Assembly: GCA_037441365.1 (NCBI GenBank)
Contig: JBBISG010000001.1
Coordinates: forward strand, 18,961 to 82,960
From: Nitrospirota bacterium
Lineage (GTDB): Bacteria; Nitrospirota; Thermodesulfovibrionia; Thermodesulfovibrionales; UBA9159
Reading direction: 5' to 3'
Length of the DNA stretch: 64,000 nucleotides
In this document: in pieces, positions 1 to 64,000 of the stretch
Layout: every line of letters starts with the position of its first letter
Position numbering within the stretch: the stretch's first letter is position 1
Position numbers and translations under genes: made by a program
Notes under the pieces: generated by a model
What the model saw: only the letters and a program-made list of their open reading frames with translations
What the model was told of the DNA's origin: nothing
The model's database searches: none

Positions 1-47
1 AGGATGCCAGAAGGAGGTAGAAATGTAAAGTGAAGGTCCTGTTGTTT

Positions 48-83
48 GGTGGTTAGCAGTGATGGGCCTCACCGCTAACCACC
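48..83 (-). terminator. GC-rich hairpin just downstream of groEL (possible terminator)
   Basis: 10-bp perfect inverted repeat ggtggttagc/gctaaccacc about 20 nt past the groEL stop. The T-run lies only on the + strand side, so assignment is uncertain. Confidence 0.3.
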
Positions 84-103
84 AGTCGTTTTGCTGTCCT
101 GTT

Positions 104-1732
104 TTAGTACATCTCTCCCATGCCGCCACCCGGCATCGGGGGTTTCTTCTCCTCTTCAGGGAGCTCCGAAACCATTACTGATGTTGTGAGCATGAGGGAT
201 GCTACGGATGCTGCATTCTGGAGAGCGGTTCTCGTGACCTTGGTGGGGTCAATGATGCCTGCCTTCATCATATCGACATACTCCTCATCCTGAGCGTCAA
301 AGCCGTAGTTTACGTCCTTTGATGCCTTCACCTTTTCGACAACTACAGAACCCTCGACCCCTGCATTGTTCACGATCTGCCTTATAGGCTCCTCGAGGGC
401 CTTCATCACGATCTGAACACCCATATTCTGGTCATGGTTTTCGAGTTTGAGATTCTGCAGGGCTGGACTGCATCTAAGAAGGGCCACTCCGCCGCCCGGA
501 ACTATTCCTTCTTCTACTGCAGCCCTTGTGGCGTGTAAGGCATCCTCAACCCTTGCCTTTTTCTCCTTCATCTCGGCCTCTGTGGCAGCACCCACATTTA
601 TCACTGCCACCCCGCCAACTATCTTTGCAAGGCGTTCCTGGAGTTTCTCACGATCATAGTCAGAGGTCGTCTCCTCTATCTGTGCCTTTATCTGCTTGAC
701 CCTGCCCTGTATCTTTGCGGGGTCGCCAGCGCCCTCAACTATGGTCGTGTTTTCCTTATCAACCGTAATCTTCTTTGCCCTTCCGAGGTCAGAGAGTTTT
801 ATATTCTCAAGTTTGATGCCAAGGTCTTCTGATATCATCGTCCCGCCTGTAAGGATCGCAATATCTTCAAGCATTGCCTTTCTCCTTTCACCAAAGCCGG
901 GGGCCTTGACAGCACAGACCTGGAGGGTGCCACGAAGCTTATTAACAACAAGTGTAGCGAGGGCCTCACCTTCCACATCCTCTGCGATAATGAGCAGCGG
1001 CTTGCCCATCTTTGCTATCTGCTCAAGCACAGGAAGGAGGTCCTTCATGCTGGATATCTTCTTTTCGTGTATGAGTATAAATACATCCTCGAGATTGCAT
1101 TCCATCCTCTCAGGGTCTGTTATGAAGTACGGGGATATATAACCGCGGTCAAACTGCATGCCCTCAACAACATCGAGCGTTGTTGCCATACTCTTCGCCT
1201 CTTCAACAGTGATGACCCCGTCCTTTCCGACCTTATCCATAGCCTCTGCTATCAATTCCCCAATGGATGGGTCATTATTGGCAGAGATGGTTCCTACCTG
1301 GGCGATCTCTTTTTTGTCGGCCACAGGCTTGCTGAGTTTCTTGAGTTCATTGATAACGACCTCGACAGCCTTATCTATTCCCCTTTTAAGGTCCATGGGA
1401 TTTGCGCCTGCAACAACATTCTTTATGCCTTCCCTGTAAATGGCATGCGCAAGGACAGTCGCTGTTGTTGTCCCATCTCCAGCCACATCGGATGTCTTTG
1501 ATGCAACCTCCCTGACGAGCTGTGCACCCATGTTCTCCCACGGGTCTTTCAGCTCTATCTCCTTTGCCACTGTGACACCATCCTTTGTGATAGTCGGTGC
1601 ACCAAACTTTTTGTCCAGTATCGCATTCCTTCCCTTCGGGCCTAGGGTTGCCTTGACCGCATCAGTCAGGATACTGACCCCCCTCAGTATAGCGCTCCTT
1701 GCTGCATCATCAAAAATAAGTTGTTTTGCCAT
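104..1732 (-). CDS. groEL: Chaperonin GroEL (Cpn60)
   Basis: 542-aa ORF. Recognisable GroEL sequence end to end ([12 protein letters not shown], Gly/Met-rich C-terminal tail), directly downstream of groES. Confidence 0.97.
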
Positions 1733-1744
1733 AAATAACCTCCT

Positions 1745-2035
1745 TTATTTCTCTAATATCCCCAGGATATCCTCTTCCCTGATTATCAGATACTCCACAT
1801 CATCCATCGTGACCTTTGACCCTGAGTACTTATCAAAGAGCACAATATCACCCACCTTGACCGACATGGGCTGGAGTTTTCCGTCATCAGTAACCCTCCC
1901 GGGGCCGGTTGCAACAACCTCTCCCTTCTGCGGCTTCTCCTTCGCTGTGTCAGGGATGTAAAGCCCCCCAGCGGTCTTCTCGGTCTCTTCAGAGTATTTT
2001 ACCAATACCCTATCCCTCAATGGTTTAAACTTCAT
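1745..2035 (-). CDS. groES: Co-chaperonin GroES (Cpn10)
   Basis: 96-aa [16 protein letters not shown]..., 12 nt upstream of groEL. Confidence 0.95.
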
Positions 2036-2066
2036 AGACTCCTCTCCTTTCTTTTTGTAGGATTTA

Positions 2067-2093
2067 TTAGCACTCCTAAATGGCGAGTGCTAA
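2067..2093. promoter_or_regulatory. CIRCE operator (HrcA-binding inverted repeat)
   Basis: Perfect TTAGCACTC-N9-GAGTGCTAA about 30 nt upstream of the groES start. Confidence 0.9.
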
Positions 2094-2181
2094 TATAATG
2101 GTTATGGGGATAGTATGGCAAGGTCGTGAATTGACAAAAAAACTGGGAAAAAATATTTTATTAGATAATTTCTCTATTTTT

Positions 2182-3081
2182 CTAAGAATATTGAATTAAT
2201 TCTCTCTTTCTTTTCTCGATAAAGTTATCCAGGGCCTCATTAAAGAAATCCCCTAAGCCCCTTATCTCAGGGGGCACCCTGTTTTCATAGAGTTTGGTGC
2301 CTTCCTTTAATTCTGACGCGAAGGTTGTATGGAAGGTATTGTTCCTTATTGCATCATCTACCTTTGCCTTACTGTAAAGGTAGATGTCCGATATTATTGT
2401 CCTTGCAAGGCGTCTGGCCCTTTCCACCATCTCGTCTGTCTCGGCACTGGTGGGCTGTTGTGCCCTCTCCTTTACAGCCTCTGTTTTTTCTGTTTCCCTT
2501 CCTCCTGCCCTGCCGGTCTCCTCAGGGGGTTTCACTCCTTCACGTCTTTCCTCAGCTACCCCTTCTACACCCCCTCTCAGGGTATTGATCTTTTCTATCA
2601 GGGATTCTTCTATCTGGTACTCCTCTATATAGCCGTCTGCTCCGTGCAGGGATTCGGGCTCCCTCCGATACCTATTTTTATCATAAAGGGAGGCGATAAG
2701 GATAACCTTCATATCCCTGGTCTCAGGCCTGTTCTTTAATCTCTTACAGACCTCAAATCCGTAGATCTTTGGGAGGGATACGCCGAGTATAGCGAGATAT
2801 GGGAGCTCTTTTGCCGCGTTCACCATGGCCTCTATGCCGTCATTTACAGTGATGACTTTATAACCCTCTCTAAAAAGGACCGTCTTAATCCGTTCTGCAA
2901 CTGAGGGGTCCTCATGGGCAACGAGAACCTTGCCTTTGTCGAGAGGCCTGACAGCAGGTGCAGGTTTTCTTACCAACAGCACAGTGCTGCACTTCGGGCA
3001 TTTGAATCGTGAACCTTCAGATGCGACCTTCTCATCTGCAATCTTGAGCCTTACCTTACACTTCGGACATATTACAACCAC
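2182..3081 (-). CDS. MJ0042-type zinc-ribbon protein with a pseudo-receiver domain
   Basis: N-terminal CPKC...CPKC zinc ribbon. The central CheY-like fold has Gly at the phospho-acceptor position (LAILGVSLPK) and lacks the conserved Lys. Acidic/basic linker and helical C-terminus. Confidence 0.6.
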   Translation of the reverse strand: MVVICPKCKVRLKIADEKVASEGSRFKCPKCSTVLLVRKPAPAVRPLDKGKVLVAHEDPSVAERIKTVLFREGYKVITVNDGIEAMVNAAKELPYLAILGVSLPKIYGFEVCKRLKNRPETRDMKVILIASLYDKNRYRREPESLHGADGYIEEYQIEESLIEKINTLRGGVEGVAEERREGVKPPEETGRAGGRETEKTEAVKERAQQPTSAETDEMVERARRLARTIISDIYLYSKAKVDDAIRNNTFHTTFASELKEGTKLYENRVPPEIRGLGDFFNEALDNFIEKRKRELIQYS

Positions 3082-3749
3082 CCTTTAACCCTCCTTTTTG
3101 GTAGCCAGAGCCTAATGGTCAACAATCCAAATAGAAAACCTCCTACATGGGCAAACCAGGCGATGCCGCCCTGGCTCAGCAGCCCCTTCGTAATTATACC
3201 ATTAATGAGCTGTATAATAGCCCAAAACCCGATCACTACGAGGGCAGGCACCCTCACAATCTGCCAGAAGAACCCGAAGAATATTACAGTATGAACCCTG
3301 GCGTGGGGAAAAAGCAGGAGATAGGCACCAAGGACGCCCGACACGGCACCGCTTGCACCGATCATGGGGATATGAGAGCCGGGCTCTGTAATGGTATGGG
3401 CATAGGCCGCTACCGTCCCTGACAGGAGATAAAAGACCAAGAACCTGATGTGGCCTAACCTATCCTCTATGTTATTCCCGAAAATCCATAGATAAAGCAT
3501 ATTGCCGCCGAGATGAAATAGCCCTCCATGCAGGAACATAGAGGAAAAGACCGTTGCAACAGGATGGATGGGTTGATTCTTTTCGAATGTAAGCAGGTTG
3601 TACGGAATGGCCCCGTAAGAAAATGCAATCTGCTGCTGACCTGACGGAGAAAACATCTCCCAGAGATATACCAGGACATTCAACACTATTATTCCGATAG
3701 TAATGAAGGGAAAGACAGCAGTGGGGTTGTCATCCTTGTACGGGATCAA
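3072..3749 (-). CDS. Rhomboid-family intramembrane serine protease
   Basis: 225 aa, polytopic. GASGAVSG catalytic Ser motif, a downstream His in a TM helix, and LHGG..H.GGN motif. Confidence 0.85.
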   Translation of the reverse strand: MIPYKDDNPTAVFPFITIGIIVLNVLVYLWEMFSPSGQQQIAFSYGAIPYNLLTFEKNQPIHPVATVFSSMFLHGGLFHLGGNMLYLWIFGNNIEDRLGHIRFLVFYLLSGTVAAYAHTITEPGSHIPMIGASGAVSGVLGAYLLLFPHARVHTVIFFGFFWQIVRVPALVVIGFWAIIQLINGIITKGLLSQGGIAWFAHVGGFLFGLLTIRLWLPKRRVKGWL

Positions 3750-4056
3750 TGACCCTTACCTCAATTTTGCTCCAATTTGGGGACCCGTTTTTCTCTATCG
3801 TATCCATACATCTCGAGGAACGGATTAACAGATGCCTCTCTCTTTTATTTATGGTCAATTATAACACACGGGCTGGTGAATAGGTAGCCCGGAACATAAC
3901 ATGGTACAGTCAGTATTACGAAGGAGACACAGCAACTCTTGCAAGGATAAAGGTATCTGAACTTGAAAGGATTGCTGCGTAATTAATAAACCATAAAAGC
4001 CATTGAGAATAAAGCCCATAAGAGGATTAGCATAAAAGGCTTGACAATACCTTTTT

Positions 4057-4133
4057 GGTCGGGGCGAAAGGATTTGAACCTTCGACTCCACGGTCCCGAA
4101 CCGTGTGCGCTACCAGGCTGCGCTACGCCCCGA
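4057..4133 (-). tRNA. tRNA-Pro (anticodon CGG)
   Basis: 77 nt. Reverse complement CGGGGCG...CGCCCCGACCA folds as a cloverleaf by hand, with anticodon loop TTCGGGA, T-loop TTCAAAT and encoded CCA. Confidence 0.9.
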
Positions 4134-4139
4134 CAGCAT

Positions 4140-4237
4140 GGCGGGAGTGTGTGGGAATCGAACCCACCCTGCCGCCTTTTGGGCGGCAACACTGGATTTG
4201 AAGTCCAGGAGGGACACCAGAACCCTATCCACTCCCA
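4140..4237 (-). tRNA. selC: tRNA-Sec (selenocysteine, anticodon UCA)
   Basis: 98 nt. Anticodon arm CTGGA-CTTCAAA-TCCAG is identical to the E. coli selC arm as I recall it. Long variable arm TGCCGCC-CAAAA-GGCGGCA, T-arm GTGGG-TTCGATT-CCCAC, extended acceptor, encoded CCA. Confidence 0.85.
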
Positions 4238-4474
4238 TTTGCTATTTTACTTGCTTTGAGGTCTTTTAGGCAACTCCGTAAATTGCCTCATCAAAAATCT
4301 TTACGAATGAGACAGGTATGGGATAGTCTAAAAGAAAGGCTCTACGGCGATTTTACGAAGTCGATTTTAGGGTTTATATAAAGATTTTTACGTGAGGCAA
4401 CGGGCTCCGAAGGTTAGACCTTGGAAAACAGACTTTTTTTGTTCGTCTGTTGTCTGTTAGAATAGGCTTCTATT

Positions 4475-5935
4475 ATGAGAGCTGCAGACTACAGCGATAC
4501 CGTTAGCTATCTGTATGGCCTGCAAAAATATGGCATAAAGTTCGGCCTCGATAACACTATAAGGTTGCTCTCACTTCTTGGCGATCCGCAAAAGTCCTTC
4601 AGCTCAATACACATAGCAGGGACAAATGGCAAGGGGTCCACATCAGCCATGATAGCCTCGATATTGAGGGCTGCTGGCTTAAAAGTAGGGCTCTTCACAT
4701 CGCCACACCTCGTGAGCTTCACAGAGAGGATAAGGGTGGATGGCGCTGAGATGCAGGAGAGCGAAGTCGTTGCGCTGACAGAGGAGATAAGAGAAGCGAT
4801 GGGCAGCGTCAATGGGGTCCCCAAAAAATCAAAGATTTTTTGGGGTACTAGCGGAGCCGACAGTCCCCTGCCCATGCTTACCCCCACTTTCTTCGAGTTC
4901 GTGACAGCGATGGCCTTTCTCTATTTCAAGAGGCGCGGTGTTGGCTGGGCTGTTGTCGAGACAGGCATGGGGGGGAGGCTGGATGCAACGAATGTAATCA
5001 CCCCTACCGTTTCAGTAATAACAGATATCAGCCTCGACCACAAGGAATTCCTCGGACAGACATTAAAGGAGGTCGCTGCGGAAAAGGCAGGGATAATAAA
5101 GGAGCGGATCCCTGTCGTCTCTGCAAAACAGGAGGCAGAGGCAAAGGAGGTGATATGCAGGGTAGCGAGGGAAAGGGCATCCCATCTGTTCATATACGAA
5201 AGAGATTTCAGGGGCATCCCAGGATCACAGGGTATTGGCGGCATTACCTTTGACTATATCGATGACTCATGCATAATCAGGGACCTGCACATCCCGCTGG
5301 CAGGGGATCACCAGCTTTCAAACGCCTGCCTTGCAATAAAGGCGTCACTGATTGCGCTGGAAGGCCGCGATATGTTATACACAATGCGTAACGGAGTTAA
5401 AAGAGACCCATCGCTTATGAGGTCCCCAAAAAATCAAAGATTTTTTGGGGTACTAAGAGAAGGGCTCGCCCTTACGAAATGGCCTGGCAGATTGGAACTG
5501 ATCAGGGATGCAGGCATGCCTGATGTATTGATAGATGGCGCTCATAACCCTGCTGCCTCAAATGTCCTTGCCGATTCCCTGAAAAGGTATTTTCTGCCCT
5601 CGTACGAGCAGATAATCCTGATACTCGGCATCATGTCGGACAAAGATATAGAGGGGATAATGAGACCACTATTGCCAATCGCATCAAAGGTTATCGTCAC
5701 AGCGCCTGACTATGAGAGGGCAGCGCCGCCGTCGAGGCTTGCAGAATGTGCCCGTTTTCTTGGATACGACACTGAGATTGCAGGCTCTGTGAAAGAGGCT
5801 GTAAAGATGGCTATGAAGATAGCGGCAGGAGGCAGTGCCCTTGTAGTTGTTACAGGTTCCTTTTATACCATAGGCGAGGTAAAGATGCTACTCGGTCAGC
5901 CTTGCAGCTGTCCCTCCATGGCAGGGCTGAGATGA
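4475..5935 (+). CDS. folC: Folylpolyglutamate synthase / dihydrofolate synthase
   Basis: 486 aa, Mur-ligase family, P-loop HIAGTNGKGST. Carries two in-frame copies of the palindromic element. Confidence 0.9.
   Translation: MRAADYSDTVSYLYGLQKYGIKFGLDNTIRLLSLLGDPQKSFSSIHIAGTNGKGSTSAMIASILRAAGLKVGLFTSPHLVSFTERIRVDGAEMQESEVVALTEEIREAMGSVNGVPKKSKIFWGTSGADSPLPMLTPTFFEFVTAMAFLYFKRRGVGWAVVETGMGGRLDATNVITPTVSVITDISLDHKEFLGQTLKEVAAEKAGIIKERIPVVSAKQEAEAKEVICRVARERASHLFIYERDFRGIPGSQGIGGITFDYIDDSCIIRDLHIPLAGDHQLSNACLAIKASLIALEGRDMLYTMRNGVKRDPSLMRSPKNQRFFGVLREGLALTKWPGRLELIRDAGMPDVLIDGAHNPAASNVLADSLKRYFLPSYEQIILILGIMSDKDIEGIMRPLLPIASKVIVTAPDYERAAPPSRLAECARFLGYDTEIAGSVKEAVKMAMKIAAGGSALVVVTGSFYTIGEVKMLLGQPCSCPSMAGLR
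4814..4848 (+). repeat. Palindromic element (PE) copy 1, inside folC
   Basis: ggggtccccaaaaaatcaaagattttttggggtac, translated in frame as VPKKSKIFWGT. Confidence 0.9.
5420..5453 (+). repeat. PE copy 2, inside folC
   Basis: aggtccccaaaaaatcaaagattttttggggtac, translated as SPKNQRFFGV (a different frame from copy 1). Confidence 0.9.
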
Positions 5936-8007
5936 TGAGGGTTTCAGGATACCTGACCGGGGTCCCCAAAAAGGGGTCCCCAAGAAGTCGAAGACTTTTT
6001 GGGGTAACAGTGTCGGAGACTTTTTGGGGTGCCCTGTTTCCTGCCTTATTTATCCTGCCTTTTATTGCCTGTCTGGTCTCTCCATCTCTTGCAGAAGAGA
6101 CGATAGCGATCCAATCGGACATCCTCGAATACGAGGCCGGAACAAACACATATACCGCAAGCGGTCATGTGAAGATTCAGAAGGGTATGGCAACAATGGA
6201 GGCCGCTCGGGCCGTATACGATGAAAAGACATCTGATCTCTCTGCAGAGGGGAGTGTCACATATAATGACCCTGATGTCTCGATAAAGGCAGAGCGGGCA
6301 GAGTTGAACCTCGAGTCAAAGACAGGCAAACTCTACAAGGCAGAGATATTTTCTAAGAAAGATAACTACCATATAACAGGTCTTGAGATCGAGAAAAAGG
6401 GCGAAAAGGAATATGCTGTTAACAGGGCATTGTTCACCACCTGTGATGCACCTGTCCCTGCATGGTGTTTCAAGGGCAGGGACGTTGATGTCGTGGTGGG
6501 CGACAGATTGAGGGCAAGGGGTGTTACCTTCCATATTAAAGACCTGCCTGTTTTATATACCCCTTATCTCTCTGCCCCGATAGAGAGGGAGAGGAAGACA
6601 GGACTTCTGTTTCCTGCCATTGGATATGTAAAATCAAAGGGCCTTCATTACGAACAGCCGTTCTTCTGGGCTATCTCAGAAAACAGGGATGCCACATTCC
6701 TGATGGATGTGTATAGCAAGAGGGGGATCGGCGAAGGGTTGGAATATAGATATATAGAACAGGACGGCTCAAGGGCAAATCTCTGGTCATACCACCTGAG
6801 GGATAAAGAACTCGGAAGGGATTTCTGGGACCTTAGATGGGTTTATGAAAACAGGGATAAGACAGACGCAATTACAGGCTATCTCAATCTGAATTACATC
6901 AGCTCGAGGGATTACTATAAAAACTACAACCCTTATATCATCAACAAGACCATGAGGTTCCTCGATCCCGCTTCTTATCTGAGCAAGACAACAGAGCGAT
7001 TTATCGAATCCACAGCAGAGGTGTCCATGGGGTCTGGAGATTCACGCCTGTTTCTGACATCGAGGTACCTCATTGACCTGAAAGATGGGACGGACGACTC
7101 GACAATCCCGCAGAGATTACCAGAGATAGGATACTTCCTCAGCCCCAGAAAGGTCGGACCTTTTGTGTTCTCCCTTTCCACAGCCCTTTCGAATTTCTGG
7201 AGGGAGGCCAACGCATCGGGCCAGCGGCTTGATATCTATCCGAGATTTGCATATTCCTTCGGAGGCGATGTCGTTGTTACACAGGTCCTCGGATTGAGAG
7301 AGACCGCCTACTCCCTCCATAATGCCGATACCTATGGCAGCTCGCCCCACAGGGAGGGTCTCGACTACAGCATAACCGCAACCACAAGGCTGGTAAAGGA
7401 TTACAGTACATTTATCCATATCATAGAGCCGTCCCTCGGATATACATTCATACCCTCGTCTAACTCGAATCTTCCTCTCTTCACCTCCACAGAGCTTTAC
7501 ACGAAGACCTCGAAGATAGGGCTCTCATTAAACAACAGGTTCATGGACAGCAATGGTGAGTTTATGAATATAAGGGTCACACAGGCATATGATTCTTTCA
7601 AAGGCGACCGTGCCTTTCTCCCCCTTGGTCTCGAGGTTGCGATCCGCCGGCCGTTAGGGCTGAGGGGAGAGGCCTCCTATGACCCGAATACAGGAAGGAT
7701 TGAAACAATAAATTCTGATGCGGGCATAAGCATATCGAAGGCATCATTCACAATAGGAGAGAGATACAACAGGTCCGAAGACATACTGTTTTACTCCTTC
7801 GGGGTTAATTACATCCATTCGAAGACGGTGTCAGTAGAGGGGAATTTCTGGTATGATGCGAAGAGGAGCGAGTTAAAGGACATTATTGCGAAGTTAAAAT
7901 ATCAGAAACAATGCTGGGGTGCGACATTGATATTCACAAAAAAGGGAAGGGACTACAGTGTATCTGTGCTCTTCAATCTGCTGGGGCTCGGGACGATCAA
8001 GATTTAG
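5902..8007 (+). CDS. lptD: LPS-assembly outer-membrane protein LptD (OstA family)
   Basis: 701-aa ORF with an OstA-like N-terminal domain (IQSDILEYEAGTNTYTASGHVKI...) and a large beta-barrel region. The start is uncertain (ATG 5902/5932 or GTG 6010) because the 5' end runs through PE copy 3. Confidence 0.8.
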   Translation: MQLSLHGRAEMMRVSGYLTGVPKKGSPRSRRLFGVTVSETFWGALFPALFILPFIACLVSPSLAEETIAIQSDILEYEAGTNTYTASGHVKIQKGMATMEAARAVYDEKTSDLSAEGSVTYNDPDVSIKAERAELNLESKTGKLYKAEIFSKKDNYHITGLEIEKKGEKEYAVNRALFTTCDAPVPAWCFKGRDVDVVVGDRLRARGVTFHIKDLPVLYTPYLSAPIERERKTGLLFPAIGYVKSKGLHYEQPFFWAISENRDATFLMDVYSKRGIGEGLEYRYIEQDGSRANLWSYHLRDKELGRDFWDLRWVYENRDKTDAITGYLNLNYISSRDYYKNYNPYIINKTMRFLDPASYLSKTTERFIESTAEVSMGSGDSRLFLTSRYLIDLKDGTDDSTIPQRLPEIGYFLSPRKVGPFVFSLSTALSNFWREANASGQRLDIYPRFAYSFGGDVVVTQVLGLRETAYSLHNADTYGSSPHREGLDYSITATTRLVKDYSTFIHIIEPSLGYTFIPSSNSNLPLFTSTELYTKTSKIGLSLNNRFMDSNGEFMNIRVTQAYDSFKGDRAFLPLGLEVAIRRPLGLRGEASYDPNTGRIETINSDAGISISKASFTIGERYNRSEDILFYSFGVNYIHSKTVSVEGNFWYDAKRSELKDIIAKLKYQKQCWGATLIFTKKGRDYSVSVLFNLLGLGTIKI
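5957..6034 (+). repeat. PE copy 3, composite (one element nested in another)
   Basis: ccggggtccccaaaaa + ggggtccccaagaagtcgaagacttttt + ggggtaacagtgtcggagactttttggggtgccc. Lies at the folC/lptD junction. Confidence 0.85.
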
Positions 8008-8535
8008 CTAAGAACTGAGTCTCTTAATGAGGTCCTCTATTAACCGTAATGCATCTGGAATAGGGGTCTTATCCGTCTGTATCGTTATCTCAGGATTTAT
8101 CGGTTCCTCGTACGGCACAGTCATGCCGGGGACAGGCCACCCAGCCCTTCCTTTTTCATATATATCCCTCGGGGCGCCATGAGTAAAGAGCCTGTTCTTC
8201 TCCCTTTCGATACAGGTCTCGATCGGACATTTGAGATACACCTCTGCAAATCTCTCTATCCCTTTCCTCGCAAGCTCCCTCCACCTCCTCATATTACCTG
8301 TTGCATCTATTATGACATCATGGCCAAGCCTGACTAATACTGATGCAAGATAAACAAGGCTTCTATAAACTATCTCCCTTTCTGGATCCGAGTATGTTGG
8401 CTCAGGGGTAACGAACCTTCTCAATTCGTCCATCCGCAGTATTACAAAATCAGGGTGTCTCTTCCCTAACTCCTCAGCCAGGGAACTCTTCCCGCTTCCA
8501 GGCAGTCCTGTTATCCATAGTGCGATTGCAGGCAT
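8008..8535 (-). CDS. Adenylyl-sulfate (APS) kinase-like P-loop kinase
   Basis: 175 aa. Walker A GLPGSGKS and colinear resemblance to CysC. Substrate not certain. Confidence 0.55.
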   Translation of the reverse strand: MPAIALWITGLPGSGKSSLAEELGKRHPDFVILRMDELRRFVTPEPTYSDPEREIVYRSLVYLASVLVRLGHDVIIDATGNMRRWRELARKGIERFAEVYLKCPIETCIEREKNRLFTHGAPRDIYEKGRAGWPVPGMTVPYEEPINPEITIQTDKTPIPDALRLIEDLIKRLSS

Positions 8536-8536
8536 A

Positions 8537-9211
8537 TCACTCGACCCACTTCACTATTTTATCTATCCCCACCCTATCACTTCTATAACTGTTTGCCTTA
8601 TCAGCGAGGTCGGGATAGCCGATAGAGATGCCCAAGACAAGCCTCTTCGATTCTGGTATCTGGAGGAATCTTTTGACCTCGCTCGAATAATCGGTCAGAA
8701 ATGCCTGGGGAACAGTACCGAGACCATACGCATTTGCAGCGAGCATAAGACTCTGGGCAAATATCCCCATATCGAGCACCGACCACATCGAGAGGGACGA
8801 ATCCTGAAAGAGAAAGATCGCATGGGGTGCGCCGTAAAACCTGAAATTGGCTATCTTCGATTTCTTCCTGAGCTCGGGGTCATTAAGGTCAAGGCCGAGC
8901 TTTTCGCCCCTTTTCCTTATGTGTTCTCTGATCCTTCTGTCAATATCGGCAGGCCATGACATGGGCTCAGGGAGGTCGGACCTTGGCTCTGTGCCCTTTT
9001 CTAAGAGTTCGATGAGCAGTCTTGATAGGTCTTCCCTTTTCTGTCCTGAGACCACTACAACCTCCCACGGCTGGCTGTTCTTGTATGAAGGACTCCATAC
9101 CGCTGTGTTGATGATATTCAGGAGTATCTCCTTCGGGACAATGTCGGGTTTGAACTTCCTGATGCTCATCCTCGTTCTAATGCATTCTATGGTATCCATG
9201 ATTCCCTCCAT
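8537..9211 (-). CDS. Nitroreductase-family oxidoreductase
   Basis: 224 aa. N-terminal RxSIRKF...SPSxxNxQPW motif typical of the family. Confidence 0.8.
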   Translation of the reverse strand: MEGIMDTIECIRTRMSIRKFKPDIVPKEILLNIINTAVWSPSYKNSQPWEVVVVSGQKREDLSRLLIELLEKGTEPRSDLPEPMSWPADIDRRIREHIRKRGEKLGLDLNDPELRKKSKIANFRFYGAPHAIFLFQDSSLSMWSVLDMGIFAQSLMLAANAYGLGTVPQAFLTDYSSEVKRFLQIPESKRLVLGISIGYPDLADKANSYRSDRVGIDKIVKWVE

Positions 9212-9237
9212 ATGCCTTCAATTGCAATTGCAATTTA

Positions 9238-10077
9238 TTATAGCATCCCCCTCACGAATTTCAGGTTCCGCACATCATCCTCACCGTCCCTCTTTGGCGT
9301 CTCAAGGATTAACGGGACATCCATAAAGGCAGGGTGGTTAATGAATCTCTTCAGGCCTTCCTTCCCGATATAGCCCCGACCTATGTGTTCATGCCTGTCC
9401 ACCCTTGAACCGAGGCTTCTCTTTGAATCATTGAGGTGTATGAGTTTTACCCTGTCAAGCCCTGTAAACGTCTCTATTTCCCTTATGAACTCTGACAAAC
9501 CTTTTGTCCTCGATATGTCATACCCCGCTGCAAAGGCATGACAGGTGTCTATGCAGATGCCCCCTATCGATGGGCTGCCTGTCTCGTCTATAACCTCTGC
9601 CAGGTCCCCTATGCAGGGCGATATATCGCCCCTCTGTCCAGCAGTGTTTTCCAGCAGGAGTTTAGATCTCCATACTTTATCTTTAAGGACCCTCTTGAGC
9701 GCCTCTACGGCCTTCTTACGGCCTGAATGGTCTGTATCTCCTGACGCACTGCCAGTATGGAGTATCACATAGTCTGCATTTAGCCTGTCAGCAGTATCCA
9801 TCTCATGTACAAGAAGCTGTATCGATTTCTCCCTCACCTCGTTATTCGGTGATGAAAGATTGATTAGATAAGAGGCGTGTATAAAGACAGGGGTTATATC
9901 ATAGGCCCTTCTCAGATATATGAACCTTAAAGCTGAATCATCGGGTATCCCTTTGATCAGCCATGTCCTCGGATTATGAGAAAATATCTGGACAGTGTTG
10001 CAACCGAGGTCTTTTGCCCTATCAAGGGACATATGAATCCCCCCTGCTATGGATGTATGAACCCCGAGTCTTCTCAC
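9238..10077 (-). CDS. nfo: Endonuclease IV (AP endonuclease family 2)
   Basis: 279 aa. GVHTSIAGG start and conserved His/Asp/Glu metal-ligand blocks (HASYLINL, LENTAGQ, CIDTCH, HLNDS). Confidence 0.9.
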   Translation of the reverse strand: MRRLGVHTSIAGGIHMSLDRAKDLGCNTVQIFSHNPRTWLIKGIPDDSALRFIYLRRAYDITPVFIHASYLINLSSPNNEVREKSIQLLVHEMDTADRLNADYVILHTGSASGDTDHSGRKKAVEALKRVLKDKVWRSKLLLENTAGQRGDISPCIGDLAEVIDETGSPSIGGICIDTCHAFAAGYDISRTKGLSEFIREIETFTGLDRVKLIHLNDSKRSLGSRVDRHEHIGRGYIGKEGLKRFINHPAFMDVPLILETPKRDGEDDVRNLKFVRGML

Positions 10078-10124
10078 GGTTTATGGTATAATAGAAAATC
10101 TCTTAATTCAATCCTTATGATAAC

Positions 10125-11060
10125 ATGAAAAAACAGTATGCAATCGGGATAGACCTCGGAGGAACGAATCTGAGGGCTGGACTTGTGACAGAAGAGGGCA
10201 GCATTGTAAAGAGGGTTAAGGTGCCTTCTTCAGAGAATTTGCTGGAATCCCTCCTGAACTCCATAGGTGAGGTGTTCAGGGATGGTGTAATAGGGATAGG
10301 CATTGGTGCGGCCGGTCTGGTTGACAGAGAGACGGGCACTGTCCCGGTTTCGCCAAATATTCCTGCCATCGATGGTCTGAACATCGTGGAGACTGTAAGG
10401 GGTAAATTCAATGTCCCTGTGATCATCGAAAATGATGCAAATGCCGCTGCCCTTGGTGAGAGGTGGATTGGTGAGGGCAGGGGGGTTAATAACTTTATCC
10501 TTCTCACCCTCGGGACAGGCATTGGGGGTGGCATAATTTATAATTCCCGATTAATGGCTGTTGCAGCAGAGGTAGGGCATATGAGTATCATAGCCAATGG
10601 CGAGAAGTGTCACTGTGGAAATTATGGATGCCTTGAGGCATATGCCTCTGCAAGGGCGATAGCCGCATACGCAATAGCAGGCCTCGAAGGCGGCTCTGAA
10701 AGTTTGCTGAGGGAATGTTGTAAGGGAAATATATATAAGCTGACACCAGAGGATATCTACAGGGCTGCACTTGACGGAGACAATCTTTCAAGAGACGCCT
10801 TAAAGGAGGCAGGGCGCTATCTCGGTGTTGGTATATCGAATCTCATAAACATACTGAGCCCTGATGCGATAATACTTTCAGGGGGGCTTGTTGGGGCATG
10901 GAATATATATGTCCAAGAGGCCATAAAGGAGGCAGGAAGGCGGACCTTTAAGCATTTGTTCGAGAAGGTCAAGATCATCCCCTCCTCCCTTGGTGACAAT
11001 GCAGGCATTGTCGGTGGAGCATACCTTGTCTTTGAAAGGGGAGTCTCAAAGAGATCGTGA
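10125..11060 (+). CDS. ROK-family glucokinase
   Basis: 311 aa. [11 protein letters not shown]-binding motif and [10 protein letters not shown] zinc motif. Confidence 0.8.
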
Positions 11061-11079
11061 GATTTCCTTGGGGACGGTA

Positions 11080-12870
11080 ATGCCAAAGAATATAAGAAAC
11101 TTTTCGATAATTGCCCATATAGACCACGGCAAGTCTACCCTTGCTGACAGGCTCCTCGAATATACAGGGGCCCTTACCGGCCGGGAGATGGTAGAGCAGG
11201 TACTCGACTCCATGGACCTCGAAAGGGAAAGAGGCATAACCATAAAGGCCCACGCTGTTAGGCTCAACTACAGGGCCAGAGATGGCAATGAATATGTGCT
11301 GAATCTCATTGATACACCAGGCCATGTGGACTTCTCCTATGAGGTGTCGAGGAGCCTTGCATCGTGTGAAGGGGCATTGCTCGTAGTTGATGCAACCCAG
11401 GGGGTCGAGGCACAGACAGTGGCTAATGCCTATCTTGCTGTTGAGCATAATCTTGAGATGATCCCTGTAATAAACAAGATAGACCTCCCTGCTGCTGAGC
11501 CTGAAAAGGTAAAGAAACAGATAGAGGATGTCATCGGGATAGATGGTTCAAATGCCATCCTTGCCAGTGCGAAAGAGGGGATAGGGACAGAGGAGATACT
11601 CGAGGCGATAGTGAGGAAGGTCCCTCCCCCTGATGGAGATGACAGCAGGCCGCTCAAGGCGCTCATCTTCGACTCATGGTTCGATAACTACCAGGGCGTT
11701 ATAGTCCTTGTGAGGGTCTTTGATGGAAAGGTCAGGGCAGGAATGCGGATAAGGCTCATGAGTTCAGGGAAGGACTTTGAGGTCTCCCACGTAGGGGTCT
11801 TCACGCCGAAGATGAAATCGGTGGATGAGCTTTCTGCTGGAGATGTAGGGTATATAATTGCAGGGATGAAAAGGGTGGCTGACACAAAGATCGGAGATAC
11901 CATAACAGGCGCTGACAATCCAGCCTTAGAACCATGCCCGGGCTATAAGGAGATAAAACCCATGGTCTTTTGCGGTCTCTATCCAACAGAGACACATCAG
12001 TATGGTGAGTTGAAGGATGCCCTTGAGAAATTAAGGCTCAATGACTCGGCATTCACATTTGAGCCTGAGACATCAACTGCCCTGGGCTTCGGGTTCAGGT
12101 GCGGGTTTCTGGGGCTTCTCCATATGGAGATTATAAAGGAAAGGTTGGAGCGGGAATTCGGCCTTTCATTGATAAGCACCGCACCGACCGTTATATACAG
12201 GGTCACTGACTTGCGTGGCAACACCATCTTCATCGACAATCCAACACTGCTACCAGAGAGATTTCTCAAGATAGAAGAACCATTTGTAAAGATAACCATA
12301 TTCGTGCCTCAGGCCTATATAGGACCTGTTTTAGAACTATGCAAGGAAAAGCGGGGGGTACAAAGGGAGTTCACCTACATCGGCAGGGAGAGGATAATGG
12401 TCGTCTACGAGATTCCGCTCAATGAGATCCTCTGGGATTTCTATGACAGATTGAAATCCCTGTCAAAGGGATATGCCTCGATGGATTATGAGTTTACAGG
12501 GTACATCGAGTCAGACCTCGTGAGGCTCGATATACTCCTTAATGGCGAGCCTGTGGATGCACTTTCGTTAATAGTTCACAGGGAGAGGGCTTATTACAGG
12601 GGCAGACAGATCGTGGAGAGGCTGAGGGAGGTCATACCGAGGCAGCTCTACGAGGTCATTATACAGGCAGCGATCGGAAGCAAGGTGATAGCGAGGGAGA
12701 GCGTGAAGGCACTGAGGAAGGATGTCCTCGCAAAATGTTACGGCGGCGACATTACGAGAAAGAGAAAGCTCCTCGAAAAACAGAAGGAAGGCAAGAAGAG
12801 GATGAAACAGTTAGGAAGGGTCGATGTCCCCCAGGAGGCATTTCTTTCTGTGCTTGAGGTGAAGCGATAA
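11080..12870 (+). CDS. lepA: Elongation factor 4 (LepA)
   Basis: [18 protein letters not shown]1 motif and a full-length LepA-like sequence. The start is taken at ATG 11080, because the track ORF from 10990 overlaps the glucokinase gene. Confidence 0.95.
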
Positions 12871-12876
12871 GGAGGA

Positions 12877-13497
12877 ATGACAGTGAAAAAAGACAGAAAA
12901 AAGGTAATATGGGAGTACACAAAGGCCATTACGACCGCCCTTCTGCTCGCCCTCTTTATAAGGGCATACTTTATCCAGGCATTCAAGATCCCATCTGGCT
13001 CTATGATACCCACCCTTTTGATAGGTGACCACATCCTCGTAAACAAGTTTATATACGGGACAAAGATACCCTTCTCTGACAGAAGGGTTCTTGTATTCAA
13101 GAAGCCTGAAAGGGGTGATATAATAGTATTCAAGTATCCCGAGGACCCGAGCAGGGATTTTATAAAAAGGGTGATAGCAATTGAGGGCGATGTGGTAGAA
13201 TCCAGGGATAAGACGATCTATGTGAATGGGAAACCCGTGAACGAGCCTTATGCGCAGCATACAGACAGCTCCCTCAGGCCAGGCGGCATCGAGCCGAGGG
13301 ACAATTTCGGGCCTTATATCGTCCCGAAGGGGAAATACTTTGTCATGGGGGATAACAGGGACCAGAGCTATGATAGCAGATACTGGGGGTATGTGGATAT
13401 GAAGGATATAAGGGGTGAGGCACTGATAATATACTGGTCATGGGACAACAGGAATCACATGCCGAGGCTTGCAAGGCTGGGGAGGCTGGTGCGGTGA
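12877..13497 (+). CDS. lepB: Signal peptidase I
   Basis: 206 aa. N-terminal TM, SGSMIPTL catalytic Ser box, GDNRDQSYDSRYWG box. Classic lepA-lepB pair. Confidence 0.9.
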   Translation: MTVKKDRKKVIWEYTKAITTALLLALFIRAYFIQAFKIPSGSMIPTLLIGDHILVNKFIYGTKIPFSDRRVLVFKKPERGDIIVFKYPEDPSRDFIKRVIAIEGDVVESRDKTIYVNGKPVNEPYAQHTDSSLRPGGIEPRDNFGPYIVPKGKYFVMGDNRDQSYDSRYWGYVDMKDIRGEALIIYWSWDNRNHMPRLARLGRLVR

Positions 13498-13880
13498 GAC
13501 ATCTCAGTCAGGGGTCCCCAAAAAATCGCAAGATTTTTTGGGGTATTGGTAGGGATGGATTCATAAAGCCGATCCTATGTATTGCTGTCCTTGCAATCAC
13601 GCTGTATGCTGGCATTCAATTCGGGATGCCATACTACAGGTACTCTGCCTTCAAAAATGAGGTGAAAGAGATCGCCAGGCTTGAACTCGGCGACGTTGAG
13701 AAGATAAAAACCCAGGTTTATGAGTCCGCAGAGGTATTAAAGATACCTATAGAAAAGGAAGATATCATCGTTATAAAAAAGAAGAATACTGTCCGCATCC
13801 AGACGGCGTGGGCTGTAGATGTCGATATACTCGGGCTGTATCAGAGGACAGTGAACTTTAAGGTCGATGTAGAGGAATGA
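13440..13880 (+). CDS. Hypothetical membrane-anchored protein (start uncertain)
   Basis: One TM (ILCIAVLAITLYAGIQF) followed by a soluble domain. The track ORF start overlaps lepB and reads through PE copy 4. Confidence 0.4.
   Translation: MGQQESHAEACKAGEAGAVRHLSQGSPKNRKIFWGIGRDGFIKPILCIAVLAITLYAGIQFGMPYYRYSAFKNEVKEIARLELGDVEKIKTQVYESAEVLKIPIEKEDIIVIKKKNTVRIQTAWAVDVDILGLYQRTVNFKVDVEE
13511..13546 (+). repeat. PE copy 4
   Basis: ggggtccccaaaaaatcgcaagattttttggggtat, 14 nt after the lepB stop. Would read SPKNRKIFWGI if translated. Confidence 0.9.
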
Positions 13881-13881
13881 T

Positions 13882-14550
13882 TTGTTCACAGGTATTGTAA
13901 CTGAGATGGGGGATGTTATATCCCTCAGGCAAAAGGAGGCAGGTGCATCCCTCACGATAAGGGCGCCAGAAACCGCAAGGGATGCAGCCATAGGTGATAG
14001 TATATCGGTCAATGGGGTTTGCCTCACAGTGGTAGACAGGGGTGATGACGGGATACTCTCCTTTGACCTATCAGGGGAGACATTGGGCGCAACAAACCTC
14101 GGACAGTTGAGGCCCCGACAGAGGGTCAATATCGAGCCGTCCCTCAGGGCTGATGGGAAGCTCGGAGGCCACTTTGTGACAGGCCATGTAGATGCTGTGG
14201 GGAGGATAAGATCCAAAATCAGGGCAGGCGATACCCTTAAGATAGTGATCGAGGCCCCCGAGGAGGTAACCCGGTCCCTCGTCGAGAAAGGTTCGGTAGC
14301 TGTTGACGGTATAAGCCTCACTGTTGTAGACTTATCAAGGGATACCTTTACAGTATTCATCATACCTCACACCGCCAGTATAACGACCCTTGGATTGAAG
14401 GGTCCCGGAGATACTGTGAATCTCGAGGGTGATATAATAGGTAAATATGTCGCAAGATTTATGGGAAGGGATAGATCAAAAGCAGCCGACGAAAGATTCA
14501 GAGGGTCACTGACGAAGGCAGGGTACATTCAGTCGGAGGGCATCCGGTAA
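13882..14550 (+). CDS. ribE: Riboflavin synthase (alpha chain)
   Basis: 222 aa, MFTGIV... start (TTG codon), duplicated lumazine-binding repeat ([13 protein letters not shown] / [12 protein letters not shown]). Confidence 0.9.
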
Positions 14551-15761
14551 TGCAGAGGTATAGATTCAACACCATCGATGAGGCAATAGAGGACATAGCT
14601 AAGGGCAGGATGGTTATTCTGGTTGATGACGAGGACAGGGAAAACGAGGGGGACCTCTGCATGGCGGCAGAAAAGGTCACACCTGCTGCTATAAATTTCA
14701 TGGCAAAGTATGGTAGGGGGCTCATCTGCCTATCCCTGACCCCCCAGAGGGTTGAGGAGTTGAAACTGCCGATGATGACGGATGACAATACCTCCCAGTT
14801 TGGCACTGCCTTTACAGTCTCTATAGAGGCAAAAAAGGGTGTCACAACAGGCATCTCTGCTTCTGACAGGGCGACAACCATACTCACTGCCATAGACCCT
14901 AAAACCACGCCAGATGACCTTGCAAGGCCCGGCCATGTCTTCCCTCTCAGGGCAAGGCCTGGTGGTGTGCTGCAGAGGGCAGGCCAGACAGAGGGCTCTG
15001 TTGACCTTGCGAGGCTTGCCGGGCTTTACCCTGCTGGTGTCATATGTGAGATAATGAGCGATGACGGGACGATGGCAAGGGTGCCTGAATTGATGGAGTT
15101 TGCAAGCAGGCATAACCTGAAGATAGTGACCGTAAAAGACCTCATCCATTACAGGATAAGGACGGAGAGGTTTGTAAGAAGGGTCTCGGACATCAAGCTT
15201 CCAACGGACCACGGCGAATTCAGGGCCATCGCATACACAAATGACATGGACAGCAATCTTCACATCGCACTCATAAAAGGTGATATAAGACCGGAGGAGC
15301 CTGTTCTTGTGAGGGTCCATTCGGAGTGTCTCACAGGAGATGTCTTCGGCTCTAAGAGGTGTGATTGCGGTGAGCAGCTTCACAAGGCGATGGAGATGGT
15401 CAATGAGGCAGGCAAGGGTGTTGTCCTGTATATGAGGCAGGAGGGAAGGGGTATCGGCCTTGCAAATAAACTTAAGGCATACGAGCTGCAGGACAGGGGA
15501 CTTGATACGGTAGAGGCGAACCTGAGGTTAGGATTTAAACCCGACCTGAGGGATTATGGTATAGGGGCCCAGATACTTGTTGACCTCGGTGTGAGAAAGA
15601 TGCGCCTCATGACCAACAACCCAAAAAAGATAATCGGCCTTGAGGGATACGGCCTCAAGGTTGTTGAGAGGGTGCCGATAGAAACGAAGCCCAATGAAAA
15701 GAATATTATCTACCTCAAGACAAAGAAGAAGAAATTAGGGCATATGCTGGACAATGTCTGA
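14550..15761 (+). CDS. ribBA: Bifunctional DHBP synthase / GTP cyclohydrolase II
   Basis: 403 aa. RibB half ([11 protein letters not shown]) plus RibA half ([20 protein letters not shown]). Confidence 0.95.
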
Positions 15762-15772
15762 AAGGAGGCAGC

Positions 15773-16204
15773 ATGCATATAGCTGATGTATCAGAAAATG
15801 GGGTAAGCGAGGGGATTCCTCATAACAACATCAATGCACCACACCCGATATGGGGCTCTACCTTTATGAGGGAGGTTCCTGCCGTAGTTAATAAATTCAA
15901 CGATGAGCTCGGTTTCGACCTTGAGTATTCGATAAATCAACCCGAAACTCTGGATGGCGATCCCGAAAGGGCGAGGATGGTGGCATTCACAATAAGGCGA
16001 GCCCTCTGGTTTGACAATGGCAGAAGATACTGCCTCTATGTCCTCTATGATGGAACTGGACTCTCCGGCTTTATAGGGAGGGTCAGCGGCAGGGATATAA
16101 TCACACTGAGGGAAATGGGGTATATCACAGACCTGTCAGAGGGCAGTGTAAGTCTTTACATCTGGTTGGTAAACCTGATAAAGGCATCGTGCGATAAGCC
16201 CTGA
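15773..16204 (+). CDS. Hypothetical protein (occupies the position where ribH is usually found)
   Basis: 143 aa with a good AAGGAGG RBS. No family recognised, and clearly not lumazine synthase. Confidence 0.5.
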   Translation: MHIADVSENGVSEGIPHNNINAPHPIWGSTFMREVPAVVNKFNDELGFDLEYSINQPETLDGDPERARMVAFTIRRALWFDNGRRYCLYVLYDGTGLSGFIGRVSGRDIITLREMGYITDLSEGSVSLYIWLVNLIKASCDKP

Positions 16205-16261
16205 GGATTGATTTTATCAGGAGAGATATGCTATCTTAGTAACTTATAAGATAATGAGGAG

Positions 16262-16570
16262 GTGGAAGAAGGATTGCCTGCTAAACCAGCACCAAAAAAG
16301 AATCTATCGGCCCTCAAGAGGGTCCGTCAGGCAGAAAAACGGCGGCTCCGCAACAGGGCAGTAAAGACAGCAATAAAAACCCTCATAAAGAAGGTGGAGG
16401 CTGCTGTAAATAATAAGAACAGGGAAGATGTTCAGAGGGCATTCATAGAGGCCACAAGGGTAATCACCAGTGCTGCCTCAAAGGGTATAATACACCGCAA
16501 TACGGCATCCCGAAAGGTCTCACGCCTTGCCAGGCTTGCCAACACCGTCCTTAAAGCCGAAGCAGCCTGA
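16262..16570 (+). CDS. rpsT: 30S ribosomal protein S20
   Basis: Basic helical protein with SALKRVRQAEKRRLRN... Exact start uncertain by a few codons. Confidence 0.9.
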   Translation: MEEGLPAKPAPKKNLSALKRVRQAEKRRLRNRAVKTAIKTLIKKVEAAVNNKNREDVQRAFIEATRVITSAASKGIIHRNTASRKVSRLARLANTVLKAEAA

Positions 16571-17435
16571 TAAGCAGATATTCAAGAGGGAATACCCCGC
16601 CAGATGTCTTGATACGGACATCGGCCTCGTTAAGCAGATCGAACACCTTACTGTAGTAAGAGGCCCTACTGCTGTCCTTTAAAGACAGGCGGGTGTAATG
16701 CCAGTTGATGGCGCCTATCAGAGTATAAGGCTCCTGGGTCTCAAGGAGTGTTCGGGCTATCCTGAAGACCTCTGGTGCATCCCCTCTGCCAAGGGCCTTC
16801 ACAAGGTCAAAGGCATCGTAATCACTACTGCCCCTTACAACCTCCCTGATGTCCTGCACATCTATGCGACCCTTCCCGATGAGGGTGAATTTCTCCAGCT
16901 CGGATGATAAAAGCCCCACATCAGGGCCTGTTATGCCAACCAGATACTCAATCGCCCTCTCTGTCAAATCCATCCCCTTTTGCTTTGCCTTTTCCTTAAG
17001 CCACAACGGGATGTCCTGCGGTCTTATATCGAGCGGTATGGTCCTGACCTTACCCGCTATTGCATTGAATTGCCTCTTAGGGCTCCCCCTGTGTAAAAGG
17101 ATAAGTATAGAATGAGGCGAAGGATTCGACAGGTATCCTTCAAGCCGCCCCATATCCCCTTTATTAACCTCCTGGACGTTTTCGATCACAACAATCCTGT
17201 TCCTGCCAAAGAACGGCATTGTGTTCAGGACATCTAATATATGCTCAAATGGCGGTGTTTCATCAATGCCGTCAAGGTCGAAGACATTGAAGGAAAAATC
17301 CCTTTCCTGTTCAGGGACCGCCCTTGAAACCATAATAGAGGCCTCCTTAAGAAGATAGGGGTCATCGGTGTATAAGAGATATGCAGGTAGATGTAACCCC
17401 CTTTTGACTTCCTGTATAAAGTGTTTGATGCTCAT
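16551..17435 (-). CDS. holA: DNA polymerase III delta subunit
   Basis: HolA-like length and sequence in the conserved leuS-lptE-holA order. The start is taken at ATG 17435, because the track ORF start at 17495 reads through PE copy 5. Confidence 0.8.
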   Translation of the reverse strand: MSIKHFIQEVKRGLHLPAYLLYTDDPYLLKEASIMVSRAVPEQERDFSFNVFDLDGIDETPPFEHILDVLNTMPFFGRNRIVVIENVQEVNKGDMGRLEGYLSNPSPHSILILLHRGSPKRQFNAIAGKVRTIPLDIRPQDIPLWLKEKAKQKGMDLTERAIEYLVGITGPDVGLLSSELEKFTLIGKGRIDVQDIREVVRGSSDYDAFDLVKALGRGDAPEVFRIARTLLETQEPYTLIGAINWHYTRLSLKDSSRASYYSKVFDLLNEADVRIKTSGGVFPLEYLLIRLLRL

Positions 17436-17439
17436 CCCT

Positions 17440-17479
17440 GGTGTCCACTCCAAAAAGTCTTTGACTTTTTGGGACCCGG
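17440..17479 (-). repeat. PE copy 5 (degenerate), in the lptE-holA spacer
   Basis: ggtgtccactccaaaaagtctttgactttttgggacccgg. Confidence 0.8.
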
Positions 17480-17491
17480 TGGTGTGGGAGC

Positions 17492-17995
17492 TCACCGCTG
17501 TCCCGGAGAACCCCCATAAATTGCAGAGGCGACAACCTCTGATGAAAGATCCCTCAATGCCCTTTCTATGGCCTTTTCTTTGAGGGCCATGACATTCTGG
17601 AGACTCTCGGCACTCAGGAAAGAGACGATGTAGACACCCTGTCCCATCAATGGCCTTGCCTTACCTGATGGATCAATGAGCTTAAAATCCCCCCTGATGA
17701 CGACCTCGTATTGGACAGCCACCCCTGCCTTTTCTGAAAGGGTTCTGAGCTCATAGGTGTTAATAACCCCGTTTATCTTATGCCCGGCACTGCTGTTGAT
17801 CAGAAGTCCGTTCTTCATCAATTCATCCACGAGGGCAATCTTCATTCTATCCTCAAGTCCTGGCTCAAAGGTCTTATTAATGATACTCCCTATGCTTATA
17901 GAATTGAATAGCAGGTTCGCTCTGCCGTGGATCGCGTATCCACAGGCCGTCAGCAGTAGCACGATAGCAGCAAGTAGCAAGGTCTTTCTTTTCAC
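17492..17995 (-). CDS. lptE: LPS-assembly lipoprotein LptE
   Basis: 167 aa, lipobox LLTAC, sits between leuS and holA as in E. coli. Confidence 0.65.
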   Translation of the reverse strand: MKRKTLLLAAIVLLLTACGYAIHGRANLLFNSISIGSIINKTFEPGLEDRMKIALVDELMKNGLLINSSAGHKINGVINTYELRTLSEKAGVAVQYEVVIRGDFKLIDPSGKARPLMGQGVYIVSFLSAESLQNVMALKEKAIERALRDLSSEVVASAIYGGSPGQR

Positions 17996-18011
17996 TCTCC
18001 GCCTACCATTT

Positions 18012-20636
18012 TTAATTATTTATCACTATATTCACAAGTCTGTCCCTGACAACGAAGATCTTTCTGATGCTCTTAATGCCGATGATGCCCTTTACCTTTT
18101 CATCACTCAGCGCCTTCTCTTTGATAGCATCCTCAGAGAGACCTGCCGGCACCATCAATCTTGCCCTGACCCTGCCGTTTACCTGTACAACAAGCTCGAT
18201 TTCACCTTCCTTTACGAGCTCATCATCCCACTCAGGCCATCTCTGCTCGGATATGCTCGGCGTGTTACCTATGGCCTCCCAGAGCTCTTCTGCTATATGG
18301 GGTGAGAAAGGGGAAAGCAGCAGAAGGGCGGTCTCTATTGACTGCCTCAACACCGACCATTCATCATCGCTCCGGGGCTGGAACGATGCGCACTCATTTA
18401 CGAGCTCCATGAGTGCTGCAATGGCGGTATTGAAGTGATACTCCCTTTCTATGTCTGTGGTAACCCTCTTTATAGTCTGGTGCGTCTTTCGCAATAAAGA
18501 CAGGGCTGCAGGCGAAAGGCCGCAGGCGATGGGTGCCTCTATTTCCTGCCTCTTCTGCCCTCTTTTGCCTTTTATCCATTGCCCCTTGTATTTACAAACG
18601 ATCCCCCACAGCCTGTTCAAAAACCTGTAGGCACCTTCCACCCCCCTGTCAGACCATTCGAGGTCCTTTTCAGGAGGCGCTGCAAAAAGGGAGAACAACC
18701 TCGCGGTGTCTGCCCCATATTTTCTGATGAGGTGGTCAGGGTCTACCACATTCCTTTTTGACTTCGACATCTTCTCGACCCTGCCCCGCATCACTTCTCT
18801 TCCGCAGTGTAAGCACGTGTTGTCCTTTGCCTCCTCAGGGAAAAGCCAGCCGTGTTCAGGGCACCTGATGGTCTCTTTACACACCATACCCTGAGTAAGG
18901 AGTCTTGAGAATGGCTCATCGAAATCAACAATGTCAAGGTCCCTCAGCACATGAGTGAAAAACCTCGAGTAAAGCAGATGCAAGACAGCGTGTTCAACAC
19001 CACCGATATACTGTTCAACAGGCATCCAGTATTTTATTGGTGATCGCTCATCGCTAATTACTGATTTAAAATCGATATTGCCCCTCTCAAAACAATAGGC
19101 CAGAAAATACCATGAGGAGTCAACAAAGGTGTCCATCGTGTCTGTCTCACGCCTTGCAGGGCCTCCGCACCCCGGGCAATTAACCCTTATGAAGTCCTCC
19201 GAGTTGAGAAGCGGAGAACCACCCCTGCCAGTGAACCTCACATCCTCTGGAAGTATTACAGGGAGGTCCTCCTCAGGCACAGGCACAATACCGCATTTCT
19301 CGCAATAGATGATAGGGATAGGTGTCCCCCAGTATCTCTGCCTCGATATGCCCCAGTCACGGAGTTTGTAGTTTATCGTTACCTTTCCTAATCCCTTTTC
19401 TTCTATATACTTTGCGATCGCCTTTCTTGCATCAATGCTCCTCAGTCCCGTAAACTGTCCTGAATTGATGAGCACGCCCTCACCTTCAAAGGCTTCTATT
19501 ATGCTGCTGTACTCTACCCCATCTGCTACACTACTGTTACCCCAAAAAATCTTTGATTTTTTGGGGACCCCGTCTTCAGGCACAATCACAACCTTTATCG
19601 GCAGGCCGTACTTCCTTGCAAAGTCAAGGTCCCTCTGGTCATGGCCTGGCACAGACATAATGGCGCCAGTCCCATACTCCATAAGCACGAAACTTGCTGC
19701 ATAGATAGGTATCTTCTCGTTATTCATCGGATTTATAGCATAATGACCGGTAAAAAGCCCCTCTTTTTCCTCCACCTTCCCATATCTTGCCTTCACCCTG
19801 TCCAGTCCTCCCTTGTCAGCGACAAGTTTATCGAGAAGCGGGTGGCCGGGGGCAAGGCATATGAATGTCGCTCCCCAGAGTGTGTCGGGCCTTGTGGTGA
19901 ATATCCTTATCTTTTCATCCATCCCGGCAATCGGGAAATCCATCTCTACCCCTTCACTCCGGCCAATCCAGTTCTTCTGCATGGCCACGACATTGTCAGG
20001 CCAGCCTGTCAGGCCCTCACATCCCTCAAGAAGCTCTTCCGCATAATGGGTGATTCTGAAGAACCATTGTTCAAGTTCCCTCTGGAGCACCTCACTATCA
20101 CACCTCCAGCACCTGCCGTCTATCACCTGTTCATTGGCGAGGACAGTCATGCAGGATTCACACCAGTTAACAAAGGAGGACCTTCTATATGCCAGCCCCC
20201 TTTCAAACATCTTCAAGAAGAACCACTGATTCCATCTGTAGTATTCAGGGCTGCAGGTTGCTACCTCACGACCCCAGTCATAGCTAAATCCCATGCGGTT
20301 AAGCTGTTTCTTCATATAATCTATGTTCTCGTAGGTCCACCTTGCAGGATGTATTCCCTCTTTTATTGCAGCGTTCTCGGCAGGCAGCCCGAAGGCATCC
20401 CATCCCATCGGGTGAAGCACATTGTATCCCCGCATGCGTTTGTAGCGGGCTATGACATCGCCTATGGCGTAATTGCGTACATGCCCCATATGTATCTTGC
20501 CAGAAGGATAGGGGAACATCTCGAGGCAGTAGAATTTCTCTCTGCCCGGCTCAATTATGGTCTTGTAAAGTCCCCTTTCGGACCAGTATTTCTGCCACTT
20601 TAGTTCTATCTTCTGCGGGTCATATCTCTCTTGCAA
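18012..20636 (-). CDS. leuS: Leucyl-tRNA synthetase
   Basis: 874 aa. HMGH (FPYPSGKIHMGHV) and KMSKS motifs. Contains PE copy 6 in frame. Confidence 0.97.
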   Translation of the reverse strand: MQERYDPQKIELKWQKYWSERGLYKTIIEPGREKFYCLEMFPYPSGKIHMGHVRNYAIGDVIARYKRMRGYNVLHPMGWDAFGLPAENAAIKEGIHPARWTYENIDYMKKQLNRMGFSYDWGREVATCSPEYYRWNQWFFLKMFERGLAYRRSSFVNWCESCMTVLANEQVIDGRCWRCDSEVLQRELEQWFFRITHYAEELLEGCEGLTGWPDNVVAMQKNWIGRSEGVEMDFPIAGMDEKIRIFTTRPDTLWGATFICLAPGHPLLDKLVADKGGLDRVKARYGKVEEKEGLFTGHYAINPMNNEKIPIYAASFVLMEYGTGAIMSVPGHDQRDLDFARKYGLPIKVVIVPEDGVPKKSKIFWGNSSVADGVEYSSIIEAFEGEGVLINSGQFTGLRSIDARKAIAKYIEEKGLGKVTINYKLRDWGISRQRYWGTPIPIIYCEKCGIVPVPEEDLPVILPEDVRFTGRGGSPLLNSEDFIRVNCPGCGGPARRETDTMDTFVDSSWYFLAYCFERGNIDFKSVISDERSPIKYWMPVEQYIGGVEHAVLHLLYSRFFTHVLRDLDIVDFDEPFSRLLTQGMVCKETIRCPEHGWLFPEEAKDNTCLHCGREVMRGRVEKMSKSKRNVVDPDHLIRKYGADTARLFSLFAAPPEKDLEWSDRGVEGAYRFLNRLWGIVCKYKGQWIKGKRGQKRQEIEAPIACGLSPAALSLLRKTHQTIKRVTTDIEREYHFNTAIAALMELVNECASFQPRSDDEWSVLRQSIETALLLLSPFSPHIAEELWEAIGNTPSISEQRWPEWDDELVKEGEIELVVQVNGRVRARLMVPAGLSEDAIKEKALSDEKVKGIIGIKSIRKIFVVRDRLVNIVINN
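19537..19572 (-). repeat. PE copy 6, inside leuS
   Basis: gttaccccaaaaaatctttgattttttggggaccccg, read on the minus strand as GVPKKSKIFWGN. Confidence 0.9.
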
Positions 20637-20670
20637 GGTCAGGCATCCTCTCCACTTTTCTATCTGTTTT

Positions 20671-21393
20671 TCAGAAATTAATCCCGAAATCGGGCAGGAG
20701 ACCTGAGAGCTCCCTGATACGGTTTGTCAGAAGCATGATGCCGAAGATTATGAGAAGGAGTCCACTTATGACCATGATCACACGCATATACCTCTGGAGC
20801 CTTCTTGAGTAACTCAGAAAGCTGTTGATGGCGAGTGATGATACAAAAAATGGTATGGCAAGACCAAGTGAGTACACCGCTAAGAGCTTGAATCCGTAAA
20901 AGGCCGATGCCTTCGAGCTCGCATACAGGAGGATGGTGCCGAGTATCGGTCCTATACACGGAGTCCAGCCAGCTGCAAAGGTCATCCCGACAATAAATGT
21001 CCCTATATACCCGGCAGGCTTGCCGCTGAGGTGCAGTTTCTTATCCCTTGTAAGAAACCCTATCCTCAGGAAGCCAGCCACAAAGAGGCCGAAGACAATG
21101 ATAACAATGCCGCCTATTATCCTTATCCATTCCTGATATTCGAACAGGAATCTCCCTATGGCAGAAGATGAGGCGCCGAGGGCTATAAAAACTGCGGAAA
21201 AGCCGAGGATGAAGGCTGAGGAATTGGTTATTGTGAGGCGGCGTATCCTTTTTCTGTCAATGCCCCCTGTCAGGTCATCAAATGATATGCCTGTTATAAA
21301 GGAAACATAGGAGGGAACAAGGGGCAACACACAGGGCGAAAGAAATGATAATACGCCTGCTAAAAATGCCAGAGGAAAAGATATATCCTTCAT
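20671..21393 (-). CDS. ccdA: Cytochrome c biogenesis / thiol-disulfide electron transporter CcdA (DsbD family)
   Basis: 240 aa, six TM segments, conserved Cys in SPCVLP and TPCIGP. Confidence 0.85.
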   Translation of the reverse strand: MKDISFPLAFLAGVLSFLSPCVLPLVPSYVSFITGISFDDLTGGIDRKRIRRLTITNSSAFILGFSAVFIALGASSSAIGRFLFEYQEWIRIIGGIVIIVFGLFVAGFLRIGFLTRDKKLHLSGKPAGYIGTFIVGMTFAAGWTPCIGPILGTILLYASSKASAFYGFKLLAVYSLGLAIPFFVSSLAINSFLSYSRRLQRYMRVIMVISGLLLIIFGIMLLTNRIRELSGLLPDFGINF

Positions 21394-21419
21394 CTATTTA
21401 CCCTCGCTCACATTCGTAT

Positions 21420-21902
21420 CTATCTGCCGCATTCTTTTGTATCACCTTTTATTTTCTCTATTGCATGCGGAATAACATCCATGATTACTTCTAAATTTTC
21501 TTTTACAGCAGCAGGGCTTCCTGGAAGGTTTACTATCAATGTCTGCCCCCTCACGCCAGCTATGGCCCTGGAGAGCATCGACCTCTGTGTTTTCTTCATG
21601 CCCTCAAACCGCATCACCTCTGCAATGCCGGGTATCACCCTGTCTATTACCTCAAGCGTTGCATCAGGCGTTACATCCCTCGGGCTCAGGCCGGTCCCGC
21701 CTGTTGTGAGTATTAAGTCAACCTTTGTGGAGTATTCTATCAACCTCTCCTTTATAATCTCCTTTTCATCAGGTAATATCTCATAGTGCCTTACCTCTGC
21801 ATCAATGTCCTTGAGCATCTCTTTAATGACCGACCCGCTCAGGTCCTCTCGTTCTCCCCTAAAACCCCTGTCGCTTAGTGTCAAAACCGCTGCCGTAATC
21901 AT
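21420..21902 (-). CDS. Molybdenum cofactor biosynthesis protein MogA/MoaB family
   Basis: 160 aa with the TGGTGLSPRD motif. Confidence 0.85.
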   Translation of the reverse strand: MITAAVLTLSDRGFRGEREDLSGSVIKEMLKDIDAEVRHYEILPDEKEIIKERLIEYSTKVDLILTTGGTGLSPRDVTPDATLEVIDRVIPGIAEVMRFEGMKKTQRSMLSRAIAGVRGQTLIVNLPGSPAAVKENLEVIMDVIPHAIEKIKGDTKECGR

Positions 21903-22354
21903 CCTGGTTTTACTGATGGGTTTATGCCGATGGCATCGCCTACCCTTACCCTGCCGCCTTTAAGGACCCTGACGAATATTCCTTCCTTTGGCATAACACA
22001 ATCGCCTGCCTGGTAATATATGGCGCAGCGCGTATGGCATTCCTTCCCGATCTGGCTCACCTCAGCCTCGATACCATCCCCGATGATGAGATGCGTCCCC
22101 ACAGGGAGGGAGAGCAGGTCAATACCTTCTGTAGTGATATTCTCTGCAAAATCCCCTGGTTTCACATCAAGGCCCATGTCCTGCATTTTCTTAATGCTTT
22201 CCAGGGCAAGAAGGCTCACCTGCCTGTGCCACCCTGATGATGCATGTGCATCACCCTTAATCCCGTATTCGGCCTCCAGTAGAACCTCTTCTACAGGCGT
22301 CTTCCTTACACCCTTCTTATCACTTATATTTATAGAGACGACCCTTCCTGTCAT
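21899..22354 (-). CDS. MOSC-domain protein
   Basis: 151 aa beta-barrel-type sequence with a conserved Cys near the C-terminus. Overlaps the mogA-like start by 4 nt. Confidence 0.75.
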   Translation of the reverse strand: MTGRVVSINISDKKGVRKTPVEEVLLEAEYGIKGDAHASSGWHRQVSLLALESIKKMQDMGLDVKPGDFAENITTEGIDLLSLPVGTHLIIGDGIEAEVSQIGKECHTRCAIYYQAGDCVMPKEGIFVRVLKGGRVRVGDAIGINPSVKPG

Positions 22355-22494
22355 TGTTTCCTCTGTATACGGTCATTAAATAAAATAACACAAATACCCC
22401 ATAAAAGTCAGCTTATTTAATTAAACCTGTAAACTTTGCATTTTCTTCAGCAGGAGTGCTAAACTTTATGATAATCCAGAAAAGAGTCAAAATT

Positions 22495-23949
22495 ATGGAG
22501 CTCAATAAATTAACCATATCAGAGTTGAGAGGGATGCTCGACCGAAAAGAGGTATCCCCAAGAGAAGTGGTCGATTCTGTCTTGAAGAGGATAGAAGGCG
22601 TTGAGGGCAAGATAAATGCCTTTGTGACACTGACATGGGAGAATGCCTTTGAGATGGCTGCTAGCGCGGAAGACCGCATCAGGGCAAACAACACAGCGCC
22701 ATTGCTCGGAATCCCTCTTGCAATAAAAGACAACATCTGCACAAAGGGCATAAGGACAACATGCGCCTCAAGGATATTATCTAACTTTATCCCTCCCTAT
22801 GAAAGCACTGTTACATCGAGGTTGCTCGAACATGGATATGTCCTGATCGGGAAGACGAACCTCGATGAGTTTGCAATGGGTTCATCCACCGAGAACTCAG
22901 CCTTTTTCACGACTAAAAACCCTTATGACCTCGAGAGGATCCCTGGCGGAAGCAGTGGTGGCTCTGCTGCTGCAGTTGCAGCAGATGAATGTATCGCTGC
23001 ATTGGGCTCTGACACAGGAGGCTCCATAAGACAGCCTGCGGCACTCTGCGGTGTTGTTGGGCTTAAGCCGACCTATGGGCGGGTATCGAGATACGGCCTC
23101 GTTGCCTTTGCATCATCCCTCGACCAGATAGGGCCTATAACAAAGGATGTGAGGGATTCGGCAATATTAATGAATATAATATGCGGCCACGACCCCCTCG
23201 ATTCCACATCAGCACCTGTGGATGTCCCCGACTTTACAAACGCCCTCGGCAAAGATATAAGGGGTCTGAAGATCGGTATTCCAAGGGAATACTTCATAGA
23301 GGGCATGGATAAGGAAGTCAACTCCTCTTTAAAGGCTGCAATTAAACAACTCGAAGGACTTGGTGCCATACCCATAGAGGTCACACTTCCCCACACAGAT
23401 TATGCCGTGGCGACCTATTACATCCTTGCCACATCAGAGGCATCATCCAATCTCGCAAGATACGATGGCGTTAAATACGGTTTCAGGGCATCAGGCAGAG
23501 ACCTCCTCGAGATGTATATGAATACACGCTCCCGTGGTTTTGGCCCTGAGGTTAAAAGGAGGATAATGCTCGGCACATATGCCCTTTCATCGGGATACTA
23601 TGAGGCATATTATAGAAAGGCTCAACAGGTGAGGACATTGATAAAGAGGGATTTTGAGGACGCCTTCAGGATTGTGGATGTTATTGTGACACCCACGTCC
23701 CCTACCGCTGCATTCAAGATCGGTGAGAAGGCGGACGACCCCCTCCAGATGTACCTCTCGGATATATTCACTATCTCTGTAAATCTTGCCGGGGTGCCCG
23801 CAATTTCCATACCCTGCGGTTTCACATCGGACAATCTCCCTATCGGCATGCAGCTCATAGGAAGACACTTTGACGAAGAGGGGGTCCTTCGGGTCGCCTA
23901 TGCTTATGAGCAGTCCACAGACTGGCACAGGAGAAGGCCTGATTTGTAG
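22495..23949 (+). CDS. gatA: Glutamyl/aspartyl-tRNA amidotransferase subunit A
   Basis: Amidase signature [13 protein letters not shown]. The start could instead be 22468 or 22456. Confidence 0.95.
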
Positions 23950-23952
23950 TTA

Positions 23953-24303
23953 ATGGAAGAGCTCATCAACAGGTTGAGGGCCTTTGCAAAAGAGAGAGAC
24001 TGGGAACAGTTTCACTCACCCAAAAATCTCGCCATGGCGCTAAGTGTTGAGGTTGCTGAAATTGTAGAGCTATTTCAGTGGATGACGGAAGAGGAAAGCG
24101 TAAATCTGACGCCTGACAAACTCCAGAAACTTAAGGAAGAGATCGGTGATGTTATGATTTATCTTACAAAACTTGCCGATAAATTCAGTATTGATCCTAT
24201 CGAGGCAGCGTGGCAAAAGATAGAAATAAATGAGAGAAAGTACCCTGCAGAGGTCGTAAGGGGCAAGGCAAAGAAATACGATGAGTATAAAAATAGATGT
24301 TAA
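23953..24303 (+). CDS. MazG-like nucleotide pyrophosphohydrolase
   Basis: 116 aa. RDWEQFHSPKNL...EVAEL.E.FQW and EEIGDV motifs. Confidence 0.8.
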   Translation: MEELINRLRAFAKERDWEQFHSPKNLAMALSVEVAEIVELFQWMTEEESVNLTPDKLQKLKEEIGDVMIYLTKLADKFSIDPIEAAWQKIEINERKYPAEVVRGKAKKYDEYKNRC

Positions 24304-24490
24304 GGGATTACCTCAAGAAGATATTCGAGTCAGCTAATCGAGGCGATGTGTGCCTTACCTATAAAGACAATGACCCCGATAAACCAAAGGTAAAGAGCCA
24401 GTATGAAAAGGGATAACTGGCAGGGTATTTATAAATCAGTAAACTATTGTAAGTGAAAAACACATACACATATTGCCACCTCATTACTCA

Positions 24491-25657
24491 TTAGGGATTG
24501 CGTACGTTCCTTGCGGCCTCTTTTATCAATGCCTGGCCTATGACATTCCTCTGTATCTGGTTTGTCCCTTCGTAAATCTGGAGGATCTTTGCATCACGCA
24601 TCATCTTCTCAACGGGATATTCCCTCATGTATCCTGAACCGCCCATGACCTGGACCGCATTCGTTGTGACACGCATAGCAACATCCGTTGCAAAGACCTT
24701 TGCCATTGCAGATTCCTTCGATATATCCTTTGCACCGCTGTCTATGTACCTCGCAACTGAGTAGACGAGTGCCCTTGCTGCCTCTATCTCGGTTGCCATA
24801 TCAGCGAGCATATGCTGAACCGCCTGAAAGCTTATTATCGGATGGCCGAACTGGACCCTCTGCCTTGCGAATTTTAAGGCCTCATCAAAGGCACCCTGTG
24901 CAACACCTACACCCTGGGCACCAACCCCTGTCCGTGAATTATCGAGGGTCTTCATGGCTACAATAAAACCGAGGCCTTCCCTGCCCAAGATATTATCCCT
25001 CGGTATCCTGCAATTGTCGAATATGAGCTCCCTCGTCACAGATGCCCTTATGCCCATCTTCCTCTCCTTCTTGCCGAAGCTGAAACCGGGCGTCCCTTTT
25101 TCGACTATAAAGGCAGAGGCACCCCTTGCACCCTTTGCCCTGTCTGTCATTGCAATGATTGTGTATATCTCTGCCTCGCCGCCGTTGGTAATCCACTGCT
25201 TTGTGCCGTTCAATACATATCCGTCACCCTCACGCCTTGCCATGGTCTGTATGCCTGCTGCGTCGCTTCCTGCATTGGCCTCGGTAAGACCGAAGGCAAC
25301 AAGCCTCTTGCCTGCCGCAATGTCAGGGAGGTATCTCCTCTTCTGCTCATCAGAGCCAAAGAGGAGGATCGGATATGTGCCGAGTGCGTTTGCAGCATAG
25401 GATGTAGACACACCAAGGCATGCCCTTGATAGCTCCTCAACCGCAATGCATAATTCAAGGCTTCCTTTTCCCAGACCTCCATACTCCTCAGGGATAAAAA
25501 GGCCAAAGAGATCAGCCCTGGCGAGGACCTTCATTATCTCGTGGGGGAACTCTTCATTGTCATCAAGCTCCTCTCTGACAGGCACAATCTTGTCTTCTGC
25601 TATCTGCCTTGCGAGGTCTCTTATCATCACCTGTTCTTCGGTTAGGAAATAATCCAT
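24491..25657 (-). CDS. Acyl-CoA dehydrogenase (short/butyryl-CoA type)
   Basis: 388 aa. TEANAGSDA, ITNGG and C-terminal YEGTNQIQR motifs. Confidence 0.9.
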   Translation of the reverse strand: MDYFLTEEQVMIRDLARQIAEDKIVPVREELDDNEEFPHEIMKVLARADLFGLFIPEEYGGLGKGSLELCIAVEELSRACLGVSTSYAANALGTYPILLFGSDEQKRRYLPDIAAGKRLVAFGLTEANAGSDAAGIQTMARREGDGYVLNGTKQWITNGGEAEIYTIIAMTDRAKGARGASAFIVEKGTPGFSFGKKERKMGIRASVTRELIFDNCRIPRDNILGREGLGFIVAMKTLDNSRTGVGAQGVGVAQGAFDEALKFARQRVQFGHPIISFQAVQHMLADMATEIEAARALVYSVARYIDSGAKDISKESAMAKVFATDVAMRVTTNAVQVMGGSGYMREYPVEKMMRDAKILQIYEGTNQIQRNVIGQALIKEAARNVRNP

Positions 25658-25725
25658 AACTCCTCCTACTCCATTTCAGAGATATCTAAAATCTAACCTC
25701 TCCAGAATGACAATTTGTCGATGAA

Positions 25726-25741
25726 GTTAAAAGTTAAAAGT
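25726..25741 (+). repeat. 16-mer gttaaaagttaaaagt (copy A)
   Basis: The exact reverse complement occurs at 40930-40945. Both lie just upstream of minus-strand gene starts (acyl-CoA dehydrogenase, pepA). Confidence 0.9.
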
Positions 25742-25816
25742 CGAAAGTCAACTAAGTGCGGAAGCACCATACACGTATTTTTAACTTTAAACTTTCGACC
25801 TGACTGGGTGCCCTCT

Positions 25817-27175
25817 TTATGCGCTTATGTCAACAGGGCCGGTTAGAAGACTCGGAGCACCTATATTCCCATAAAACCTGAAGTCGTCACCGGCAGCCTT
25901 CACATATTTAAAGAGGTCGAGTATGTTCCCAGACATTACCGCCTCTTTCACAGGATACCTTATAATACCATTTTTTATCCATAAACCCGAGATACCGACA
26001 GAAAACTCCCCGGATACAGGATTCACAGTATGAACACCCATGGCCTCTGTTATGTAAATGCCGTTATCCACGCCTTCAAAAAGACCTTGATATACATGCC
26101 CTGGGTCAACGGTGATATAAAGGTTTGAAGGACCGACTCCAGGCAGTGCAGAGAAGCCTGCCTTTACAGCATTACCTGTGGATTTTACACCATCCTTTTT
26201 TGCTGTATAGACATTGTATAAATATCCTGTCAATATGCCCTCCCTTATCAGATATTTCTTTGATGTCGCTACACCTTCATCATCAAATGGTCGACTGCCG
26301 AGCCTCTGCGGTAAACATCCATCGTCTACAATGTTGAGGATCCGGCTCACCACAGCTTCATTCATCCTCCCTGCAAGGAGTGACTTTCCCTTCTGGACGT
26401 TTTCCGAAGAAAGCATCAAGGCAAAGATGCCGAGGAATTCTGCTGCCACTGAGCCATCGAGGACTGTCTGGGTCTTTACCGCATCTATCTTCTTTGCCCC
26501 GAGAAGCTCGACTGCCCTTTTTGCTGCATTCCTGCCGACTCCCTCGAATATAGCATCATTCAGAAATCTGCTGCCATCAGAATCCCATCCCATCTGGCTA
26601 TCACTGCCATCCTCTGCAACGACCATTATCTCTGCAGTGCATGTCGTGGCTGAATATTCTGCATCAACGCCTTTTGAATTAATGATCAGGACATCCTTGG
26701 TCGAGAAGGATGCTGATGCCTTTCTCACCTTTTTTATTCTGCTGTCAGAGCCGAGGGCAGCCTTCTCTATTAAGAGGGCCTTATCCTTTGCTTCATCAAT
26801 GCTCAATGAACTTACCGCATCATCGAAGATGTCGAGACTCTGTTTTTCTGAATGCCCTGGAAGGTCAAGGTAATCATCCTGTTCTGTCCATCTCGATGCC
26901 TCTACAGCATTACTGATAACAGTATCGGCCTCTTTAATATCTGTAGAGTAAGAAAAACCAAGTCTGCTATTCCGTATAACCCGAAGGGAATAACCGAAAT
27001 CACTGGACAGCTCAACGGCATCAGCTCTCTGACCTTTAACCTCTACTGAAAGATTTCTCGAAGACCTGAGATACACCTCGGCAAAATCCGCACCACCCCT
27101 CCTTGCGCCTTCAAGAAGCCTGACGGCAAAACCTCTTATCTCAGCAGGTTGTGAGGGACGGCTGTTAATCTTCAT
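25817..27175 (-). CDS. TldD/PmbA-family metalloprotease
   Basis: 452 aa with the typical PmbA-like C-terminal GxC-free beta region (FSVGISGLWIKNG). Confidence 0.85.
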   Translation of the reverse strand: MKINSRPSQPAEIRGFAVRLLEGARRGGADFAEVYLRSSRNLSVEVKGQRADAVELSSDFGYSLRVIRNSRLGFSYSTDIKEADTVISNAVEASRWTEQDDYLDLPGHSEKQSLDIFDDAVSSLSIDEAKDKALLIEKAALGSDSRIKKVRKASASFSTKDVLIINSKGVDAEYSATTCTAEIMVVAEDGSDSQMGWDSDGSRFLNDAIFEGVGRNAAKRAVELLGAKKIDAVKTQTVLDGSVAAEFLGIFALMLSSENVQKGKSLLAGRMNEAVVSRILNIVDDGCLPQRLGSRPFDDEGVATSKKYLIREGILTGYLYNVYTAKKDGVKSTGNAVKAGFSALPGVGPSNLYITVDPGHVYQGLFEGVDNGIYITEAMGVHTVNPVSGEFSVGISGLWIKNGIIRYPVKEAVMSGNILDLFKYVKAAGDDFRFYGNIGAPSLLTGPVDISA

Positions 27176-27542
27176 AGTATGTAGCTGAGGCTGTTTCAGA
27201 CTCCCAAACAGTGACCGCTGTAAGTTGGATATATTCGTTATTGACCTTCCTCTTGAGGGAATCGTATATCCATTTTGCTATGTTTTCTGAGGATGGATTC
27301 TTCTCCGTAAAAGGGAAGATATCATTGAGGAATGTATGGTCAAGTGGCGTTGTGACCTCACTTAGAAGATGTTTTATCTCATGAAAGTCCATTGCTATGT
27401 CTATCTCGTTCAACCTCTCTGAAGAGACATGAACCTGAACCTTCCAGTTATGGCCGTGGAGCTTTTCGCACTTTCCCCTGTATCCCCTCAATTGATGGGC
27501 TGCTGAAAATGTGGTTTCTACCATTAGTTCAAACATATTCAC
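27165..27542 (-). CDS. queD: 6-carboxy-5,6,7,8-tetrahydropterin synthase
   Basis: 125 aa with the CEKLHGHNW motif. Confidence 0.9.
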   Translation of the reverse strand: MNMFELMVETTFSAAHQLRGYRGKCEKLHGHNWKVQVHVSSERLNEIDIAMDFHEIKHLLSEVTTPLDHTFLNDIFPFTEKNPSSENIAKWIYDSLKRKVNNEYIQLTAVTVWESETASATYYED

Positions 27543-27609
27543 TCCTTGTCATTGACGTCTATCACTTACACCGCTGATTATAATTGTCTATGCAACCCTT
27601 GTGCCTACT

Positions 27610-27645
27610 GTTACCCCAAAAAGTCTTCGACTTTTTGGGGACCCC
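27610..27645 (-). repeat. PE copy 7, in the hpt-queD spacer
   Basis: gttaccccaaaaagtcttcgactttttggggacccc. Shares the flank ctactgttacccc with copy 6. Confidence 0.9.
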
Positions 27646-27667
27646 TTTGCATCATAATAGATTGTTT

Positions 27668-28189
27668 TTATACAGATTTCCTGAATATCGCTATATAAGG
27701 AAGATTTCTGAATTGGTTATCATAATCGAGGCCATAGCCAACAACGTATTCGTTGGGTATCTCAAAACCCACATAATCCAGAGGCACATCCACAATCCTT
27801 CTCTCCTTTTTATCGAGGAAGGCACATATCTTTAAACTCCTGGGGCGCCTTGAAAGGACGCGCTCCCTTATATGGTTAAGTGTTATCCCTGTATCAACTA
27901 TATCCTCGACGAGCAGGACATCCTTATCAGTTATATCCTCCCTGATATCATAGTAAACCTTCACCTCGCCTGTTGTGGCTGTCTTCACATAACTTGCCGC
28001 TATTATAAAATCCACTGTGAGAGGAACATTTATAGACCTGACAAGGTCTGAAAAGAACATGAAGGCGCCCCTCAGTATCCCGACAGTCAGGAGGTTTTTC
28101 CCCTCGTAGTCGTGAGATATCCTCTCCGCCAGCTCCCTCACCCTTTGCTGGATCTGCTCGGCAGTGAAAAATGGTTTGCCTATGATCAT
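27668..28189 (-). CDS. hpt: Hypoxanthine phosphoribosyltransferase
   Basis: 173 aa with PRPP-binding motif LLVEDIVDTGITL. Confidence 0.9.
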   Translation of the reverse strand: MIIGKPFFTAEQIQQRVRELAERISHDYEGKNLLTVGILRGAFMFFSDLVRSINVPLTVDFIIAASYVKTATTGEVKVYYDIREDITDKDVLLVEDIVDTGITLNHIRERVLSRRPRSLKICAFLDKKERRIVDVPLDYVGFEIPNEYVVGYGLDYDNQFRNLPYIAIFRKSV

Positions 28190-28247
28190 CGCCCTCTCCG
28201 TCAGTGCATGATGGGATAATTATATCTGATAATTGCTTTTATCTCAA

Positions 28248-28880
28248 CTAAATTTCTCCTATCACGGTCTCTCCTGCCCTTACCCTGTCCCCTAATTTGA
28301 CCTTGATAGCCGTATCCTCTGGTAGATAAACATCGAGTCTCGAGCTGAACTTGATGATCCCGTAGCGCTCCCCCGTTTTCAAGGCATCGCCGGTCCTTAC
28401 CCTGCAGACCGCCCTCCTTGCAAGAAATCCTGCCACCTGGCGCACCAATATCCTGCCATGTCTTGTATTGAACAGCACTGCAATGTTTTCGTTCTGCAGG
28501 GATGCCTCGTGCTTAAAGGCAGAAAGGAATCTGCCAGGCGTATGGATGACCTTCTCTACAATGCCATCGCAGGGTGCCCTGTTTACATGCACATCCAACG
28601 GTGACATGAAGATGCTTACCTCAGTGGCATTTTCTTTCAGATACAGGTCCTCATAAACCTTGCTGACCAGTATGACCCTTCCATCTGCAGGGGATACAAA
28701 GATGTTCTCTCCAGCAGGGGCCTTTCTTTCAGGGTCACGGAAGAAAAAAAGCATGAAAAGCGTGAGAAGAATCGGCAGATAGGCCATCCACGATTCACCC
28801 CCGAAGATGGTTATAGATATGGTGGTGATAGCTGCCGAAGAGATGATATATGGATAGCCCTCAGGCGCAAATCTGAACAT
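28248..28880 (-). CDS. psd: Phosphatidylserine decarboxylase-related protein (short form)
   Basis: 210 aa. N-terminal TMs, a Psd-like core, and a FSSR site where the self-cleavage motif is expected. Confidence 0.75.
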   Translation of the reverse strand: MFRFAPEGYPYIISSAAITTISITIFGGESWMAYLPILLTLFMLFFFRDPERKAPAGENIFVSPADGRVILVSKVYEDLYLKENATEVSIFMSPLDVHVNRAPCDGIVEKVIHTPGRFLSAFKHEASLQNENIAVLFNTRHGRILVRQVAGFLARRAVCRVRTGDALKTGERYGIIKFSSRLDVYLPEDTAIKVKLGDRVRAGETVIGEI

Positions 28881-28887
28881 GACCTCT

Positions 28888-29985
<1,098 letters not shown>

Positions 29986-29995
29986 TCATGCCTCA

Positions 29996-30020
29996 CCGGG
30001 GTCCCCAAAAAGGGGTGCCC
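29996..30020 (+). repeat. PE copy 8 (minimal: the two end-halves only)
   Basis: ccggggtccccaaaaaggggtgccc, abutting the stop codon of the cimA-like gene. Confidence 0.75.
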
Positions 30021-31594
30021 TATTCCCTTAAAAGCTTATACTCGATGCTGTCAACGAGGGCCTGCCATGATGCCTCTATGATATTTTCAGAGACGCCTAC
30101 AGTCCCCCATCTCCTATCCTCGTCTCCTGACTCCACAAGCACCCTCACCTTTGCCGAGGTCCCCTTGCCTGCAGTGAGGACCCTCACCTTGTAATCATGG
30201 AGCTTCACATCCCTCAGCTGGGGGTAAAACTTTTCGAGCGCCTTTCTTAGGGCATTGTCAATGGCGTTGACAGGGCCGTTTCCTATGGCAGCAGTGTGCT
30301 CGATATGACCTCCAACCTTCACCATAATGGTGGCCTCGCTTAATGATTCCTCTTTCTCCTTTCTCTTCTCTACAATCACGCGGAACCCTATAAGGTCAAA
30401 GAACCTTTTATGGAGCCCGAGGGCCTTTTTCATGAGAAGCTCAAAGGATGCCTCTGCTCCTTCGAACTGAAATCCCTGGTTTTCGAGCTCCTTTAGTTCT
30501 GTCACTATCTCCTGAACCTGGGGTGAATCTGGGTCGAGCCTTATCCCAAATTCAGACGCCTTTCTGAGGATATTGCTTTTGCCTGCAAGGTCTGATATTA
30601 AAACCCTCTGGGAGTTTCCGACGAGCTCGGGCCTTATATGTTCGTACGTCTCAGGCCTTTTTATAATTGCACTAACATGAATTCCCCCTTTATGTGCAAA
30701 GGCGCTATCGCCAACAAACGGCTGTCTCTTAAAGTGTCTGAGATTGGCTATCTCATTGATGTATCTCGAGACCTCCCTGAGCCTCCTGAGCTGCTCAGCG
30801 GTGATGACCTCAAGGCCAAGCTTCAGCTGGAGGTTCGGTATGACAGAGCAGAGATTCGCATTCCCGCACCTCTCTCCAAGCCCGTTTACTGTCCCCTGAA
30901 CGTGGGATACCCCGCATTGCACTGCAATGATGGAATTAGCAACAGCGCATTCAGAGTCGTTGTGGGCATGGATCCCGACATCAACGGACAGTGTCTTAAC
31001 GACCATCTCTGTTACAGTCCTTATCCTGTCTGGTAAAGTTCCGCCATTGGTGTCACAGAGCACAACACAGTCAGCACCTGCATCCTGGGCAGCAATGAGG
31101 CACTTCATCGAAAATTCAGGGCTGTCCCTGTATCCATCGAAGAAGTGCTCAGCATCGAAAAAGACCTTATCGGTATGTCTCTTGAGATAGGAGATCGAAT
31201 TATGTATTATCTCGATATTCTCCTCCAGAGTTATTCTCAATGCCTCCCTTACATGAAAATCCCATGTCTTACCAACGATGCAGACTGCGCTGGTCTTTGA
31301 ATTTAGGAGTGCCTTAATATTTGCATCGTCTTCAACCCTGTGCCTTGGCCTGTGGGTGCTTCCAAAGGCAACAATCCTCGCATTGTCAAGCGGGATCCTT
31401 CTCACCTTCTTAAAATATTCCACATCCTTTGGATTAGAGCCGGGCCAGCCACCCTCAATGTAATGGATGCCCAATTCATCGAGCTTCTCGGTAATCCGTA
31501 GTTTATCCTCCACAGAAAAGGATACATCCTCTGTCTGTGCCCCATCCCGGAGGGTGGTATCGTATATCTCTATCCTTCGTTCAGCCTTTTCCAT
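30020..31594 (-). CDS. cimA: Citramalate / 2-isopropylmalate synthase family (likely citramalate synthase)
   Basis: [18 protein letters not shown] and a LeuA-type C-terminal regulatory domain. The start could instead be 31645, overlapping ask. Confidence 0.8.
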
Positions 31595-31607
31595 GTCTTG
31601 CAGGAAG

Positions 31608-32843
31608 TTATGAGGATTCCCCTGCCCCTTTATAAGCCAGGCCAAATGCCTCGTGCAGGGCCCTCACAGCAAGTTCTGTGTATTTTGACTCTATCAGGCA
31701 CGACAGCTTTATCTCTGATGTGCTGATCGCCATGATGTTTATCCCGTGCCTCGCCAGTGTCTCGAACATCAGTGCAGCAACCCCTGAATGTGTCCTCATC
31801 CCGACACCAACGATGGATATCTTTGCAATATCCTCCCTGAGGTCAACACCCCTTGCGCCGAGGTCTGCAGCTATCTGCTCTGTAAGCTTCAAGGTCTTTT
31901 TACTGTCCATTACAGGCACTGTAAAGGAGATGTCCGTGGCCTTCCCATCGCTGCTGACATTCTGGACGATCATGTCAACGACTATGTCGGCGTCAGCAAT
32001 CCCCTTGAAGAGTCTTGCTGCTATGCCAGGTCTGTCAGGAACACCCATTACAGTGATCTTTGCCTGATTCTTATCGTATGCAACCCCTGATACAGCGACC
32101 TTTTCCATGTCCTCATCCTCCTTGGTGACGAGTGTGCCGGGATTATAATTAAAGCTCGACCTCACTACCACAGGAACCTCATATTTCATTGCAAATTCGA
32201 CTGATCTTGTCTGCAATACCTTTGCCCCGAGGCTTGCCAGTTCAAGCATCTCCTCATAGGAGATCTTATCAAGCTTCCTTGCCTCAGGGACTATATTCGG
32301 GTCTGCAGTGTAAACACCGTCAACATCTGTGTATATCTCGCACAGGTCAGCCTTAAGCGCCGAGGCAATCGCAACAGCAGAGAGGTCAGAACCGCCCCTT
32401 CCGAGGGTTGTCACATCCTCTGCCTCTGATATGCCCTGAAAACCTGCTACCACAACGATATAGCCTTCATCCAATGCCCTCTTTGCCCTTTCACCTGTGA
32501 TCCTCTCTATCCGCGCCCTTGTGTGAACAGCATCTGTAACTATGCCCATCTGCCTTCCTGTAAGGGCTATCGCCTTATGACCCAGCTCTTCAATAGCCAT
32601 GGCTGTGAGGGCGCTGGTGATGCGCTCACCTGATGACAGGAGAAGGTCCATCTCCCTTTCGCTCGGATTGGAGGAGACCTGATGTGCAAGGTTTATCAAT
32701 TTATCAGTCTCCCCTGCCATTGCGGAAACGACAACCACAACCCTGTGCCCTTCCCTGGCCACATTTGAAACCCGCTCTGCGACCGCCCTGATCCTTTCCA
32801 CATCGGCAACAGATGTACCGCCATATTTCTGGACAATGAGCAT
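31608..32843 (-). CDS. Aspartate kinase
   Basis: 411 aa. VQKYGGTSV start, KFGGTS-type kinase domain and two ACT domains. Confidence 0.93.
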
Positions 32844-34060
32844 TAATCAAGGGCCTCCTTGATAAAGAGATCCATCAACCTGTGGCCGTCCTCGATTGTT
32901 ATTATATCTCTTCTTCCTTTGATGGACTCATCAAAGGCAATCCCCTCATTTTTCCTCTTCACGCGGCTGTCGTATATTACAAATGGAACTGGCTCATCCG
33001 TGTGGGTCCTCACCTCTATAGGTGTTGCATGGTCAGGCATTAGAAGTATGCGGTACTGCCCAAATGGCTTCAGGCCGCGTAGAATTGTGCCGACAACAAG
33101 GGCATCAAAGTCCTCTATAGCCCTGATTTTGTCCTTGTAATTCCCTGAGTGGCCTGCCTCATCAGGTGCCTCTACATGGATATACACAAAGTCAACCCTC
33201 TCGAGGGCCTGAAGGGAATACTCAGCCTTACCTGCATAGTTTGTGTCAAGATACCCTGTAACACCGGGGACCTTGAGTATCTCGAATCCTGCATATATCC
33301 CGAGTCCCTTTGTGAGGTCAACTGCAGAGACCATCGCACCGTCTATGGAATACCTGTCCCTGAATCTCGGGACCTTCGGCCTTTTGCCCTGGCCCCAGAG
33401 CCATACGCTATTTGCTGGCCTCTTGCCGCTGGCTATCCGCTCTTTGTTTATAGGGTGGTTGTTGAGGATGCCGACCGAATCCCTCATGACCCTCCTGAGC
33501 ACCTCCTCTCCCTTGCCTGTGGGAAGATAATCTGAGATGTCCTTGCCGATAATATCATGAGGGGCGGTACACTCCACATCCACCTCTCCGTTTTTCCATA
33601 CCATAAGATGCCTGTAACTGACCCCCGGGTAGAAATTGATCTCCTCTGTTGCGAGTTCCCTGTTCAGGTCTTTGATGAGCGTAGATGCCTCAGCAGTGGA
33701 TATATGTCCACCGCTATAGTCCTCCATAACTGCCCTTGTCCCTTGCCTGTAATACTTCAGCGTCACGAGATTACACCTGTAGGCAACATCCTTCTCATTA
33801 AGGTCAACCCCCATACTCGATGCCTCAAGTGGGGCCCTGCCGGTGTAATAAACCCTCGGGTCATAACCGAGAATGCTCAGGTTCGCTATGTCTGAACCAG
33901 GATGGAATCCGTGCGGGATTGTCCTGACACTTCCTAATATCCCTTCCCTTGCAAGCCTGTCCATGTTAGGGGTAAAGGCCATTTGAAGTGGCGTCTTATT
34001 GCCTAAATCCTTCAATGGCCTGTCTGCCATTCCATCGCCTATAATCACTATGTATTTCAT
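32843..34060 (-). CDS. Cofactor-independent phosphoglycerate mutase-like metalloenzyme (ApgM family; the 'proposed homoserine kinase' subgroup is plausible)
   Basis: 405 aa. [13 protein letters not shown] start and [10 protein letters not shown] motif. Sandwiched between aspartate kinase and threonine synthase with a 1-nt overlap. Confidence 0.75.
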
Positions 34061-34115
34061 GTTCTCTGCCAGAACCTCAATCTTTAGCTTAACAGACTTT
34101 TAAAACCTATTAAAA

Positions 34116-35207
34116 CTATATTATCCCTTCGATTACCTTTGAAACTGCCTCTACCTCTGCCTTAACCTTCAATAGCCTCTTTTCAACCTTAAATACCGTG
34201 TCTGGGTCCTTCAAACCATTTCCTGTGAGGGTACAGACGACCCGACTGTTAGGTTTCAAATAGCCCTCCCTGTATAGCCTTATCACACCTGCCACAGATG
34301 CTGCAGATGCGGGTTCACAGAATATCCCCTCGGTAGACGCAACGAGGCTGTAGGCATTCAGTATCTCATCATCGGTCACAGCCTCTATCCTCCCGCCTGA
34401 CTCATCCCTTGCTTCAAGGGCAGACTTCCAGCTTGCGGGGTTACCTATTCTGATGGCGGTTGCTATGGTTTCAGGCCTTTCAACAGGATGGCCCAGAACA
34501 ATAGGCGCAGCACCTGCTGCCTGGAAACCGAGCATCCTGGGAAGGGCCTTTATAATTCCTGCATTAAAATATTCCTTAAACCCTTTCCAGTATGCCGTAA
34601 TGTTTCCTGCGTTTCCAACGGGAAGGGCATGATACTCTGGTGCAGAACCGAGCTGATCACATACCTCAAAGGCAGCCGATTTCTGGCCCTCAAGCCTGTA
34701 GGGATTGATCGAGTTTACAAGTGTGATGGGATGTCTGGTGACAAGCTCCTTCACAATATTCAATGCCTCATCAAAGTTCCTCTCGATCTGCAGGACATGG
34801 GCGCCGTGGATGAGTGCCTGGGCAAGTTTTCCAAGGGCGATCTTGCCCTCAGGGATTACCACTATGGCCTTTATTCCTGCCCTTGCTGCATATGCAGCAG
34901 CAGCGGCTGATGTATTGCCCGTAGAGGCGCATATAACCGCCTTTGAACCATCTTCTACCGCCTTAGAGATTGCAAGCGTCATCCCCCTGTCTTTAAAAGA
35001 ACCTGTAGGGTTTACACCATCAAATTTAAAATATAGATCGATGTCCATACCTGCCTTTCTCTGCAGGTTTGTTGCCTTTATAAGGGGGGTATTGCCCTCC
35101 TTCAGTGTTATAACAGGCGTTTTATCAGAAACGGGGAGAAAACGCCTGTACTCCTCTATAATACCCCTCCATGAGGCCTTTGAAGTACTGCATCGTTCGA
35201 TTTCCAT
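34116..35207 (-). CDS. thrC: Threonine synthase (short type)
   Basis: 363 aa with PLP-lysine motif GSFKDRGMT. Confidence 0.9.
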
Positions 35208-35232
35208 TTACCTCTCTCTACTGTCGCACTAT

Positions 35233-35469
35233 TTATTCTATGACATCGCCTTCTACGAGCTCCACATCTACGCCCTGATCTTTTAAGGACTGGATGCCTT
35301 TTTCGAGGTTCTCCTCGGTTCCCTCCAGTTCAAGCACCATCTCACCGACCGTCTCTGTGACCCTTGCCCGCCTTATGTTGGGCATGACATCGAATCTCTT
35401 CGCCATTGTGAAGATCACAGGTTCCTTGATGAGATGCTGCGGAAAGGTCAATTTAACGCGCTTCTTCAT
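35233..35469 (-). CDS. NIL-domain protein
   Basis: 78 aa resembling the MetN C-terminal NIL domain (PVI...NI..A.V......G.MV.EL.G). Confidence 0.6.
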   Translation of the reverse strand: MKKRVKLTFPQHLIKEPVIFTMAKRFDVMPNIRRARVTETVGEMVLELEGTEENLEKGIQSLKDQGVDVELVEGDVIE

Positions 35470-35545
35470 AAAACCTCCTCTTTCGATTGCTGATTTTCAA
35501 TCTTACTGATAAAATCCGCATTCCGAAATCCACAATCCAGAATTC

Positions 35546-35821
35546 TCATCTGCCTCCGGCTATAGCAGGGACTATCGAAACCTCATCGCCATCCTTAACC
35601 ACGGTGTCCTCTGCCTTGAGAAACCTTATGTCCTCCTCATTGACATAGATGTTTACAAACCTCCTCACCTTACCTCCCTCAGAGATCCTCTCTCCAATAC
35701 CGGGGAACCTTTTATCGAGGTCTGTGATTAGTTCCATTATCGTGCCTGGCGCACCTTCCACTTCCTCTTTCCCCTGGGTCAATCTCTGTAACGGTGTTGG
35801 TATCCTCACCTTTACTGCCAT
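35546..35821 (-). CDS. MoaD/ThiS-family sulfur-carrier protein with C-terminal GG-R
   Basis: 91 aa beta-grasp-like protein ending ...VPAIAGGR. Its start overlaps the upstream ThrC-like stop by 10 nt. Confidence 0.75.
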   Translation of the reverse strand: MAVKVRIPTPLQRLTQGKEEVEGAPGTIMELITDLDKRFPGIGERISEGGKVRRFVNIYVNEEDIRFLKAEDTVVKDGDEVSIVPAIAGGR

Positions 35822-37062
35822 TTTTTACCTCCTCTCCTCATCACTTCTTCAAATGCATCGATATTCGGCTTTATGCGGTACACCTCTGCTGTATGGCCTG
35901 CAAGCGCCTCCTGCGTCTTGAGCCCATTGCCTGTGACACATATCACAGTGCTTTCATCCCTCTGTATCTTTCCTGCCTCAATAAGCTTCTTTGTGCATGC
36001 AAGGGTAACGCCACCTGCTGTCTCTGCAAAGATACCTTCTGTCTTCGCTAGCAGCTTTATGCCATCAATTATCTCTTCGTCAGATACATCCTCACCATCG
36101 CCGCCTGCCTCCTTTACGGCCTGGACAGCATAGTAGCCATCTGCTGGATTGCCTATTGCAAGTGACTTTGCTATTGTATCAGGCCGAACAGGCCTTATCA
36201 CATCCGTTCCCATCTTTATGGCGGTGGATATAGGGGAACAGCCCGTGGCCTGAGCAGCAAAGACTTTTGTCCTGATCTCCTTCAATATCCCGATCTCCTT
36301 AAACTCCTTAAATGCCTTCCACACCTTTGTCAATAACGAACCGCTGGCGCAGGGCACAACAACATTATCAGGCGCCCTCCATCCCAATTGCTCTATAATC
36401 TCAAATCCCAGTGTCTTTGAACCCTCTGCATAAAATGGCCTGATGTTTATGTTGACAAAGGCCCATCTGTATCTGTTGGCTATCTCGCTGCAGAGCCTGT
36501 TGACCTCATCATAATTTCCATCAACAGCCACAAGGTTCGGTTCGTACACGAGGGATGCAACGATCTTGCTCGGCTCCAGCGAGGCAGGTATGAAGACAAA
36601 CCTCTTGAAGCCAGCCTTTGCACCGTGGGCAGAAACAGAATGGGCAAGATTACCTGTAGAGGCACATGCAACAGTATCGAATCCGAACTCCCTTGCCTTT
36701 GTAAGTGCAACGGCCACAACCCTATCCTTAAACGACAGTGTGGGGTGGGCTACTGTGTCATCCTTTATATATAACTCTTTAACACCAAGCTCCCTTGCAA
36801 GGTTATCAGCCCTTATCAGGGGAGTAAATCCTGACTTTAAACCGGCCTGAGGCTCTCCATCTACAGGGAGGAGTTCTGCATATCGCCAGAGGTTCTTTTC
36901 CCTTTTCTCGATATTCCTTCTTGTCAGCACGCGCTTTATCTTTTTGTAATCATAAACAACCTCCAGAGGGCCAAAACAGAACTCACATACATATATCGGC
37001 TCAACGGGATATTCCCTGCCACACTCCCTACATCTAAGACCACTTACATATCCCATAAGCAC
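35812..37062 (-). CDS. Threonine-synthase-like PLP enzyme with N-terminal zinc ribbon
   Basis: 416 aa. CRECG...CEFC ribbon, PLP-Lys motif LSFKDRVVA, GGAGG RBS. Confidence 0.8.
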   Translation of the reverse strand: MLMGYVSGLRCRECGREYPVEPIYVCEFCFGPLEVVYDYKKIKRVLTRRNIEKREKNLWRYAELLPVDGEPQAGLKSGFTPLIRADNLARELGVKELYIKDDTVAHPTLSFKDRVVAVALTKAREFGFDTVACASTGNLAHSVSAHGAKAGFKRFVFIPASLEPSKIVASLVYEPNLVAVDGNYDEVNRLCSEIANRYRWAFVNINIRPFYAEGSKTLGFEIIEQLGWRAPDNVVVPCASGSLLTKVWKAFKEFKEIGILKEIRTKVFAAQATGCSPISTAIKMGTDVIRPVRPDTIAKSLAIGNPADGYYAVQAVKEAGGDGEDVSDEEIIDGIKLLAKTEGIFAETAGGVTLACTKKLIEAGKIQRDESTVICVTGNGLKTQEALAGHTAEVYRIKPNIDAFEEVMRRGGKKWQ

Positions 37063-37347
37063 CTCCTGCCGTGTCTATGTCTATGTGTATGTGTATGTGC
37101 TTTTCACTTTCACTTACACTTACACTCAAAGGGGCGTAGCCCCTTTAAACCCCCGATATGGGATTTTCGGCATTGGGAATTTGGGCCCGAAATCCGAATT
37201 CGGGGAGTTTGAGGGACAAAGTCCCTCAAATGAGATACTATTTTACTCTAAACGGGTGACAAATTTAAATAGACAGGACCATCTACAGGACAGATATTAC
37301 AGACAAACAGACATACAGTCTGTCGTCTGAAGGTCTGAAAGTCTGGG

Positions 37348-38601
37348 CTAAAACAACTCCACCACTACGCCTTCTCCATCCTCTATACCCCGCACCTCGG
37401 GGGGGATCACGACCGTCCCGTCAGCCATGACGAGTGTCCTTATGAGGCCTGACTTTCCAAGCACAGGTATCGCCCATAACTCTCCATCCCTCTCTTCAAT
37501 GGCGACCCTCACATGTTCTTCCCTCCCGTGGCTTGAGGAGATATTTCGTGCCATCCTTGCCTTGACGGTTCTTTTTCTGGGCAGATATGCCTTCTCGATG
37601 ACCCCTGTCAATGACTTCAGGACTGGTTTTACAAACAGGTCGAAGCAGACCGTGACTGCTGCTGGATGTCCTGGGAGTCCAAAGACAGGGGTACCATTCA
37701 CGATCCCACCAATCGTAGGTTTTCCGGGCTTTAAGGCCACGCCATGGAATAAAACACCTGGCGAGCCGAGGCCATCAATAACCTTCGATGTCAAGTCCTT
37801 CATTCCTATGGAGCTCCCACCAGTGATGATGACCATGTCAGAGTCATTCAGGGACTCTTTAACAACCGCCCTTATTTCTTCATATACATCCCTGAATATC
37901 CCCTTTCTTATCGGTTTGCCGCCATTTTCGATTATCAGGCCTGCAAGGTTGTAAGAGTTTACATCACGCACCTGGCCAGGCCTGAGGAGGCTATCGGCAG
38001 GGACTATCTCATCCCCTGTGGAGATGATAGATACCCTGGGTTTCTCATAAACCTTTACCTTTGTTATCCCTGCGGCAGCAAGGGCCGCCACATCCTGAGG
38101 CCTGAGGGTATGGCCCATCTTTAATATCGTCTCCCCCTTTTTTACATCCTCGCCTGCTGAGATGACATTCTCCCCGGGGGCAACAGGCTTCAATACCTCG
38201 ATAAGGCTGTCATTGACATATTGGACATGCTCAAGCATCAGGACGGCATCAGCACCCACCGGAAGCATCCCTCCAGTTGCTATCTTTGCTGCTGAACCCT
38301 TTTTCACTCTGAAGATAGGCTCTTCACCCATTGAAATCTCATGTGTGACATACAGATATGAAGGGAGGCCCTCTGTTGCACCAAATGTATCGGTTGAGTC
38401 TACAGCAAACCCATCAACGGTTGAACGTGAGAAGGCAGGCACATCTTCGGGGGAAAGTATATCCTCGGCAAGAACCCTCTTATACGATTCATCAATTGCG
38501 ACTGTTATGCCCTGCGGTTTCTTGGGCACCAGATGCTCAGACATAAGGCCCTGTGCCTCTCTGACAGAGATTGCATCCTCTCTTCCGAGCATGTCACGCA
38601 T
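37348..38601 (-). CDS. moeA: Molybdopterin molybdenumtransferase
   Basis: 417 aa with the MoeA four-domain pattern (STGDEI, TGGSSIG motifs). Confidence 0.9.
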   Translation of the reverse strand: MRDMLGREDAISVREAQGLMSEHLVPKKPQGITVAIDESYKRVLAEDILSPEDVPAFSRSTVDGFAVDSTDTFGATEGLPSYLYVTHEISMGEEPIFRVKKGSAAKIATGGMLPVGADAVLMLEHVQYVNDSLIEVLKPVAPGENVISAGEDVKKGETILKMGHTLRPQDVAALAAAGITKVKVYEKPRVSIISTGDEIVPADSLLRPGQVRDVNSYNLAGLIIENGGKPIRKGIFRDVYEEIRAVVKESLNDSDMVIITGGSSIGMKDLTSKVIDGLGSPGVLFHGVALKPGKPTIGGIVNGTPVFGLPGHPAAVTVCFDLFVKPVLKSLTGVIEKAYLPRKRTVKARMARNISSSHGREEHVRVAIEERDGELWAIPVLGKSGLIRTLVMADGTVVIPPEVRGIEDGEGVVVELF

Positions 38602-38630
38602 ATCCGATTACAGGTTCGCGATGGGGGATA

Positions 38631-38680
38631 GGGCACCCCAAAAAGTCTCCGACACTGTTACCCCTTTTTGGGGACCCCGG
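38631..38680 (-). repeat. PE copy 9 (intermediate composite)
   Basis: Its reverse complement equals copy 3 minus the internal 28 nt. Lies in the spacer between the PLC-like gene and moeA. Confidence 0.85.
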
Positions 38681-38695
38681 TTGTGTAGTGTTTTA

Positions 38696-39430
38696 TCATC
38701 TTATGCCCGCCATCGGACTTTCCTTCATCACCTCTGAGGTCTTGCCCTTACAGAGGATATCGACAATCCTGTCAATGGATTCATCATGTAGCTGCATGAT
38801 GCTCCCCCTGGTGGGGATTGACAGCCCTGTGGCATTCCTGTGGAGGTAATCACCTATCCTCTCCTGATTAAAACATGACAGGAAGAGCATACCCTTGAAT
38901 ATCCTCTTGTTCGTCTTGAATGAGAAGATAAGGCTGTCGAGTGACCTTTCAAGAAAGGTATCGTTTCTCTGCTGGACGTTTCTGTCTATGCTCATTGCCT
39001 GAAGCCAGTATTTCCTGTCAATTATGCTGTCTGCCCTCAATTCGACGAGCGTGTGTCCGATGTTTTTTCTGTTACCCATGAACCTTCCGTGAGCAACAGT
39101 GTCTGCTGCAAGATGGCTCATATACCCGTAGACAAAGGCCCTCTGCTGCGGGGTCTTCGCAGATTCAAGGAGGTTCAATGCTGTGTCCCAGCTATGCGGG
39201 TTTTTGTCTTCCGGCAGGAATTTCTTGCCGATTATAATATCGGCCATGAGATTGCCGTAAAGGAAGTCATGTCTGTACTTCCTGAGCAGGGCATAGATCG
39301 TCGCCGGCAAAAAAGGTCCGAGTGAGAATATCTCGCTGCCGAGATAAATGTGGGTTAGCGGCCCCCATGCGAGTGCAAGGGAGGGCACCAGAAGGATAGA
39401 CAGGATTATTAGCAATTTAAAGATTTTCAT
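38696..39430 (-). CDS. Zinc-dependent phospholipase C-like family protein (secreted)
   Basis: Signal peptide MKIFKLLIILSILLVPSLALAWG followed directly by the W-x-x-x-T-H motif. The start at 39430 overlaps the pepA stop (ATGA). Confidence 0.55.
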   Translation of the reverse strand: MKIFKLLIILSILLVPSLALAWGPLTHIYLGSEIFSLGPFLPATIYALLRKYRHDFLYGNLMADIIIGKKFLPEDKNPHSWDTALNLLESAKTPQQRAFVYGYMSHLAADTVAHGRFMGNRKNIGHTLVELRADSIIDRKYWLQAMSIDRNVQQRNDTFLERSLDSLIFSFKTNKRIFKGMLFLSCFNQERIGDYLHRNATGLSIPTRGSIMQLHDESIDRIVDILCKGKTSEVMKESPMAGIR

Positions 39431-40881
39431 ATCTCCCTCAGAAGATTTAATAAAAGCCTCACACCTATGCCTGTAGCACCCCTTGGGATATATGGTTTTT
39501 CCTTTTCGGCCCAGGCAGTCCCTGCAATATCGAGATGGACCCATGGTGTGTCCCCTGCAAATTCCCTCAGGAAATACGCTGCTGTCACAAGGGAACCCGT
39601 CTTACCACCTGTGTTTTTAATGTCAGCAATGTCGCTCTTCAGGTATTCCCTGTATTCATCATAGAGGGGCATCTGCCAGACCCTCTCATAGGTTTCATCC
39701 CCTATAGACCTTAGTTTATCCATCAATCCCCTATCATTGCCCATCATGGCGATTGCCTCACTGCCGAGTGCAACGGAGCATGCACCCGTTAGTGTGGCTA
39801 TGTCTATTATAACCCGTGGCCTGAATTTTTTCGCATATCCTATGGCATCTGCAAGGGCGAGCCTTCCTTCGGCATCGGTATTTATAATCTCAACCGTCTT
39901 GCCGTTAATGGTCTTCACGATATCGCCGGGTTTTGATGCGGTGCCACCTGGCAGGTTTTCGGCTGCAGGCAGTATGCCGATAAGATTGATGGGGAGTTCA
40001 TATTCAGATGCCACCTTTATTACAGCAAGGACAACGGCCCCGCCTGCCATGTCATATTTCATCTTCTCCATTCCTTCAGACGGCTTTATCGATATTCCAC
40101 CGCTGTCAAAGGTGATGGATTTGCCTATAAGGGCAATCGGCGGGCCATTACCGCCGTTGTATCTCAGGACAACGAATTTAGGCGGCTCCATAGAGCCCCT
40201 TGCCACTGATAGATATGCCCCCATGCCTTCCCTTTCAGCATCCTCTCTTTCGAGAATCTCGACTGAGACCTTATCTTTTGCAAGACCCCTCGCAATCTCT
40301 GACAGGGCGGTCGGGGTCATATCATTCGATGGTGTGTTTACCATGTCCCGTGCAAAATTGACTCCCAGGGAGACCGCCTCTATCCACCTGATGGGCCTAT
40401 CGAGATCTTCAACCCTTCCCAGCACTGTCAGCTTCTCAATGCCCCCTTCTGTATCCTCCTTTCTGTACTTCTTGAACTTATAGAGCGACAGCAGGATCCC
40501 TTCAATAAATACTGTTGGTGAATGCATTAAGGAAGCTATGTAGCGGGTCGAAAGAGAGACGCCTTTGAACCCCAGACTGTCGAGGTATGACGCAGCCTTT
40601 CCCCCTGCCTGCCTGATACCTTCTCCCGTCATCTCTGCCCTTTTGCCAAGGCCTATAAGCAGGATCCTCCTCGGGCCTATTATATCATCAGGTGTGTGTA
40701 AGAGCGCGATCTGATTGTGCCTGCCTTCGAATTCCCTTGAGGACATAACCCTGCCGATGAGGCCACTCAGGGCAGAGTCAATATCCCTGTAAGGAATCGG
40801 TCCTTCGCCTTCGCACAATGGAAGGATAAGGGCGTCGGTAATGCACTCGATCTCTTTTATGTCCGTTATGACAATTTCCAT
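39427..40881 (-). CDS. pepA: Leucyl aminopeptidase (M17)
   Basis: NTDAEGRL motif and VGKGITFDSGG-like block (IGKSITFDSGG). Start taken at ATG 40881. Confidence 0.9.
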   Translation of the reverse strand: MEIVITDIKEIECITDALILPLCEGEGPIPYRDIDSALSGLIGRVMSSREFEGRHNQIALLHTPDDIIGPRRILLIGLGKRAEMTGEGIRQAGGKAASYLDSLGFKGVSLSTRYIASLMHSPTVFIEGILLSLYKFKKYRKEDTEGGIEKLTVLGRVEDLDRPIRWIEAVSLGVNFARDMVNTPSNDMTPTALSEIARGLAKDKVSVEILEREDAEREGMGAYLSVARGSMEPPKFVVLRYNGGNGPPIALIGKSITFDSGGISIKPSEGMEKMKYDMAGGAVVLAVIKVASEYELPINLIGILPAAENLPGGTASKPGDIVKTINGKTVEIINTDAEGRLALADAIGYAKKFRPRVIIDIATLTGACSVALGSEAIAMMGNDRGLMDKLRSIGDETYERVWQMPLYDEYREYLKSDIADIKNTGGKTGSLVTAAYFLREFAGDTPWVHLDIAGTAWAEKEKPYIPRGATGIGVRLLLNLLREI

Positions 40882-40929
40882 AAAAAGATAGAAAATTGAA
40901 AATCTCTCCGTCACACACACCTTTTTTGA

Positions 40930-40945
40930 ACTTTTAACTTTTAAC
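40930..40945 (-). repeat. 16-mer gttaaaagttaaaagt (copy B, reverse complement)
   Basis: acttttaacttttaac on the + strand. Confidence 0.9.
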
Positions 40946-41016
40946 ATTTTATCACAAAGCACACATTATTTTCCTGTCCATGATCCGTAGCCAATTGATA
41001 ACAGACTTTCAGAAGA

Positions 41017-41034
41017 CAGACTGTCTGTTGTCTG
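41017..41034 (+). repeat. 18-mer cagactgtctgttgtctg (copy A)
   Basis: Identical 18-mer at 61894-61911. The 12-mer gtctgttgtctg also occurs at 4445-4456. Confidence 0.9.
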
Positions 41035-41182
41035 TATGTCTGTGCTCTGTACAGTGCGACCGTGCGACGGTGCGACGGTTATTAAGGAATAAATTATTCC
41101 ATAATTTACGGTCGCTCTGTCGCGCTATCGCTCTGTCGCACTAAGTTTGTCTGTAATATCTGTCCTGTTCAGCCTTTGGCAG

Positions 41183-41629
41183 CTATTGTTCGAACTTCTG
41201 GGCCTTAACCGACAGATAGTAGGCAAGCATAAGGATTAGGATCACAACAGCGCTTAACCCGATCTCATAAAGTTTCTCTACAGGCACGTGCTCCATAAAG
41301 GAGGTCTGGGCCTCTATCAGGAGTATCCTCCTTATAGCCGCTATTATACCTATTGCAAGGAAGGGGCCAAGGATGAATTTCTGCCTTTTCAAAAACCTGA
41401 TAACAGTCCAGAGGAGTTCAAGGATTATCAGGGCCAGAAGCACATCATTTACAAGGTGTATTATCGAGTCGCGGGATGGTTCAAGGATATTTAGCATTGC
41501 ATAATAGAATATGAAAATACATGCAATCAGCAGTAGCAGTGCTGCTATGATGTGAAAGACAATATCTACCTGAACAAGTAACTTGCGGAATCTCTCTGGC
41601 AGTTCAATCTTTTGCTGTTCCATCGACAT
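41183..41629 (-). CDS. PsiE-like (phosphate-starvation-inducible E family) membrane protein
   Basis: 148 aa with four TM helices. The family call is from general resemblance only. Confidence 0.5.
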   Translation of the reverse strand: MSMEQQKIELPERFRKLLVQVDIVFHIIAALLLLIACIFIFYYAMLNILEPSRDSIIHLVNDVLLALIILELLWTVIRFLKRQKFILGPFLAIGIIAAIRRILLIEAQTSFMEHVPVEKLYEIGLSAVVILILMLAYYLSVKAQKFEQ

Positions 41630-41632
41630 CTG

Positions 41633-41842
41633 TCACTTTATCTTTTTAAGACCCTCTATCGTTGCCTTAATCACACCGGTGTCCCCAAAAAGTCTCTGAC
41701 TTTTTGGGGTGCTCTGTTCCTCTGGTTCTGGTTTACATACAGGGCAGTACGCTTCTCCCAGGTCCAGCAGGCATACATGTCCGCATTCAGGACAGCATAC
41801 GCACCTATCTACTAACTGCTGGCAGACCGGACATGTCTCCAT
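41633..41842 (-). CDS. Small Cys-rich zinc-ribbon-like protein
   Basis: 69 aa with CPVC..., CVCCPEC and CPVC motifs. The C-terminal third is encoded by PE copy 10. Confidence 0.4.
   Translation of the reverse strand: METCPVCQQLVDRCVCCPECGHVCLLDLGEAYCPVCKPEPEEQSTPKSQRLFGDTGVIKATIEGLKKIK
41677..41713 (+). repeat. PE copy 10
   Basis: ccggtgtccccaaaaagtctctgactttttggggtgct, read on the minus strand as STPKSQRLFGDTG. Confidence 0.85.
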
Positions 41843-41864
41843 GGGGCTTAATTATATCATAACC

Positions 41865-42431
41865 TCAAAGATTTGCGTGTATCTTTCTCATCTCGTCCTC
41901 CTCGATACCGAGCCTGTTCATTAATTCGAGGACGCACGCCTCAAAGAAGATGAGGGTCGAAATCTCGAAGAGTGAACCAAGCGGGGGGAGGGGAACGCCC
42001 ATAAGCTCCCTTGTTGTATAGCCTGTGATCTCCCTCGGAATGGCCTCAGACCTTATAAGGACGACCGTGTCAGCAAGCCTCGCCAGCTCAGAGTTCGGAT
42101 CCCATGTGATAGCAGCAACCCTTCCGCCGAGGGTCTTCGATGCCCTTGCAGTCTCCACCACCCATGTGGTCTTCCCCGATCCAGAAACGGCTATCAAGAC
42201 ATCACCCTTTCTCATTGCAGGTGTGATGGTCTCTCCCACAATGAAGACCTTCTTTTTGAGATGGACGAGCCTCATCCCGAAGGCCCTTGCAACGAGGCCT
42301 GAGCGGCCAGCGCCAATCATATATATCCTCGGCGCCCTGATAATAAAGTTAACAAAGTTATCAAAGTCCTCAGCGGATATCCTGTCTGTAACCTCTCTTA
42401 TCTTTCCCAGTATGAACGGATAATAGCTCAT
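41865..42431 (-). CDS. 6-phospho-3-hexuloisomerase (SIS domain)
   Basis: 188 aa with GAGRSGLVARAFGMRL and SGSGKT motifs, adjacent to hps. Confidence 0.85.
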   Translation of the reverse strand: MSYYPFILGKIREVTDRISAEDFDNFVNFIIRAPRIYMIGAGRSGLVARAFGMRLVHLKKKVFIVGETITPAMRKGDVLIAVSGSGKTTWVVETARASKTLGGRVAAITWDPNSELARLADTVVLIRSEAIPREITGYTTRELMGVPLPPLGSLFEISTLIFFEACVLELMNRLGIEEDEMRKIHANL

Positions 42432-42444
42432 AAAACACCCCCAC

Positions 42445-43086
42445 TTACTTAACTGTATGGGCCTCTATTGCCATCTTGATTGTCTTAGCAGCCGCCTCAG
42501 GGCCTTCTGCCCTCGTGATATATCCTCCCACTATAATGATCGCTGGCCTGAAGGGCATTATGAGGGGAATATCATCAGGCTTGATCCCCCCTGCAATTGA
42601 ATATGGCAGTTTTATCTCCCTTATGAATTCCTCCAGCCTTTCAAAGGGTCTCCTGCCTTTCGTCTGTTCATCAAGAGCTGTATGGATGCAGAAGTAGTCG
42701 GGAGAGAGGTCACTTAATTCCCCTGCCCTCGAAATCCAGGCGGTCGACCCTATGAGGTCTATCATCACTTCTCTATCCCATCTCCTCGTCTCTTCTATGG
42801 CCTCACGGATCGTCTCTGCCGATGCCTGTGCACAGACGCTTATCATATCAGCACCGCCCTCAAATGCCATCCTCGCCTCGAGTGCGCCTGCATCCATAAT
42901 CTTCAGGTCTGCAAAGACCTGCTTATCAGGAAATCCTTTTTTGAGAACGCTGACCGCCCTGATGCCCTCTGATTTGATAAGCGGTGTGCCTGCCTCAATG
43001 ATGTCAGCATAGGGATAGACCTCCCCTGCAACCTCAACGGCCTTATCGAGATCGATAAAATCGAGTGCTACCTGAAGAAGTGCCAT
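42445..43086 (-). CDS. 3-hexulose-6-phosphate synthase
   Basis: 213 aa of the OMP-decarboxylase fold family, starting LLQVALD. Confidence 0.85.
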   Translation of the reverse strand: MALLQVALDFIDLDKAVEVAGEVYPYADIIEAGTPLIKSEGIRAVSVLKKGFPDKQVFADLKIMDAGALEARMAFEGGADMISVCAQASAETIREAIEETRRWDREVMIDLIGSTAWISRAGELSDLSPDYFCIHTALDEQTKGRRPFERLEEFIREIKLPYSIAGGIKPDDIPLIMPFRPAIIIVGGYITRAEGPEAAAKTIKMAIEAHTVK

Positions 43087-43385
43087 CCTGATAAAATCAT
43101 AGTTTTACCAGCCCCGGTTGTCAAGGACTATCTTGGCCTGGGTATTTAAAACAACAGGGTCGAAACTCGATCTGCCTGAACAAAACTGTTTAACCCGCAC
43201 AAGAACATTAAGAACATCAGCAAATTTCCATAATGAAACATCACTATTCCATATAGAAAAGCCAAATATCCTATTTTCCCCTGAAGATAATTTAATTATT
43301 AAGGCTTTACGTATTGGCATATATCTTGATAATCATTAGATTGTTCAATTAACACAAGAACAATAGTTTTATGGTAGCGGAAAAT

Positions 43386-43424
43386 GGGCACCCCAAAAAA
43401 TCAAAGACTTTTTGGGGACCCCGG
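43386..43424 (-). repeat. PE copy 11, at the left edge of the AT-rich block
   Basis: gggcaccccaaaaaatcaaagactttttggggaccccgg. Confidence 0.9.
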
Positions 43425-43624
43425 TCCGGATGTCAGGGTCTTTAGCTGTGCTGGATTCCAGTTCAGGGGGGGCAGCTTCTATATTATTGAACGGACTAAT
43501 CTGATAAAAAGGGAGGTGATGGGAGTGAAAATTATAAGTGTAATATTGTAACTACAGTAGTAGTGGGAGTGGTTTTTCTCAGAAACTTAGTTTAAATTAA
43601 ATATTTTTGAAAGGGGAGGTTAAT

Positions 43625-45166
43625 ATGGGTATAACAAGAAGAAGTTTGTTGAAAGGAGGAGTTGCAGGAGCAATTGTGGCAGGCATCGGCTCTAAATTGG
43701 GTCTCGGTGGTTCTTCGTTAGGCGTAGGAAGGGCTGAGGCTGCGATCTTTGGGGAACCGACATTTCAGGATGTATTTAAACAATTTGGAAAATATATTTA
43801 CCTTGTCCCAGGGAAGTTTGCTGGATTAGTTGCAGCATATGATATGTCCACCGGTGAATGTCTTGCCTTCTTGAACTTTTCTAACTGGGCAGGGAATAGG
43901 ACTCCTATTCCGCACCATATTGCTGCCTTTGCATCTCCAGATCCGTACAAGGAATTTGAGTTTATACTTGACTCCCAGGGTGGTAAAAACCTTTACATAT
44001 ACGGGATACCAACTTCAGTAAAGGAACCTGCAGAGGGATTCAATATCTGGAGGATCAAATACGACGGAACCAAGATGGAGATTCTCGAAGACGTTGCCGA
44101 GACAACAGGAATTGGCCTTGGTGTTCATGTAAACGTTGCACCGGATAATCATCGTTTTGCTGTTGCTGATGGGCAAAAGGACATTTTTGCTATATTCAGA
44201 AAAGGTGAAGGAAGGAGTCATTCAAGTGTGGAAGCTGCTGTATTCTTTGACTGGGAATATAACAACTCGGAACTCTCAAGGGCATGGAGCGATGGCGGAA
44301 CACTAAGAATCAGAAAACTGCACCCACCTTATGATCTTAAAGGATTGAAAGGGCTAAAGCTTGATTGGGAGCTTGTTCCAGGCGGTGAGCTCTTCGCAGA
44401 ACAGGGAAAGGTTCCAGGGCCGAGAGTAAAGCATGCCGTGGCATTGGACTCCGTATGCTGGGATGCTCATAACAAAAATTATGCGATTGCCGCCCTTAGA
44501 CTACCTGGATGTGCGGTTGTCTTTGATACAAAGACATGGGAACCGAGGGCAATTTGTGTTGGAAGTGAGAAGTTTGCAAAACAAGATTACCAGATTCCAT
44601 TGAATAAAGTATCATCAGATGAATGGACAGCAAAGTTCCCATTTGTGCCAACACCTGCCCACCAAGCAGGGTATAATCCGACAGGGGATCGTATGATAGT
44701 GATGAACAACGCAAAAGAGAATATAATGGCGGTGTTTGACACTTCAAACCAAAAAGATCCGACAACATGGAAAAGAATCGCAGGACTTGGAGACCCTTCA
44801 TGGAGAGGAGCATACCCTAACCCGTTCCACATGGCCTTTACACCTGACGGAAAGAAAATGGCCTTTACACTCTGGTGGCCTACCCCAACCACAAACGGTA
44901 TTGCCATAGTGGATACACGCAACTGGAAGATTATAAAGACGATTAATATTGGACCAGATACTCATACAGTTGCATATACATATGACGGAAAGTGGCTAAT
45001 TGGCGTCTATAGCGGCTACCAGAAAACAAAGTGCGGGTTATATGTAATACGCGCAAAGGATGATAAATTTTACGGGTATCTGCCAAGCCCCCTCGGACAC
45101 CACGACTCCTGCATTGTACCCAGAACACTTAAAGATTTGGCTATTTCTCGCTGTACAACAACATAA
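43625..45166 (+). CDS. Tat-exported His-motif beta-propeller protein (NosZ CuZ-domain / thiocyanate-dehydrogenase-like; function unproven)
   Basis: GGGGAGG RBS. MGITRRSLLKGG twin-arginine signal ending AEA. Recurrent His motifs IPHHIA, GVHVNV, PAHQAGY, NPFHMAF, DTHTVAY and LGHHDSC. YVTN-like blade sequence. No cupredoxin/CuA tail. Confidence 0.6.
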   Translation: MGITRRSLLKGGVAGAIVAGIGSKLGLGGSSLGVGRAEAAIFGEPTFQDVFKQFGKYIYLVPGKFAGLVAAYDMSTGECLAFLNFSNWAGNRTPIPHHIAAFASPDPYKEFEFILDSQGGKNLYIYGIPTSVKEPAEGFNIWRIKYDGTKMEILEDVAETTGIGLGVHVNVAPDNHRFAVADGQKDIFAIFRKGEGRSHSSVEAAVFFDWEYNNSELSRAWSDGGTLRIRKLHPPYDLKGLKGLKLDWELVPGGELFAEQGKVPGPRVKHAVALDSVCWDAHNKNYAIAALRLPGCAVVFDTKTWEPRAICVGSEKFAKQDYQIPLNKVSSDEWTAKFPFVPTPAHQAGYNPTGDRMIVMNNAKENIMAVFDTSNQKDPTTWKRIAGLGDPSWRGAYPNPFHMAFTPDGKKMAFTLWWPTPTTNGIAIVDTRNWKIIKTINIGPDTHTVAYTYDGKWLIGVYSGYQKTKCGLYVIRAKDDKFYGYLPSPLGHHDSCIVPRTLKDLAISRCTTT

Positions 45167-45190
45167 AAAGTAGACAAGTCGATTTTACAT

Positions 45191-45216
45191 CCCTGGGGGA
45201 GTAATCTCCCTCAGGG
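45191..45216 (+). other. Hairpin after the propeller gene (possible attenuator or RNA-processing site)
   Basis: ccctgggggag-taat-ctccctcaggg, an 11-bp stem with 1 mismatch and no T-run. Confidence 0.3.
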
Positions 45217-45257
45217 ACACTTGAACCTTAAAACAAAAGAAGGAGCGAAGGTCTATA

Positions 45258-46472
45258 ATGGTCACATCCCTATCAAGACTTGCCTACCAGAACCTCCAGG
45301 TGAAGCACCTGAGGCTTTATATCATACTTATTGGCGTAAGTATAGTAATAGGGGTATTATTTGCAAGCTCTATCTTGATTGCCGGAATATACTATAGCCT
45401 TGAGAGGGGGCTCTCGAAGCTGGGTGCAGATCTCTTAGTAATTCCAAAGGAGTCCCTTGTCAATCTTAAATCTGCACTATTGACAGGAGAGCCCTCCACC
45501 TTTTACATGGATAGGTCTGTCCTTGAAGAAATACGTACCTTAAAGGGTATTAAGAAGGCCTCGGGTCAGGTATTCCTTACAAGTGCAACAGGGGATTGCT
45601 GTGTGGTCGGTAACTCCTTTCTGATCGGTTTTGATCCGTCCAATGACTTTACAGTAATGCCGTGGGTAGTTAAAAAAATGGGCGACTCTTTTCCCGATGA
45701 TGGGGCGATCGTAGGTGGAATGTTACCGTGGAACTTAGGCGACAGGCTTAAGTTCTTCGGGGTTCCTCTAACAGTTTGGGGACAGCTTGAAAGGACAGGT
45801 ATAGGTCTTTATGATAATGCAGTATTCTTTCATATAAAAAAGGCGTATGAGATGTCAGAAAAATCCCAAACCGATCCATCTATTCAGCCACTAAAGCCCT
45901 TCAAAGACAAGATATCAGGTGTGTTGGTGCAGCTTTCTGTAGGGGCTAAAATACCATTCATCACCTTTTCTATTCTGAAAGGCCATCCTGAACTTAAGGT
46001 CGTAACTACAGGAAATATCCAGACATCAGCACGCCAGACAACCGTTGCGGTATTCTTTGGTGTGATGGTCTTGATAGTTGTGCTGGTCTTGTCAAATGTG
46101 CTGATGATCAATGCAATATTCTCTGCTGTGGTAAATGAAAGGAGAAGGGAGTTAGGCATAATGAGGGCGATAGGTGCAACAAAGAACTCCATATTCAAAC
46201 TTATTGTTTATGAATCGACAATGGTTACATTACTCAGCGGATTGTTAGGAATGATCGTGGGCGGGATTCTTCTAAAAATCTTCCACAGGACGATCATATT
46301 TTACCTGAGACTCCTCAATATCCCATTTATGCTTCCACCGGTTGAGATCATTGCAGGATTAGCTCTGTTAGCCATAATCATGGCCTTTATAATGGGTATT
46401 AGCGGTTCAACATATCCTGCTCTCGTGGCAATAAGGATAGACCCTCACGAGACCATGAAACAGGGGTTATAA
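45258..46472 (+). CDS. MacB/LolC-type ABC permease (FtsX domain), paralog 1
   Basis: 404 aa. TM1, a large periplasmic domain (contains a CC pair, SATGDCCVVG), and a C-terminal FtsX three-TM module (ERRRELGIMRAIGAT). Confidence 0.8.
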   Translation: MVTSLSRLAYQNLQVKHLRLYIILIGVSIVIGVLFASSILIAGIYYSLERGLSKLGADLLVIPKESLVNLKSALLTGEPSTFYMDRSVLEEIRTLKGIKKASGQVFLTSATGDCCVVGNSFLIGFDPSNDFTVMPWVVKKMGDSFPDDGAIVGGMLPWNLGDRLKFFGVPLTVWGQLERTGIGLYDNAVFFHIKKAYEMSEKSQTDPSIQPLKPFKDKISGVLVQLSVGAKIPFITFSILKGHPELKVVTTGNIQTSARQTTVAVFFGVMVLIVVLVLSNVLMINAIFSAVVNERRRELGIMRAIGATKNSIFKLIVYESTMVTLLSGLLGMIVGGILLKIFHRTIIFYLRLLNIPFMLPPVEIIAGLALLAIIMAFIMGISGSTYPALVAIRIDPHETMKQGL

Positions 46473-47198
46473 ATGGATGGATTTATTCAGGCAATTGAAT
46501 TACAGAAGATTTATCATGTCGGTAACCAAAAAATAGAGGCGGTAAAAGGGGTAAGCCTTCAGGTCCCGAGGGGAGACTTTATTGTAATACTTGGGCACTC
46601 AGGTTCAGGCAAAACAACCCTTATAAGCATGATAGGAGGTCTGACTCGTCCATCTCTGGGCAAGGTCTATATAGAAGGTATTGACCTTTGGGATCTCGGG
46701 GATAAAGAGCTTTCCCGCTTCAGGAACAAAAAAATTGGGTTTATCTTTCAATCTTTCAGCCTTTTACCGTCCCTGAATGTATTAAATAATGTTCTCATGC
46801 CTGTTATATTCAGCAAAAAAGCAAAAAAAGACAGAAAGGCATTGCAATCTAAAGCACACTCAATCCTCTCTGACCTTAATATGGCTGATAAGCTGAATTC
46901 CTACCCTTCCGAACTATCAGGTGGAGAACAGAGAAGGGTAGCGATAGCAAGGTCACTGATAAATGACCCTGATATAATACTTGCCGATGAACCAACAGGA
47001 GAACTGGATATACGAACTGAACATGAGGTGATAGAGATATTCCGAAACATAAATGAAGTATATAAAAAGACGATAATAGTCGTCAGCCACAGCCTATCAT
47101 GGATGCAGAAGGCAAAGAAGGTGATTGTAATGAAAGATGGACTCGTTCAGAGGGATATTGCTGACCCTGTTGAAATACTTATGGGTGGACATAAGTAA
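46473..47198 (+). CDS. ABC transporter ATP-binding protein (LolD/MacB type)
   Basis: Walker A GHSGSGKTTL, signature LSGGEQRRVAIARS, Walker B ILADEPTGELD. Confidence 0.9.
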   Translation: MDGFIQAIELQKIYHVGNQKIEAVKGVSLQVPRGDFIVILGHSGSGKTTLISMIGGLTRPSLGKVYIEGIDLWDLGDKELSRFRNKKIGFIFQSFSLLPSLNVLNNVLMPVIFSKKAKKDRKALQSKAHSILSDLNMADKLNSYPSELSGGEQRRVAIARSLINDPDIILADEPTGELDIRTEHEVIEIFRNINEVYKKTIIVVSHSLSWMQKAKKVIVMKDGLVQRDIADPVEILMGGHK

Positions 47199-47204
47199 AA
47201 GAAT

Positions 47205-48467
47205 ATGAGGGTGTTCAGGCTTGCCATAAAAGAACTAATAAGGAGACCTCAAAGGAATGCCTTGCTTATGCTGGCTATAGTGGTGTCCATAGCCCTGATT
47301 ACTTCTCTAACAATAGTAGGCAACTCTGCAAATAAAACGATCCTCGAGGTTATAGCAAAAACAGGTCATACACTTACCGTTAAGCCAGCTATAACAGAAG
47401 AGAACGCAACATCTTTAGGTAACCTGACCACCACGGAAGTTGTCATAGGGAAATATATACCAGAGACGGTCATCCCGGAGATAAAAAAACTCTATGATAA
47501 GGCCATACAATCAGGCTGGGAAAAGAGAGGAACTCTCCTGACAAGTATTGGGAGTATAGAGAAGGAAATCAGGATCGAACCACCCACATGGGCCCCAAGG
47601 CTTTATGAGAAGGTAAGGTTTAAAGATAAAGATATAATAGTTGCAGGGGTAGAATTCGACAAGGAATACTTCGTGCGGTTCTGGTGGAATCTCTCAAGCG
47701 GCGAATGGCCGACTGATGCGACACGACTGAGGGAAGTCCATGAGGATGAAGCATTGATTGGTGGTTCCCTATCAACAGCCCTTGGATATAAAACAGGCGA
47801 CAGGATAACTATAAATAACATGGAGTTAAGAATATTAGGTGTGCTTGAGGAGACCAACTCTCCAGATGACTATATGTTATTCATTCCGTTAAAGACCGCC
47901 CAGAAGATATTCAATAAAAAGGGTCTTGTTTCATTATTGAGCGTAAGAGCCATGTGCCCTCAATGTCCTGTAGGAGATGCCATGGTAGAACTAAACAAGA
48001 CAATAACTGGGATAACTGCTGTATCACAACTTGATGTTGCGCAGGTTCAGTTCGATTTCTTTAACATGCTTTATAAATTCCTCCTGGCAGTTATCATATC
48101 AACTATTGCTGTGGGTATATTCTCTATATTCAATACTGTCACAGGATCCCTGTATGCCAGGGTCAGGGAGATCGGGATGCTAAAGGCAGTAGGGGCTTCA
48201 GGATTCCAGCTTTTGAGGATATTCCTCTACGAACAGTTAATCCTGGGGTTAACCGCAGGGATTGTGGGATATACAGTGGGCATTGGGCTTGCTTATATCT
48301 TAAATTCCCTCCTCGGGATAAAAGCGATAATAAAGCTTAATCCCGAATATATCTGGAGAGCCTTGATATTCGGGGTCATCTGTAGCCTTGCAGCGATAAT
48401 CTACCCTGCCTATAAACTCTCAAAGATCAAGATAACAGAGACCTTCAGAACCCAATGGGAGATCTAA
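47205..48467 (+). CDS. MacB/LolC-type ABC permease, paralog 2 (periplasmic CPQCP motif)
   Basis: 420 aa with the same architecture. CxxC (RAMCPQCPVGD) in the periplasmic domain. C-terminus ...KLSKIKITETFRTQWEI. Confidence 0.8.
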   Translation: MRVFRLAIKELIRRPQRNALLMLAIVVSIALITSLTIVGNSANKTILEVIAKTGHTLTVKPAITEENATSLGNLTTTEVVIGKYIPETVIPEIKKLYDKAIQSGWEKRGTLLTSIGSIEKEIRIEPPTWAPRLYEKVRFKDKDIIVAGVEFDKEYFVRFWWNLSSGEWPTDATRLREVHEDEALIGGSLSTALGYKTGDRITINNMELRILGVLEETNSPDDYMLFIPLKTAQKIFNKKGLVSLLSVRAMCPQCPVGDAMVELNKTITGITAVSQLDVAQVQFDFFNMLYKFLLAVIISTIAVGIFSIFNTVTGSLYARVREIGMLKAVGASGFQLLRIFLYEQLILGLTAGIVGYTVGIGLAYILNSLLGIKAIIKLNPEYIWRALIFGVICSLAAIIYPAYKLSKIKITETFRTQWEI

Positions 48468-48468
48468 A

Positions 48469-49659
48469 ATGGATATTCTATCCCTGGCTATAAAAGACAT
48501 CATGAGGCGAAAAGGAAAATCTATCTACATGCTTATAGCTGTTGTTATGCCTGTCGCCATTCTTAGTACTATCATATCAACTATTAGTAATGCTGATACA
48601 TCTCTATCTAATCTTGCATCGAAATTTGGTTTCACCATAATGATCCAGCCGAAGAGCATAAGCACTGACAGGATCGATCAGTTAGGGGTGGTCGTGGATG
48701 AATATATCTCTGAGGCATCTATTATATCTGTAAAGGAGATAATAATGCGAATTCTTCAGACCGACAAAGACCCAATAATCATGGCGCCACGGCTTTATAT
48801 AAAAACCGAGATTAATAGTAAAAACTCACGGACAACTTCAATATTGGCAGGGATAGATTTTAAGGCCGAATTAGATGCAAGACCTTCGTGGAATCTCATA
48901 GAAGGTAGATGGCCTGAAAGGGACTACGAAGCAGTTGCTGGAAGGGCACTTGCCAGGGTATTAAAACTGTCTTCGGGAGATTATGTGACCATCAATAATA
49001 AAGGGTTCAATATCGTAGGCATTTTCAAAGAGCACAACTCGCCTGAGGACCATATGGTCTTTGCATTTCTCGGAACAGCACAACAAATCTTCGGGAAAAA
49101 GGGGCTGGTATCGGTTATAAATCTTCAGAATGTATCACTGGACAGAGATGAGAGGCTACTCCGTTTAACAATAGAGGAGTTAAATAGAGGCATCCCTAAT
49201 ATAAAGGCCCTTTCACCTCAGCAATTCAGCACAATGAAATATATAATGCTAAAAAAGACATTCAAATTTCTGATCTCCATTGTCATTGCAACAGTTATCA
49301 TCAGCATCTTTTCGATATTTAATATCGTAACCTCATCATTATATTCGAGGGTAAGAGAGATAGGACTGTTGAAATCAGCAGGTGCATCGTGGTCGCAACT
49401 CTTCAAGCTGTTCCTCTATGAATACCTTATCATAGGACTTGCTGGCGGTATGGTCGGATATTCCATCGGCATATTAATGACTTACCTATTGGATTCATTC
49501 CTTCTAAAGATCGGATCAGGAATAAGAATAAACATAATGCTGTTTGTGGTTACATTGTTTATAGGTATTTTATGTAGTCTATTGTCAAGTTTTTACCCTA
49601 CCTACAAGCTCTCAAAGATAAAAATAACCGAGACCTTTAGAACGCAATGGGAGGTATGA
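48469..49659 (+). CDS. MacB/LolC-type ABC permease, paralog 3
   Basis: 396 aa. C-terminus KLSKIKITETFRTQWEV is nearly identical to paralog 2. No periplasmic Cys. Confidence 0.8.
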   Translation: MDILSLAIKDIMRRKGKSIYMLIAVVMPVAILSTIISTISNADTSLSNLASKFGFTIMIQPKSISTDRIDQLGVVVDEYISEASIISVKEIIMRILQTDKDPIIMAPRLYIKTEINSKNSRTTSILAGIDFKAELDARPSWNLIEGRWPERDYEAVAGRALARVLKLSSGDYVTINNKGFNIVGIFKEHNSPEDHMVFAFLGTAQQIFGKKGLVSVINLQNVSLDRDERLLRLTIEELNRGIPNIKALSPQQFSTMKYIMLKKTFKFLISIVIATVIISIFSIFNIVTSSLYSRVREIGLLKSAGASWSQLFKLFLYEYLIIGLAGGMVGYSIGILMTYLLDSFLLKIGSGIRINIMLFVVTLFIGILCSLLSSFYPTYKLSKIKITETFRTQWEV

Positions 49660-50400
49660 ATGAACAGGGATATTGTCATTGAAAGACCCCTCTTAGAACT
49701 GAAGAGTGTGACAAAGATATTCAATACCGACGCAGGTGATGTAGTAGCCCTCCAAGATGTCTCGTTAACCCTCAGCAAGGGGGAACTAATAGCATTAGTA
49801 GGCCCGAGTGGTTCTGGTAAGACGACGCTCCTCAATATAATGGGGGCCCTTGATAGACCGACGAGGGGTGAGGTATGGCTTGAGGACATTCGTATCGACG
49901 TTCTCTCAGAGCAGCAACTCGTTAATTTCAGGCGAGAGAAATTCAGTTTTGTCTTTCAGGATGCAAGACCGCTCAGGATGCTAAATGTCCTTGAAAATAC
50001 CCTTCTGCCTTTTAATTTCTTTAAACCCAGAAATAACTCGAAAAATATAAAGGAAGAGGCTATAAAAATAATAAAATCTCTGGGTTTGGAACACAGGGTC
50101 TACCATATGCCAAACCAGCTAAGCGGTGGTGAAAATCAAAGAGTTGCAATTGCGCGGGCATTAATAACAAAGCCTTCGATGATCCTGGCAGATGAACCAA
50201 CAGCCAATCTTGACAGAGAAAACAGACTCTTTGTGATAAAAACCTTTAGAAGACTAACCGAGGAAAAGGGGATTACTGTCGTAGTTTCAACGCATGATCT
50301 TGAGATAGCAAATTTTGCGGATAGAATAGCATATTTAAAGGATGGTGTTCTTTTAAATATCAACCCCCGGATTGTCCACCCACCGATAATTCTGCGCTAA
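49660..50400 (+). CDS. ABC transporter ATP-binding protein (second copy)
   Basis: GPSGSGKTTLL, LSGGENQRVAIARAL and ILADEPTANLD motifs. Confidence 0.9.
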   Translation: MNRDIVIERPLLELKSVTKIFNTDAGDVVALQDVSLTLSKGELIALVGPSGSGKTTLLNIMGALDRPTRGEVWLEDIRIDVLSEQQLVNFRREKFSFVFQDARPLRMLNVLENTLLPFNFFKPRNNSKNIKEEAIKIIKSLGLEHRVYHMPNQLSGGENQRVAIARALITKPSMILADEPTANLDRENRLFVIKTFRRLTEEKGITVVVSTHDLEIANFADRIAYLKDGVLLNINPRIVHPPIILR

Positions 50401-50430
50401 ACAATCAGCCTCTGCCGGGGAGAGGTAGCA

Positions 50431-51096
50431 GTGAAGTACTTTAAAGGGATTGGAAAGAAAAAATTAGTTTTATATTTTGCAGGCATAATTGTAGTTGTTC
50501 TTATCACTGATTTCTTTATTGGCAAAAGGCAACAGGCAATTATTGACGAAAGGGAGACAAAGATCAAAAGGCTCGAGAGGCAGGCATTCTACATGCTTTC
50601 TGCCGAGATTCGTGACATAAAGGAGACGGATAATATCAAAAAGACAGGAAGATACGAGGCATTGCTAAGGATAGATAATGTTGCTAATGAACCTGTATAT
50701 ATATCCCATCCACACATAAAGGCTTACATACAGACAGGAGAAATTTCATGGTCAGAGGTCCCTGTTCAGGATACGGAACCCCATAAAACAAGGCAGGTAT
50801 ATAAGATCGAACCAGAGAGCTATATCTTTTATAAAAAATGGATAACAGTTAACAGATCTATACCATATAACAAAAACCTTTTGCCTGAGTACATGCATGT
50901 AAGGTTTCATATATCCATGTATGTATTGCCTGAAAGTGGATTCAAAGGCGATGATGTTGTAGAACGGAAATCAACTACATATGTCTATCTCAAACCATAC
51001 TTTGTGAGCGACAAGGAGATCAGGAAGGCAATCGACTTTGGGGATACAAAGGTCCCCGTTTACATACCTATAACGGCTTTTAGGATATGGAAATAA
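50431..51096 (+). CDS. Membrane-anchored protein of unknown function, tandem paralog A
   Basis: 221 aa. GTG start with GGAGAGG RBS, N-terminal TM, charged helix, then a beta-rich domain with EPVYISHPHIKAYIQTG and YMHVRFHIS. Confidence 0.65.
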   Translation: MKYFKGIGKKKLVLYFAGIIVVVLITDFFIGKRQQAIIDERETKIKRLERQAFYMLSAEIRDIKETDNIKKTGRYEALLRIDNVANEPVYISHPHIKAYIQTGEISWSEVPVQDTEPHKTRQVYKIEPESYIFYKKWITVNRSIPYNKNLLPEYMHVRFHISMYVLPESGFKGDDVVERKSTTYVYLKPYFVSDKEIRKAIDFGDTKVPVYIPITAFRIWK

Positions 51097-51111
51097 GTGA
51101 GAGGGAAAGAA

Positions 51112-51756
51112 ATGAAAGGTTACTCAATGATAGCCAGAAAAAGAAAGGCAATAACGGTTATCTTTGGAATATTACTTCTCCTTTTCCTTGTTGACCAGTA
51201 TATCGGTAGTAAAGAGAGGGCGATCATCCGTGAAAGAGAAGCAAAGAGGGAAAGGCTCGAGAAGCTTGCCTTCTTTATGATCTTCCCTGATATAAGTGAT
51301 GTAAAAGACATAAAGGATAAGCCGGAAAAGTATGAGGCAATAATAAAAGTAGAAAATTTAACCGATGAACCTGTATATATCACACATCCTGAAGTCAAGG
51401 CATACGTGCAAACAGGCACATTCTGGACAGAAGTGCCAGTTCATGAAGACAAAAATGAAAAGAAAGAGCAGATATACAGACTTGATCATGGCATACATCT
51501 TTATAAAAAGGTCATAACCATAAACCGCAATATTAAGTATACCTATTATATGATGCCCTATTATATGCATGTGAGGTTTCACATCTCCTTCTTCGTATTA
51601 CCTGAGAGCGCATTTAAAGAGGAGGAGGTTGTAGAGAGATATACCGATGTATATATCTACCTGAAACCTTATTTTGTTAATAAAGAACTAATTTCTAAGG
51701 AACTCAAATTTCCTGATAATAAGGTACCGGTCATGATACCAATGCCGCCACATTAA
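51112..51756 (+). CDS. Membrane-anchored protein of unknown function, tandem paralog B
   Basis: Colinear with paralog A (EPVYITHPEVKAYVQTG, YMHVRFHIS, VLPESAFK, YLKPYFV). Start ATG 51112, or GTG 51097. Confidence 0.65.
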   Translation: MKGYSMIARKRKAITVIFGILLLLFLVDQYIGSKERAIIREREAKRERLEKLAFFMIFPDISDVKDIKDKPEKYEAIIKVENLTDEPVYITHPEVKAYVQTGTFWTEVPVHEDKNEKKEQIYRLDHGIHLYKKVITINRNIKYTYYMMPYYMHVRFHISFFVLPESAFKEEEVVERYTDVYIYLKPYFVNKELISKELKFPDNKVPVMIPMPPH

Positions 51757-51785
51757 TTTATAAATAAAACCAGTAGGAGGTTAAG

Positions 51786-52205
51786 ATGAAAAAATGTGTT
51801 TATAATTGCACGGTAGCAATCAGTGTAATGCTGATCCTGATATTAACTTCTATCCTATACGCATTCGATAAGAAACAGGTAGTTACAGAACAAGGGTTCT
51901 ATCTCTTAACAGTAGAGGCTGTAACAAAGCCGATCAGGGTTGGCAAGAATACGTTTAAAATAATGACCGCTGACAGCAAGACAGGAAAGCCTGTTGGAGA
52001 AAAACTTGCCATAGAGGTTATCCCATGGATGCCAAAGCATGAACATGGGGTAACCGAGATGCCGATTATCAAAGAGATTGCGAAGGGAGTATATATTATG
52101 GAAGGAGTGAATTTCAGCATGCCTGGAGATTGGGAGGTATATATAAGAATAAAAAAGAATGGAAAAGAGGATACGGGTGTTTTTGATGTGAAGGTTGTTA
52201 AGTAG
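51786..52205 (+). CDS. YtkA/FixH-like Ig-fold periplasmic protein (candidate metallochaperone)
   Basis: 139 aa. N-terminal anchor or signal, then the pattern VGKNTFKI...D..TGKPV......V.PWMPKHEHG......G.Y......FSMPGDWEV.I typical of YtkA-like domains with Met/His sites. Confidence 0.6.
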   Translation: MKKCVYNCTVAISVMLILILTSILYAFDKKQVVTEQGFYLLTVEAVTKPIRVGKNTFKIMTADSKTGKPVGEKLAIEVIPWMPKHEHGVTEMPIIKEIAKGVYIMEGVNFSMPGDWEVYIRIKKNGKEDTGVFDVKVVK

Positions 52206-52216
52206 GAATCAAGGTA

Positions 52217-52298
52217 AAGGGTCAGGTCTACACACTTGTGTGCAAAGTCAATTGAAGTAAAGGTCAGGTTTACACACAAGTGTGTAGACCTGACCCTT
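52217..52298. repeat. Perfect 26-bp inverted repeat with a third direct half-site
   Basis: aagggtcaggtctacacacttgtgtg (52217-52242) is the exact reverse complement of 52273-52298. The 30-nt spacer carries aaggtcaggttta, a degenerate direct copy of the arm's first 14 nt (one gap, one mismatch); it continues into cacac in the right arm. Confidence 0.9.
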
Positions 52299-52360
52299 GC
52301 CCCTATAAAATTATCAAAGTTGAAAGGAAAATACAAAAGACCTCTTAAGGGTCACTGGCA

Positions 52361-52870
52361 ATGAAACTAAGAACTTCTAAAGTAAAGGTTTTTATATTAT
52401 TCTTTCCAATTCTCTTCAGTACAGCAATTAACTCTGATCGTGTATATACAAAGGCGAATGGCAATAGATATATAAATGTTACGATAAAGGATATTTTTTA
52501 TCGAGGGAATGAGGATTATGAAGTGAGAATACTCCTTATTAACAAAACCGATAAGTCAGTTTCAATTGATGAACTCGAATGTAAGTTTTATATTCAGACC
52601 GAAATTATCGGTCAGTGGAGAGAATTGAAGGGCAGAGGGCTGAACCCTCAGGGTTTCGTTCTGTCCGCTTCGCAAAAAGAGATTCAGACACTTATAAACA
52701 TCCCTATTGAGAATGTGTATAGAAACTTTGAAGGCGATATTAATCTGTTATTCACATACAGAGTAATCTTCCACATTAAAGGGTCGTCTAAAGACCTTAT
52801 TGATTCTGGAGAGTTTTTTTATTGGTTAAGACCGAAAACAAACATATGGATCCTCAGGGAGGGTATGTAA
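52361..52870 (+). CDS. Secreted protein of unknown function (distant relative of the 50.4-51.7 kb paralogs)
   Basis: 169 aa with a signal peptide. Motifs LINKTDKSVSIDEL..KFYIQTE are colinear with NxxxEPVYIxHP..KAYxQTG. Confidence 0.55.
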   Translation: MKLRTSKVKVFILFFPILFSTAINSDRVYTKANGNRYINVTIKDIFYRGNEDYEVRILLINKTDKSVSIDELECKFYIQTEIIGQWRELKGRGLNPQGFVLSASQKEIQTLINIPIENVYRNFEGDINLLFTYRVIFHIKGSSKDLIDSGEFFYWLRPKTNIWILREGM

Positions 52871-53193
52871 TGAAAATTAAGAAGAGGAAAAAAAACTGCT
52901 GGGAAGTTATGAAGTGCGGCAGAGAGCCAGGAGGGCAAAAAGTAAAAGAACTCGGGGTATGTCCTGTCCCGCTTTATGATCACCTGAACGGCGCTCATGG
53001 TGGTATTAATGCGGGAAGGGTTTGCTGGATAGTTGCCGGAACTATGTGTGGAGGTGAGATTGAGGGTAGTTTTGCAAAAAAATACGAAGATTGCAGAAAG
53101 TGCCCATTTTATCAACTCGTAAGAAATGAAGAAGGAGATCAATTTCTTATCACAGGTGATCTTATAAAATGGTTCTCAGAAAAAGATAAATAA
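52870..53193 (+). CDS. Cys-rich 'two-CW'-like domain protein
   Basis: 107 aa from ATG 52870, which overlaps the previous stop (TAATG). NCWEVMKCGRE...RVCWIVAGTMCGGE...CRKCPFY, 8 Cys in total. Confidence 0.6.
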   Translation: MKIKKRKKNCWEVMKCGREPGGQKVKELGVCPVPLYDHLNGAHGGINAGRVCWIVAGTMCGGEIEGSFAKKYEDCRKCPFYQLVRNEEGDQFLITGDLIKWFSEKDK

Positions 53194-54567
53194 TCAACTT
53201 ATGTCGTACTTCTTCATCTTCCTCCAGAGTGTTGTCCTGCCTATTCCGAGCTCTTTGCACACTTTGGTAAGGTTATGGGAGTGCTTTTCAATAGTTTTCA
53301 CCAGCAAATCCCTTTCCCATTCTTCAAATGTTTTTGGTCCGCCATAGTCATCAGACTGCGATTCCTGTACATTAAACAGCTGCACCGTAAAGCCAAGAGC
53401 TAAATCTTCTTTCTTTATAAGTGAGTCCTGACATAACGCCGCTGCACGCCATATGATGTTCTGGAGTTCTCTTATATTTCCATGATAATCGTGAGTATAC
53501 AAAAAGTCGAGGGCACCATTAGAGAACTTAAGGTCAGGCCTGCTAAGCTCTTTTTTGCAGGGATCAAGAAAATACTGGGCAAGTAGCGGGATGTCCTCTT
53601 TATGCTCTCGAAGAGGTGGTAGGTGTATACGGATTACATTTATCCTATAGTAAAGGTCCTCTCGAAATCTTCCTTCTTTTACAGCATGTTCGAGGTCTGT
53701 ATTTGTGGCAGCCAATATCCTGACATCTATTCTTTTGCTCTTATTACTGCCTACTCTTCGGATATGTCGATCTTGCAAAACATCAAGAAGTTTTGTTTGT
53801 ATAGTGATTGGCATACTACCTATTTCATCTAATAAAATAGACCCCTCATCTGCCTCTTCTATCAATCCTTTTCTTTCAAGATATGCTCCTGTAAAAGCCC
53901 CACGAATATGTCCGAATAATTCACTTTCGAATAAATTTTCTGGTACTGCAGCACAGTTTATAGAGATAAATGGCTTGTTAGCCCTTTTACTGAGGGCATG
54001 AATGGTCTTAGCCGCTAAGGTCTTTCCCGTGCCTGTCTCGCCTGTAATTAATACGGGTAGATCAACTTCTGATGCCTTCTTTATAAGAGACACCACAGCC
54101 TGAACCTGTCTGCTTTTGCCAATAAACGGAAGGTTTTCTCCCTCTCTTTTATAACTATTCAAAAATGAATCAATATCCCTTTTGTCATAAACATTGTTAA
54201 TAGCCTTTCTCACCCTGTGAAGGATCTCTTCATACTTGAAAGGCTTTGAGATATAGTCAAAGGCGCCCATCTTCATAGCAAGCACAGCAGACTCAACCGT
54301 GCCATATCCTGTCATTATGATTACCTCTGTAGAAGGATACCTCTCTTTAACATACAGAAGAAGATCAAGCCCTGTGCCTGGTGACATCTTGAGATCGGCA
54401 ATAACAGCATCAAAATGATCTTTGGCGAGAAGTTCGATAGCCTGTTCTCCATTTTCTGCTTCCTCCGCTAAAAAGCCAGCCTTCTTAAGGAGTATCGAGA
54501 GGCTTCTCCTCATTCCTGCCTGATCATCTACTATAAGAATTTTGTGCGTCAATGCCGTTGTAACCAA
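53194..54567 (-). CDS. Sigma-54-dependent response regulator (NtrC/AtoC family)
   Basis: 457 aa. REC domain (D in AVIADLKM), AAA+ domain with GETGTGK and GAFTGA, C-terminal Fis-type HTH. Confidence 0.92.
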   Translation of the reverse strand: MVTTALTHKILIVDDQAGMRRSLSILLKKAGFLAEEAENGEQAIELLAKDHFDAVIADLKMSPGTGLDLLLYVKERYPSTEVIIMTGYGTVESAVLAMKMGAFDYISKPFKYEEILHRVRKAINNVYDKRDIDSFLNSYKREGENLPFIGKSRQVQAVVSLIKKASEVDLPVLITGETGTGKTLAAKTIHALSKRANKPFISINCAAVPENLFESELFGHIRGAFTGAYLERKGLIEEADEGSILLDEIGSMPITIQTKLLDVLQDRHIRRVGSNKSKRIDVRILAATNTDLEHAVKEGRFREDLYYRINVIRIHLPPLREHKEDIPLLAQYFLDPCKKELSRPDLKFSNGALDFLYTHDYHGNIRELQNIIWRAAALCQDSLIKKEDLALGFTVQLFNVQESQSDDYGGPKTFEEWERDLLVKTIEKHSHNLTKVCKELGIGRTTLWRKMKKYDIS

Positions 54568-56282
54568 GGCTCCTCTGTGTCTTTTAAAAATGTTTTCTCA
54601 CCAATAATAACAGGTAAATGTAATATCACCGTTGTCCCCTCCCCAACCTTGCTCGATACCGTTATGTATCCACCATGTTCATGAACAATTTTCTGTGCAA
54701 TATTAAGCCCGATGCCGAGCCCCTTTTCTTTTGTGGTGAAGAAAGGCTCAAATGCACGAGAAATGGTCTCTGGAGACATCCCTACCCCTGAGTCCTCGAC
54801 CACCAATTCTACTTCACTTTCCAGTGGTTTATACCTTGTGCTGATGATCAAATCCCCTCCGTCTGGCATTGACTCTATCGAATTCAGAAAAATATTCAGC
54901 AGAGCCTGTTTGATATAGTTTCTATCAGTCAGAAGCATCGGAATGTCAGGATCAAAGAATTTAACAATCCTTACCCCAGACTCCTTCTTGTCAAGATGTA
55001 ATAAAGAAAAGACATCTTCTACTATAGAATGAATGTTTGTCTCAGTCTTTTTTAGTCTAAAAGACCTTGAAAAAGAAAGAAAGTCCTCGGTAAGTTTATT
55101 TAATCTTTCGAGTTCGGTTTCCACTATATAAATAAGTTCCAATTCGTCTGAACTGTACGACCCACACCTCTTTAAGACCTCTACTGAATTTGTAATTGCT
55201 CCTAAAGGATTTCTTATCTCATGAGCCAAAGCGGCTGCCATCTTACCCATTGATGCGAGCTTCTCGGATTCTTTCAGACGTTTTTGTGTTTCCTTTAATC
55301 TTTCATAAGCATCCATAATTTCAATATTCTTCTTTTTTATTGTTTCAATCAATTCTGTTAATTTAGCTCGGGATTTGTTAAGTCTAAAAAGTGTCTGCAT
55401 GAAACCATAAACCAGCCCTAACAGAAGACCTGTAGCTATGAGCACCTTTATAAAATGCCAATACCACCATACAGGATCCCACAATTTTGAAAAGACAAAT
55501 GATAGCTCACTCCCAAATAAGAGTAACGCCGCTGTAGCAAAGATTTGGTAAATTACATCGTTACTTTGCAGAAATCCCCTGATAAAGGTTAGGCCCGCTA
55601 TTAAGAAAAATATACTGGACAGAAAATTTATGCAATAAATAACATAGCTGAATTGGCCCTTTGCCATGGTCACAGGGGTATGATGCGGTAAGTGTGTTAC
55701 GAGAGCATCCGGTATAAGATAGTAAAATCTAATAGAAAGTAAAGCAAAAACAACTATTAAAGTAACCCCCAGAAGTATGTAGAACTTCCTTTTTAAAAGG
55801 GCATAACTGTTATTGTCATCGTTATTCTTCTCCACAATTAAAAGTGATAAGAAGAAAAATAAAGATCCAAAAAAGGCCCCGGATGAATGGAACCACACAA
55901 ACATGTTATGGCAGTATTCAGAAAAGGCATGGAAAAAATCGAGGATCCCCATAGAGAAAAAAGCGAAAGTAAGGAAGAGACTTTTTGCCTTACCAGAAGA
56001 AAGATATTCCAATGATAAAATTAGTCCGATAATAATAGATATCAATGCATAAAATGCTTCAAGAAATGAATGTGTTGGAGCGTTCACCCAGAAGGTATGT
56101 TCACTAAAGAAACTTTTGATAAAAAACTTGCTTAAAGGGATGAGTCCGACAATAATAATAGCTCCGAATGTTAATATAACAAGCCATCTCTTTATCGAAT
56201 CAGATATATTCTTAATGGTCTCATCAACAGTAAAATTTATGTTGTGCAGTAGTGGTTGTTTGAGATTTAAAGAAGCAAACAC
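54549..56282 (-). CDS. Sensor histidine kinase with a polytopic membrane sensor domain
   Basis: 577 aa. About 8 TM helices, coiled coil, H-box AHEIRNPL, HATPase (DSGVGM, GLGIGL). Overlaps the regulator gene by 19 nt. Confidence 0.9.
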   Translation of the reverse strand: MFASLNLKQPLLHNINFTVDETIKNISDSIKRWLVILTFGAIIIVGLIPLSKFFIKSFFSEHTFWVNAPTHSFLEAFYALISIIIGLILSLEYLSSGKAKSLFLTFAFFSMGILDFFHAFSEYCHNMFVWFHSSGAFFGSLFFFLSLLIVEKNNDDNNSYALLKRKFYILLGVTLIVVFALLSIRFYYLIPDALVTHLPHHTPVTMAKGQFSYVIYCINFLSSIFFLIAGLTFIRGFLQSNDVIYQIFATAALLLFGSELSFVFSKLWDPVWWYWHFIKVLIATGLLLGLVYGFMQTLFRLNKSRAKLTELIETIKKKNIEIMDAYERLKETQKRLKESEKLASMGKMAAALAHEIRNPLGAITNSVEVLKRCGSYSSDELELIYIVETELERLNKLTEDFLSFSRSFRLKKTETNIHSIVEDVFSLLHLDKKESGVRIVKFFDPDIPMLLTDRNYIKQALLNIFLNSIESMPDGGDLIISTRYKPLESEVELVVEDSGVGMSPETISRAFEPFFTTKEKGLGIGLNIAQKIVHEHGGYITVSSKVGEGTTVILHLPVIIGEKTFLKDTEEPWLQRH

Positions 56283-56444
56283 CTCTTACCCCTTCAATTA
56301 ATTTAATTTAGTTTTAATCAAACATCAAACTATATTTTATAATAATTACAGAATTGTTTGCTATCCGAGGTCTGAAATCAGAACGATGCAACATTATTCA
56401 TGTCGTATTGCAAGACCTGCACTGACCCCACCCTTTTGGAGGTT

Positions 56445-59438
56445 TTAATCTGTCAAACCTATCTTTTCTTTATCCAGTTCCCTGGAGTATATCTCGACCC
56501 TGTCCCCGCCTCTTTTAATCGCCTGGGCAAGGGCACTTTCACAGCACAGGATAAAATCCTCTGTGGTCTGGCCGTCAAGGAATGTAAGCCCCACGCTGGC
56601 AGTTATCTTTCCCTTGGGCTGGCTGTCTCCGTGAACAAAGGGATAATTCCTTATTATGGCATTAAACCGATTGCCGAGAGAGAGGGCTGCCGAAAGGACT
56701 GTATTCGGGAGAATTATGGCAAAGGAATCTCCCCCATACCGCACAACAACATCAGAACCCCTTATGTTCTTTCTCAAAAGCTCTGCAATCTTCCTCAGGA
56801 CATTATCTCCCTGCTGTTGTCCGTAGTCCTTTATATATTGACCGAAAGAGTCCACATCAAGGATCATGAGGTTAAGAGGCTGCTTGTATCTCACTGCCCT
56901 TTCAATCTCCTGGGCCAATCTGATCTGAAAATACCTGTGGCTGAAGAGGCCTGTCAGCTCATCCACGAGACCTGCCCTCTTGGGGTAAAGGACCTCGATC
57001 TCCATTATGTGGTCGATGAGCTCGTTTATATCAAATCTGTGCTTCTTTATTACCCGCTCTATCTCCCCCACAAGGCTGATCCTATCCTCTACTGATATGT
57101 CCTTTTCTGTAAGGATGAATATAGGAATGTTCCTTGTTGGGGGATTCTCCTTCAGCTCCCTCACCGCTTCAAAGCCGAGCATATCAGGGAGTTCAAAGTC
57201 GAGAAGTATCACATCAGGCCTCAATGCTGTAGCAAGCTCAACCCCTCTCTTGCCCTCCATTGCCGAGTATACAAGGAATTCCTGGGGGTTGAGGTATTCC
57301 TTCAGGTAATTCCCATCTCCGCCTGATTCTATTATCAGCACGGTAGTCGGATATCTTCTCCCCGATGCCATGCCAAGCCCATGGAGTTTATCCAGAAGGG
57401 CATCCCTGTCGAGGGGTTTCAGAAGATAGTCTGTTGCACCAAGGGCAAAGGCAAGATCCTTATTGTCGATGATGGAATGTATGAGGACAGGGATGCTGGA
57501 TGTTACCTCATCACCCTTCAGTGACTGCAGCACCTCCCACCCATCCTTTTTAGGAAGCATTATATCGAGCAATATGGCAAACGGCCTCAATTTCCTTGCC
57601 TTTTCTACGGCCTCTTCGCCATCAAAGGCATGTGCAACCTTGTAGCCTGCCTGGGTGAGGTGGATGGTAAGGAGTTCAGCGCTTGAGGGGTCATCCTCTA
57701 CAACGAGTATCAATGGTGCTTTCTCCTTAGTCCACGGGTAGTTCAGGCTGACGGCCTCGAGCCCTTCTACCTGTTCCCCCATTGCCTGCAATGTAAGGGG
57801 GATGTAGAAAGTAAATTTGCTCCCTTCGCCGAGTTTACTCTCCAGCGTAATCCGTCCACCGTGCAGTTCGACAAGCCTTTTTGACAGGGCAAGGCCGAGG
57901 CCTGCACCGCCATACTGCCTCGAAAATGCAGTGTCTGCCTGCTCAAATTCATCGAATATCCTTTCTCTATCCTCAGAGCTTATACCTATCCCTGTATCCC
58001 ATACAGAGAATCTCAGAAATTCATGGCCTTCTGAATCGCCTCTCCCCATTTCCTTTTCGACGGTGACGCCAACCTCACCACCCTCGGGAGTAAATTTTAT
58101 TGCATTCGACAGGAGATTATAAAGCACCTGCTTGAGCTTGACCCTGTCTGCTGTTATGGAATCGGCATCATCGCTTATGAGAAGATTGAGGTCGATGGAT
58201 TTCCTGTCGGCCATCGGCTTCATTATGCTGAATACCTCGGAGACGACATCCTCCACACGGAAGCTCTCATAGCACATATCGTATTTGCCTGCCTCTATCT
58301 TTGCTATGTCAAGGACATTGTTTATGATCTCGAGGAGGTGCTTGCCCGATGAGTTGATGTTCTTGACATATCTCTCCTGATTCTCCGTGAGATCTCCGAA
58401 GGTCTTTTCCATGAGGACATTGGAAAAACCTATGATAGAGTTAAGGGGTGTCCTCAGTTCATGGCTCATATTTGCTATAAATCTGGACTTGAGCTGGCCT
58501 GCACGCTCAAGCTCTCTATTTGCCCTTTCGAGTTCAGCGGTCCTTTCCATTACCCTTACCTCTAACCTCTCACTAATATCAGAAAGCTCGACCTCCCTCT
58601 CCTTAAGCCTTTTGCTGAGTCTCAGTCTGCTAAGGGCAAGACCTACGATCTCTGCCAGGATGGCGATGGCCTGCCTCTGCCTCTCTGAAAACTGCCTTGG
58701 CTTAAAGTCATCAAGATAGATCATCCCGCAGACAAGGCCGTCAAGAAAAAGGGGAGATATGAGAATCGCCCTTATCCCTTCATCTATAAGTGCAGGATTG
58801 TTTATATAATCCACCTTCAGCACATCATTTATCACGACCATCTCTTTTTTGCTGAGAACCATATCCGTTAAGCCGCCCTGCATTACCTTCCAGCGCCTGT
58901 TCTCTGTAAATCTCTTGCCGAGTCCCTTTGATGCAATAAGGTGCATCTCATCCCCCTCTACCATCGCTATGCTGCCTGCAGGTGAATCACTCATCTCAAG
59001 GGCCATTGAGAGGATAAACTCCATAAGCTCATTGAGATTATCTGTCCTGTAAACATACTCTGCAATTGCGAGGAGCCTTTTTCTATCCTCTGATGTTTTG
59101 TAGAGCTCGATCATCGCTTTCTTATATCTCTCCATGGCCCTCCAGAGGAGCCTTGCAGCCTTTGCATCGATAACATCTATCCTGCTAAAGAGGGTCCTCA
59201 TGGTTTCGCTAAGTTTTGCATCACCTGTAAGATTGATAATGACCTCTGGTCTGACTGCGGTGGCAAGGATATTGATGTCTTCAAAGACAGGAATGCCCCA
59301 TTTCTGCGCAAGGAGCGCCCCGGGGGCCTCCGGGTCTCTTTCATAAATCCCGACAACCTCTACCTCAGGGTCTCCCCTGAGCATCGAGATCATGGTGCTG
59401 CCGGCAATGTTGCCTCCGGCTATTGCGAGTTTAGCCAT
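56445..59438 (-). CDS. Multidomain hybrid sensor: Rossmann-like N-terminus, GAF, HisKA/HATPase, two REC domains, degenerate GGDEF (GGDSF)
   Basis: 997 aa. H-box MSHELRTPLN, GGAGLGLALS, two REC domains with acceptor Asp (ILLDIMLP, ILLDFELP), C-terminal RYGGDSFAIIL. Confidence 0.85.
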   Translation of the reverse strand: MAKLAIAGGNIAGSTMISMLRGDPEVEVVGIYERDPEAPGALLAQKWGIPVFEDINILATAVRPEVIINLTGDAKLSETMRTLFSRIDVIDAKAARLLWRAMERYKKAMIELYKTSEDRKRLLAIAEYVYRTDNLNELMEFILSMALEMSDSPAGSIAMVEGDEMHLIASKGLGKRFTENRRWKVMQGGLTDMVLSKKEMVVINDVLKVDYINNPALIDEGIRAILISPLFLDGLVCGMIYLDDFKPRQFSERQRQAIAILAEIVGLALSRLRLSKRLKEREVELSDISERLEVRVMERTAELERANRELERAGQLKSRFIANMSHELRTPLNSIIGFSNVLMEKTFGDLTENQERYVKNINSSGKHLLEIINNVLDIAKIEAGKYDMCYESFRVEDVVSEVFSIMKPMADRKSIDLNLLISDDADSITADRVKLKQVLYNLLSNAIKFTPEGGEVGVTVEKEMGRGDSEGHEFLRFSVWDTGIGISSEDRERIFDEFEQADTAFSRQYGGAGLGLALSKRLVELHGGRITLESKLGEGSKFTFYIPLTLQAMGEQVEGLEAVSLNYPWTKEKAPLILVVEDDPSSAELLTIHLTQAGYKVAHAFDGEEAVEKARKLRPFAILLDIMLPKKDGWEVLQSLKGDEVTSSIPVLIHSIIDNKDLAFALGATDYLLKPLDRDALLDKLHGLGMASGRRYPTTVLIIESGGDGNYLKEYLNPQEFLVYSAMEGKRGVELATALRPDVILLDFELPDMLGFEAVRELKENPPTRNIPIFILTEKDISVEDRISLVGEIERVIKKHRFDINELIDHIMEIEVLYPKRAGLVDELTGLFSHRYFQIRLAQEIERAVRYKQPLNLMILDVDSFGQYIKDYGQQQGDNVLRKIAELLRKNIRGSDVVVRYGGDSFAIILPNTVLSAALSLGNRFNAIIRNYPFVHGDSQPKGKITASVGLTFLDGQTTEDFILCCESALAQAIKRGGDRVEIYSRELDKEKIGLTD

Positions 59439-60430
59439 CCCATTATCCTCTCTGCCTCCGTCCTGGTTATCATATCGATAAAGTACTCAACAAGGTTCGG
59501 GTCCCATTGTCCGCTATACCTTTCGTGTCTGAATATCTCTATGACCGCATCGACTGACCGGCCCTTTCTGTAGGGTCGTTTTGAGACCATGGCATCGAAG
59601 GAGTCAGCGATGGAGAGTATCCTCGCATTAAGAGGTATATCCTCTCCTGAGAGGCCGTCAGGGAAACCACTGCCATCCCACCTCTCGTGATGACTCCTTA
59701 TCGCAGGCAGCGCCCATTTCAGGGAGACGAGGGGCCTGCATATCTCCTCTCCAATTATAGTATGCCGTTTTACAGTCTCAAACTCTTCATCTGTGAGACT
59801 GCCCCCTTTGCAGAGGATCTCCGAACTCAATCCTAACTTACCTATGTCGTGAAGTATACCTGCCTTTTTCATCTGTTCCTGCTCTTTTCTGCCGAGGCCG
59901 AGGAATGAAGCAAAGGACATGGAGACCTCACCAACCCTCGTTGAATGCCCCCTGGTATAGGGGTCTCTCGACTCCATCGCTACAGCAAGGGTGAGTATGA
60001 TATTTTCTGAATGCTCAAGCTCATCGTAAAGGGCCTTTAACCTCAGGAGGGACCTTACCTTTGTAATCAGTTCCGTTGCATCAAAAGGTTTGCTTATAAA
60101 GTCATCAGCCCCGCACTCAAGACCTGTTATCCTGCTCTGTCTATCTGTGAGGGCAGTAAGGAGGATGACGGGGAAAAACTGCCTTCCATTGGAGTTCTTT
60201 AATCGCCTGCAGAGCTCATAACCATCCATGCCGGGCATCATTACATCGAGTATCGCAATGTCTATCCTACTGGATTCGAAGATGTTGAGTGCTGAGTAGG
60301 CATCTGGAGCGGTGAATACATCAAAGCCGGCCCCCGCAAATACTGTTTCGAGTAATTCGAGATTGGACAGCATGTCATCCACCAGAAGGACAGACGGCTT
60401 CTCAGTACTTAAACCCTCGAGATGGATCAT
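59420..60430 (-). CDS. Response regulator with HD-GYP phosphodiesterase domain
   Basis: 336 aa. REC (AILDVMMPGMDG), then HDIGK and HHERWDGSGFPDG. Confidence 0.88.
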   Translation of the reverse strand: MIHLEGLSTEKPSVLLVDDMLSNLELLETVFAGAGFDVFTAPDAYSALNIFESSRIDIAILDVMMPGMDGYELCRRLKNSNGRQFFPVILLTALTDRQSRITGLECGADDFISKPFDATELITKVRSLLRLKALYDELEHSENIILTLAVAMESRDPYTRGHSTRVGEVSMSFASFLGLGRKEQEQMKKAGILHDIGKLGLSSEILCKGGSLTDEEFETVKRHTIIGEEICRPLVSLKWALPAIRSHHERWDGSGFPDGLSGEDIPLNARILSIADSFDAMVSKRPYRKGRSVDAVIEIFRHERYSGQWDPNLVEYFIDMITRTEAERIMGWLNSQ

Positions 60431-60519
60431 AATAAATTAAAGCATCCTCTTAAATGTTTGTCAAGATTTTTCTTTAATATTTTATGCTTATACTAAAAAC
60501 CTAACTTAGAACTTAACAT

Positions 60520-60735
60520 TTAAAGCAGGCGCAACCCTGCATAATAGCAGCAGCACTCATTATCGAGGTCGTTGATAAATGCCCTCTCTATCCCATCCTC
60601 GAATAGAACCCTGACAAGACAGAATCCACCAGCAAGGCTTGAGTGGCTTTCTTCAACCACCCTTCCATTACCCCAGGAGTGATACCTTATATGTTTGACC
60701 CTATCGCCAACCCTCAGATACAGTTTAGGTCCCAT
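60520..60735 (-). CDS. Small hypothetical protein
   Basis: 71 aa. GDRVKH...WGNGRVV resembles a small SH3/Tudor-like motif. Weak call. Confidence 0.35.
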   Translation of the reverse strand: MGPKLYLRVGDRVKHIRYHSWGNGRVVEESHSSLAGGFCLVRVLFEDGIERAFINDLDNECCCYYAGLRLL

Positions 60736-60802
60736 GATTAATTATAACCCAATCCCATTAGCCACAAGATCACCGGGTCCATGAAAGGACTCAGCCTCAG
60801 TC

Positions 60803-61666
60803 TTATCTTATATATGTCCCATAGAGGGAGTATACAAAATGGCCTGTAATGGTAATGGCGTCCTTCCCCCACTCATCTGGAAGGGGCCAGAAGGGCTCTG
60901 CTTCCTTCAGGGCCTTCATGGCTGCCTCATCAAGGCTCCTGTGACCAGATGTCCTTACAAGCTCTGTATCGCCGAGCATCCCATTCTTATTTATCGTGAA
61001 CCTTATATAAAGGTCGCCATAGATGCCTCTCGATGCTGCTTCATTAGGGTATTTCCATATCCCCTCTATCCTCTCCTTCAGTCGCATCATATAGGTATAA
61101 TATTTAAGCTCTTTTGTCTCAAATGTGATGCCATTGTCCCTTCTAACATCCTCCCTTTTTGCAAATCTCTCAACAATTTCTCTATCAAACAGTTTCTCCC
61201 TTAGCGGCATCGGGGCATTCGTCACGCCCTGCCTTTTCTGCGACTCGATCGCCGGAGGGCCTCCCTTAACCTCCTGACGGGCCTCGACGCCCCTATCCCC
61301 TGCACTTAAATCCCCTGTGCCGGATTCTGGGGTCGGTGCAGTGAGGGGGTTAAGTGGAGGGGTAGAGGGCCTGATCTGAGGCAATGACCCTTCAGGACCA
61401 TAATCCCCAGAAGTCGGAGACTTCTGAGGGAAGTAGTGTCTTTGACCCTTTTTGGAGACCTCCTTTGGGATAGCCGTAGGGCGAGAAGACTCCTTTATCT
61501 CATCAGGCGATACAAGACGGGTTATAAAGGGCGTGTCGCTTTCTTTTTTCTGCACAGGGGTCAGAAGGATTAACAATCCTACCAGCAGGTGGATTGCCAG
61601 CGAGACTGCTACAGGCAATGTCCATCGGGGGTATCTATATTCTTCCAGTATATAGCCTTTTATCAT
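60803..61666 (-). CDS. TonB-family energy transducer
   Basis: 287 aa. N-terminal TM, Pro-rich spacer, TonB C-terminal domain (YP..A...G..G.V.V.F.I...G). Confidence 0.8.
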   Translation of the reverse strand: MIKGYILEEYRYPRWTLPVAVSLAIHLLVGLLILLTPVQKKESDTPFITRLVSPDEIKESSRPTAIPKEVSKKGQRHYFPQKSPTSGDYGPEGSLPQIRPSTPPLNPLTAPTPESGTGDLSAGDRGVEARQEVKGGPPAIESQKRQGVTNAPMPLREKLFDREIVERFAKREDVRRDNGITFETKELKYYTYMMRLKERIEGIWKYPNEAASRGIYGDLYIRFTINKNGMLGDTELVRTSGHRSLDEAAMKALKEAEPFWPLPDEWGKDAITITGHFVYSLYGTYIR

Positions 61667-61881
61667 CCCATTACTCTATTTGCTCCGGAAATATCTTCTA
61701 CGGACTTAGAAAACCCCACCTATCGATAGGCGGGACATTCCTGTCCCGCCTAATTTTCATTCCCCTTTATGCCGACCTGTCGGCATGAGGGTTCCACCTT
61801 AAAATCTCTCCTACCCCTCTTTTCCAAAGTCCTTGTTACCCCTTAACAAAGGGTGATAAGGGGAATTTTCACTTCTTCGGC

Positions 61882-63039
61882 CTATCCGCCATTCAGACTG
61901 TCTGTTGTCTGAAAGATGTAACCCCTGAAGATATTTATATACGACAGAAGGCTCCCCTTTCCCTGGTCCTTTCTGAGCCATAGCTTCATGGACACCTCCT
62001 GGACCTCAGGTCTCTTGTGTAACTGAACGAGTCTTTCTGCCCGGGAATCGTCCTTCAGAAAGAACGCCCAGAGCCTCTTCATCAATGAGAATCGTGCATG
62101 AAACCTCTTCTCCCAGAGCCTTCTATACTCACCTATTCTTTTGCTGATTATTGCCATAGCAGCCAGCTCTCCTGACTTCATAGCATAGTATATGCCCTCA
62201 TAGCTCAATGGCATTACCTGACCTGCTGCATCACCAGCAAAGAGAACCCTGCCGAGATTGTATATATCCCCCTGCCAGAGGGGTATCCTGTATCCCCTCA
62301 CAGAACCGCATCGGGGTCCCCAGAAAGTCTCTGACTTTTGGGGGTGCCCGCCTGTCCCGAGTCCCCTCTTTTCCAAAAACCTCTGATAGAGGGCCTTTAT
62401 TCTATGGTGGTCGAGGGAACCTGTTCCAACAGAGATGCCCTCTTTCTGGGGGAAGACCCATGAATAAAACCCGGGCGCATGTGATGAACCAAACCAGAAT
62501 TCACAAAAATCTGTATCCTCTTTTATCCTACCAGATATGGTAAGAAAGGATGGGACAGGTCTGATATTGAGTGCAGCCCTTACCCTCGAGTTAATGCCGT
62601 CAGCAGCAATCACATAGTCAGCCTGAACATTGATAGTCTTACCTCTTGCCATTAGCTCTGCAGTCACAGTCTTACCGACATCTATGAAGCGCCTGAATTC
62701 AGCATTGAGAACCATTGCACCAGCCTTTTCTGCCTCTGCTCTGAGGACAGAGTCAAAGTCACCTCTTTCTACAATAGCGATGAAGCCGCCAGTGAGTTTT
62801 ATATAAAGCGTATCGCCTTTTGGGGATACAACCTTTATAGTGTCAACGCGCCTCCTGATAGGATATTCGGGTATCCCGAGTTCGTGAAATGAGGTGGAAG
62901 GGATGCCTCCACCGCAGGGTTTGATAAAGGAGGGATTTCTTTCTATAAGAAGGGTGTCTATACCGCCCTGAGCAAGGAACCTTGCAGCAGATGAACCGGC
63001 AGGTCCGCCACCGATGACTAATGCCTGAGCCCTGAGCAT
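61882..63039 (-). CDS. Geranylgeranyl-reductase-family FAD-dependent oxidoreductase
   Basis: 385 aa with GGGPAGSSAA dinucleotide motif. Contains PE copy 12 in frame. The C-terminal tail is encoded by an 18-mer also found at 41017. Confidence 0.8.
   Translation of the reverse strand: MLRAQALVIGGGPAGSSAARFLAQGGIDTLLIERNPSFIKPCGGGIPSTSFHELGIPEYPIRRRVDTIKVVSPKGDTLYIKLTGGFIAIVERGDFDSVLRAEAEKAGAMVLNAEFRRFIDVGKTVTAELMARGKTINVQADYVIAADGINSRVRAALNIRPVPSFLTISGRIKEDTDFCEFWFGSSHAPGFYSWVFPQKEGISVGTGSLDHHRIKALYQRFLEKRGLGTGGHPQKSETFWGPRCGSVRGYRIPLWQGDIYNLGRVLFAGDAAGQVMPLSYEGIYYAMKSGELAAMAIISKRIGEYRRLWEKRFHARFSLMKRLWAFFLKDDSRAERLVQLHKRPEVQEVSMKLWLRKDQGKGSLLSYINIFRGYIFQTTDSLNGG
61894..61911 (+). repeat. 18-mer cagactgtctgttgtctg (copy B)
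   Basis: Exact match to 41017-41034. Overlaps the last codons of the FAD oxidoreductase gene. Confidence 0.9.
62312..62349 (+). repeat. PE copy 12, inside the FAD oxidoreductase gene
   Basis: cggggtccccagaaagtctctgacttttgggggtgccc, read on the minus strand as HPQKSETFWGPR. Confidence 0.85.
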
Positions 63040-63056
63040 GGCTTAAGGGAGATATT

Positions 63057-63569
63057 TCACGGATTTAAGAATCCTGGAGGGAAAGGGCAATGGATCTTTG
63101 CGCGCTTTGAGACACTTCCATTGAGAAAATAGGCAGAGATCTTGAAAAAGAAATCCCCGACAGACCCTGAGATTGTGCCATCCCTATTTTCACCCCATCC
63201 AATGGTCTTTTCATTGTTATTGATGGCGACTATGAGGTAAACATGCCCATCTTTCATCCCTGCGATGTCTTCTTCGCTTGGGACAGGGAGGCCCTTGGTC
63301 AGGCCAAACTGCGTGTGTGAATGAAAGTCGCCTATGATCTGAAGCCTGTCGAACCTCTCGAGGATAGGTTCTATCTTCTTGTGGTTCTTTTCATGGACAA
63401 TGACAGCCTTGTGCCTTCTGTTTGCCGTCTGGAAGCTGAAGGCATGCTCAACGATGAACCTGTCTTCAAGCCTGTAGCCGAGCAGAAAACCGAGACACTC
63501 CCTCTTGTAGACCTCAGCAGAGCTGAGGAGTATATCGATAAAGGCATTCTCAGAAACATATACCCTCAC
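63057..63569 (-). CDS. JAMM/MPN+ metalloprotease-domain protein
   Basis: 170 aa. E (ECLGFLLG) and HSHTQ...S.ED JAMM-like motif. Confidence 0.7.
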   Translation of the reverse strand: MRVYVSENAFIDILLSSAEVYKRECLGFLLGYRLEDRFIVEHAFSFQTANRRHKAVIVHEKNHKKIEPILERFDRLQIIGDFHSHTQFGLTKGLPVPSEEDIAGMKDGHVYLIVAINNNEKTIGWGENRDGTISGSVGDFFFKISAYFLNGSVSKRAKIHCPFPPGFLNP

Positions 63570-63575
63570 GCCTGG

Positions 63576-64000
63576 TCATCTCCTCTTAAACGGATGTCCC
63601 ACGGTCAATACAGGGCATCTGGAATCCCTGACCACCCTCTCAGCGGTGCTACCGAAGATAACCCTGTCAATGCCCTTTCTACTATGGGTTCCCATGACAA
63701 TCATGTCTATGTTGTTCGCCTCAGCGAATTTCAGTATCTCTTCATGGGGGACTCCCCTTAATACCCTGTATTCGATGTCCCTGTATCCCCTGAGCTCTTC
63801 GATGCAGCACCTTTCGAGTTCTTTCATGGCGTTGGCCTCCATCTCCTTATACATCTCGTCTATGTTGATGTGAGGGACATACCAGCCTGTAGCCCGCACA
63901 ATATCATACAGTACATGGATTATATAGAGTTTTGCTCCGTAATGCCGTGTGAGATCTGCCACATACGGAATAGCGTTTGCAGAACCCTCTGAAAAATCTG
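63576..64000 (-). CDS. Universal stress protein (UspA family), 5' end outside the window
   Basis: ...VMGTHSRKGIDRVIFGSTAERVVRDSRCPVLTV. The reading frame stays open to the window edge (..DFSEGSANAIPY precedes the track's GTG start). Confidence 0.8.
   Translation of the reverse strand, partial: DFSEGSANAIPYVADLTRHYGAKLYIIHVLYDIVRATGWYVPHINIDEMYKEMEANAMKELERCCIEELRGYRDIEYRVLRGVPHEEILKFAEANNIDMIVMGTHSRKGIDRVIFGSTAERVVRDSRCPVLTVGHPFKRR

Follow-up and report, generated by a model that had tools for sequence, protein, structure and literature searches.

Among the closest described counterparts of the repeat studied here are the Rickettsia palindromic elements (RPE-1 to RPE-8), selfish palindromes that, like this repeat, lie in frame in housekeeping genes, including those for tRNA-related enzymes. 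The original prediction took them as the precedent for in-frame palindromes, and as an analogue they stand; such insertions are, however, not confined to Rickettsia, since intragenic REPs, both GTAG and CGTC, are described in Opitutus, Thauera, Xanthomonas and others, and RPE-4 and RPE-6 are CGTC-tagged REPs (PMC3733652), a tag that is missing here.

We analyzed a 64-kb window, i.e., the whole stretch of DNA under study, from an uncultured member of the Thermodesulfovibrionales (Nitrospirota), and found that all 12 of the coordinates at which a palindrome had been predicted carry the element (Table 1). The half-site GGGGTCCCCAAAAA, with up to 2 mismatches allowed, matches the window 16 times, against 0.73 expected, a count equalled in 0 of 100 shuffles of the window. 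The consensus unit of the window copies is GGGGTCCCC-A5-(3-bp stem, 3-4-nt loop)-T5-GGGGT(A/G)NC, and the whole element, 38-42 nt in length (about 39), is one hairpin, CCCC-A5-(3-bp stem and small loop)-T5-GGGG, with GGGGT boxes on its flanks. Typical copies form 12-bp DNA hairpins whose folding energies lie between -11 and -12.6 kcal/mol (z-scores between -4.7 and -6.4), and a 34-nt core is identical between the copies at 4814 and 19537. Stop codons are missing from five of the core's six reading frames, and this holds for every copy.

Table 1. Copies of the palindromic element in the 64-kb window
Form	Position	Strand	Location	Peptide
A-type	4812..4850	+	in frame in folC, residues ~114-126	NGVPKKSKIFWGT
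A-type	5417..5455	+	in frame in folC, residues ~315-327	MRSPKNQRFFGVL
Compound, B-type shell with A-type nested at 5973-6010	5948..6036	+	probably lptD 5' coding region, signal-peptide n-region	
A-type, GCAA loop	13511..13549	+	just past lepB, in N-terminus of small membrane-protein ORF	
Degenerate B-type	17440..17482	-	lptE-holA spacer	
A-type	19534..19572	-	in frame in leuS, editing domain	GVPKKSKIFWGNS
A-type	27608..27645	-	queD-hpt spacer	
Truncated B-type, outer boxes only	29995..30022	+	ilvC-cimA spacer	
Compound B[A] with internal deletion	38631..38680	-	moeA-phospholipase C spacer	
B-type	41677..41715	+	in putative 69-aa CxxC-rich ORF (41633-41842, minus strand)	STPKSQRLFGDT
B-type	43386..43426	-	divergent spacer, pyrF / AT-rich block	
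B-type	62312..62350	+	in frame, reverse orientation, in geranylgeranyl-reductase-like FAD oxidoreductase (Pfam)	GHPQKSETFWGPR

Each copy in the window is either a singlet or a nested/compound form, with no inverted doublets among them. In the compound at 5957-6036 the A-type copy is nested inside the loop of the B-type copy; the copy at 38631 is this same compound minus the block between two GGGGT repeats, and the copy at 29996 is a shortened 28-nt form without the inner stem-loop, the three making up a deletion series (5957 to 38631 to 29996). We found no GTAG tag at a fixed position in the window copies: GTAG only spans the junction of 2-3 copies (19537, 27610 and 13511), at a variable distance, and the empty leuS site indicates that the TAG of the GTAG there belongs to the target. 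No consistent CGTC tag was present among the window copies either. The sequence (T)TTCC abuts 5 of 6 B-type copies, and the right end of the A1 copies is always GGGGTAACAG followed by T; the left ends, however, vary, and only five empty sites are informative. Strand bias is not decisive, with copies oriented 8 to 5 on the plus strand and about 8 to 3 when counted relative to transcription.

Translation of the window reproduced all five peptides that had been quoted from it, and the five copies originally called intragenic are so, that in the 69-aa ORF putatively; if anything this count was too low, with the lptD compound and the copy at 13511 as extra cases, and 6-7 of the 12 window copies are intragenic. 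The leuS insert is predicted to be read in LeuRS as GVPKKSKIFWGN, a peptide missing in 118 of 120 orthologues; alignment with the LeuRS of T. thermophilus (1H3N) shows a gap at its position, and a 98%-identical LeuRS lacks exactly the 13 codons of the insert. About 120 FolC orthologues are likewise without the insert peptides, a 96%-identical FolC lacks exactly the 13 codons of the insert, and at the second folC copy (5417..5455) the whole segment of ~25 aa is missing in most orthologues. In the AlphaFold (AF2) model of FolC, pLDDT is <50 at residues 118-130, i.e., at the first insert, and 51-62 in the region of the second; the two inserts are the model's only internal loops of low confidence, the rest being confident, which places them in internal loops predicted to be disordered, in line with the loop insertions that had been proposed. 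Loop length in the FAD oxidoreductase varies among 18 orthologues, the closest of which (64% identity) is without the peptide. In these conserved genes the insertions are in frame, absent in orthologues and at surface positions. Translational bypass or splicing of the inserts was also considered; with the inserts in frame and stop-free, plain translation would be the simpler course.

The compound copy is probably inside the lptD coding region, where it lies in frame after an ATG that overlaps the folC stop codon, although lptD may alternatively start at an internal GTG. The lptD orthologue in the related contig L117 is called from the same folC-stop-overlapping ATG, and L117 has only TA at the site, between MMRVS and VFPALFIL, so that the window shows a net gain of 87 nt, i.e., 29 codons. 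The copy at 13511 had been placed in a spacer downstream of lepB, but it lies within the 5' end of a small membrane-protein ORF; two related contigs, L001 and L117, have a called gene of 127-128 aa that spans the copy. The 17440 copy was rightly placed between genes, because the holA start (Met21; L001 call of 294 aa) is downstream of it.

We compared the window with two 99%-identical strain contigs (L001 and L116), with L117 (~92% identity) and with L002. Five sites (leuS, folC, 29996, 27610 and lptD) are polymorphic among genomes that are 92-99% identical. For example, the exact 39 nt of the leuS copy are missing in L001, the exact 39 nt of the first folC copy (folC-1) are missing in L116, and the 29996 copy is a clean 28-nt insertion with respect to L001 and L002, both of which are empty. 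At all three of these sites the comparison of filled and empty alleles leaves an ambiguity of 0-1 nt (1 nt at the folC-1 boundary), and none has a target duplication. The 27610 site is empty in L002 and in L001 holds a 10-nt footprint, CTGTTACCCC, which equals a deletion between two ACCCC repeats, and the lptD compound copy is missing in L117. This last genome also has two extra copies beside tRNA-Sec, with a tRNA-spacer insertion of 41 nt that shows a 6-nt microhomology, CCCCGA, and L002 carries a tandem duplication of two 42-nt units in leuS. Other copies are kept or decaying: the 13511 copy is conserved in L001 and L117, the 17440 copy is kept in L001, and the second folC copy is kept in L116 and decayed in L117, where the folC-1 site also holds a decayed copy and the folC copies carry stem-breaking substitutions. 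One assembly that is without three copies retains two others. Since L117, the outgroup, shares the folC-1 copy with the window while the sister strain L116 is without it, the copy was either lost exactly or re-inserted at the same site. The ends of the inserted segments are not fixed (C+38 nt at leuS, AT...TACTA at folC, 41 nt with microhomology at the tRNA), and, unless the subfamilies are unlike in this respect, such variable ends would agree poorly with an enzyme that cuts and pastes precisely. Judging from these alignments, the element is young and unstable.

Matches to the element's shell occur in at least 14 phyla with identical outer arms, an identity that is imposed by the search patterns; the inner stem co-varies across phyla and is often closed by GNRA-type loops (GCAA, GTAA, GTGA and GAGA). 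Because the shell is spread across many phyla, lineage-specificity fails, and on these sequence matches the element is not specific to Thermodesulfovibrionales. Other genomes carry the shell in multiple copies, also as tandem arrays with a period of 41-42 (three-unit arrays occur outside the window), and RecJ is one of the real proteins that hold it in frame. Copies are also associated with rRNA: one of ~41-44 nt occupies loop C of the 5S rRNA, in four or more distinct Caldatribacterium-like sequences, and one in Carboxydothermus lies in the rRNA spacer, 15 nt upstream of 23S rRNA. Many Clostridia copies are directly followed by a purine-rich, GGAG-type tract. In some Nitrospirae MAGs a separate MITE-like palindrome of ~230 nt has the hairpin at its apex, and the shell was also found at the center of other repeats. 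A preference for the apex of larger hairpins was nevertheless rejected, since flanks pair barely above permuted flanks (mean of 7.0 outer pairs versus 6.0; 8 or more pairs in 49% versus 40%), so that the nested cases are anecdotes rather than a rule. We also rejected carriage by phage, with 3 matches in 2.9 million viral contigs, and a riboswitch or leader, as the AGGAGG after many Clostridia copies might suggest, with downstream ORFs that are unrelated or absent. No Rfam family fell on the element at gathering and E-value thresholds in the window and 31 other loci. The Rfam matches in those loci were tRNAs, one 5S gene and rRNA ends. Our literature search found the motif string in no paper, no account of such repeats in Nitrospirae and no description of a 5S insertion in Atribacteria.

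A search for mobilizing enzymes showed that the 64-kb window encodes no transposase gene, and no neighbor protein family recurred when 2,962 ORFs from 113 loci were clustered all against all. The ~1.7 Mb of fetched flanks contain one RAYT-like ORF, at locus L074, and phmmer with E. coli RayT and the L074 RAYT as queries found L074 only among all fetched loci. An element copy lies 10 nt from the 3' end of this RAYT-like gene, and another two are found within 1.5 kb; the gene is itself flanked by classical GTAG REPs.

We consider the repeat likely to be a selfish miniature palindrome, non-autonomous and of the REP/RPE kind, that is tolerated where it is in frame. The copy excess, the polymorphic sites, the lack of target duplication and the orthologues without the peptides all support this reading, and the original prediction of a miniature element, mobile or recombinogenic, that is tolerated in the form of loop insertions withstood the checks set to refute it. 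The comparisons show that the element inserts without duplicating its target and that it is also lost, in some cases exactly and in others through slippage between the GGGGT/ACCCC direct repeats that it carries, the latter giving rise to footprints and shortened forms. Intragenic copies survive only with a length that is a multiple of three and a stop-free frame, and in addition in a disordered surface loop or a signal-peptide n-region; copies in genes are predicted to be read out as a P-K-K...F-W-G peptide of ~13 residues. We infer that the conserved outer boxes are recognized by a putative mobilizing machinery and that the inner stem-loop is free to vary, the new insertion at 29996 having no inner stem-loop at all. 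Our best guess at the mechanism, though on balance a doubtful one, is that a Y1 HUH transposase (RAYT/IS200-like) encoded elsewhere in the genome moves the element in trans as a single-stranded DNA hairpin. We hold just as tentatively that this may be a pan-bacterial hairpin element, with the shell GGGGTCCCC-A5...T5-GGGGT/GGGGTGCCC, that a putative shell-recognizing, trans-acting enzyme moves within genomes and occasionally between phyla. It would then colonize whatever sites can take an additional helix or a loop of 13 residues without harm: loops in proteins and in other repeats, signal peptides, rRNA spacers and 5S rRNA loop C.

Copies could also arise and be lost with no dedicated enzyme, by replication template switching, slipped-strand mispairing and gene conversion from copy to copy, aided by the direct repeats and by hairpin stalling, which we regard as unlikely. 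Deletions that span exactly from one GGGGT/ACCCC repeat to another (seen in the 27610 footprint of L001 and in the series from 5957 through 38631 to 29996), the CCCCGA microhomology in the L117 tRNA spacer, the varying segment ends and the tandem duplications (in L002 leuS and as three-unit arrays in other genomes) are all consistent with such processes, but the events at leuS, folC-1 and 29996 move the whole unit exactly with a microhomology of only 0-1 nt, and slippage alone would hardly yield dispersal to unlinked sites and many phyla. A host-selected RNA or DNA module, in which the arms are conserved for a function such as mRNA or rRNA stabilization, processing or protein binding, seems to us quite improbable: the identical outer arms in at least 14 phyla with a co-varying inner stem and GNRA-type loops, the retention in Caldatribacterium-like 5S loop C, the Carboxydothermus copy upstream of 23S rRNA and the GGAG-type tracts that many Clostridia copies directly precede speak for it, yet arm identity was set by the search patterns and is hence not an independent sign of constraint, presence differs between 99%-identical strains, the L117 folC copies are decaying with their stems broken by substitutions, the downstream genes are mutually unrelated and no Rfam family matches. 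That the peptides are ancestral, or that the copies are assembly or chimera artefacts, is exceedingly unlikely; we found no point in favor, and against it stand the alignments of ~120 LeuRS and ~120 FolC orthologues without the peptides, the strain contigs without exactly 39 nt, and the independent Logan and JGI assemblies, which share some copies and miss others.

Read as a selfish palindrome, the element offers a clear and datable case outside Rickettsia in which selfish DNA adds peptide loops to essential enzymes (LeuRS, FolC and probably LptD), and, since one species has both filled and empty alleles, their effects on fitness and structure are directly measurable. At ~39 nt, with no REP superfamily tags and an apparent need for the outer boxes only, it would be a compact substrate for finding the mover of a REP-like hairpin. 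Intragenic REPs outside Rickettsia were already known; the multi-phylum shell, its place at the center of other repeats and in an rRNA spacer, and the copies in loop C of Caldatribacterium 5S rRNA are unexpected. If the cross-phylum copies are one family, the element would also explain a bacterial 5S rRNA insertion, and protein loop insertions and rRNA expansion would share a single mechanism; were the pan-bacterial reading true, it would naturally give rise to expansion segments in the proteins and rRNA of bacteria. In practice, assemblies will break at these repeats, gene callers will be misled at start codons, and Thermodesulfovibrionales proteins will look more novel in sequence than they are.

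Among known systems, the 5S rRNA of the archaeon Halococcus morrhuae has a 108-nt insert and thus also tolerates an extra helix, whereas the insertion described here is in loop C of a bacterial (Caldatribacterium-like) 5S rRNA; the Halococcus insert is not known to stem from a dispersed repeat. MITEs (Correia/NEMIS, RUP, ERIC, Nezha and the Coxiella MITEs) are likewise non-autonomous inverted repeats that may land in frame, but they are 70-300 bp long with IS-derived terminal inverted repeats and duplicate their target site, in contrast to the single hairpin of 38-42 nt found here and its three clean empty sites without duplication. IS200/IS605 derivatives (PATEs), which move by peel-and-paste, share the dependence on a hairpin, the lack of target duplication and exact excision; they have distinct left and right subterminal hairpins rather than one and insert 3' of a fixed 4-5-nt target, whereas at our copies a target is only hinted at, by the TTCC beside the B-type copies. 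REPs and the REPIN-RAYT system (Di Nocera 2013, PMC3733652; Bertels and Rainey 2011, PMC3116915) resemble the element in being 20-40-nt GC-rich, multi-copy stem-loops, short dispersed imperfect palindromes (here at 12 sites in 64 kb) that lie mostly between co-directional genes and occasionally within genes, including those of tRNA synthetases, that form dimers, clusters and arrays, and that are gained and lost from strain to strain without target duplication. Unlike REPs, the element has no GTAG/CGTC tetranucleotide at a fixed position and an intragenic fraction far above the REP norm, and unlike REPINs, which are inverted doublets, it occurs as singlets, its clean indels being single 39-nt units, with no element-flanked RAYT in the window and ~1.7 Mb of fetched flanks. 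With the RPEs it shares translation, predicted here, into extra surface peptides and a presence that varies among close relatives; the two probably lack sequence similarity, and, since host phylum and unit length differ, we treat the RPEs as an analogue only. RPE-1 is ~100-150 bp long, against a unit of 38-42 nt here, and resides in an obligate intracellular alphaproteobacterium, whereas the present host is a free-living member of the Thermodesulfovibrionales and the shell extends over multiple phyla.

Searching the window for the half-site GGGGTCCCCAAAAA with up to two mismatches, we identified 16 matches where 0.73 are expected, a number that none of 100 shuffles reached, and the element is present at all 12 positions named in the original prediction. 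Copies typically form a 12-bp hairpin, CCCC-A5/6-RTC-N3/4-GAY-T5/6-GGGG, with GGGGT on its 5' side and T(A/G)NC on its 3' side, and DNA folding of the copies gives -11 to -12.6 kcal/mol (z-scores -4.7 to -6.4). Two subfamilies are seen among the window copies, an A type ending in GGGGTA(A/C)(C/T)AG and a B type of the form ACCGGGGTCCCC...GGGGTGCCC. Three sites make a series: in the compound copy an A copy is nested in a B copy, between the A-run and the inner stem of the latter; the copy at 38631 is this compound minus the block between two GGGGT repeats; and the copy at 29996, which is only CCGGGGTCCCCAAAAAGGGGTGCCC, reflects a further deletion of this kind. In the core, five of six reading frames are stop-free, and both orientations encode P-K-(K/N/S)...F-(W/F/L)-G peptides, as had been claimed from the sequence; translation also regenerated all five of the peptides originally quoted.

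Coordinates of element copies and associated features (window positions, or fetched loci where an L-number is given)
Feature	Position	Form	Context	Related contigs
folC copy 1	4812-4850 (4814)	A	folC	missing in L116, clean 39-nt indel, 1-nt ambiguity
folC copy 2	5417 (5419)	A	folC	kept in window, L116 and L117 (3/3)
Compound copy	5957-6036	B outer shell (5957), A copy (5973)	lptD	missing in L117
Copy	13511	A	5' end of 127-128-aa ORF	common to window and L001, also in L117
Copy	17440	B, degenerate	upstream of true holA start	common to window and L001
leuS copy	19534-19572 (19537)	A	leuS	missing in L001, clean 39-nt indel; L002 has two tandem 42-nt units, different subfamily
Copy	27610	A		L001 retains only CTGTTACCCC; L002 empty
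Copy	29996	B, 28-nt short form		missing in L001 and L002, no target duplication
Copy	38631	B		
Copy	41677	B	putative 69-aa CxxC-rich ORF	
Copy	43386	B		
Copy	62312	B		
tRNA-Pro(CGG) and tRNA-Sec	4056-4236		adjacent	L117 tRNA-Sec flanked on both sides by extra A-type copies (n = 2), neither in window
Swapped segment	24349-24490	142 nt	between MazG-like and acyl-CoA dehydrogenase genes	unrelated 39 nt at L001 16295-16333
AT-rich block	43.4-57 kb	GC 0.36-0.45	FtsX/MacB-type permeases, two-component regulators	
Copy-free stretch	43430-61400	18 kb	takes in AT-rich block	
5S rRNA genes with insert	L156 14641-14799, minus	B	also L122, L124, L130, L181, L185, L221, L238	
Spacer copy	L110 128-161		Carboxydothermus islandicus 16S-23S spacer, 15 nt upstream of 23S rRNA 5' end	
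Composite repeat	L146 10380-10412	CTGAGGGGCTTAATGC[hairpin]GCCCTGCCCCGAAG		
RAYT-like ORF	L074 4755-5279, minus		Xanthobacteraceae	
Three hairpin copies	L074 3264-6456		one 10 nt from 3' end of RAYT-like gene, two within 1.5 kb	
MITE-like palindrome	L005, L086, L102, L126, L127, L135, L152, L160, others	~230 nt	terminal inverted repeats CAGCGATAAGGAT/ATCCTTATCGCTG	

Three related contigs were recovered, L001/L116 from one Logan sample (SRR24079482; ~99% DNA identity to the window) and L002 and L117 from two JGI metagenomes (~92-95% identity), and these demonstrate that copies come and go between close relatives. For example, the leuS site reads ACACTA[...]TCTTCAGG in the window and ACACTATCTTCAGG in L001, with no target duplication, and since the units in the same leuS loop of L002 belong to a different subfamily, they represent an independent event. 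The more distant L117 contains, at the identical position, a decayed form of the first folC copy in which 9 of 39 positions have changed, mostly in ways that disrupt the stem, which means that either this copy was lost exactly in the sister strain L116 or the site was hit twice. At 27610, the remnant in L001 corresponds to a deletion between two ACCCC repeats, and the first extra copy at the L117 tRNA-Sec is a 41-nt insertion between 6-nt repeats, CCCCGA. Assembly or chimera artefacts, a possibility raised with the original prediction, do not account for these differences, because the Logan assembly without three of the copies retains two others and because an empty junction requires spanning reads.

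Of the 12 copies, four certainly lie in frame within real genes, two probably do and one may. The leuS copy lies in the editing domain, where the Thermus thermophilus enzyme (1H3N) shows a gap, and both folC copies fall where the T. maritima and L. casei enzymes have no residues. The compound copy comes after the lptD ATG that overlaps the folC stop, from which the L117 orthologue is also called (MMRVS|VFPALFIL); the site holds 89 nt in the window vs 2 in L117, i.e., a net 29 codons, which add K/R-rich sequence to the n-region of the signal peptide. This copy is probably translated, although a GTG within the element could act as a new start. Of the copies assigned to spacers, the one at 17440 is indeed in a spacer, but the one at 13511, placed downstream of lepB, lies within an ORF for which two related contigs have a gene call.

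Comparison with orthologues argues against the peptides being ancestral, the other alternative named at the outset. Among 120 LeuRS relatives, element-type peptides are present only in the window and in one orthologue (P0002), and another with 98% identity (P0001) differs by exactly the 13 residues; among 120 FolC relatives, they are limited to the three closest, and an orthologue with 96% identity (P0121) lacks exactly the first insert. In the reductase, the loop differs in length between orthologues, and the nearest of those representatives (64% identity) has no such peptide. In an AlphaFold2 model of FolC (49 sequences; mean pLDDT 85, pTM 0.87), the only low-confidence internal segments, 118-130 and ~300-320, are the two inserts, consistent with the predicted tolerance of the element as surface loops. 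Other Thermodesulfovibrionales orthologues contain different repeat-like peptides in the same leuS and first folC loops, including IVGAGLVPAQESGQPQGLP, PPLPPFAKGGRGGI / PHPPLGKGGLRGD, QKSEVRSQ and NSELRTPNSEL, and these sequences suggest that several unrelated repeat families may colonise protein loops across this order.

The gene map of the window, based on Pfam and on gene calls on the related contigs, runs from groEL/ES through tRNA-Pro, tRNA-Sec, folC and lptD to lepA, lepB, a small membrane protein, ribE and ribBA, then holA, lptE and leuS, then queD, hpt, psd, ilvC, cimA/leuA-like and aspartokinase, then moeA, phospholipase C, pepA, psiE, a SIS-domain protein and pyrF, with TonB and a geranylgeranyl-reductase-like flavoprotein after the AT-rich block. 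The best named LeuRS relatives are from Thermodesulfovibrionales/Nitrospirota MAGs (identity ≤80%), which places the window in an uncultured member of this order. The copy-free stretch, where ~3.4 copies are expected at the average window density, is consistent with the AT-rich block being a recently acquired island. The segment that is swapped in the 99%-identical strain bears no relation to the hairpin family.

When one genome per species was scanned for the pattern GGGGTCCCCAAAAA-N7-13-TTTTTGGGG, at least 113 stretches matched, where by our own estimate ~0.1 are expected in random sequence (596 Gb, both strands, 7 gap lengths, 23 fixed bases). The hosts listed are Bacillota (many Clostridia, Carboxydothermus), Nitrospirota, Alpha- and Betaproteobacteria, Desulfarculus, Chlamydiae, Chloroflexota, Saccharibacteria, Bacteroidia, Myxococcota, Acidobacteriota, Eremiobacterota, Campylobacterota and Thermotogaceae; arm identity in these matches, as in those of the scans below, is set by the search patterns themselves and fits common descent or convergence. 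A narrower metagenome scan gave at least 120 stretches, and 2.9 million viral contigs only three. Among the matches listed, several genomes are multi-copy, some with three-unit tandem arrays (period 41-42 nt), and the inner stem co-varies around loops that are often GCAA, GTAA, GTGA or GAGA. In-frame copies are found in RecJ of Nitrospiraceae UBA665, where the DHH domain is interrupted, in an M23 peptidase of another Thermodesulfovibrionales MAG and in a 2,331-aa methylase-helicase of a Helicobacteraceae MAG. The hairpin also occupies exactly the apex of a dispersed MITE-like palindrome in Nitrospirae MAGs, and in alphaproteobacteria such as the Xanthobacteraceae of L074 it sits within the loop of a (second) GTAG REP. 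Statistically, no overall preference for hairpin apices was supported. In gut Clostridia (L008, L028, L053, L056, L079, L082, L104 and others), a conserved AGAGGA(G/C)GAG...GGAGCGA tract and then another hairpin lie beyond the element; the sequence downstream has no convincing ORF, no Rfam family matches, and this arrangement may be a larger non-coding unit.

At least eight 5S rRNA genes among the metagenome matches listed carry a B-type hairpin of 41-44 nt in loop C, between GGAAG and TTAAGC, giving genes of ~159 nt. The example checked directly (L156) matches Rfam RF00001 at 60.9 bits over 159 nt, and its insert at the loop is 44 nt long. Aligned with one another, the eight genes resolve into at least four distinct 5S sequences, and a protein beside an insert-bearing 5S gene is 89-91% identical to that of Candidatus Caldatribacterium (phylum Atribacterota). 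A composite repeat, present at L146 and ~45 similar loci among the metagenome matches listed, has a right flank whose reverse strand resembles the 5S segment TTAAGCCCCTCAG next to this insertion site; our check found no 5S gene at L146, and the resemblance may be a coincidence or a captured fragment.

The element is therefore a dispersed, multi-copy sequence that inserts without target duplication, nests, and is lost exactly as well as by slippage between internal direct repeats. Survivors are biased to in-frame lengths (39, 39 and 87 nt in genes vs 28 and 41 nt in spacers). The strain indels, the orthologues and the FolC model support the mobile or recombinogenic miniature element originally proposed, and we consider it likely to be selfish and REP/RPE-like. 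The outer boxes would be the part recognised by the mobilising machinery, because the newly inserted copy at 29996 has nothing else and because the inner stem-loop varies freely across genomes while the shell is kept.

A single-strand HUH (Y1, RAYT/IS200-like) mechanism is suggested by the hairpin, by the lack of target duplication and by the exact excision; it is our best candidate for how the element would move, but we rate it as less likely than not. Against it, the inserted segments have differing left ends, the copies are singlets, and they bear no consistent GTAG or CGTC tag. Pfam and gene calls showed no transposase encoded within the 64-kb window, and no protein family recurs beside copies in the fetched loci compared. 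Within ~1.7 Mb of fetched flanks there is one RAYT-like ORF, in L074 (1e-7 vs E. coli RayT), and it is bracketed by classical GTAG REPs (GTAGGGGCGACCCACCGGGTCGCCC). The main rival, that replication and recombination alone drive the spread, is favoured by the footprints and the 6-nt microhomology but weakened by events with 0-1 nt homology.

Our analysis thus confirms the original observation and supports its interpretation. Within the library searched, we found the motif in no paper, and no description of such repeats in Nitrospirae or of 5S insertion in Atribacteria; the occurrence of the shell across phyla and its insertion in 5S rRNA would surprise a specialist and merit follow-up. REPs inside tRNA synthetase and DNA-repair genes of several phyla have already been listed, and GTAG REPs tied to RAYTs (Di Nocera et al. 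2013, PMC3733652). The element differs from MITEs in size and target duplication, and from the GTAG/CGTC REP families in tag and doublet, but it behaves as the Rickettsia palindromic elements and the intragenic GTAG/CGTC REPs do.

Follow-up and report, generated by a model that had tools for sequence, protein, structure and literature searches.

The thiocyanate dehydrogenase locus

The window analysed here, 64,000 nucleotides of a Nitrospirota contig, carries on its forward strand a run of genes that opens with a Tat-signal protein (positions 43607 to 45166), the enzyme that the downstream module would serve. The initial annotation of this DNA had placed the two proteins studied here, A and B, close to a propeller gene; it missed the identity of the propeller, and it also missed that A and B are already drawn in published gene clusters. 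The sequence match to PDB 8q9x (E = 3e-177) identifies the propeller as the trinuclear-copper enzyme thiocyanate dehydrogenase (TcDH), and the entries 5f75 and 6uwe, described as 'thiocyanate dehydrogenase', matched at about 1e-163. In the numbering that we take to apply to the TcDH copper ligands, His103, His104, His174, His352, His408 and Asp281 were invariant among 59 linked homologues, and residues 498 and 499 were His wherever that part of the sequence was present. Recombinant TcDH needs reconstitution with copper.

The next five genes, all on the forward strand, encode permeases and ATPases of ABC type. FtsX/MacB-type permease 1 (45258 to 46472; Pfam FtsX 1.7e-18, above the cut-off) has a periplasmic Cys114-Cys115 pair and a MacB_PCD match (6.6e-5) that, at 23.7 bits, lies below the 27-bit cut-off, while permease 2 (47205 to 48467; FtsX 6.7e-18, MacB_PCD 9.6e-17) and permease 3 (48469 to 49659; FtsX 1.2e-18, MacB_PCD 4.9e-8) score above it. 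Synteny comparison placed permease 1 in every TcDH locus, with Cys115 in 21 of 22 sequences, Cys or His at residue 114, and loops of either a Cys/His or a Met/His kind; permease 3 was limited to close (>69% identical) Nitrospirota TcDH loci. Permease 2 has an invariant periplasmic His55 and a periplasmic Met250-Cys251-x-x-Cys254 motif (nt 47952 to 47966) that was present in 18 of 18 sequences. ATPase 1 (46473 to 47198) is, by synteny and by its own profile, of the type that is fused to a B-type protein in other lineages. ATPase 2 (49660 to 50400), assigned by synteny and LolD/FtsE/MacB-like, matched the NCBIfam LolD model best (2.1e-60; 204 bits against an equivalog cut-off of 307.75 bits), followed by the FtsE and MacB models, all short of the equivalog cut-offs, and it lies directly 5' of A, whose start is 30 nt past the ATPase 2 stop.

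Protein A (50431 to 51096) and protein B (51112 to 51756) are followed on the same strand by a YtkA/CtaK-like protein (51786 to 52205; Pfam YtkA 1.1e-14), a candidate copper chaperone in which a W-M-P-x-H-E-H-G motif is conserved, and then by protein C (52361 to 52870). A cysteine-rich cytoplasmic protein with a Two-CW domain (52822 to 53193; NCBIfam NF045718, 2.6e-32; probable true start ATG 52870) comes next, and its gene was present in nine Nitrospirota loci with eight Cys and one His conserved. On the reverse strand, translation identified a sigma-54-type response regulator (53194 to 54567) and a membrane histidine kinase (54549 to 56282) that are conserved beside the cluster, and the regulator arrangement is the same as in the Thioalkalivibrio TcDH cluster (PMC5328954). 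No sigma-54 promoter upstream of TcDH was found at one mismatch or fewer, and the window-wide count equalled chance; the sequence TGGCAT-N5-TTGA at 43315 to 43329 has two mismatches to such a promoter. Scans for sigma-70 promoters and terminators gave background levels. Antisense ORFs within 51120 to 51582, inside B on the opposite strand, were taken to be shadows of B.

Two anchored paralogues and a diverged secreted relative

End-to-end alignment of A (221 aa) and B (214 aa) gave 47% identity and 71% positives (E = 2e-61), by which the two are ancient paralogues; the tandem paralogy proposed in the initial annotation was thus confirmed, and the shared blocks that it had listed (EPVYI.HP, W.EVPV, YMHVRFHIS, VLPES.FK and YLKPYF) are all visible in the alignments. 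The public gene calls are identical, as sequences of 221, 214 and 169 aa for A, B and C were present in the protein collection. Both A and B start with a Lys/Arg-rich N terminus followed by one hydrophobic segment (mean Kyte-Doolittle value 2.66 for A residues 12 to 30, and 2.28 for B), and the AF2 model of A (pLDDT 88.7) shows a continuous helix at residues 9 to 55 and then strands forming a sandwich, which together bear out the proposed N-terminal membrane helix. In A, the membrane segment at residues 12 to 30 is followed by a stalk to about residue 55 and a beta-sandwich at 56 to 187. In the predicted topology of the family, the N terminus is cytoplasmic and a single transmembrane helix leads into a helical stalk of some 25 residues, followed in the periplasm by an Ig-like sandwich of nine strands and then by a short tail that is conserved.

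Searches with the sequences and family profiles of A, B and C gave no Pfam, NCBIfam or PDB sequence match, in line with the earlier statement that no family was recognizable, and 26 diverse members of the A/B family likewise had no Pfam family. Foldseek comparison of the A and C models with the PDB returned generic Ig-like sandwiches only (TM 0.25 to 0.57). The top match, LEA-2/WHy 1yyc (E = 3.8e-5), had TM-scores of 0.31/0.37 and an rmsd of 10.7 Å, and many unrelated Ig-like folds scored equally; Pfam LEA_2 did not match A, B, C or the 26 diverse members. These generic Foldseek matches (LEA-2, FixG-related 2r39, MSP/VAP, GAE, the Kir C-terminal domain and ApaG) were not used to assign a family.

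Across 158 non-identical family domains, four residues were invariant: a Gln, a Trp, the His of Y-M-H and a Pro, which correspond to Q101, W107, H156 and P209 in A and to Q100, W105, H153 and P206 in B, where Y151-M152-H153 is encoded at nt 51562 to 51570. The initial annotation had pointed to conserved His-rich patches, and this holds for the His of Y-M-H but not for the HPH histidines or the second His of MHVRFH, which vary freely across the family. No Cys is conserved among the same 158 domains. In the exhaustive search, 57 of the 66 representatives that reach the C terminus end in MP[PSA]H; B ends in PMPPH, with M-P-P-H-COOH encoded at nt 51742 to 51753, and the A-type proteins (..PITAFRIWK in A) and C have no such Met/His tail. 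H153, W105, M211 and H214 of B are candidate Cu(I) ligands on the basis of these patterns. One invariant His is insufficient as a metal site by itself.

C had been described as showing weaker but colinear similarity to A and B, and this was upheld at the profile level. Pairwise, the similarity is marginal (E = 3e-3 and 2e-4 over 30 to 45 residues), while an hhalign comparison between 10 C-type and 40 A/B-type sequences gave a probability of 93.3% (E = 2.8e-7, 109 columns) and a second comparison with other alignments gave 90.4% (E = 1.4e-6, 122 columns); in control comparisons, the neighbouring Ig-like YtkA family scored 0.8% against A/B and 6% against C. The C-family invariants Y53, N61, Q79, G84 and W86 match Y75, N83, Q101, G103 and W107 of A/B with the spacing kept, the latter showing a conservation of 85% or more across the broad A/B family, and the nine strands follow an identical order in the two AF2 models, that of A and that of C. 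C retains the Gln and the Trp, with Asn in place of the family His and a different C-terminal end (an invariant W.LREGM), and we therefore regard it as a diverged relative and not as a regular member. C, which was found in Nitrospirota only, is a diverged copy of the sandwich that is secreted and has no membrane anchor. A proteobacterial lipoprotein encoded after B, with an invariant YHDDATD, was considered as a counterpart of C and rejected (hhalign 1.5 to 3.9%).

Linkage to thiocyanate dehydrogenase and fusion to the ABC ATPase

The family is rare, with 120 matches in an exhaustive search of 1.84 billion representatives. Its profile (A1) matched A at 1e-107, B at 8e-94, and proteobacterial and Thioalkalivibrio cluster proteins at E values of 1e-20 to 1e-38. 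A and B belong with hypothetical proteins that are drawn in the published Thioalkalivibrio TcDH clusters (PMC5328954, PMC5744179), since an A/B profile matched the Thioalkalivibrio sequence L021:15236-15982 at E = 3e-25. G372_RS0106345 of T. thiocyanoxidans ARh2 (Berben et al. 2017, PMC5328954, PMC5744179) resembles A and B in its single N-terminal transmembrane helix and in its place after the ABC genes, the fourth of which it follows in Thioalkalivibrio, and it was upregulated on thiocyanate with a logFC of 5.1, in parallel with TcDH and the ABC genes (PMC5744179). No family, fold, motif or function is defined for these proteins in the published work; compared with Thioalkalivibrio, the window has A-type and B-type copies, the third, diverged copy C and a third permease.

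Lack of association with ABC or propeller genes had been set beforehand as the refuting outcome, and the association proved to be strict in both directions. All 19 GTDB TcDH loci with downstream DNA (from Nitrospirota, Thioploca, Sulfuritalea, Zoogloeaceae, Burkholderiaceae, Thioalkalivibrio and Obscuribacterales) have either one or two genes of the family immediately 3' of the ABC ATPase gene. Conversely, TcDH lies within the recovered DNA of 52 of 80 metagenome loci that carry the family, and in each of the 22 loci with enough DNA on both sides. In all of these 19 genome and 22 informative metagenome loci, the family gene is directly 3' of, or fused to, the ABC ATPase in a module of TcDH and FtsX-ABC genes, and the conserved core of every TcDH locus examined is the enzyme, an FtsX permease, an ATPase and an A/B-family protein.

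The fusion was found in 66 of the 80 metagenome loci, where one ORF encodes the nucleotide-binding domain (NBD), a linker of 45 to 95 residues, the transmembrane helix, the stalk, the sandwich and the MPPH end, so that a B-type protein is joined to the C terminus of the ATPase. All 66 fused NBDs scored higher with the ATPase 1 than with the ATPase 2 profile, and a complete NBD with Walker A and LSGGQ was present in 11 of 42 full-length representatives. These results indicated that the B-type protein is a physical subunit with a cytoplasmic N terminus, and the fusion fixes the N-in topology. The functional tie to an ABC machine that had been suggested earlier is thereby substantiated by both synteny and fusion. 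The 80 metagenome loci were gathered with a closer alignment (A3) and are biased to soil-type B proteins and the IPMPPH pattern; for this reason, motif frequencies were taken from the unbiased exhaustive search. The soil loci represent a minimal module of a TcDH-like enzyme, FtsX and the ATPase-B fusion, and in many of these enzymes Gln replaces one copper-ligand His.

A probable TcDH-dedicated ABC machine and its possible role in copper delivery

Because the family always accompanies, and is often fused to, the ABC transporter next to TcDH, A and B are probably subunits of a machine for the periplasmic maturation of this enzyme. We consider it very probable that TcDH has a dedicated ABC machine of MacB/FtsX type (type VII, mechanotransmission), in which the family serves as an obligate subunit. 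The architecture has precedents: LptC (in LptB2FGC) and MlaD (in MlaFEDB) join the ABC transmembrane domains through an N-terminal helix, and their periplasmic all-beta domains receive or pass on the substrate. A and B share this bitopic architecture, and the NBD fusion represents an equally tight coupling; they differ in having no sequence or specific fold match to LptC or MlaD, in the type of ABC partner and in the cargo, presumably a metal or enzyme and not a lipid.

The genes around these modules point to copper. The YtkA/CtaK-like gene lies between B and C, and in its product M82 and H87 are invariant, with H85 in 8 and M112 in 9 of 11 sequences; the CtaK family is implicated in CuA assembly (PMC13344008). 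SCO1/SenC is present in seven and PCuAC in five proteobacterial loci, and CopC/CopD occurs in the Thioalkalivibrio cluster. The periplasmic MCxxC and His of permease 2, the Cys/His or Met/His loops of permease 1 and the conserved copper-ligand histidines of the linked TcDH enzymes fit this picture. Cellular assembly of the trinuclear copper centre of TcDH is described as an open question (PMC5744179), and the authors of that study weighed a role in copper import for the ABC genes and saw no signatures of metal binding. A literature search on copper and apo-TcDH gave only unrelated papers.

The NosDFY ABC complex, which drives copper hand-over in the assembly of nitrous oxide reductase, follows a similar logic. 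Like the genes here, it is encoded beside a Tat-exported beta-propeller multicopper enzyme, and it is accompanied by an accessory protein in the periplasm and by NosL, a Cu(I) chaperone that is tethered to the membrane and serves the CuZ centre (PMC6530538, PMC8457098). The two systems are not homologous: NosY is a permease of another type than FtsX/MacB, the soluble NosD folds as a beta-helix whereas A and B are predicted to be membrane-anchored Ig-like sandwiches, and A, B and C have no Pfam match to any Nos family, NosD included. The suggestion that the TcDH-dedicated machine loads copper is made by analogy, and we would put it slightly under even odds. Small periplasmic or anchored beta-sandwiches that hold Cu(I) by His, Met or Trp are known in YtkA/CtaK-FixH, PCuAC and CusF; A, B and C have no Pfam YtkA match (PF13115) and reach only 0.8 to 6% by hhalign against the YtkA family, and A/B differ from YtkA/CtaK-FixH in their sequence pattern of one invariant His plus Trp, with the Met-Pro-x-His tail in B-type proteins only. 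The metal-handling or periplasmic accessory role proposed in the initial annotation is still the best reading, although its specific argument, which was built on the HPH and MHVRFH patches, does not hold, since all but one of their histidines vary.

Three other roles were weighed. The first, which we consider unlikely, is that the ABC machine and A/B together remove the zero-valent sulfur formed by TcDH or transfer it to carriers or out of the periplasm, and so keep the copper site sulfide-free, with the sandwiches docking TcDH and the FtsX cysteines, which could form disulfides or serve as persulfide carriers, acting in the latter way. Type VII ABC systems such as MacB, LolCDE and FtsEX do act on periplasmic or outer-leaflet substrates, TcDH yields cyanate and elemental sulfur (PMC9456337), and the invariant periplasmic CxxC of FtsX2 and the conserved Cys of FtsX1 would fit; strict linkage to TcDH, and not to one copper chaperone, suits catalysis as well as assembly. 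However, these Cys motifs are not universal: in the soil minimal modules they are absent or swapped for Met/His-rich loops, a pattern that is usual for Cu(I) ligands but not for a persulfide relay. The lack of a conserved Cys in the A/B family also argues against this role, and among selected neighbouring ORFs scanned against Pfam, YtkA, Sco, PCuAC and CopCD genes recur and no sulfur-carrier genes were recognized.

It is less probable still that a Bce-like FtsX-ABC complex with A/B senses a cue in the periplasm, which could be thiocyanate, copper or the TcDH load, and signals it to the histidine kinase and the sigma-54 regulator encoded next to it. FtsX-type ABC transporters do signal to kinases in Bce systems, and the Two-CW cysteine-rich protein adjoins the regulator, yet the minimal module of FtsX, ATPase-B fusion and TcDH persists with matches to the kinase or regulator profiles of this cluster in only 2 of 80 metagenome loci (L047 and L088), so that signalling to the cluster kinase cannot be the core function. 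The earlier idea that A and B replace a MacA-type adaptor and link a MacB-type pump to an outer-membrane channel for efflux is very improbable, for although A and B resemble such adaptors in being anchored in the membrane and in pairing, in the periplasm, with an FtsX/MacB-type permease, and although no HlyD-family adaptor gene was seen beside these permeases, A and B are much shorter than MacA/HlyD adaptors, HlyD, lipoyl and alpha-hairpin domains were absent by Pfam from A, B, C and 26 diverse members, a stalk of about 25 residues with one sandwich would be too short to reach an outer-membrane channel, no gene for such a channel was identified among the profile-annotated genes or recurrent neighbour clusters of 103 loci, and ATPase fusion and strict linkage to one periplasmic enzyme are unlike a drug or toxin pump.

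Thus, A and B as machine subunits together with copper delivery to TcDH is the best overall explanation, with a probability of about 50%. ATP hydrolysis by the ATPases would move the FtsX periplasmic domains, beside which the anchored sandwiches would stand at stalk height as a docking or relay element that passes Cu(I) to apo-TcDH after Tat export. The Cu(I) would come from chaperones that differ between lineages, YtkA here and Sco/PCuAC or CopCD in others. Its candidate ligands would be the invariant Trp and His as well as the Met/His tail of B, and C may be a soluble partner of YtkA. More tentatively, and with the balance tipped against it, this may be a new class of ATP-driven periplasmic metallocentre assembly machine, in which a type VII (FtsX/MacB) ABC transporter works with an additional bitopic subunit, frequently fused to the ATPase, that holds Cu(I) on an invariant His/Trp site and a Met-Pro-x-His-COOH tail and passes it into the tunnel at the centre of the TcDH propeller for the trinuclear site.

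Two anonymous ORFs have become a family with a defined fold, topology, four invariant residues, C-terminal motif and ABC ATPase partner, and it provides a three-gene marker for TcDH-like copper enzymes in soil metagenomes, with a possible use in engineering strains for thiocyanate bioremediation. If the copper role holds, this would be a second ABC-driven machine for copper insertion, one that evolved independently of NosDFY. If the proposed mechanism is true, mechanotransmission ABC systems would include metal-cofactor insertion, and the soil-wide minimal module would be the signature of a large group of copper enzymes that has gone unstudied.

The thiocyanate dehydrogenase cluster

The gene at 43607-45166 (plus strand), which the initial annotation had labeled a propeller, encodes thiocyanate dehydrogenase (TcDH), a trinuclear-copper enzyme: its product, which bears a Tat signal, matched PDB 8q9x with an E value of 3e-177 and the entries named thiocyanate dehydrogenase (5f75 and 6uwe) with about 1e-163. 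Downstream on the same strand lie genes for FtsX/MacB-type permease 1 (FtsX1; 45258-46472), ABC ATPase 1 (46473-47198), FtsX permeases 2 and 3 (FtsX2, 47205-48467; FtsX3, 48469-49659), ABC ATPase 2 (49660-50400), protein A (50431-51096), protein B (51112-51756), a YtkA-like protein (51786-52205; Pfam 1.1e-14), protein C (52361-52870) and a two-CW Cys-rich protein (52822-53193; NCBIfam NF045718, 2.6e-32), followed on the minus strand by a sigma-54 response regulator and then a histidine kinase. The arrangement is that of the TcDH cluster published for Thioalkalivibrio (PMC5328954), in which the TcDH gene is accompanied by genes for four ABC subunits, for "two hypothetical proteins" and for a two-component system of the sigma-54 type. 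One such protein, G372_RS0106345 of T. thiocyanoxidans, has one N-terminal TM helix and was upregulated on thiocyanate (logFC 5.1) along with the TcDH and ABC genes, and the authors could propose no function for it (PMC5744179).

The G+C content of the cluster (about 44000-56000) is 0.38 to 0.45, compared with 0.46 to 0.50 on either side, and unrelated housekeeping genes lie upstream (OMP decarboxylase/HUMPS family, SIS domain, PsiE, M17 aminopeptidase and MoeA), which suggests that the cluster is a horizontally acquired island. The two-CW protein carries eight conserved Cys and one His without a signal peptide, and its gene adjoins the sigma-54 regulator gene in 9 TcDH loci of Nitrospirota. 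As listed, its ORF begins within the last part of C; translation probably starts at ATG 52870, which overlaps the stop codon of C. About 290 nt upstream of TcDH, TGGCAT-N5-TTGA at 43315-43329 resembles a sigma-54 -24/-12 element with two mismatches, and window-wide counts of the pattern equaled chance.

A family of beta-sandwich proteins

Proteins A, B and C had been put forward as a family of a tandem pair and a distant third copy, and this grouping was confirmed. All three ORFs lie where they had been placed, identical sequences are present in a public gene-call collection, and the exact B sequence among these calls confirmed that B is called from the ATG at 51112. A (221 aa) and B (214 aa) aligned over their full lengths with 47% identity (E 2e-61), each having a Lys/Arg-rich N terminus and a single hydrophobic segment. 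In the AlphaFold2 model of A (mean pLDDT 88.7), an unbroken helix at residues 9 to 55 forms the TM helix and a charged stalk of about 25 residues, and a beta-sandwich follows. Pairwise, the similarity of C (169 aa, with a signal peptide) to A and B was marginal (E 3e-3 and 2e-4). With hhalign, however, C-type and A/B-type alignments matched at 93.3% (E 2.8e-7, 109 columns) and, when repeated with independent alignments, at 90.4% (E 1.4e-6, 122 columns), versus 0.8 to 6% for the control against the adjoining Ig-like YtkA family. Moreover, the C-family invariants Y53, N61, Q79, G84 and W86 match conserved Y75, N83, Q101, G103 and W107 of A/B with equal spacing, and the C model (core pLDDT above 90) has nine strands in the same succession as that of A. 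C is a diverged copy that lacks the anchor and comprises the sandwich alone.

Searching the PDB with Foldseek, we obtained for A and C solely generic Ig-like sandwiches at TM-scores of 0.25 to 0.57 (LEA-2 1yyc, FixG-related 2r39, MSP/VAP, GAE, Kir C-terminal domains and ApaG), and the two match lists overlap. No Pfam or NCBIfam model matched the family, 26 diverse members included, nor did its sequence profiles match any PDB entry, in agreement with the initial view that no known family was recognizable.

Nitrospirota and Proteobacteria alike have both subtypes, an A-type with the tail ..FRNW or ..RAWTL and a B-type, indicating that the duplication is old. The B-type is the universal subtype, being the sole copy in T. 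thiocyanoxidans and in every fusion to an ABC ATPase. It terminates in exactly Met-Pro-(Pro/Ser/Ala)-His-COOH in 64 of all 120 representatives, and in 57 of the 66 that are matched through to the C terminus. Among 158 non-identical domains from three sources, Gln100, Trp105, His153 and Pro206 (B numbering) never varied. The conserved His patches originally pointed out thus stood in part: His153, the His of Y-M-H, is invariant, whereas the histidines of HPH and the second one in MHVRFH show no conservation. The C family has an invariant extreme C terminus of its own, W-x-L-R-E-G-M-COOH (52853-52867; C residues 165 to 169), paralleling the MPxH-COOH end of the B-type.

Linkage to TcDH and fusion to the ABC ATPase

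A word-indexed search with A yielded 77 homologues, all at least 44% identical, unnamed and from Nitrospirota, and among 1.84 billion representative proteins just 120 matched the family profile at E ≤ 1e-3; the family is real but rare. Linkage was examined from both directions. Starting from TcDH, we searched six-frame ORFs of 23 TcDH loci from GTDB genomes with the family profile, and in all 19 loci whose DNA extends beyond the ABC genes on the downstream side, the last ATPase gene is followed immediately by one or two family genes, including the loci of Thioploca, Sulfuritalea, Zoogloeaceae, Burkholderiaceae and an Obscuribacterales MAG; the locus of Thioalkalivibrio thiocyanoxidans ARh2 has a single copy, matching the published cluster. 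Starting from family members, a metagenome scan confirmed at least 480 loci, and among the 80 kept, which over-represent one subclade and favor the search pattern, a TcDH homologue was present within the retrieved DNA of 52 and in 22/22 with enough DNA on both sides. The refuting condition set out initially, homologues lacking any genomic association with ABC or propeller genes, therefore did not hold; the family is strictly associated with them. In the Candidatus Sulfobium locus (L007:16807-19386 and L007:7013-7495), a frameshift or an assembly error divides the B gene between two ORFs; the locus also has a tandem pair of YtkA-like genes and, upstream of TcDH, another C-type gene.

In 66 of these 80 skewed metagenome loci, one ORF encodes a complete ABC ATPase, then a disordered linker of 45 to 95 residues and, as its C-terminal part, the family domain with the TM helix, the stalk, the sandwich and an ..IPMPPH end. 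Gene callers gave the same fusions, as 434- to 486-aa proteins with Pfam ABC_tran at the N terminus, and a complete ATPase part with Walker A and LSGGQ was present in 11 of the 42 representatives having a full-length family domain. The resulting minimal module, FtsX, fused ATPase and TcDH, is the commonest form in metagenomes. These fusions show that the family protein is in physical contact with the ABC transporter when it works, and that its N terminus is cytoplasmic and its sandwich periplasmic. Our main reading, to which we assign a probability of about 0.9, is that the family is a subunit of an ABC machine dedicated to TcDH. Directly upstream of the minimal-module FtsX gene, L061:7182-7850 and 16 other soil loci encode a membrane protein that ends in a DnaJ-like domain, the Pfam DnaJ match being weak (9.3e-5, under the gathering score).

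Copper context and proposed function

While TcDH, the FtsX-ABC genes and the family are constant, the copper-trafficking genes around them differ by lineage. A YtkA-like gene with conserved W-M-P-x-H-E-H-G lies between B and C in the window and other Nitrospirota loci; CtaK, which has been implicated in assembling CuA (PMC13344008), has the same domain. SCO1/SenC (Pfam 2.4e-48) and PCuAC (Pfam 9.5e-34) occur beside TcDH in 7 and 5 proteobacterial loci, respectively, from betaproteobacteria and Thioploca (e.g., L015:8364-9020(-) and L015:9010-9510(-)), and CopC/CopD does so in Thioalkalivibrio (L021:7733-9388(-); also in PMC5328954). Different copper chaperones are recruited around one ABC/family core. 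In L012:16780-17358 and five other proteobacterial loci (e.g., L021:15985-16536), the B gene is followed by a gene for a lipoprotein of about 190 aa, from a family with an invariant YHDDATD; this family matched nothing in Pfam, hhalign (below 4%) detected no kinship with A/B/C, and it is probably the second 'hypothetical protein' of published TcDH clusters.

The 59 family-linked TcDH homologues keep His103, His104, His174, His352, His408 and Asp281, as well as His498 and His499 wherever sequence is present, and the residue aligned to window His453 is Gln in 36 of them, mostly from soil minimal modules (metagenome loci L024-L103, e.g., L061:10660-12495). We take all these residues, His453 included, to be copper ligands by reference to the T. 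paradoxus structure; the Gln-bearing homologues may represent copper enzymes resembling TcDH whose site is modified or whose substrate differs.

The permeases bear soft-ligand motifs in their periplasmic domains. All 18 FtsX2 orthologues, which come from Nitrospirota and Proteobacteria, have His55 and Met250-Cys251-x-x-Cys254; the latter motif, Met-Cys-Pro-Gln-Cys in the window (47952-47966; residues 250 to 254), lies in the periplasmic domain and, with His55, looks like a candidate Cu(I)-type or redox CxxC site. FtsX1 Cys115 is kept in 21 of 22 sequences, with Cys or His at position 114 (45597-45602). In soil minimal modules the FtsX1 Cys114-Cys115 loop is Met/His-rich (e.g., MSGMPEH or SAGHSHE) or deleted, and other Cys/His columns appear. 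A machine that removes or passes on the zero-valent sulfur product by means of the FtsX cysteines would fit the strict linkage to TcDH. That reading is weakened by the replacement of those cysteines by Met/His or their loss in minimal modules, by the absence of any conserved Cys from the family, and by the recurrence of genes for copper chaperones in the clusters, where no sulfur-carrier genes were recognized, selected neighboring ORFs having been scanned against Pfam. Bce-like signaling to the cluster kinase is likewise weakened, a kinase or regulator match lying near just 2 of 80 minimal modules. The initial suggestion that A and B may substitute for a MacA-type adaptor is very unlikely, given the absence of HlyD-type domains, a periplasmic part that is too short, and the lack of an identified outer-membrane channel gene among the profile-annotated genes and recurrent neighbors in any cluster examined.

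FtsX/MacB-type ABC transporters such as MacB, LolCDE and FtsEX do not transport a substrate across the inner membrane but pass ATP-driven movement to periplasmic domains, and that of the TcDH cluster would do the same. The TM helix and stalk would set the sandwich at the height of the FtsX periplasmic domains, and TcDH is Tat-exported and periplasmic; on these grounds we propose that the dedicated machine would act on periplasmic TcDH. Its most likely task would be loading the three copper ions, an assignment that we hold tentatively, at slightly below even odds. The sandwich would serve as a docking or relay element, with His153, Trp105 and the Met/His tail of B as candidate Cu(I) ligands and YtkA, Sco, PCuAC or CopC as putative donors. 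NosDFY/NosL of nitrous oxide reductase, in which NosL is a Cu(I) chaperone (PMC6530538, PMC8457098), follows a parallel logic with parts unrelated to those of the TcDH machine.

The genes themselves are not new, having been drawn as "hypothetical" in TcDH cluster figures. In the literature searched, the definition of the family and its ABC ATPase fusion, the three-gene minimal module that occurs widely in soil metagenomes, the four invariant residues (Gln-Trp-His-Pro), the MPxH-COOH end, and the kinship of C with A and B appear to be undescribed. The family belongs to two known themes, the bitopic accessory subunit of an ABC machine and the ABC-assisted maturation of a periplasmic copper enzyme.
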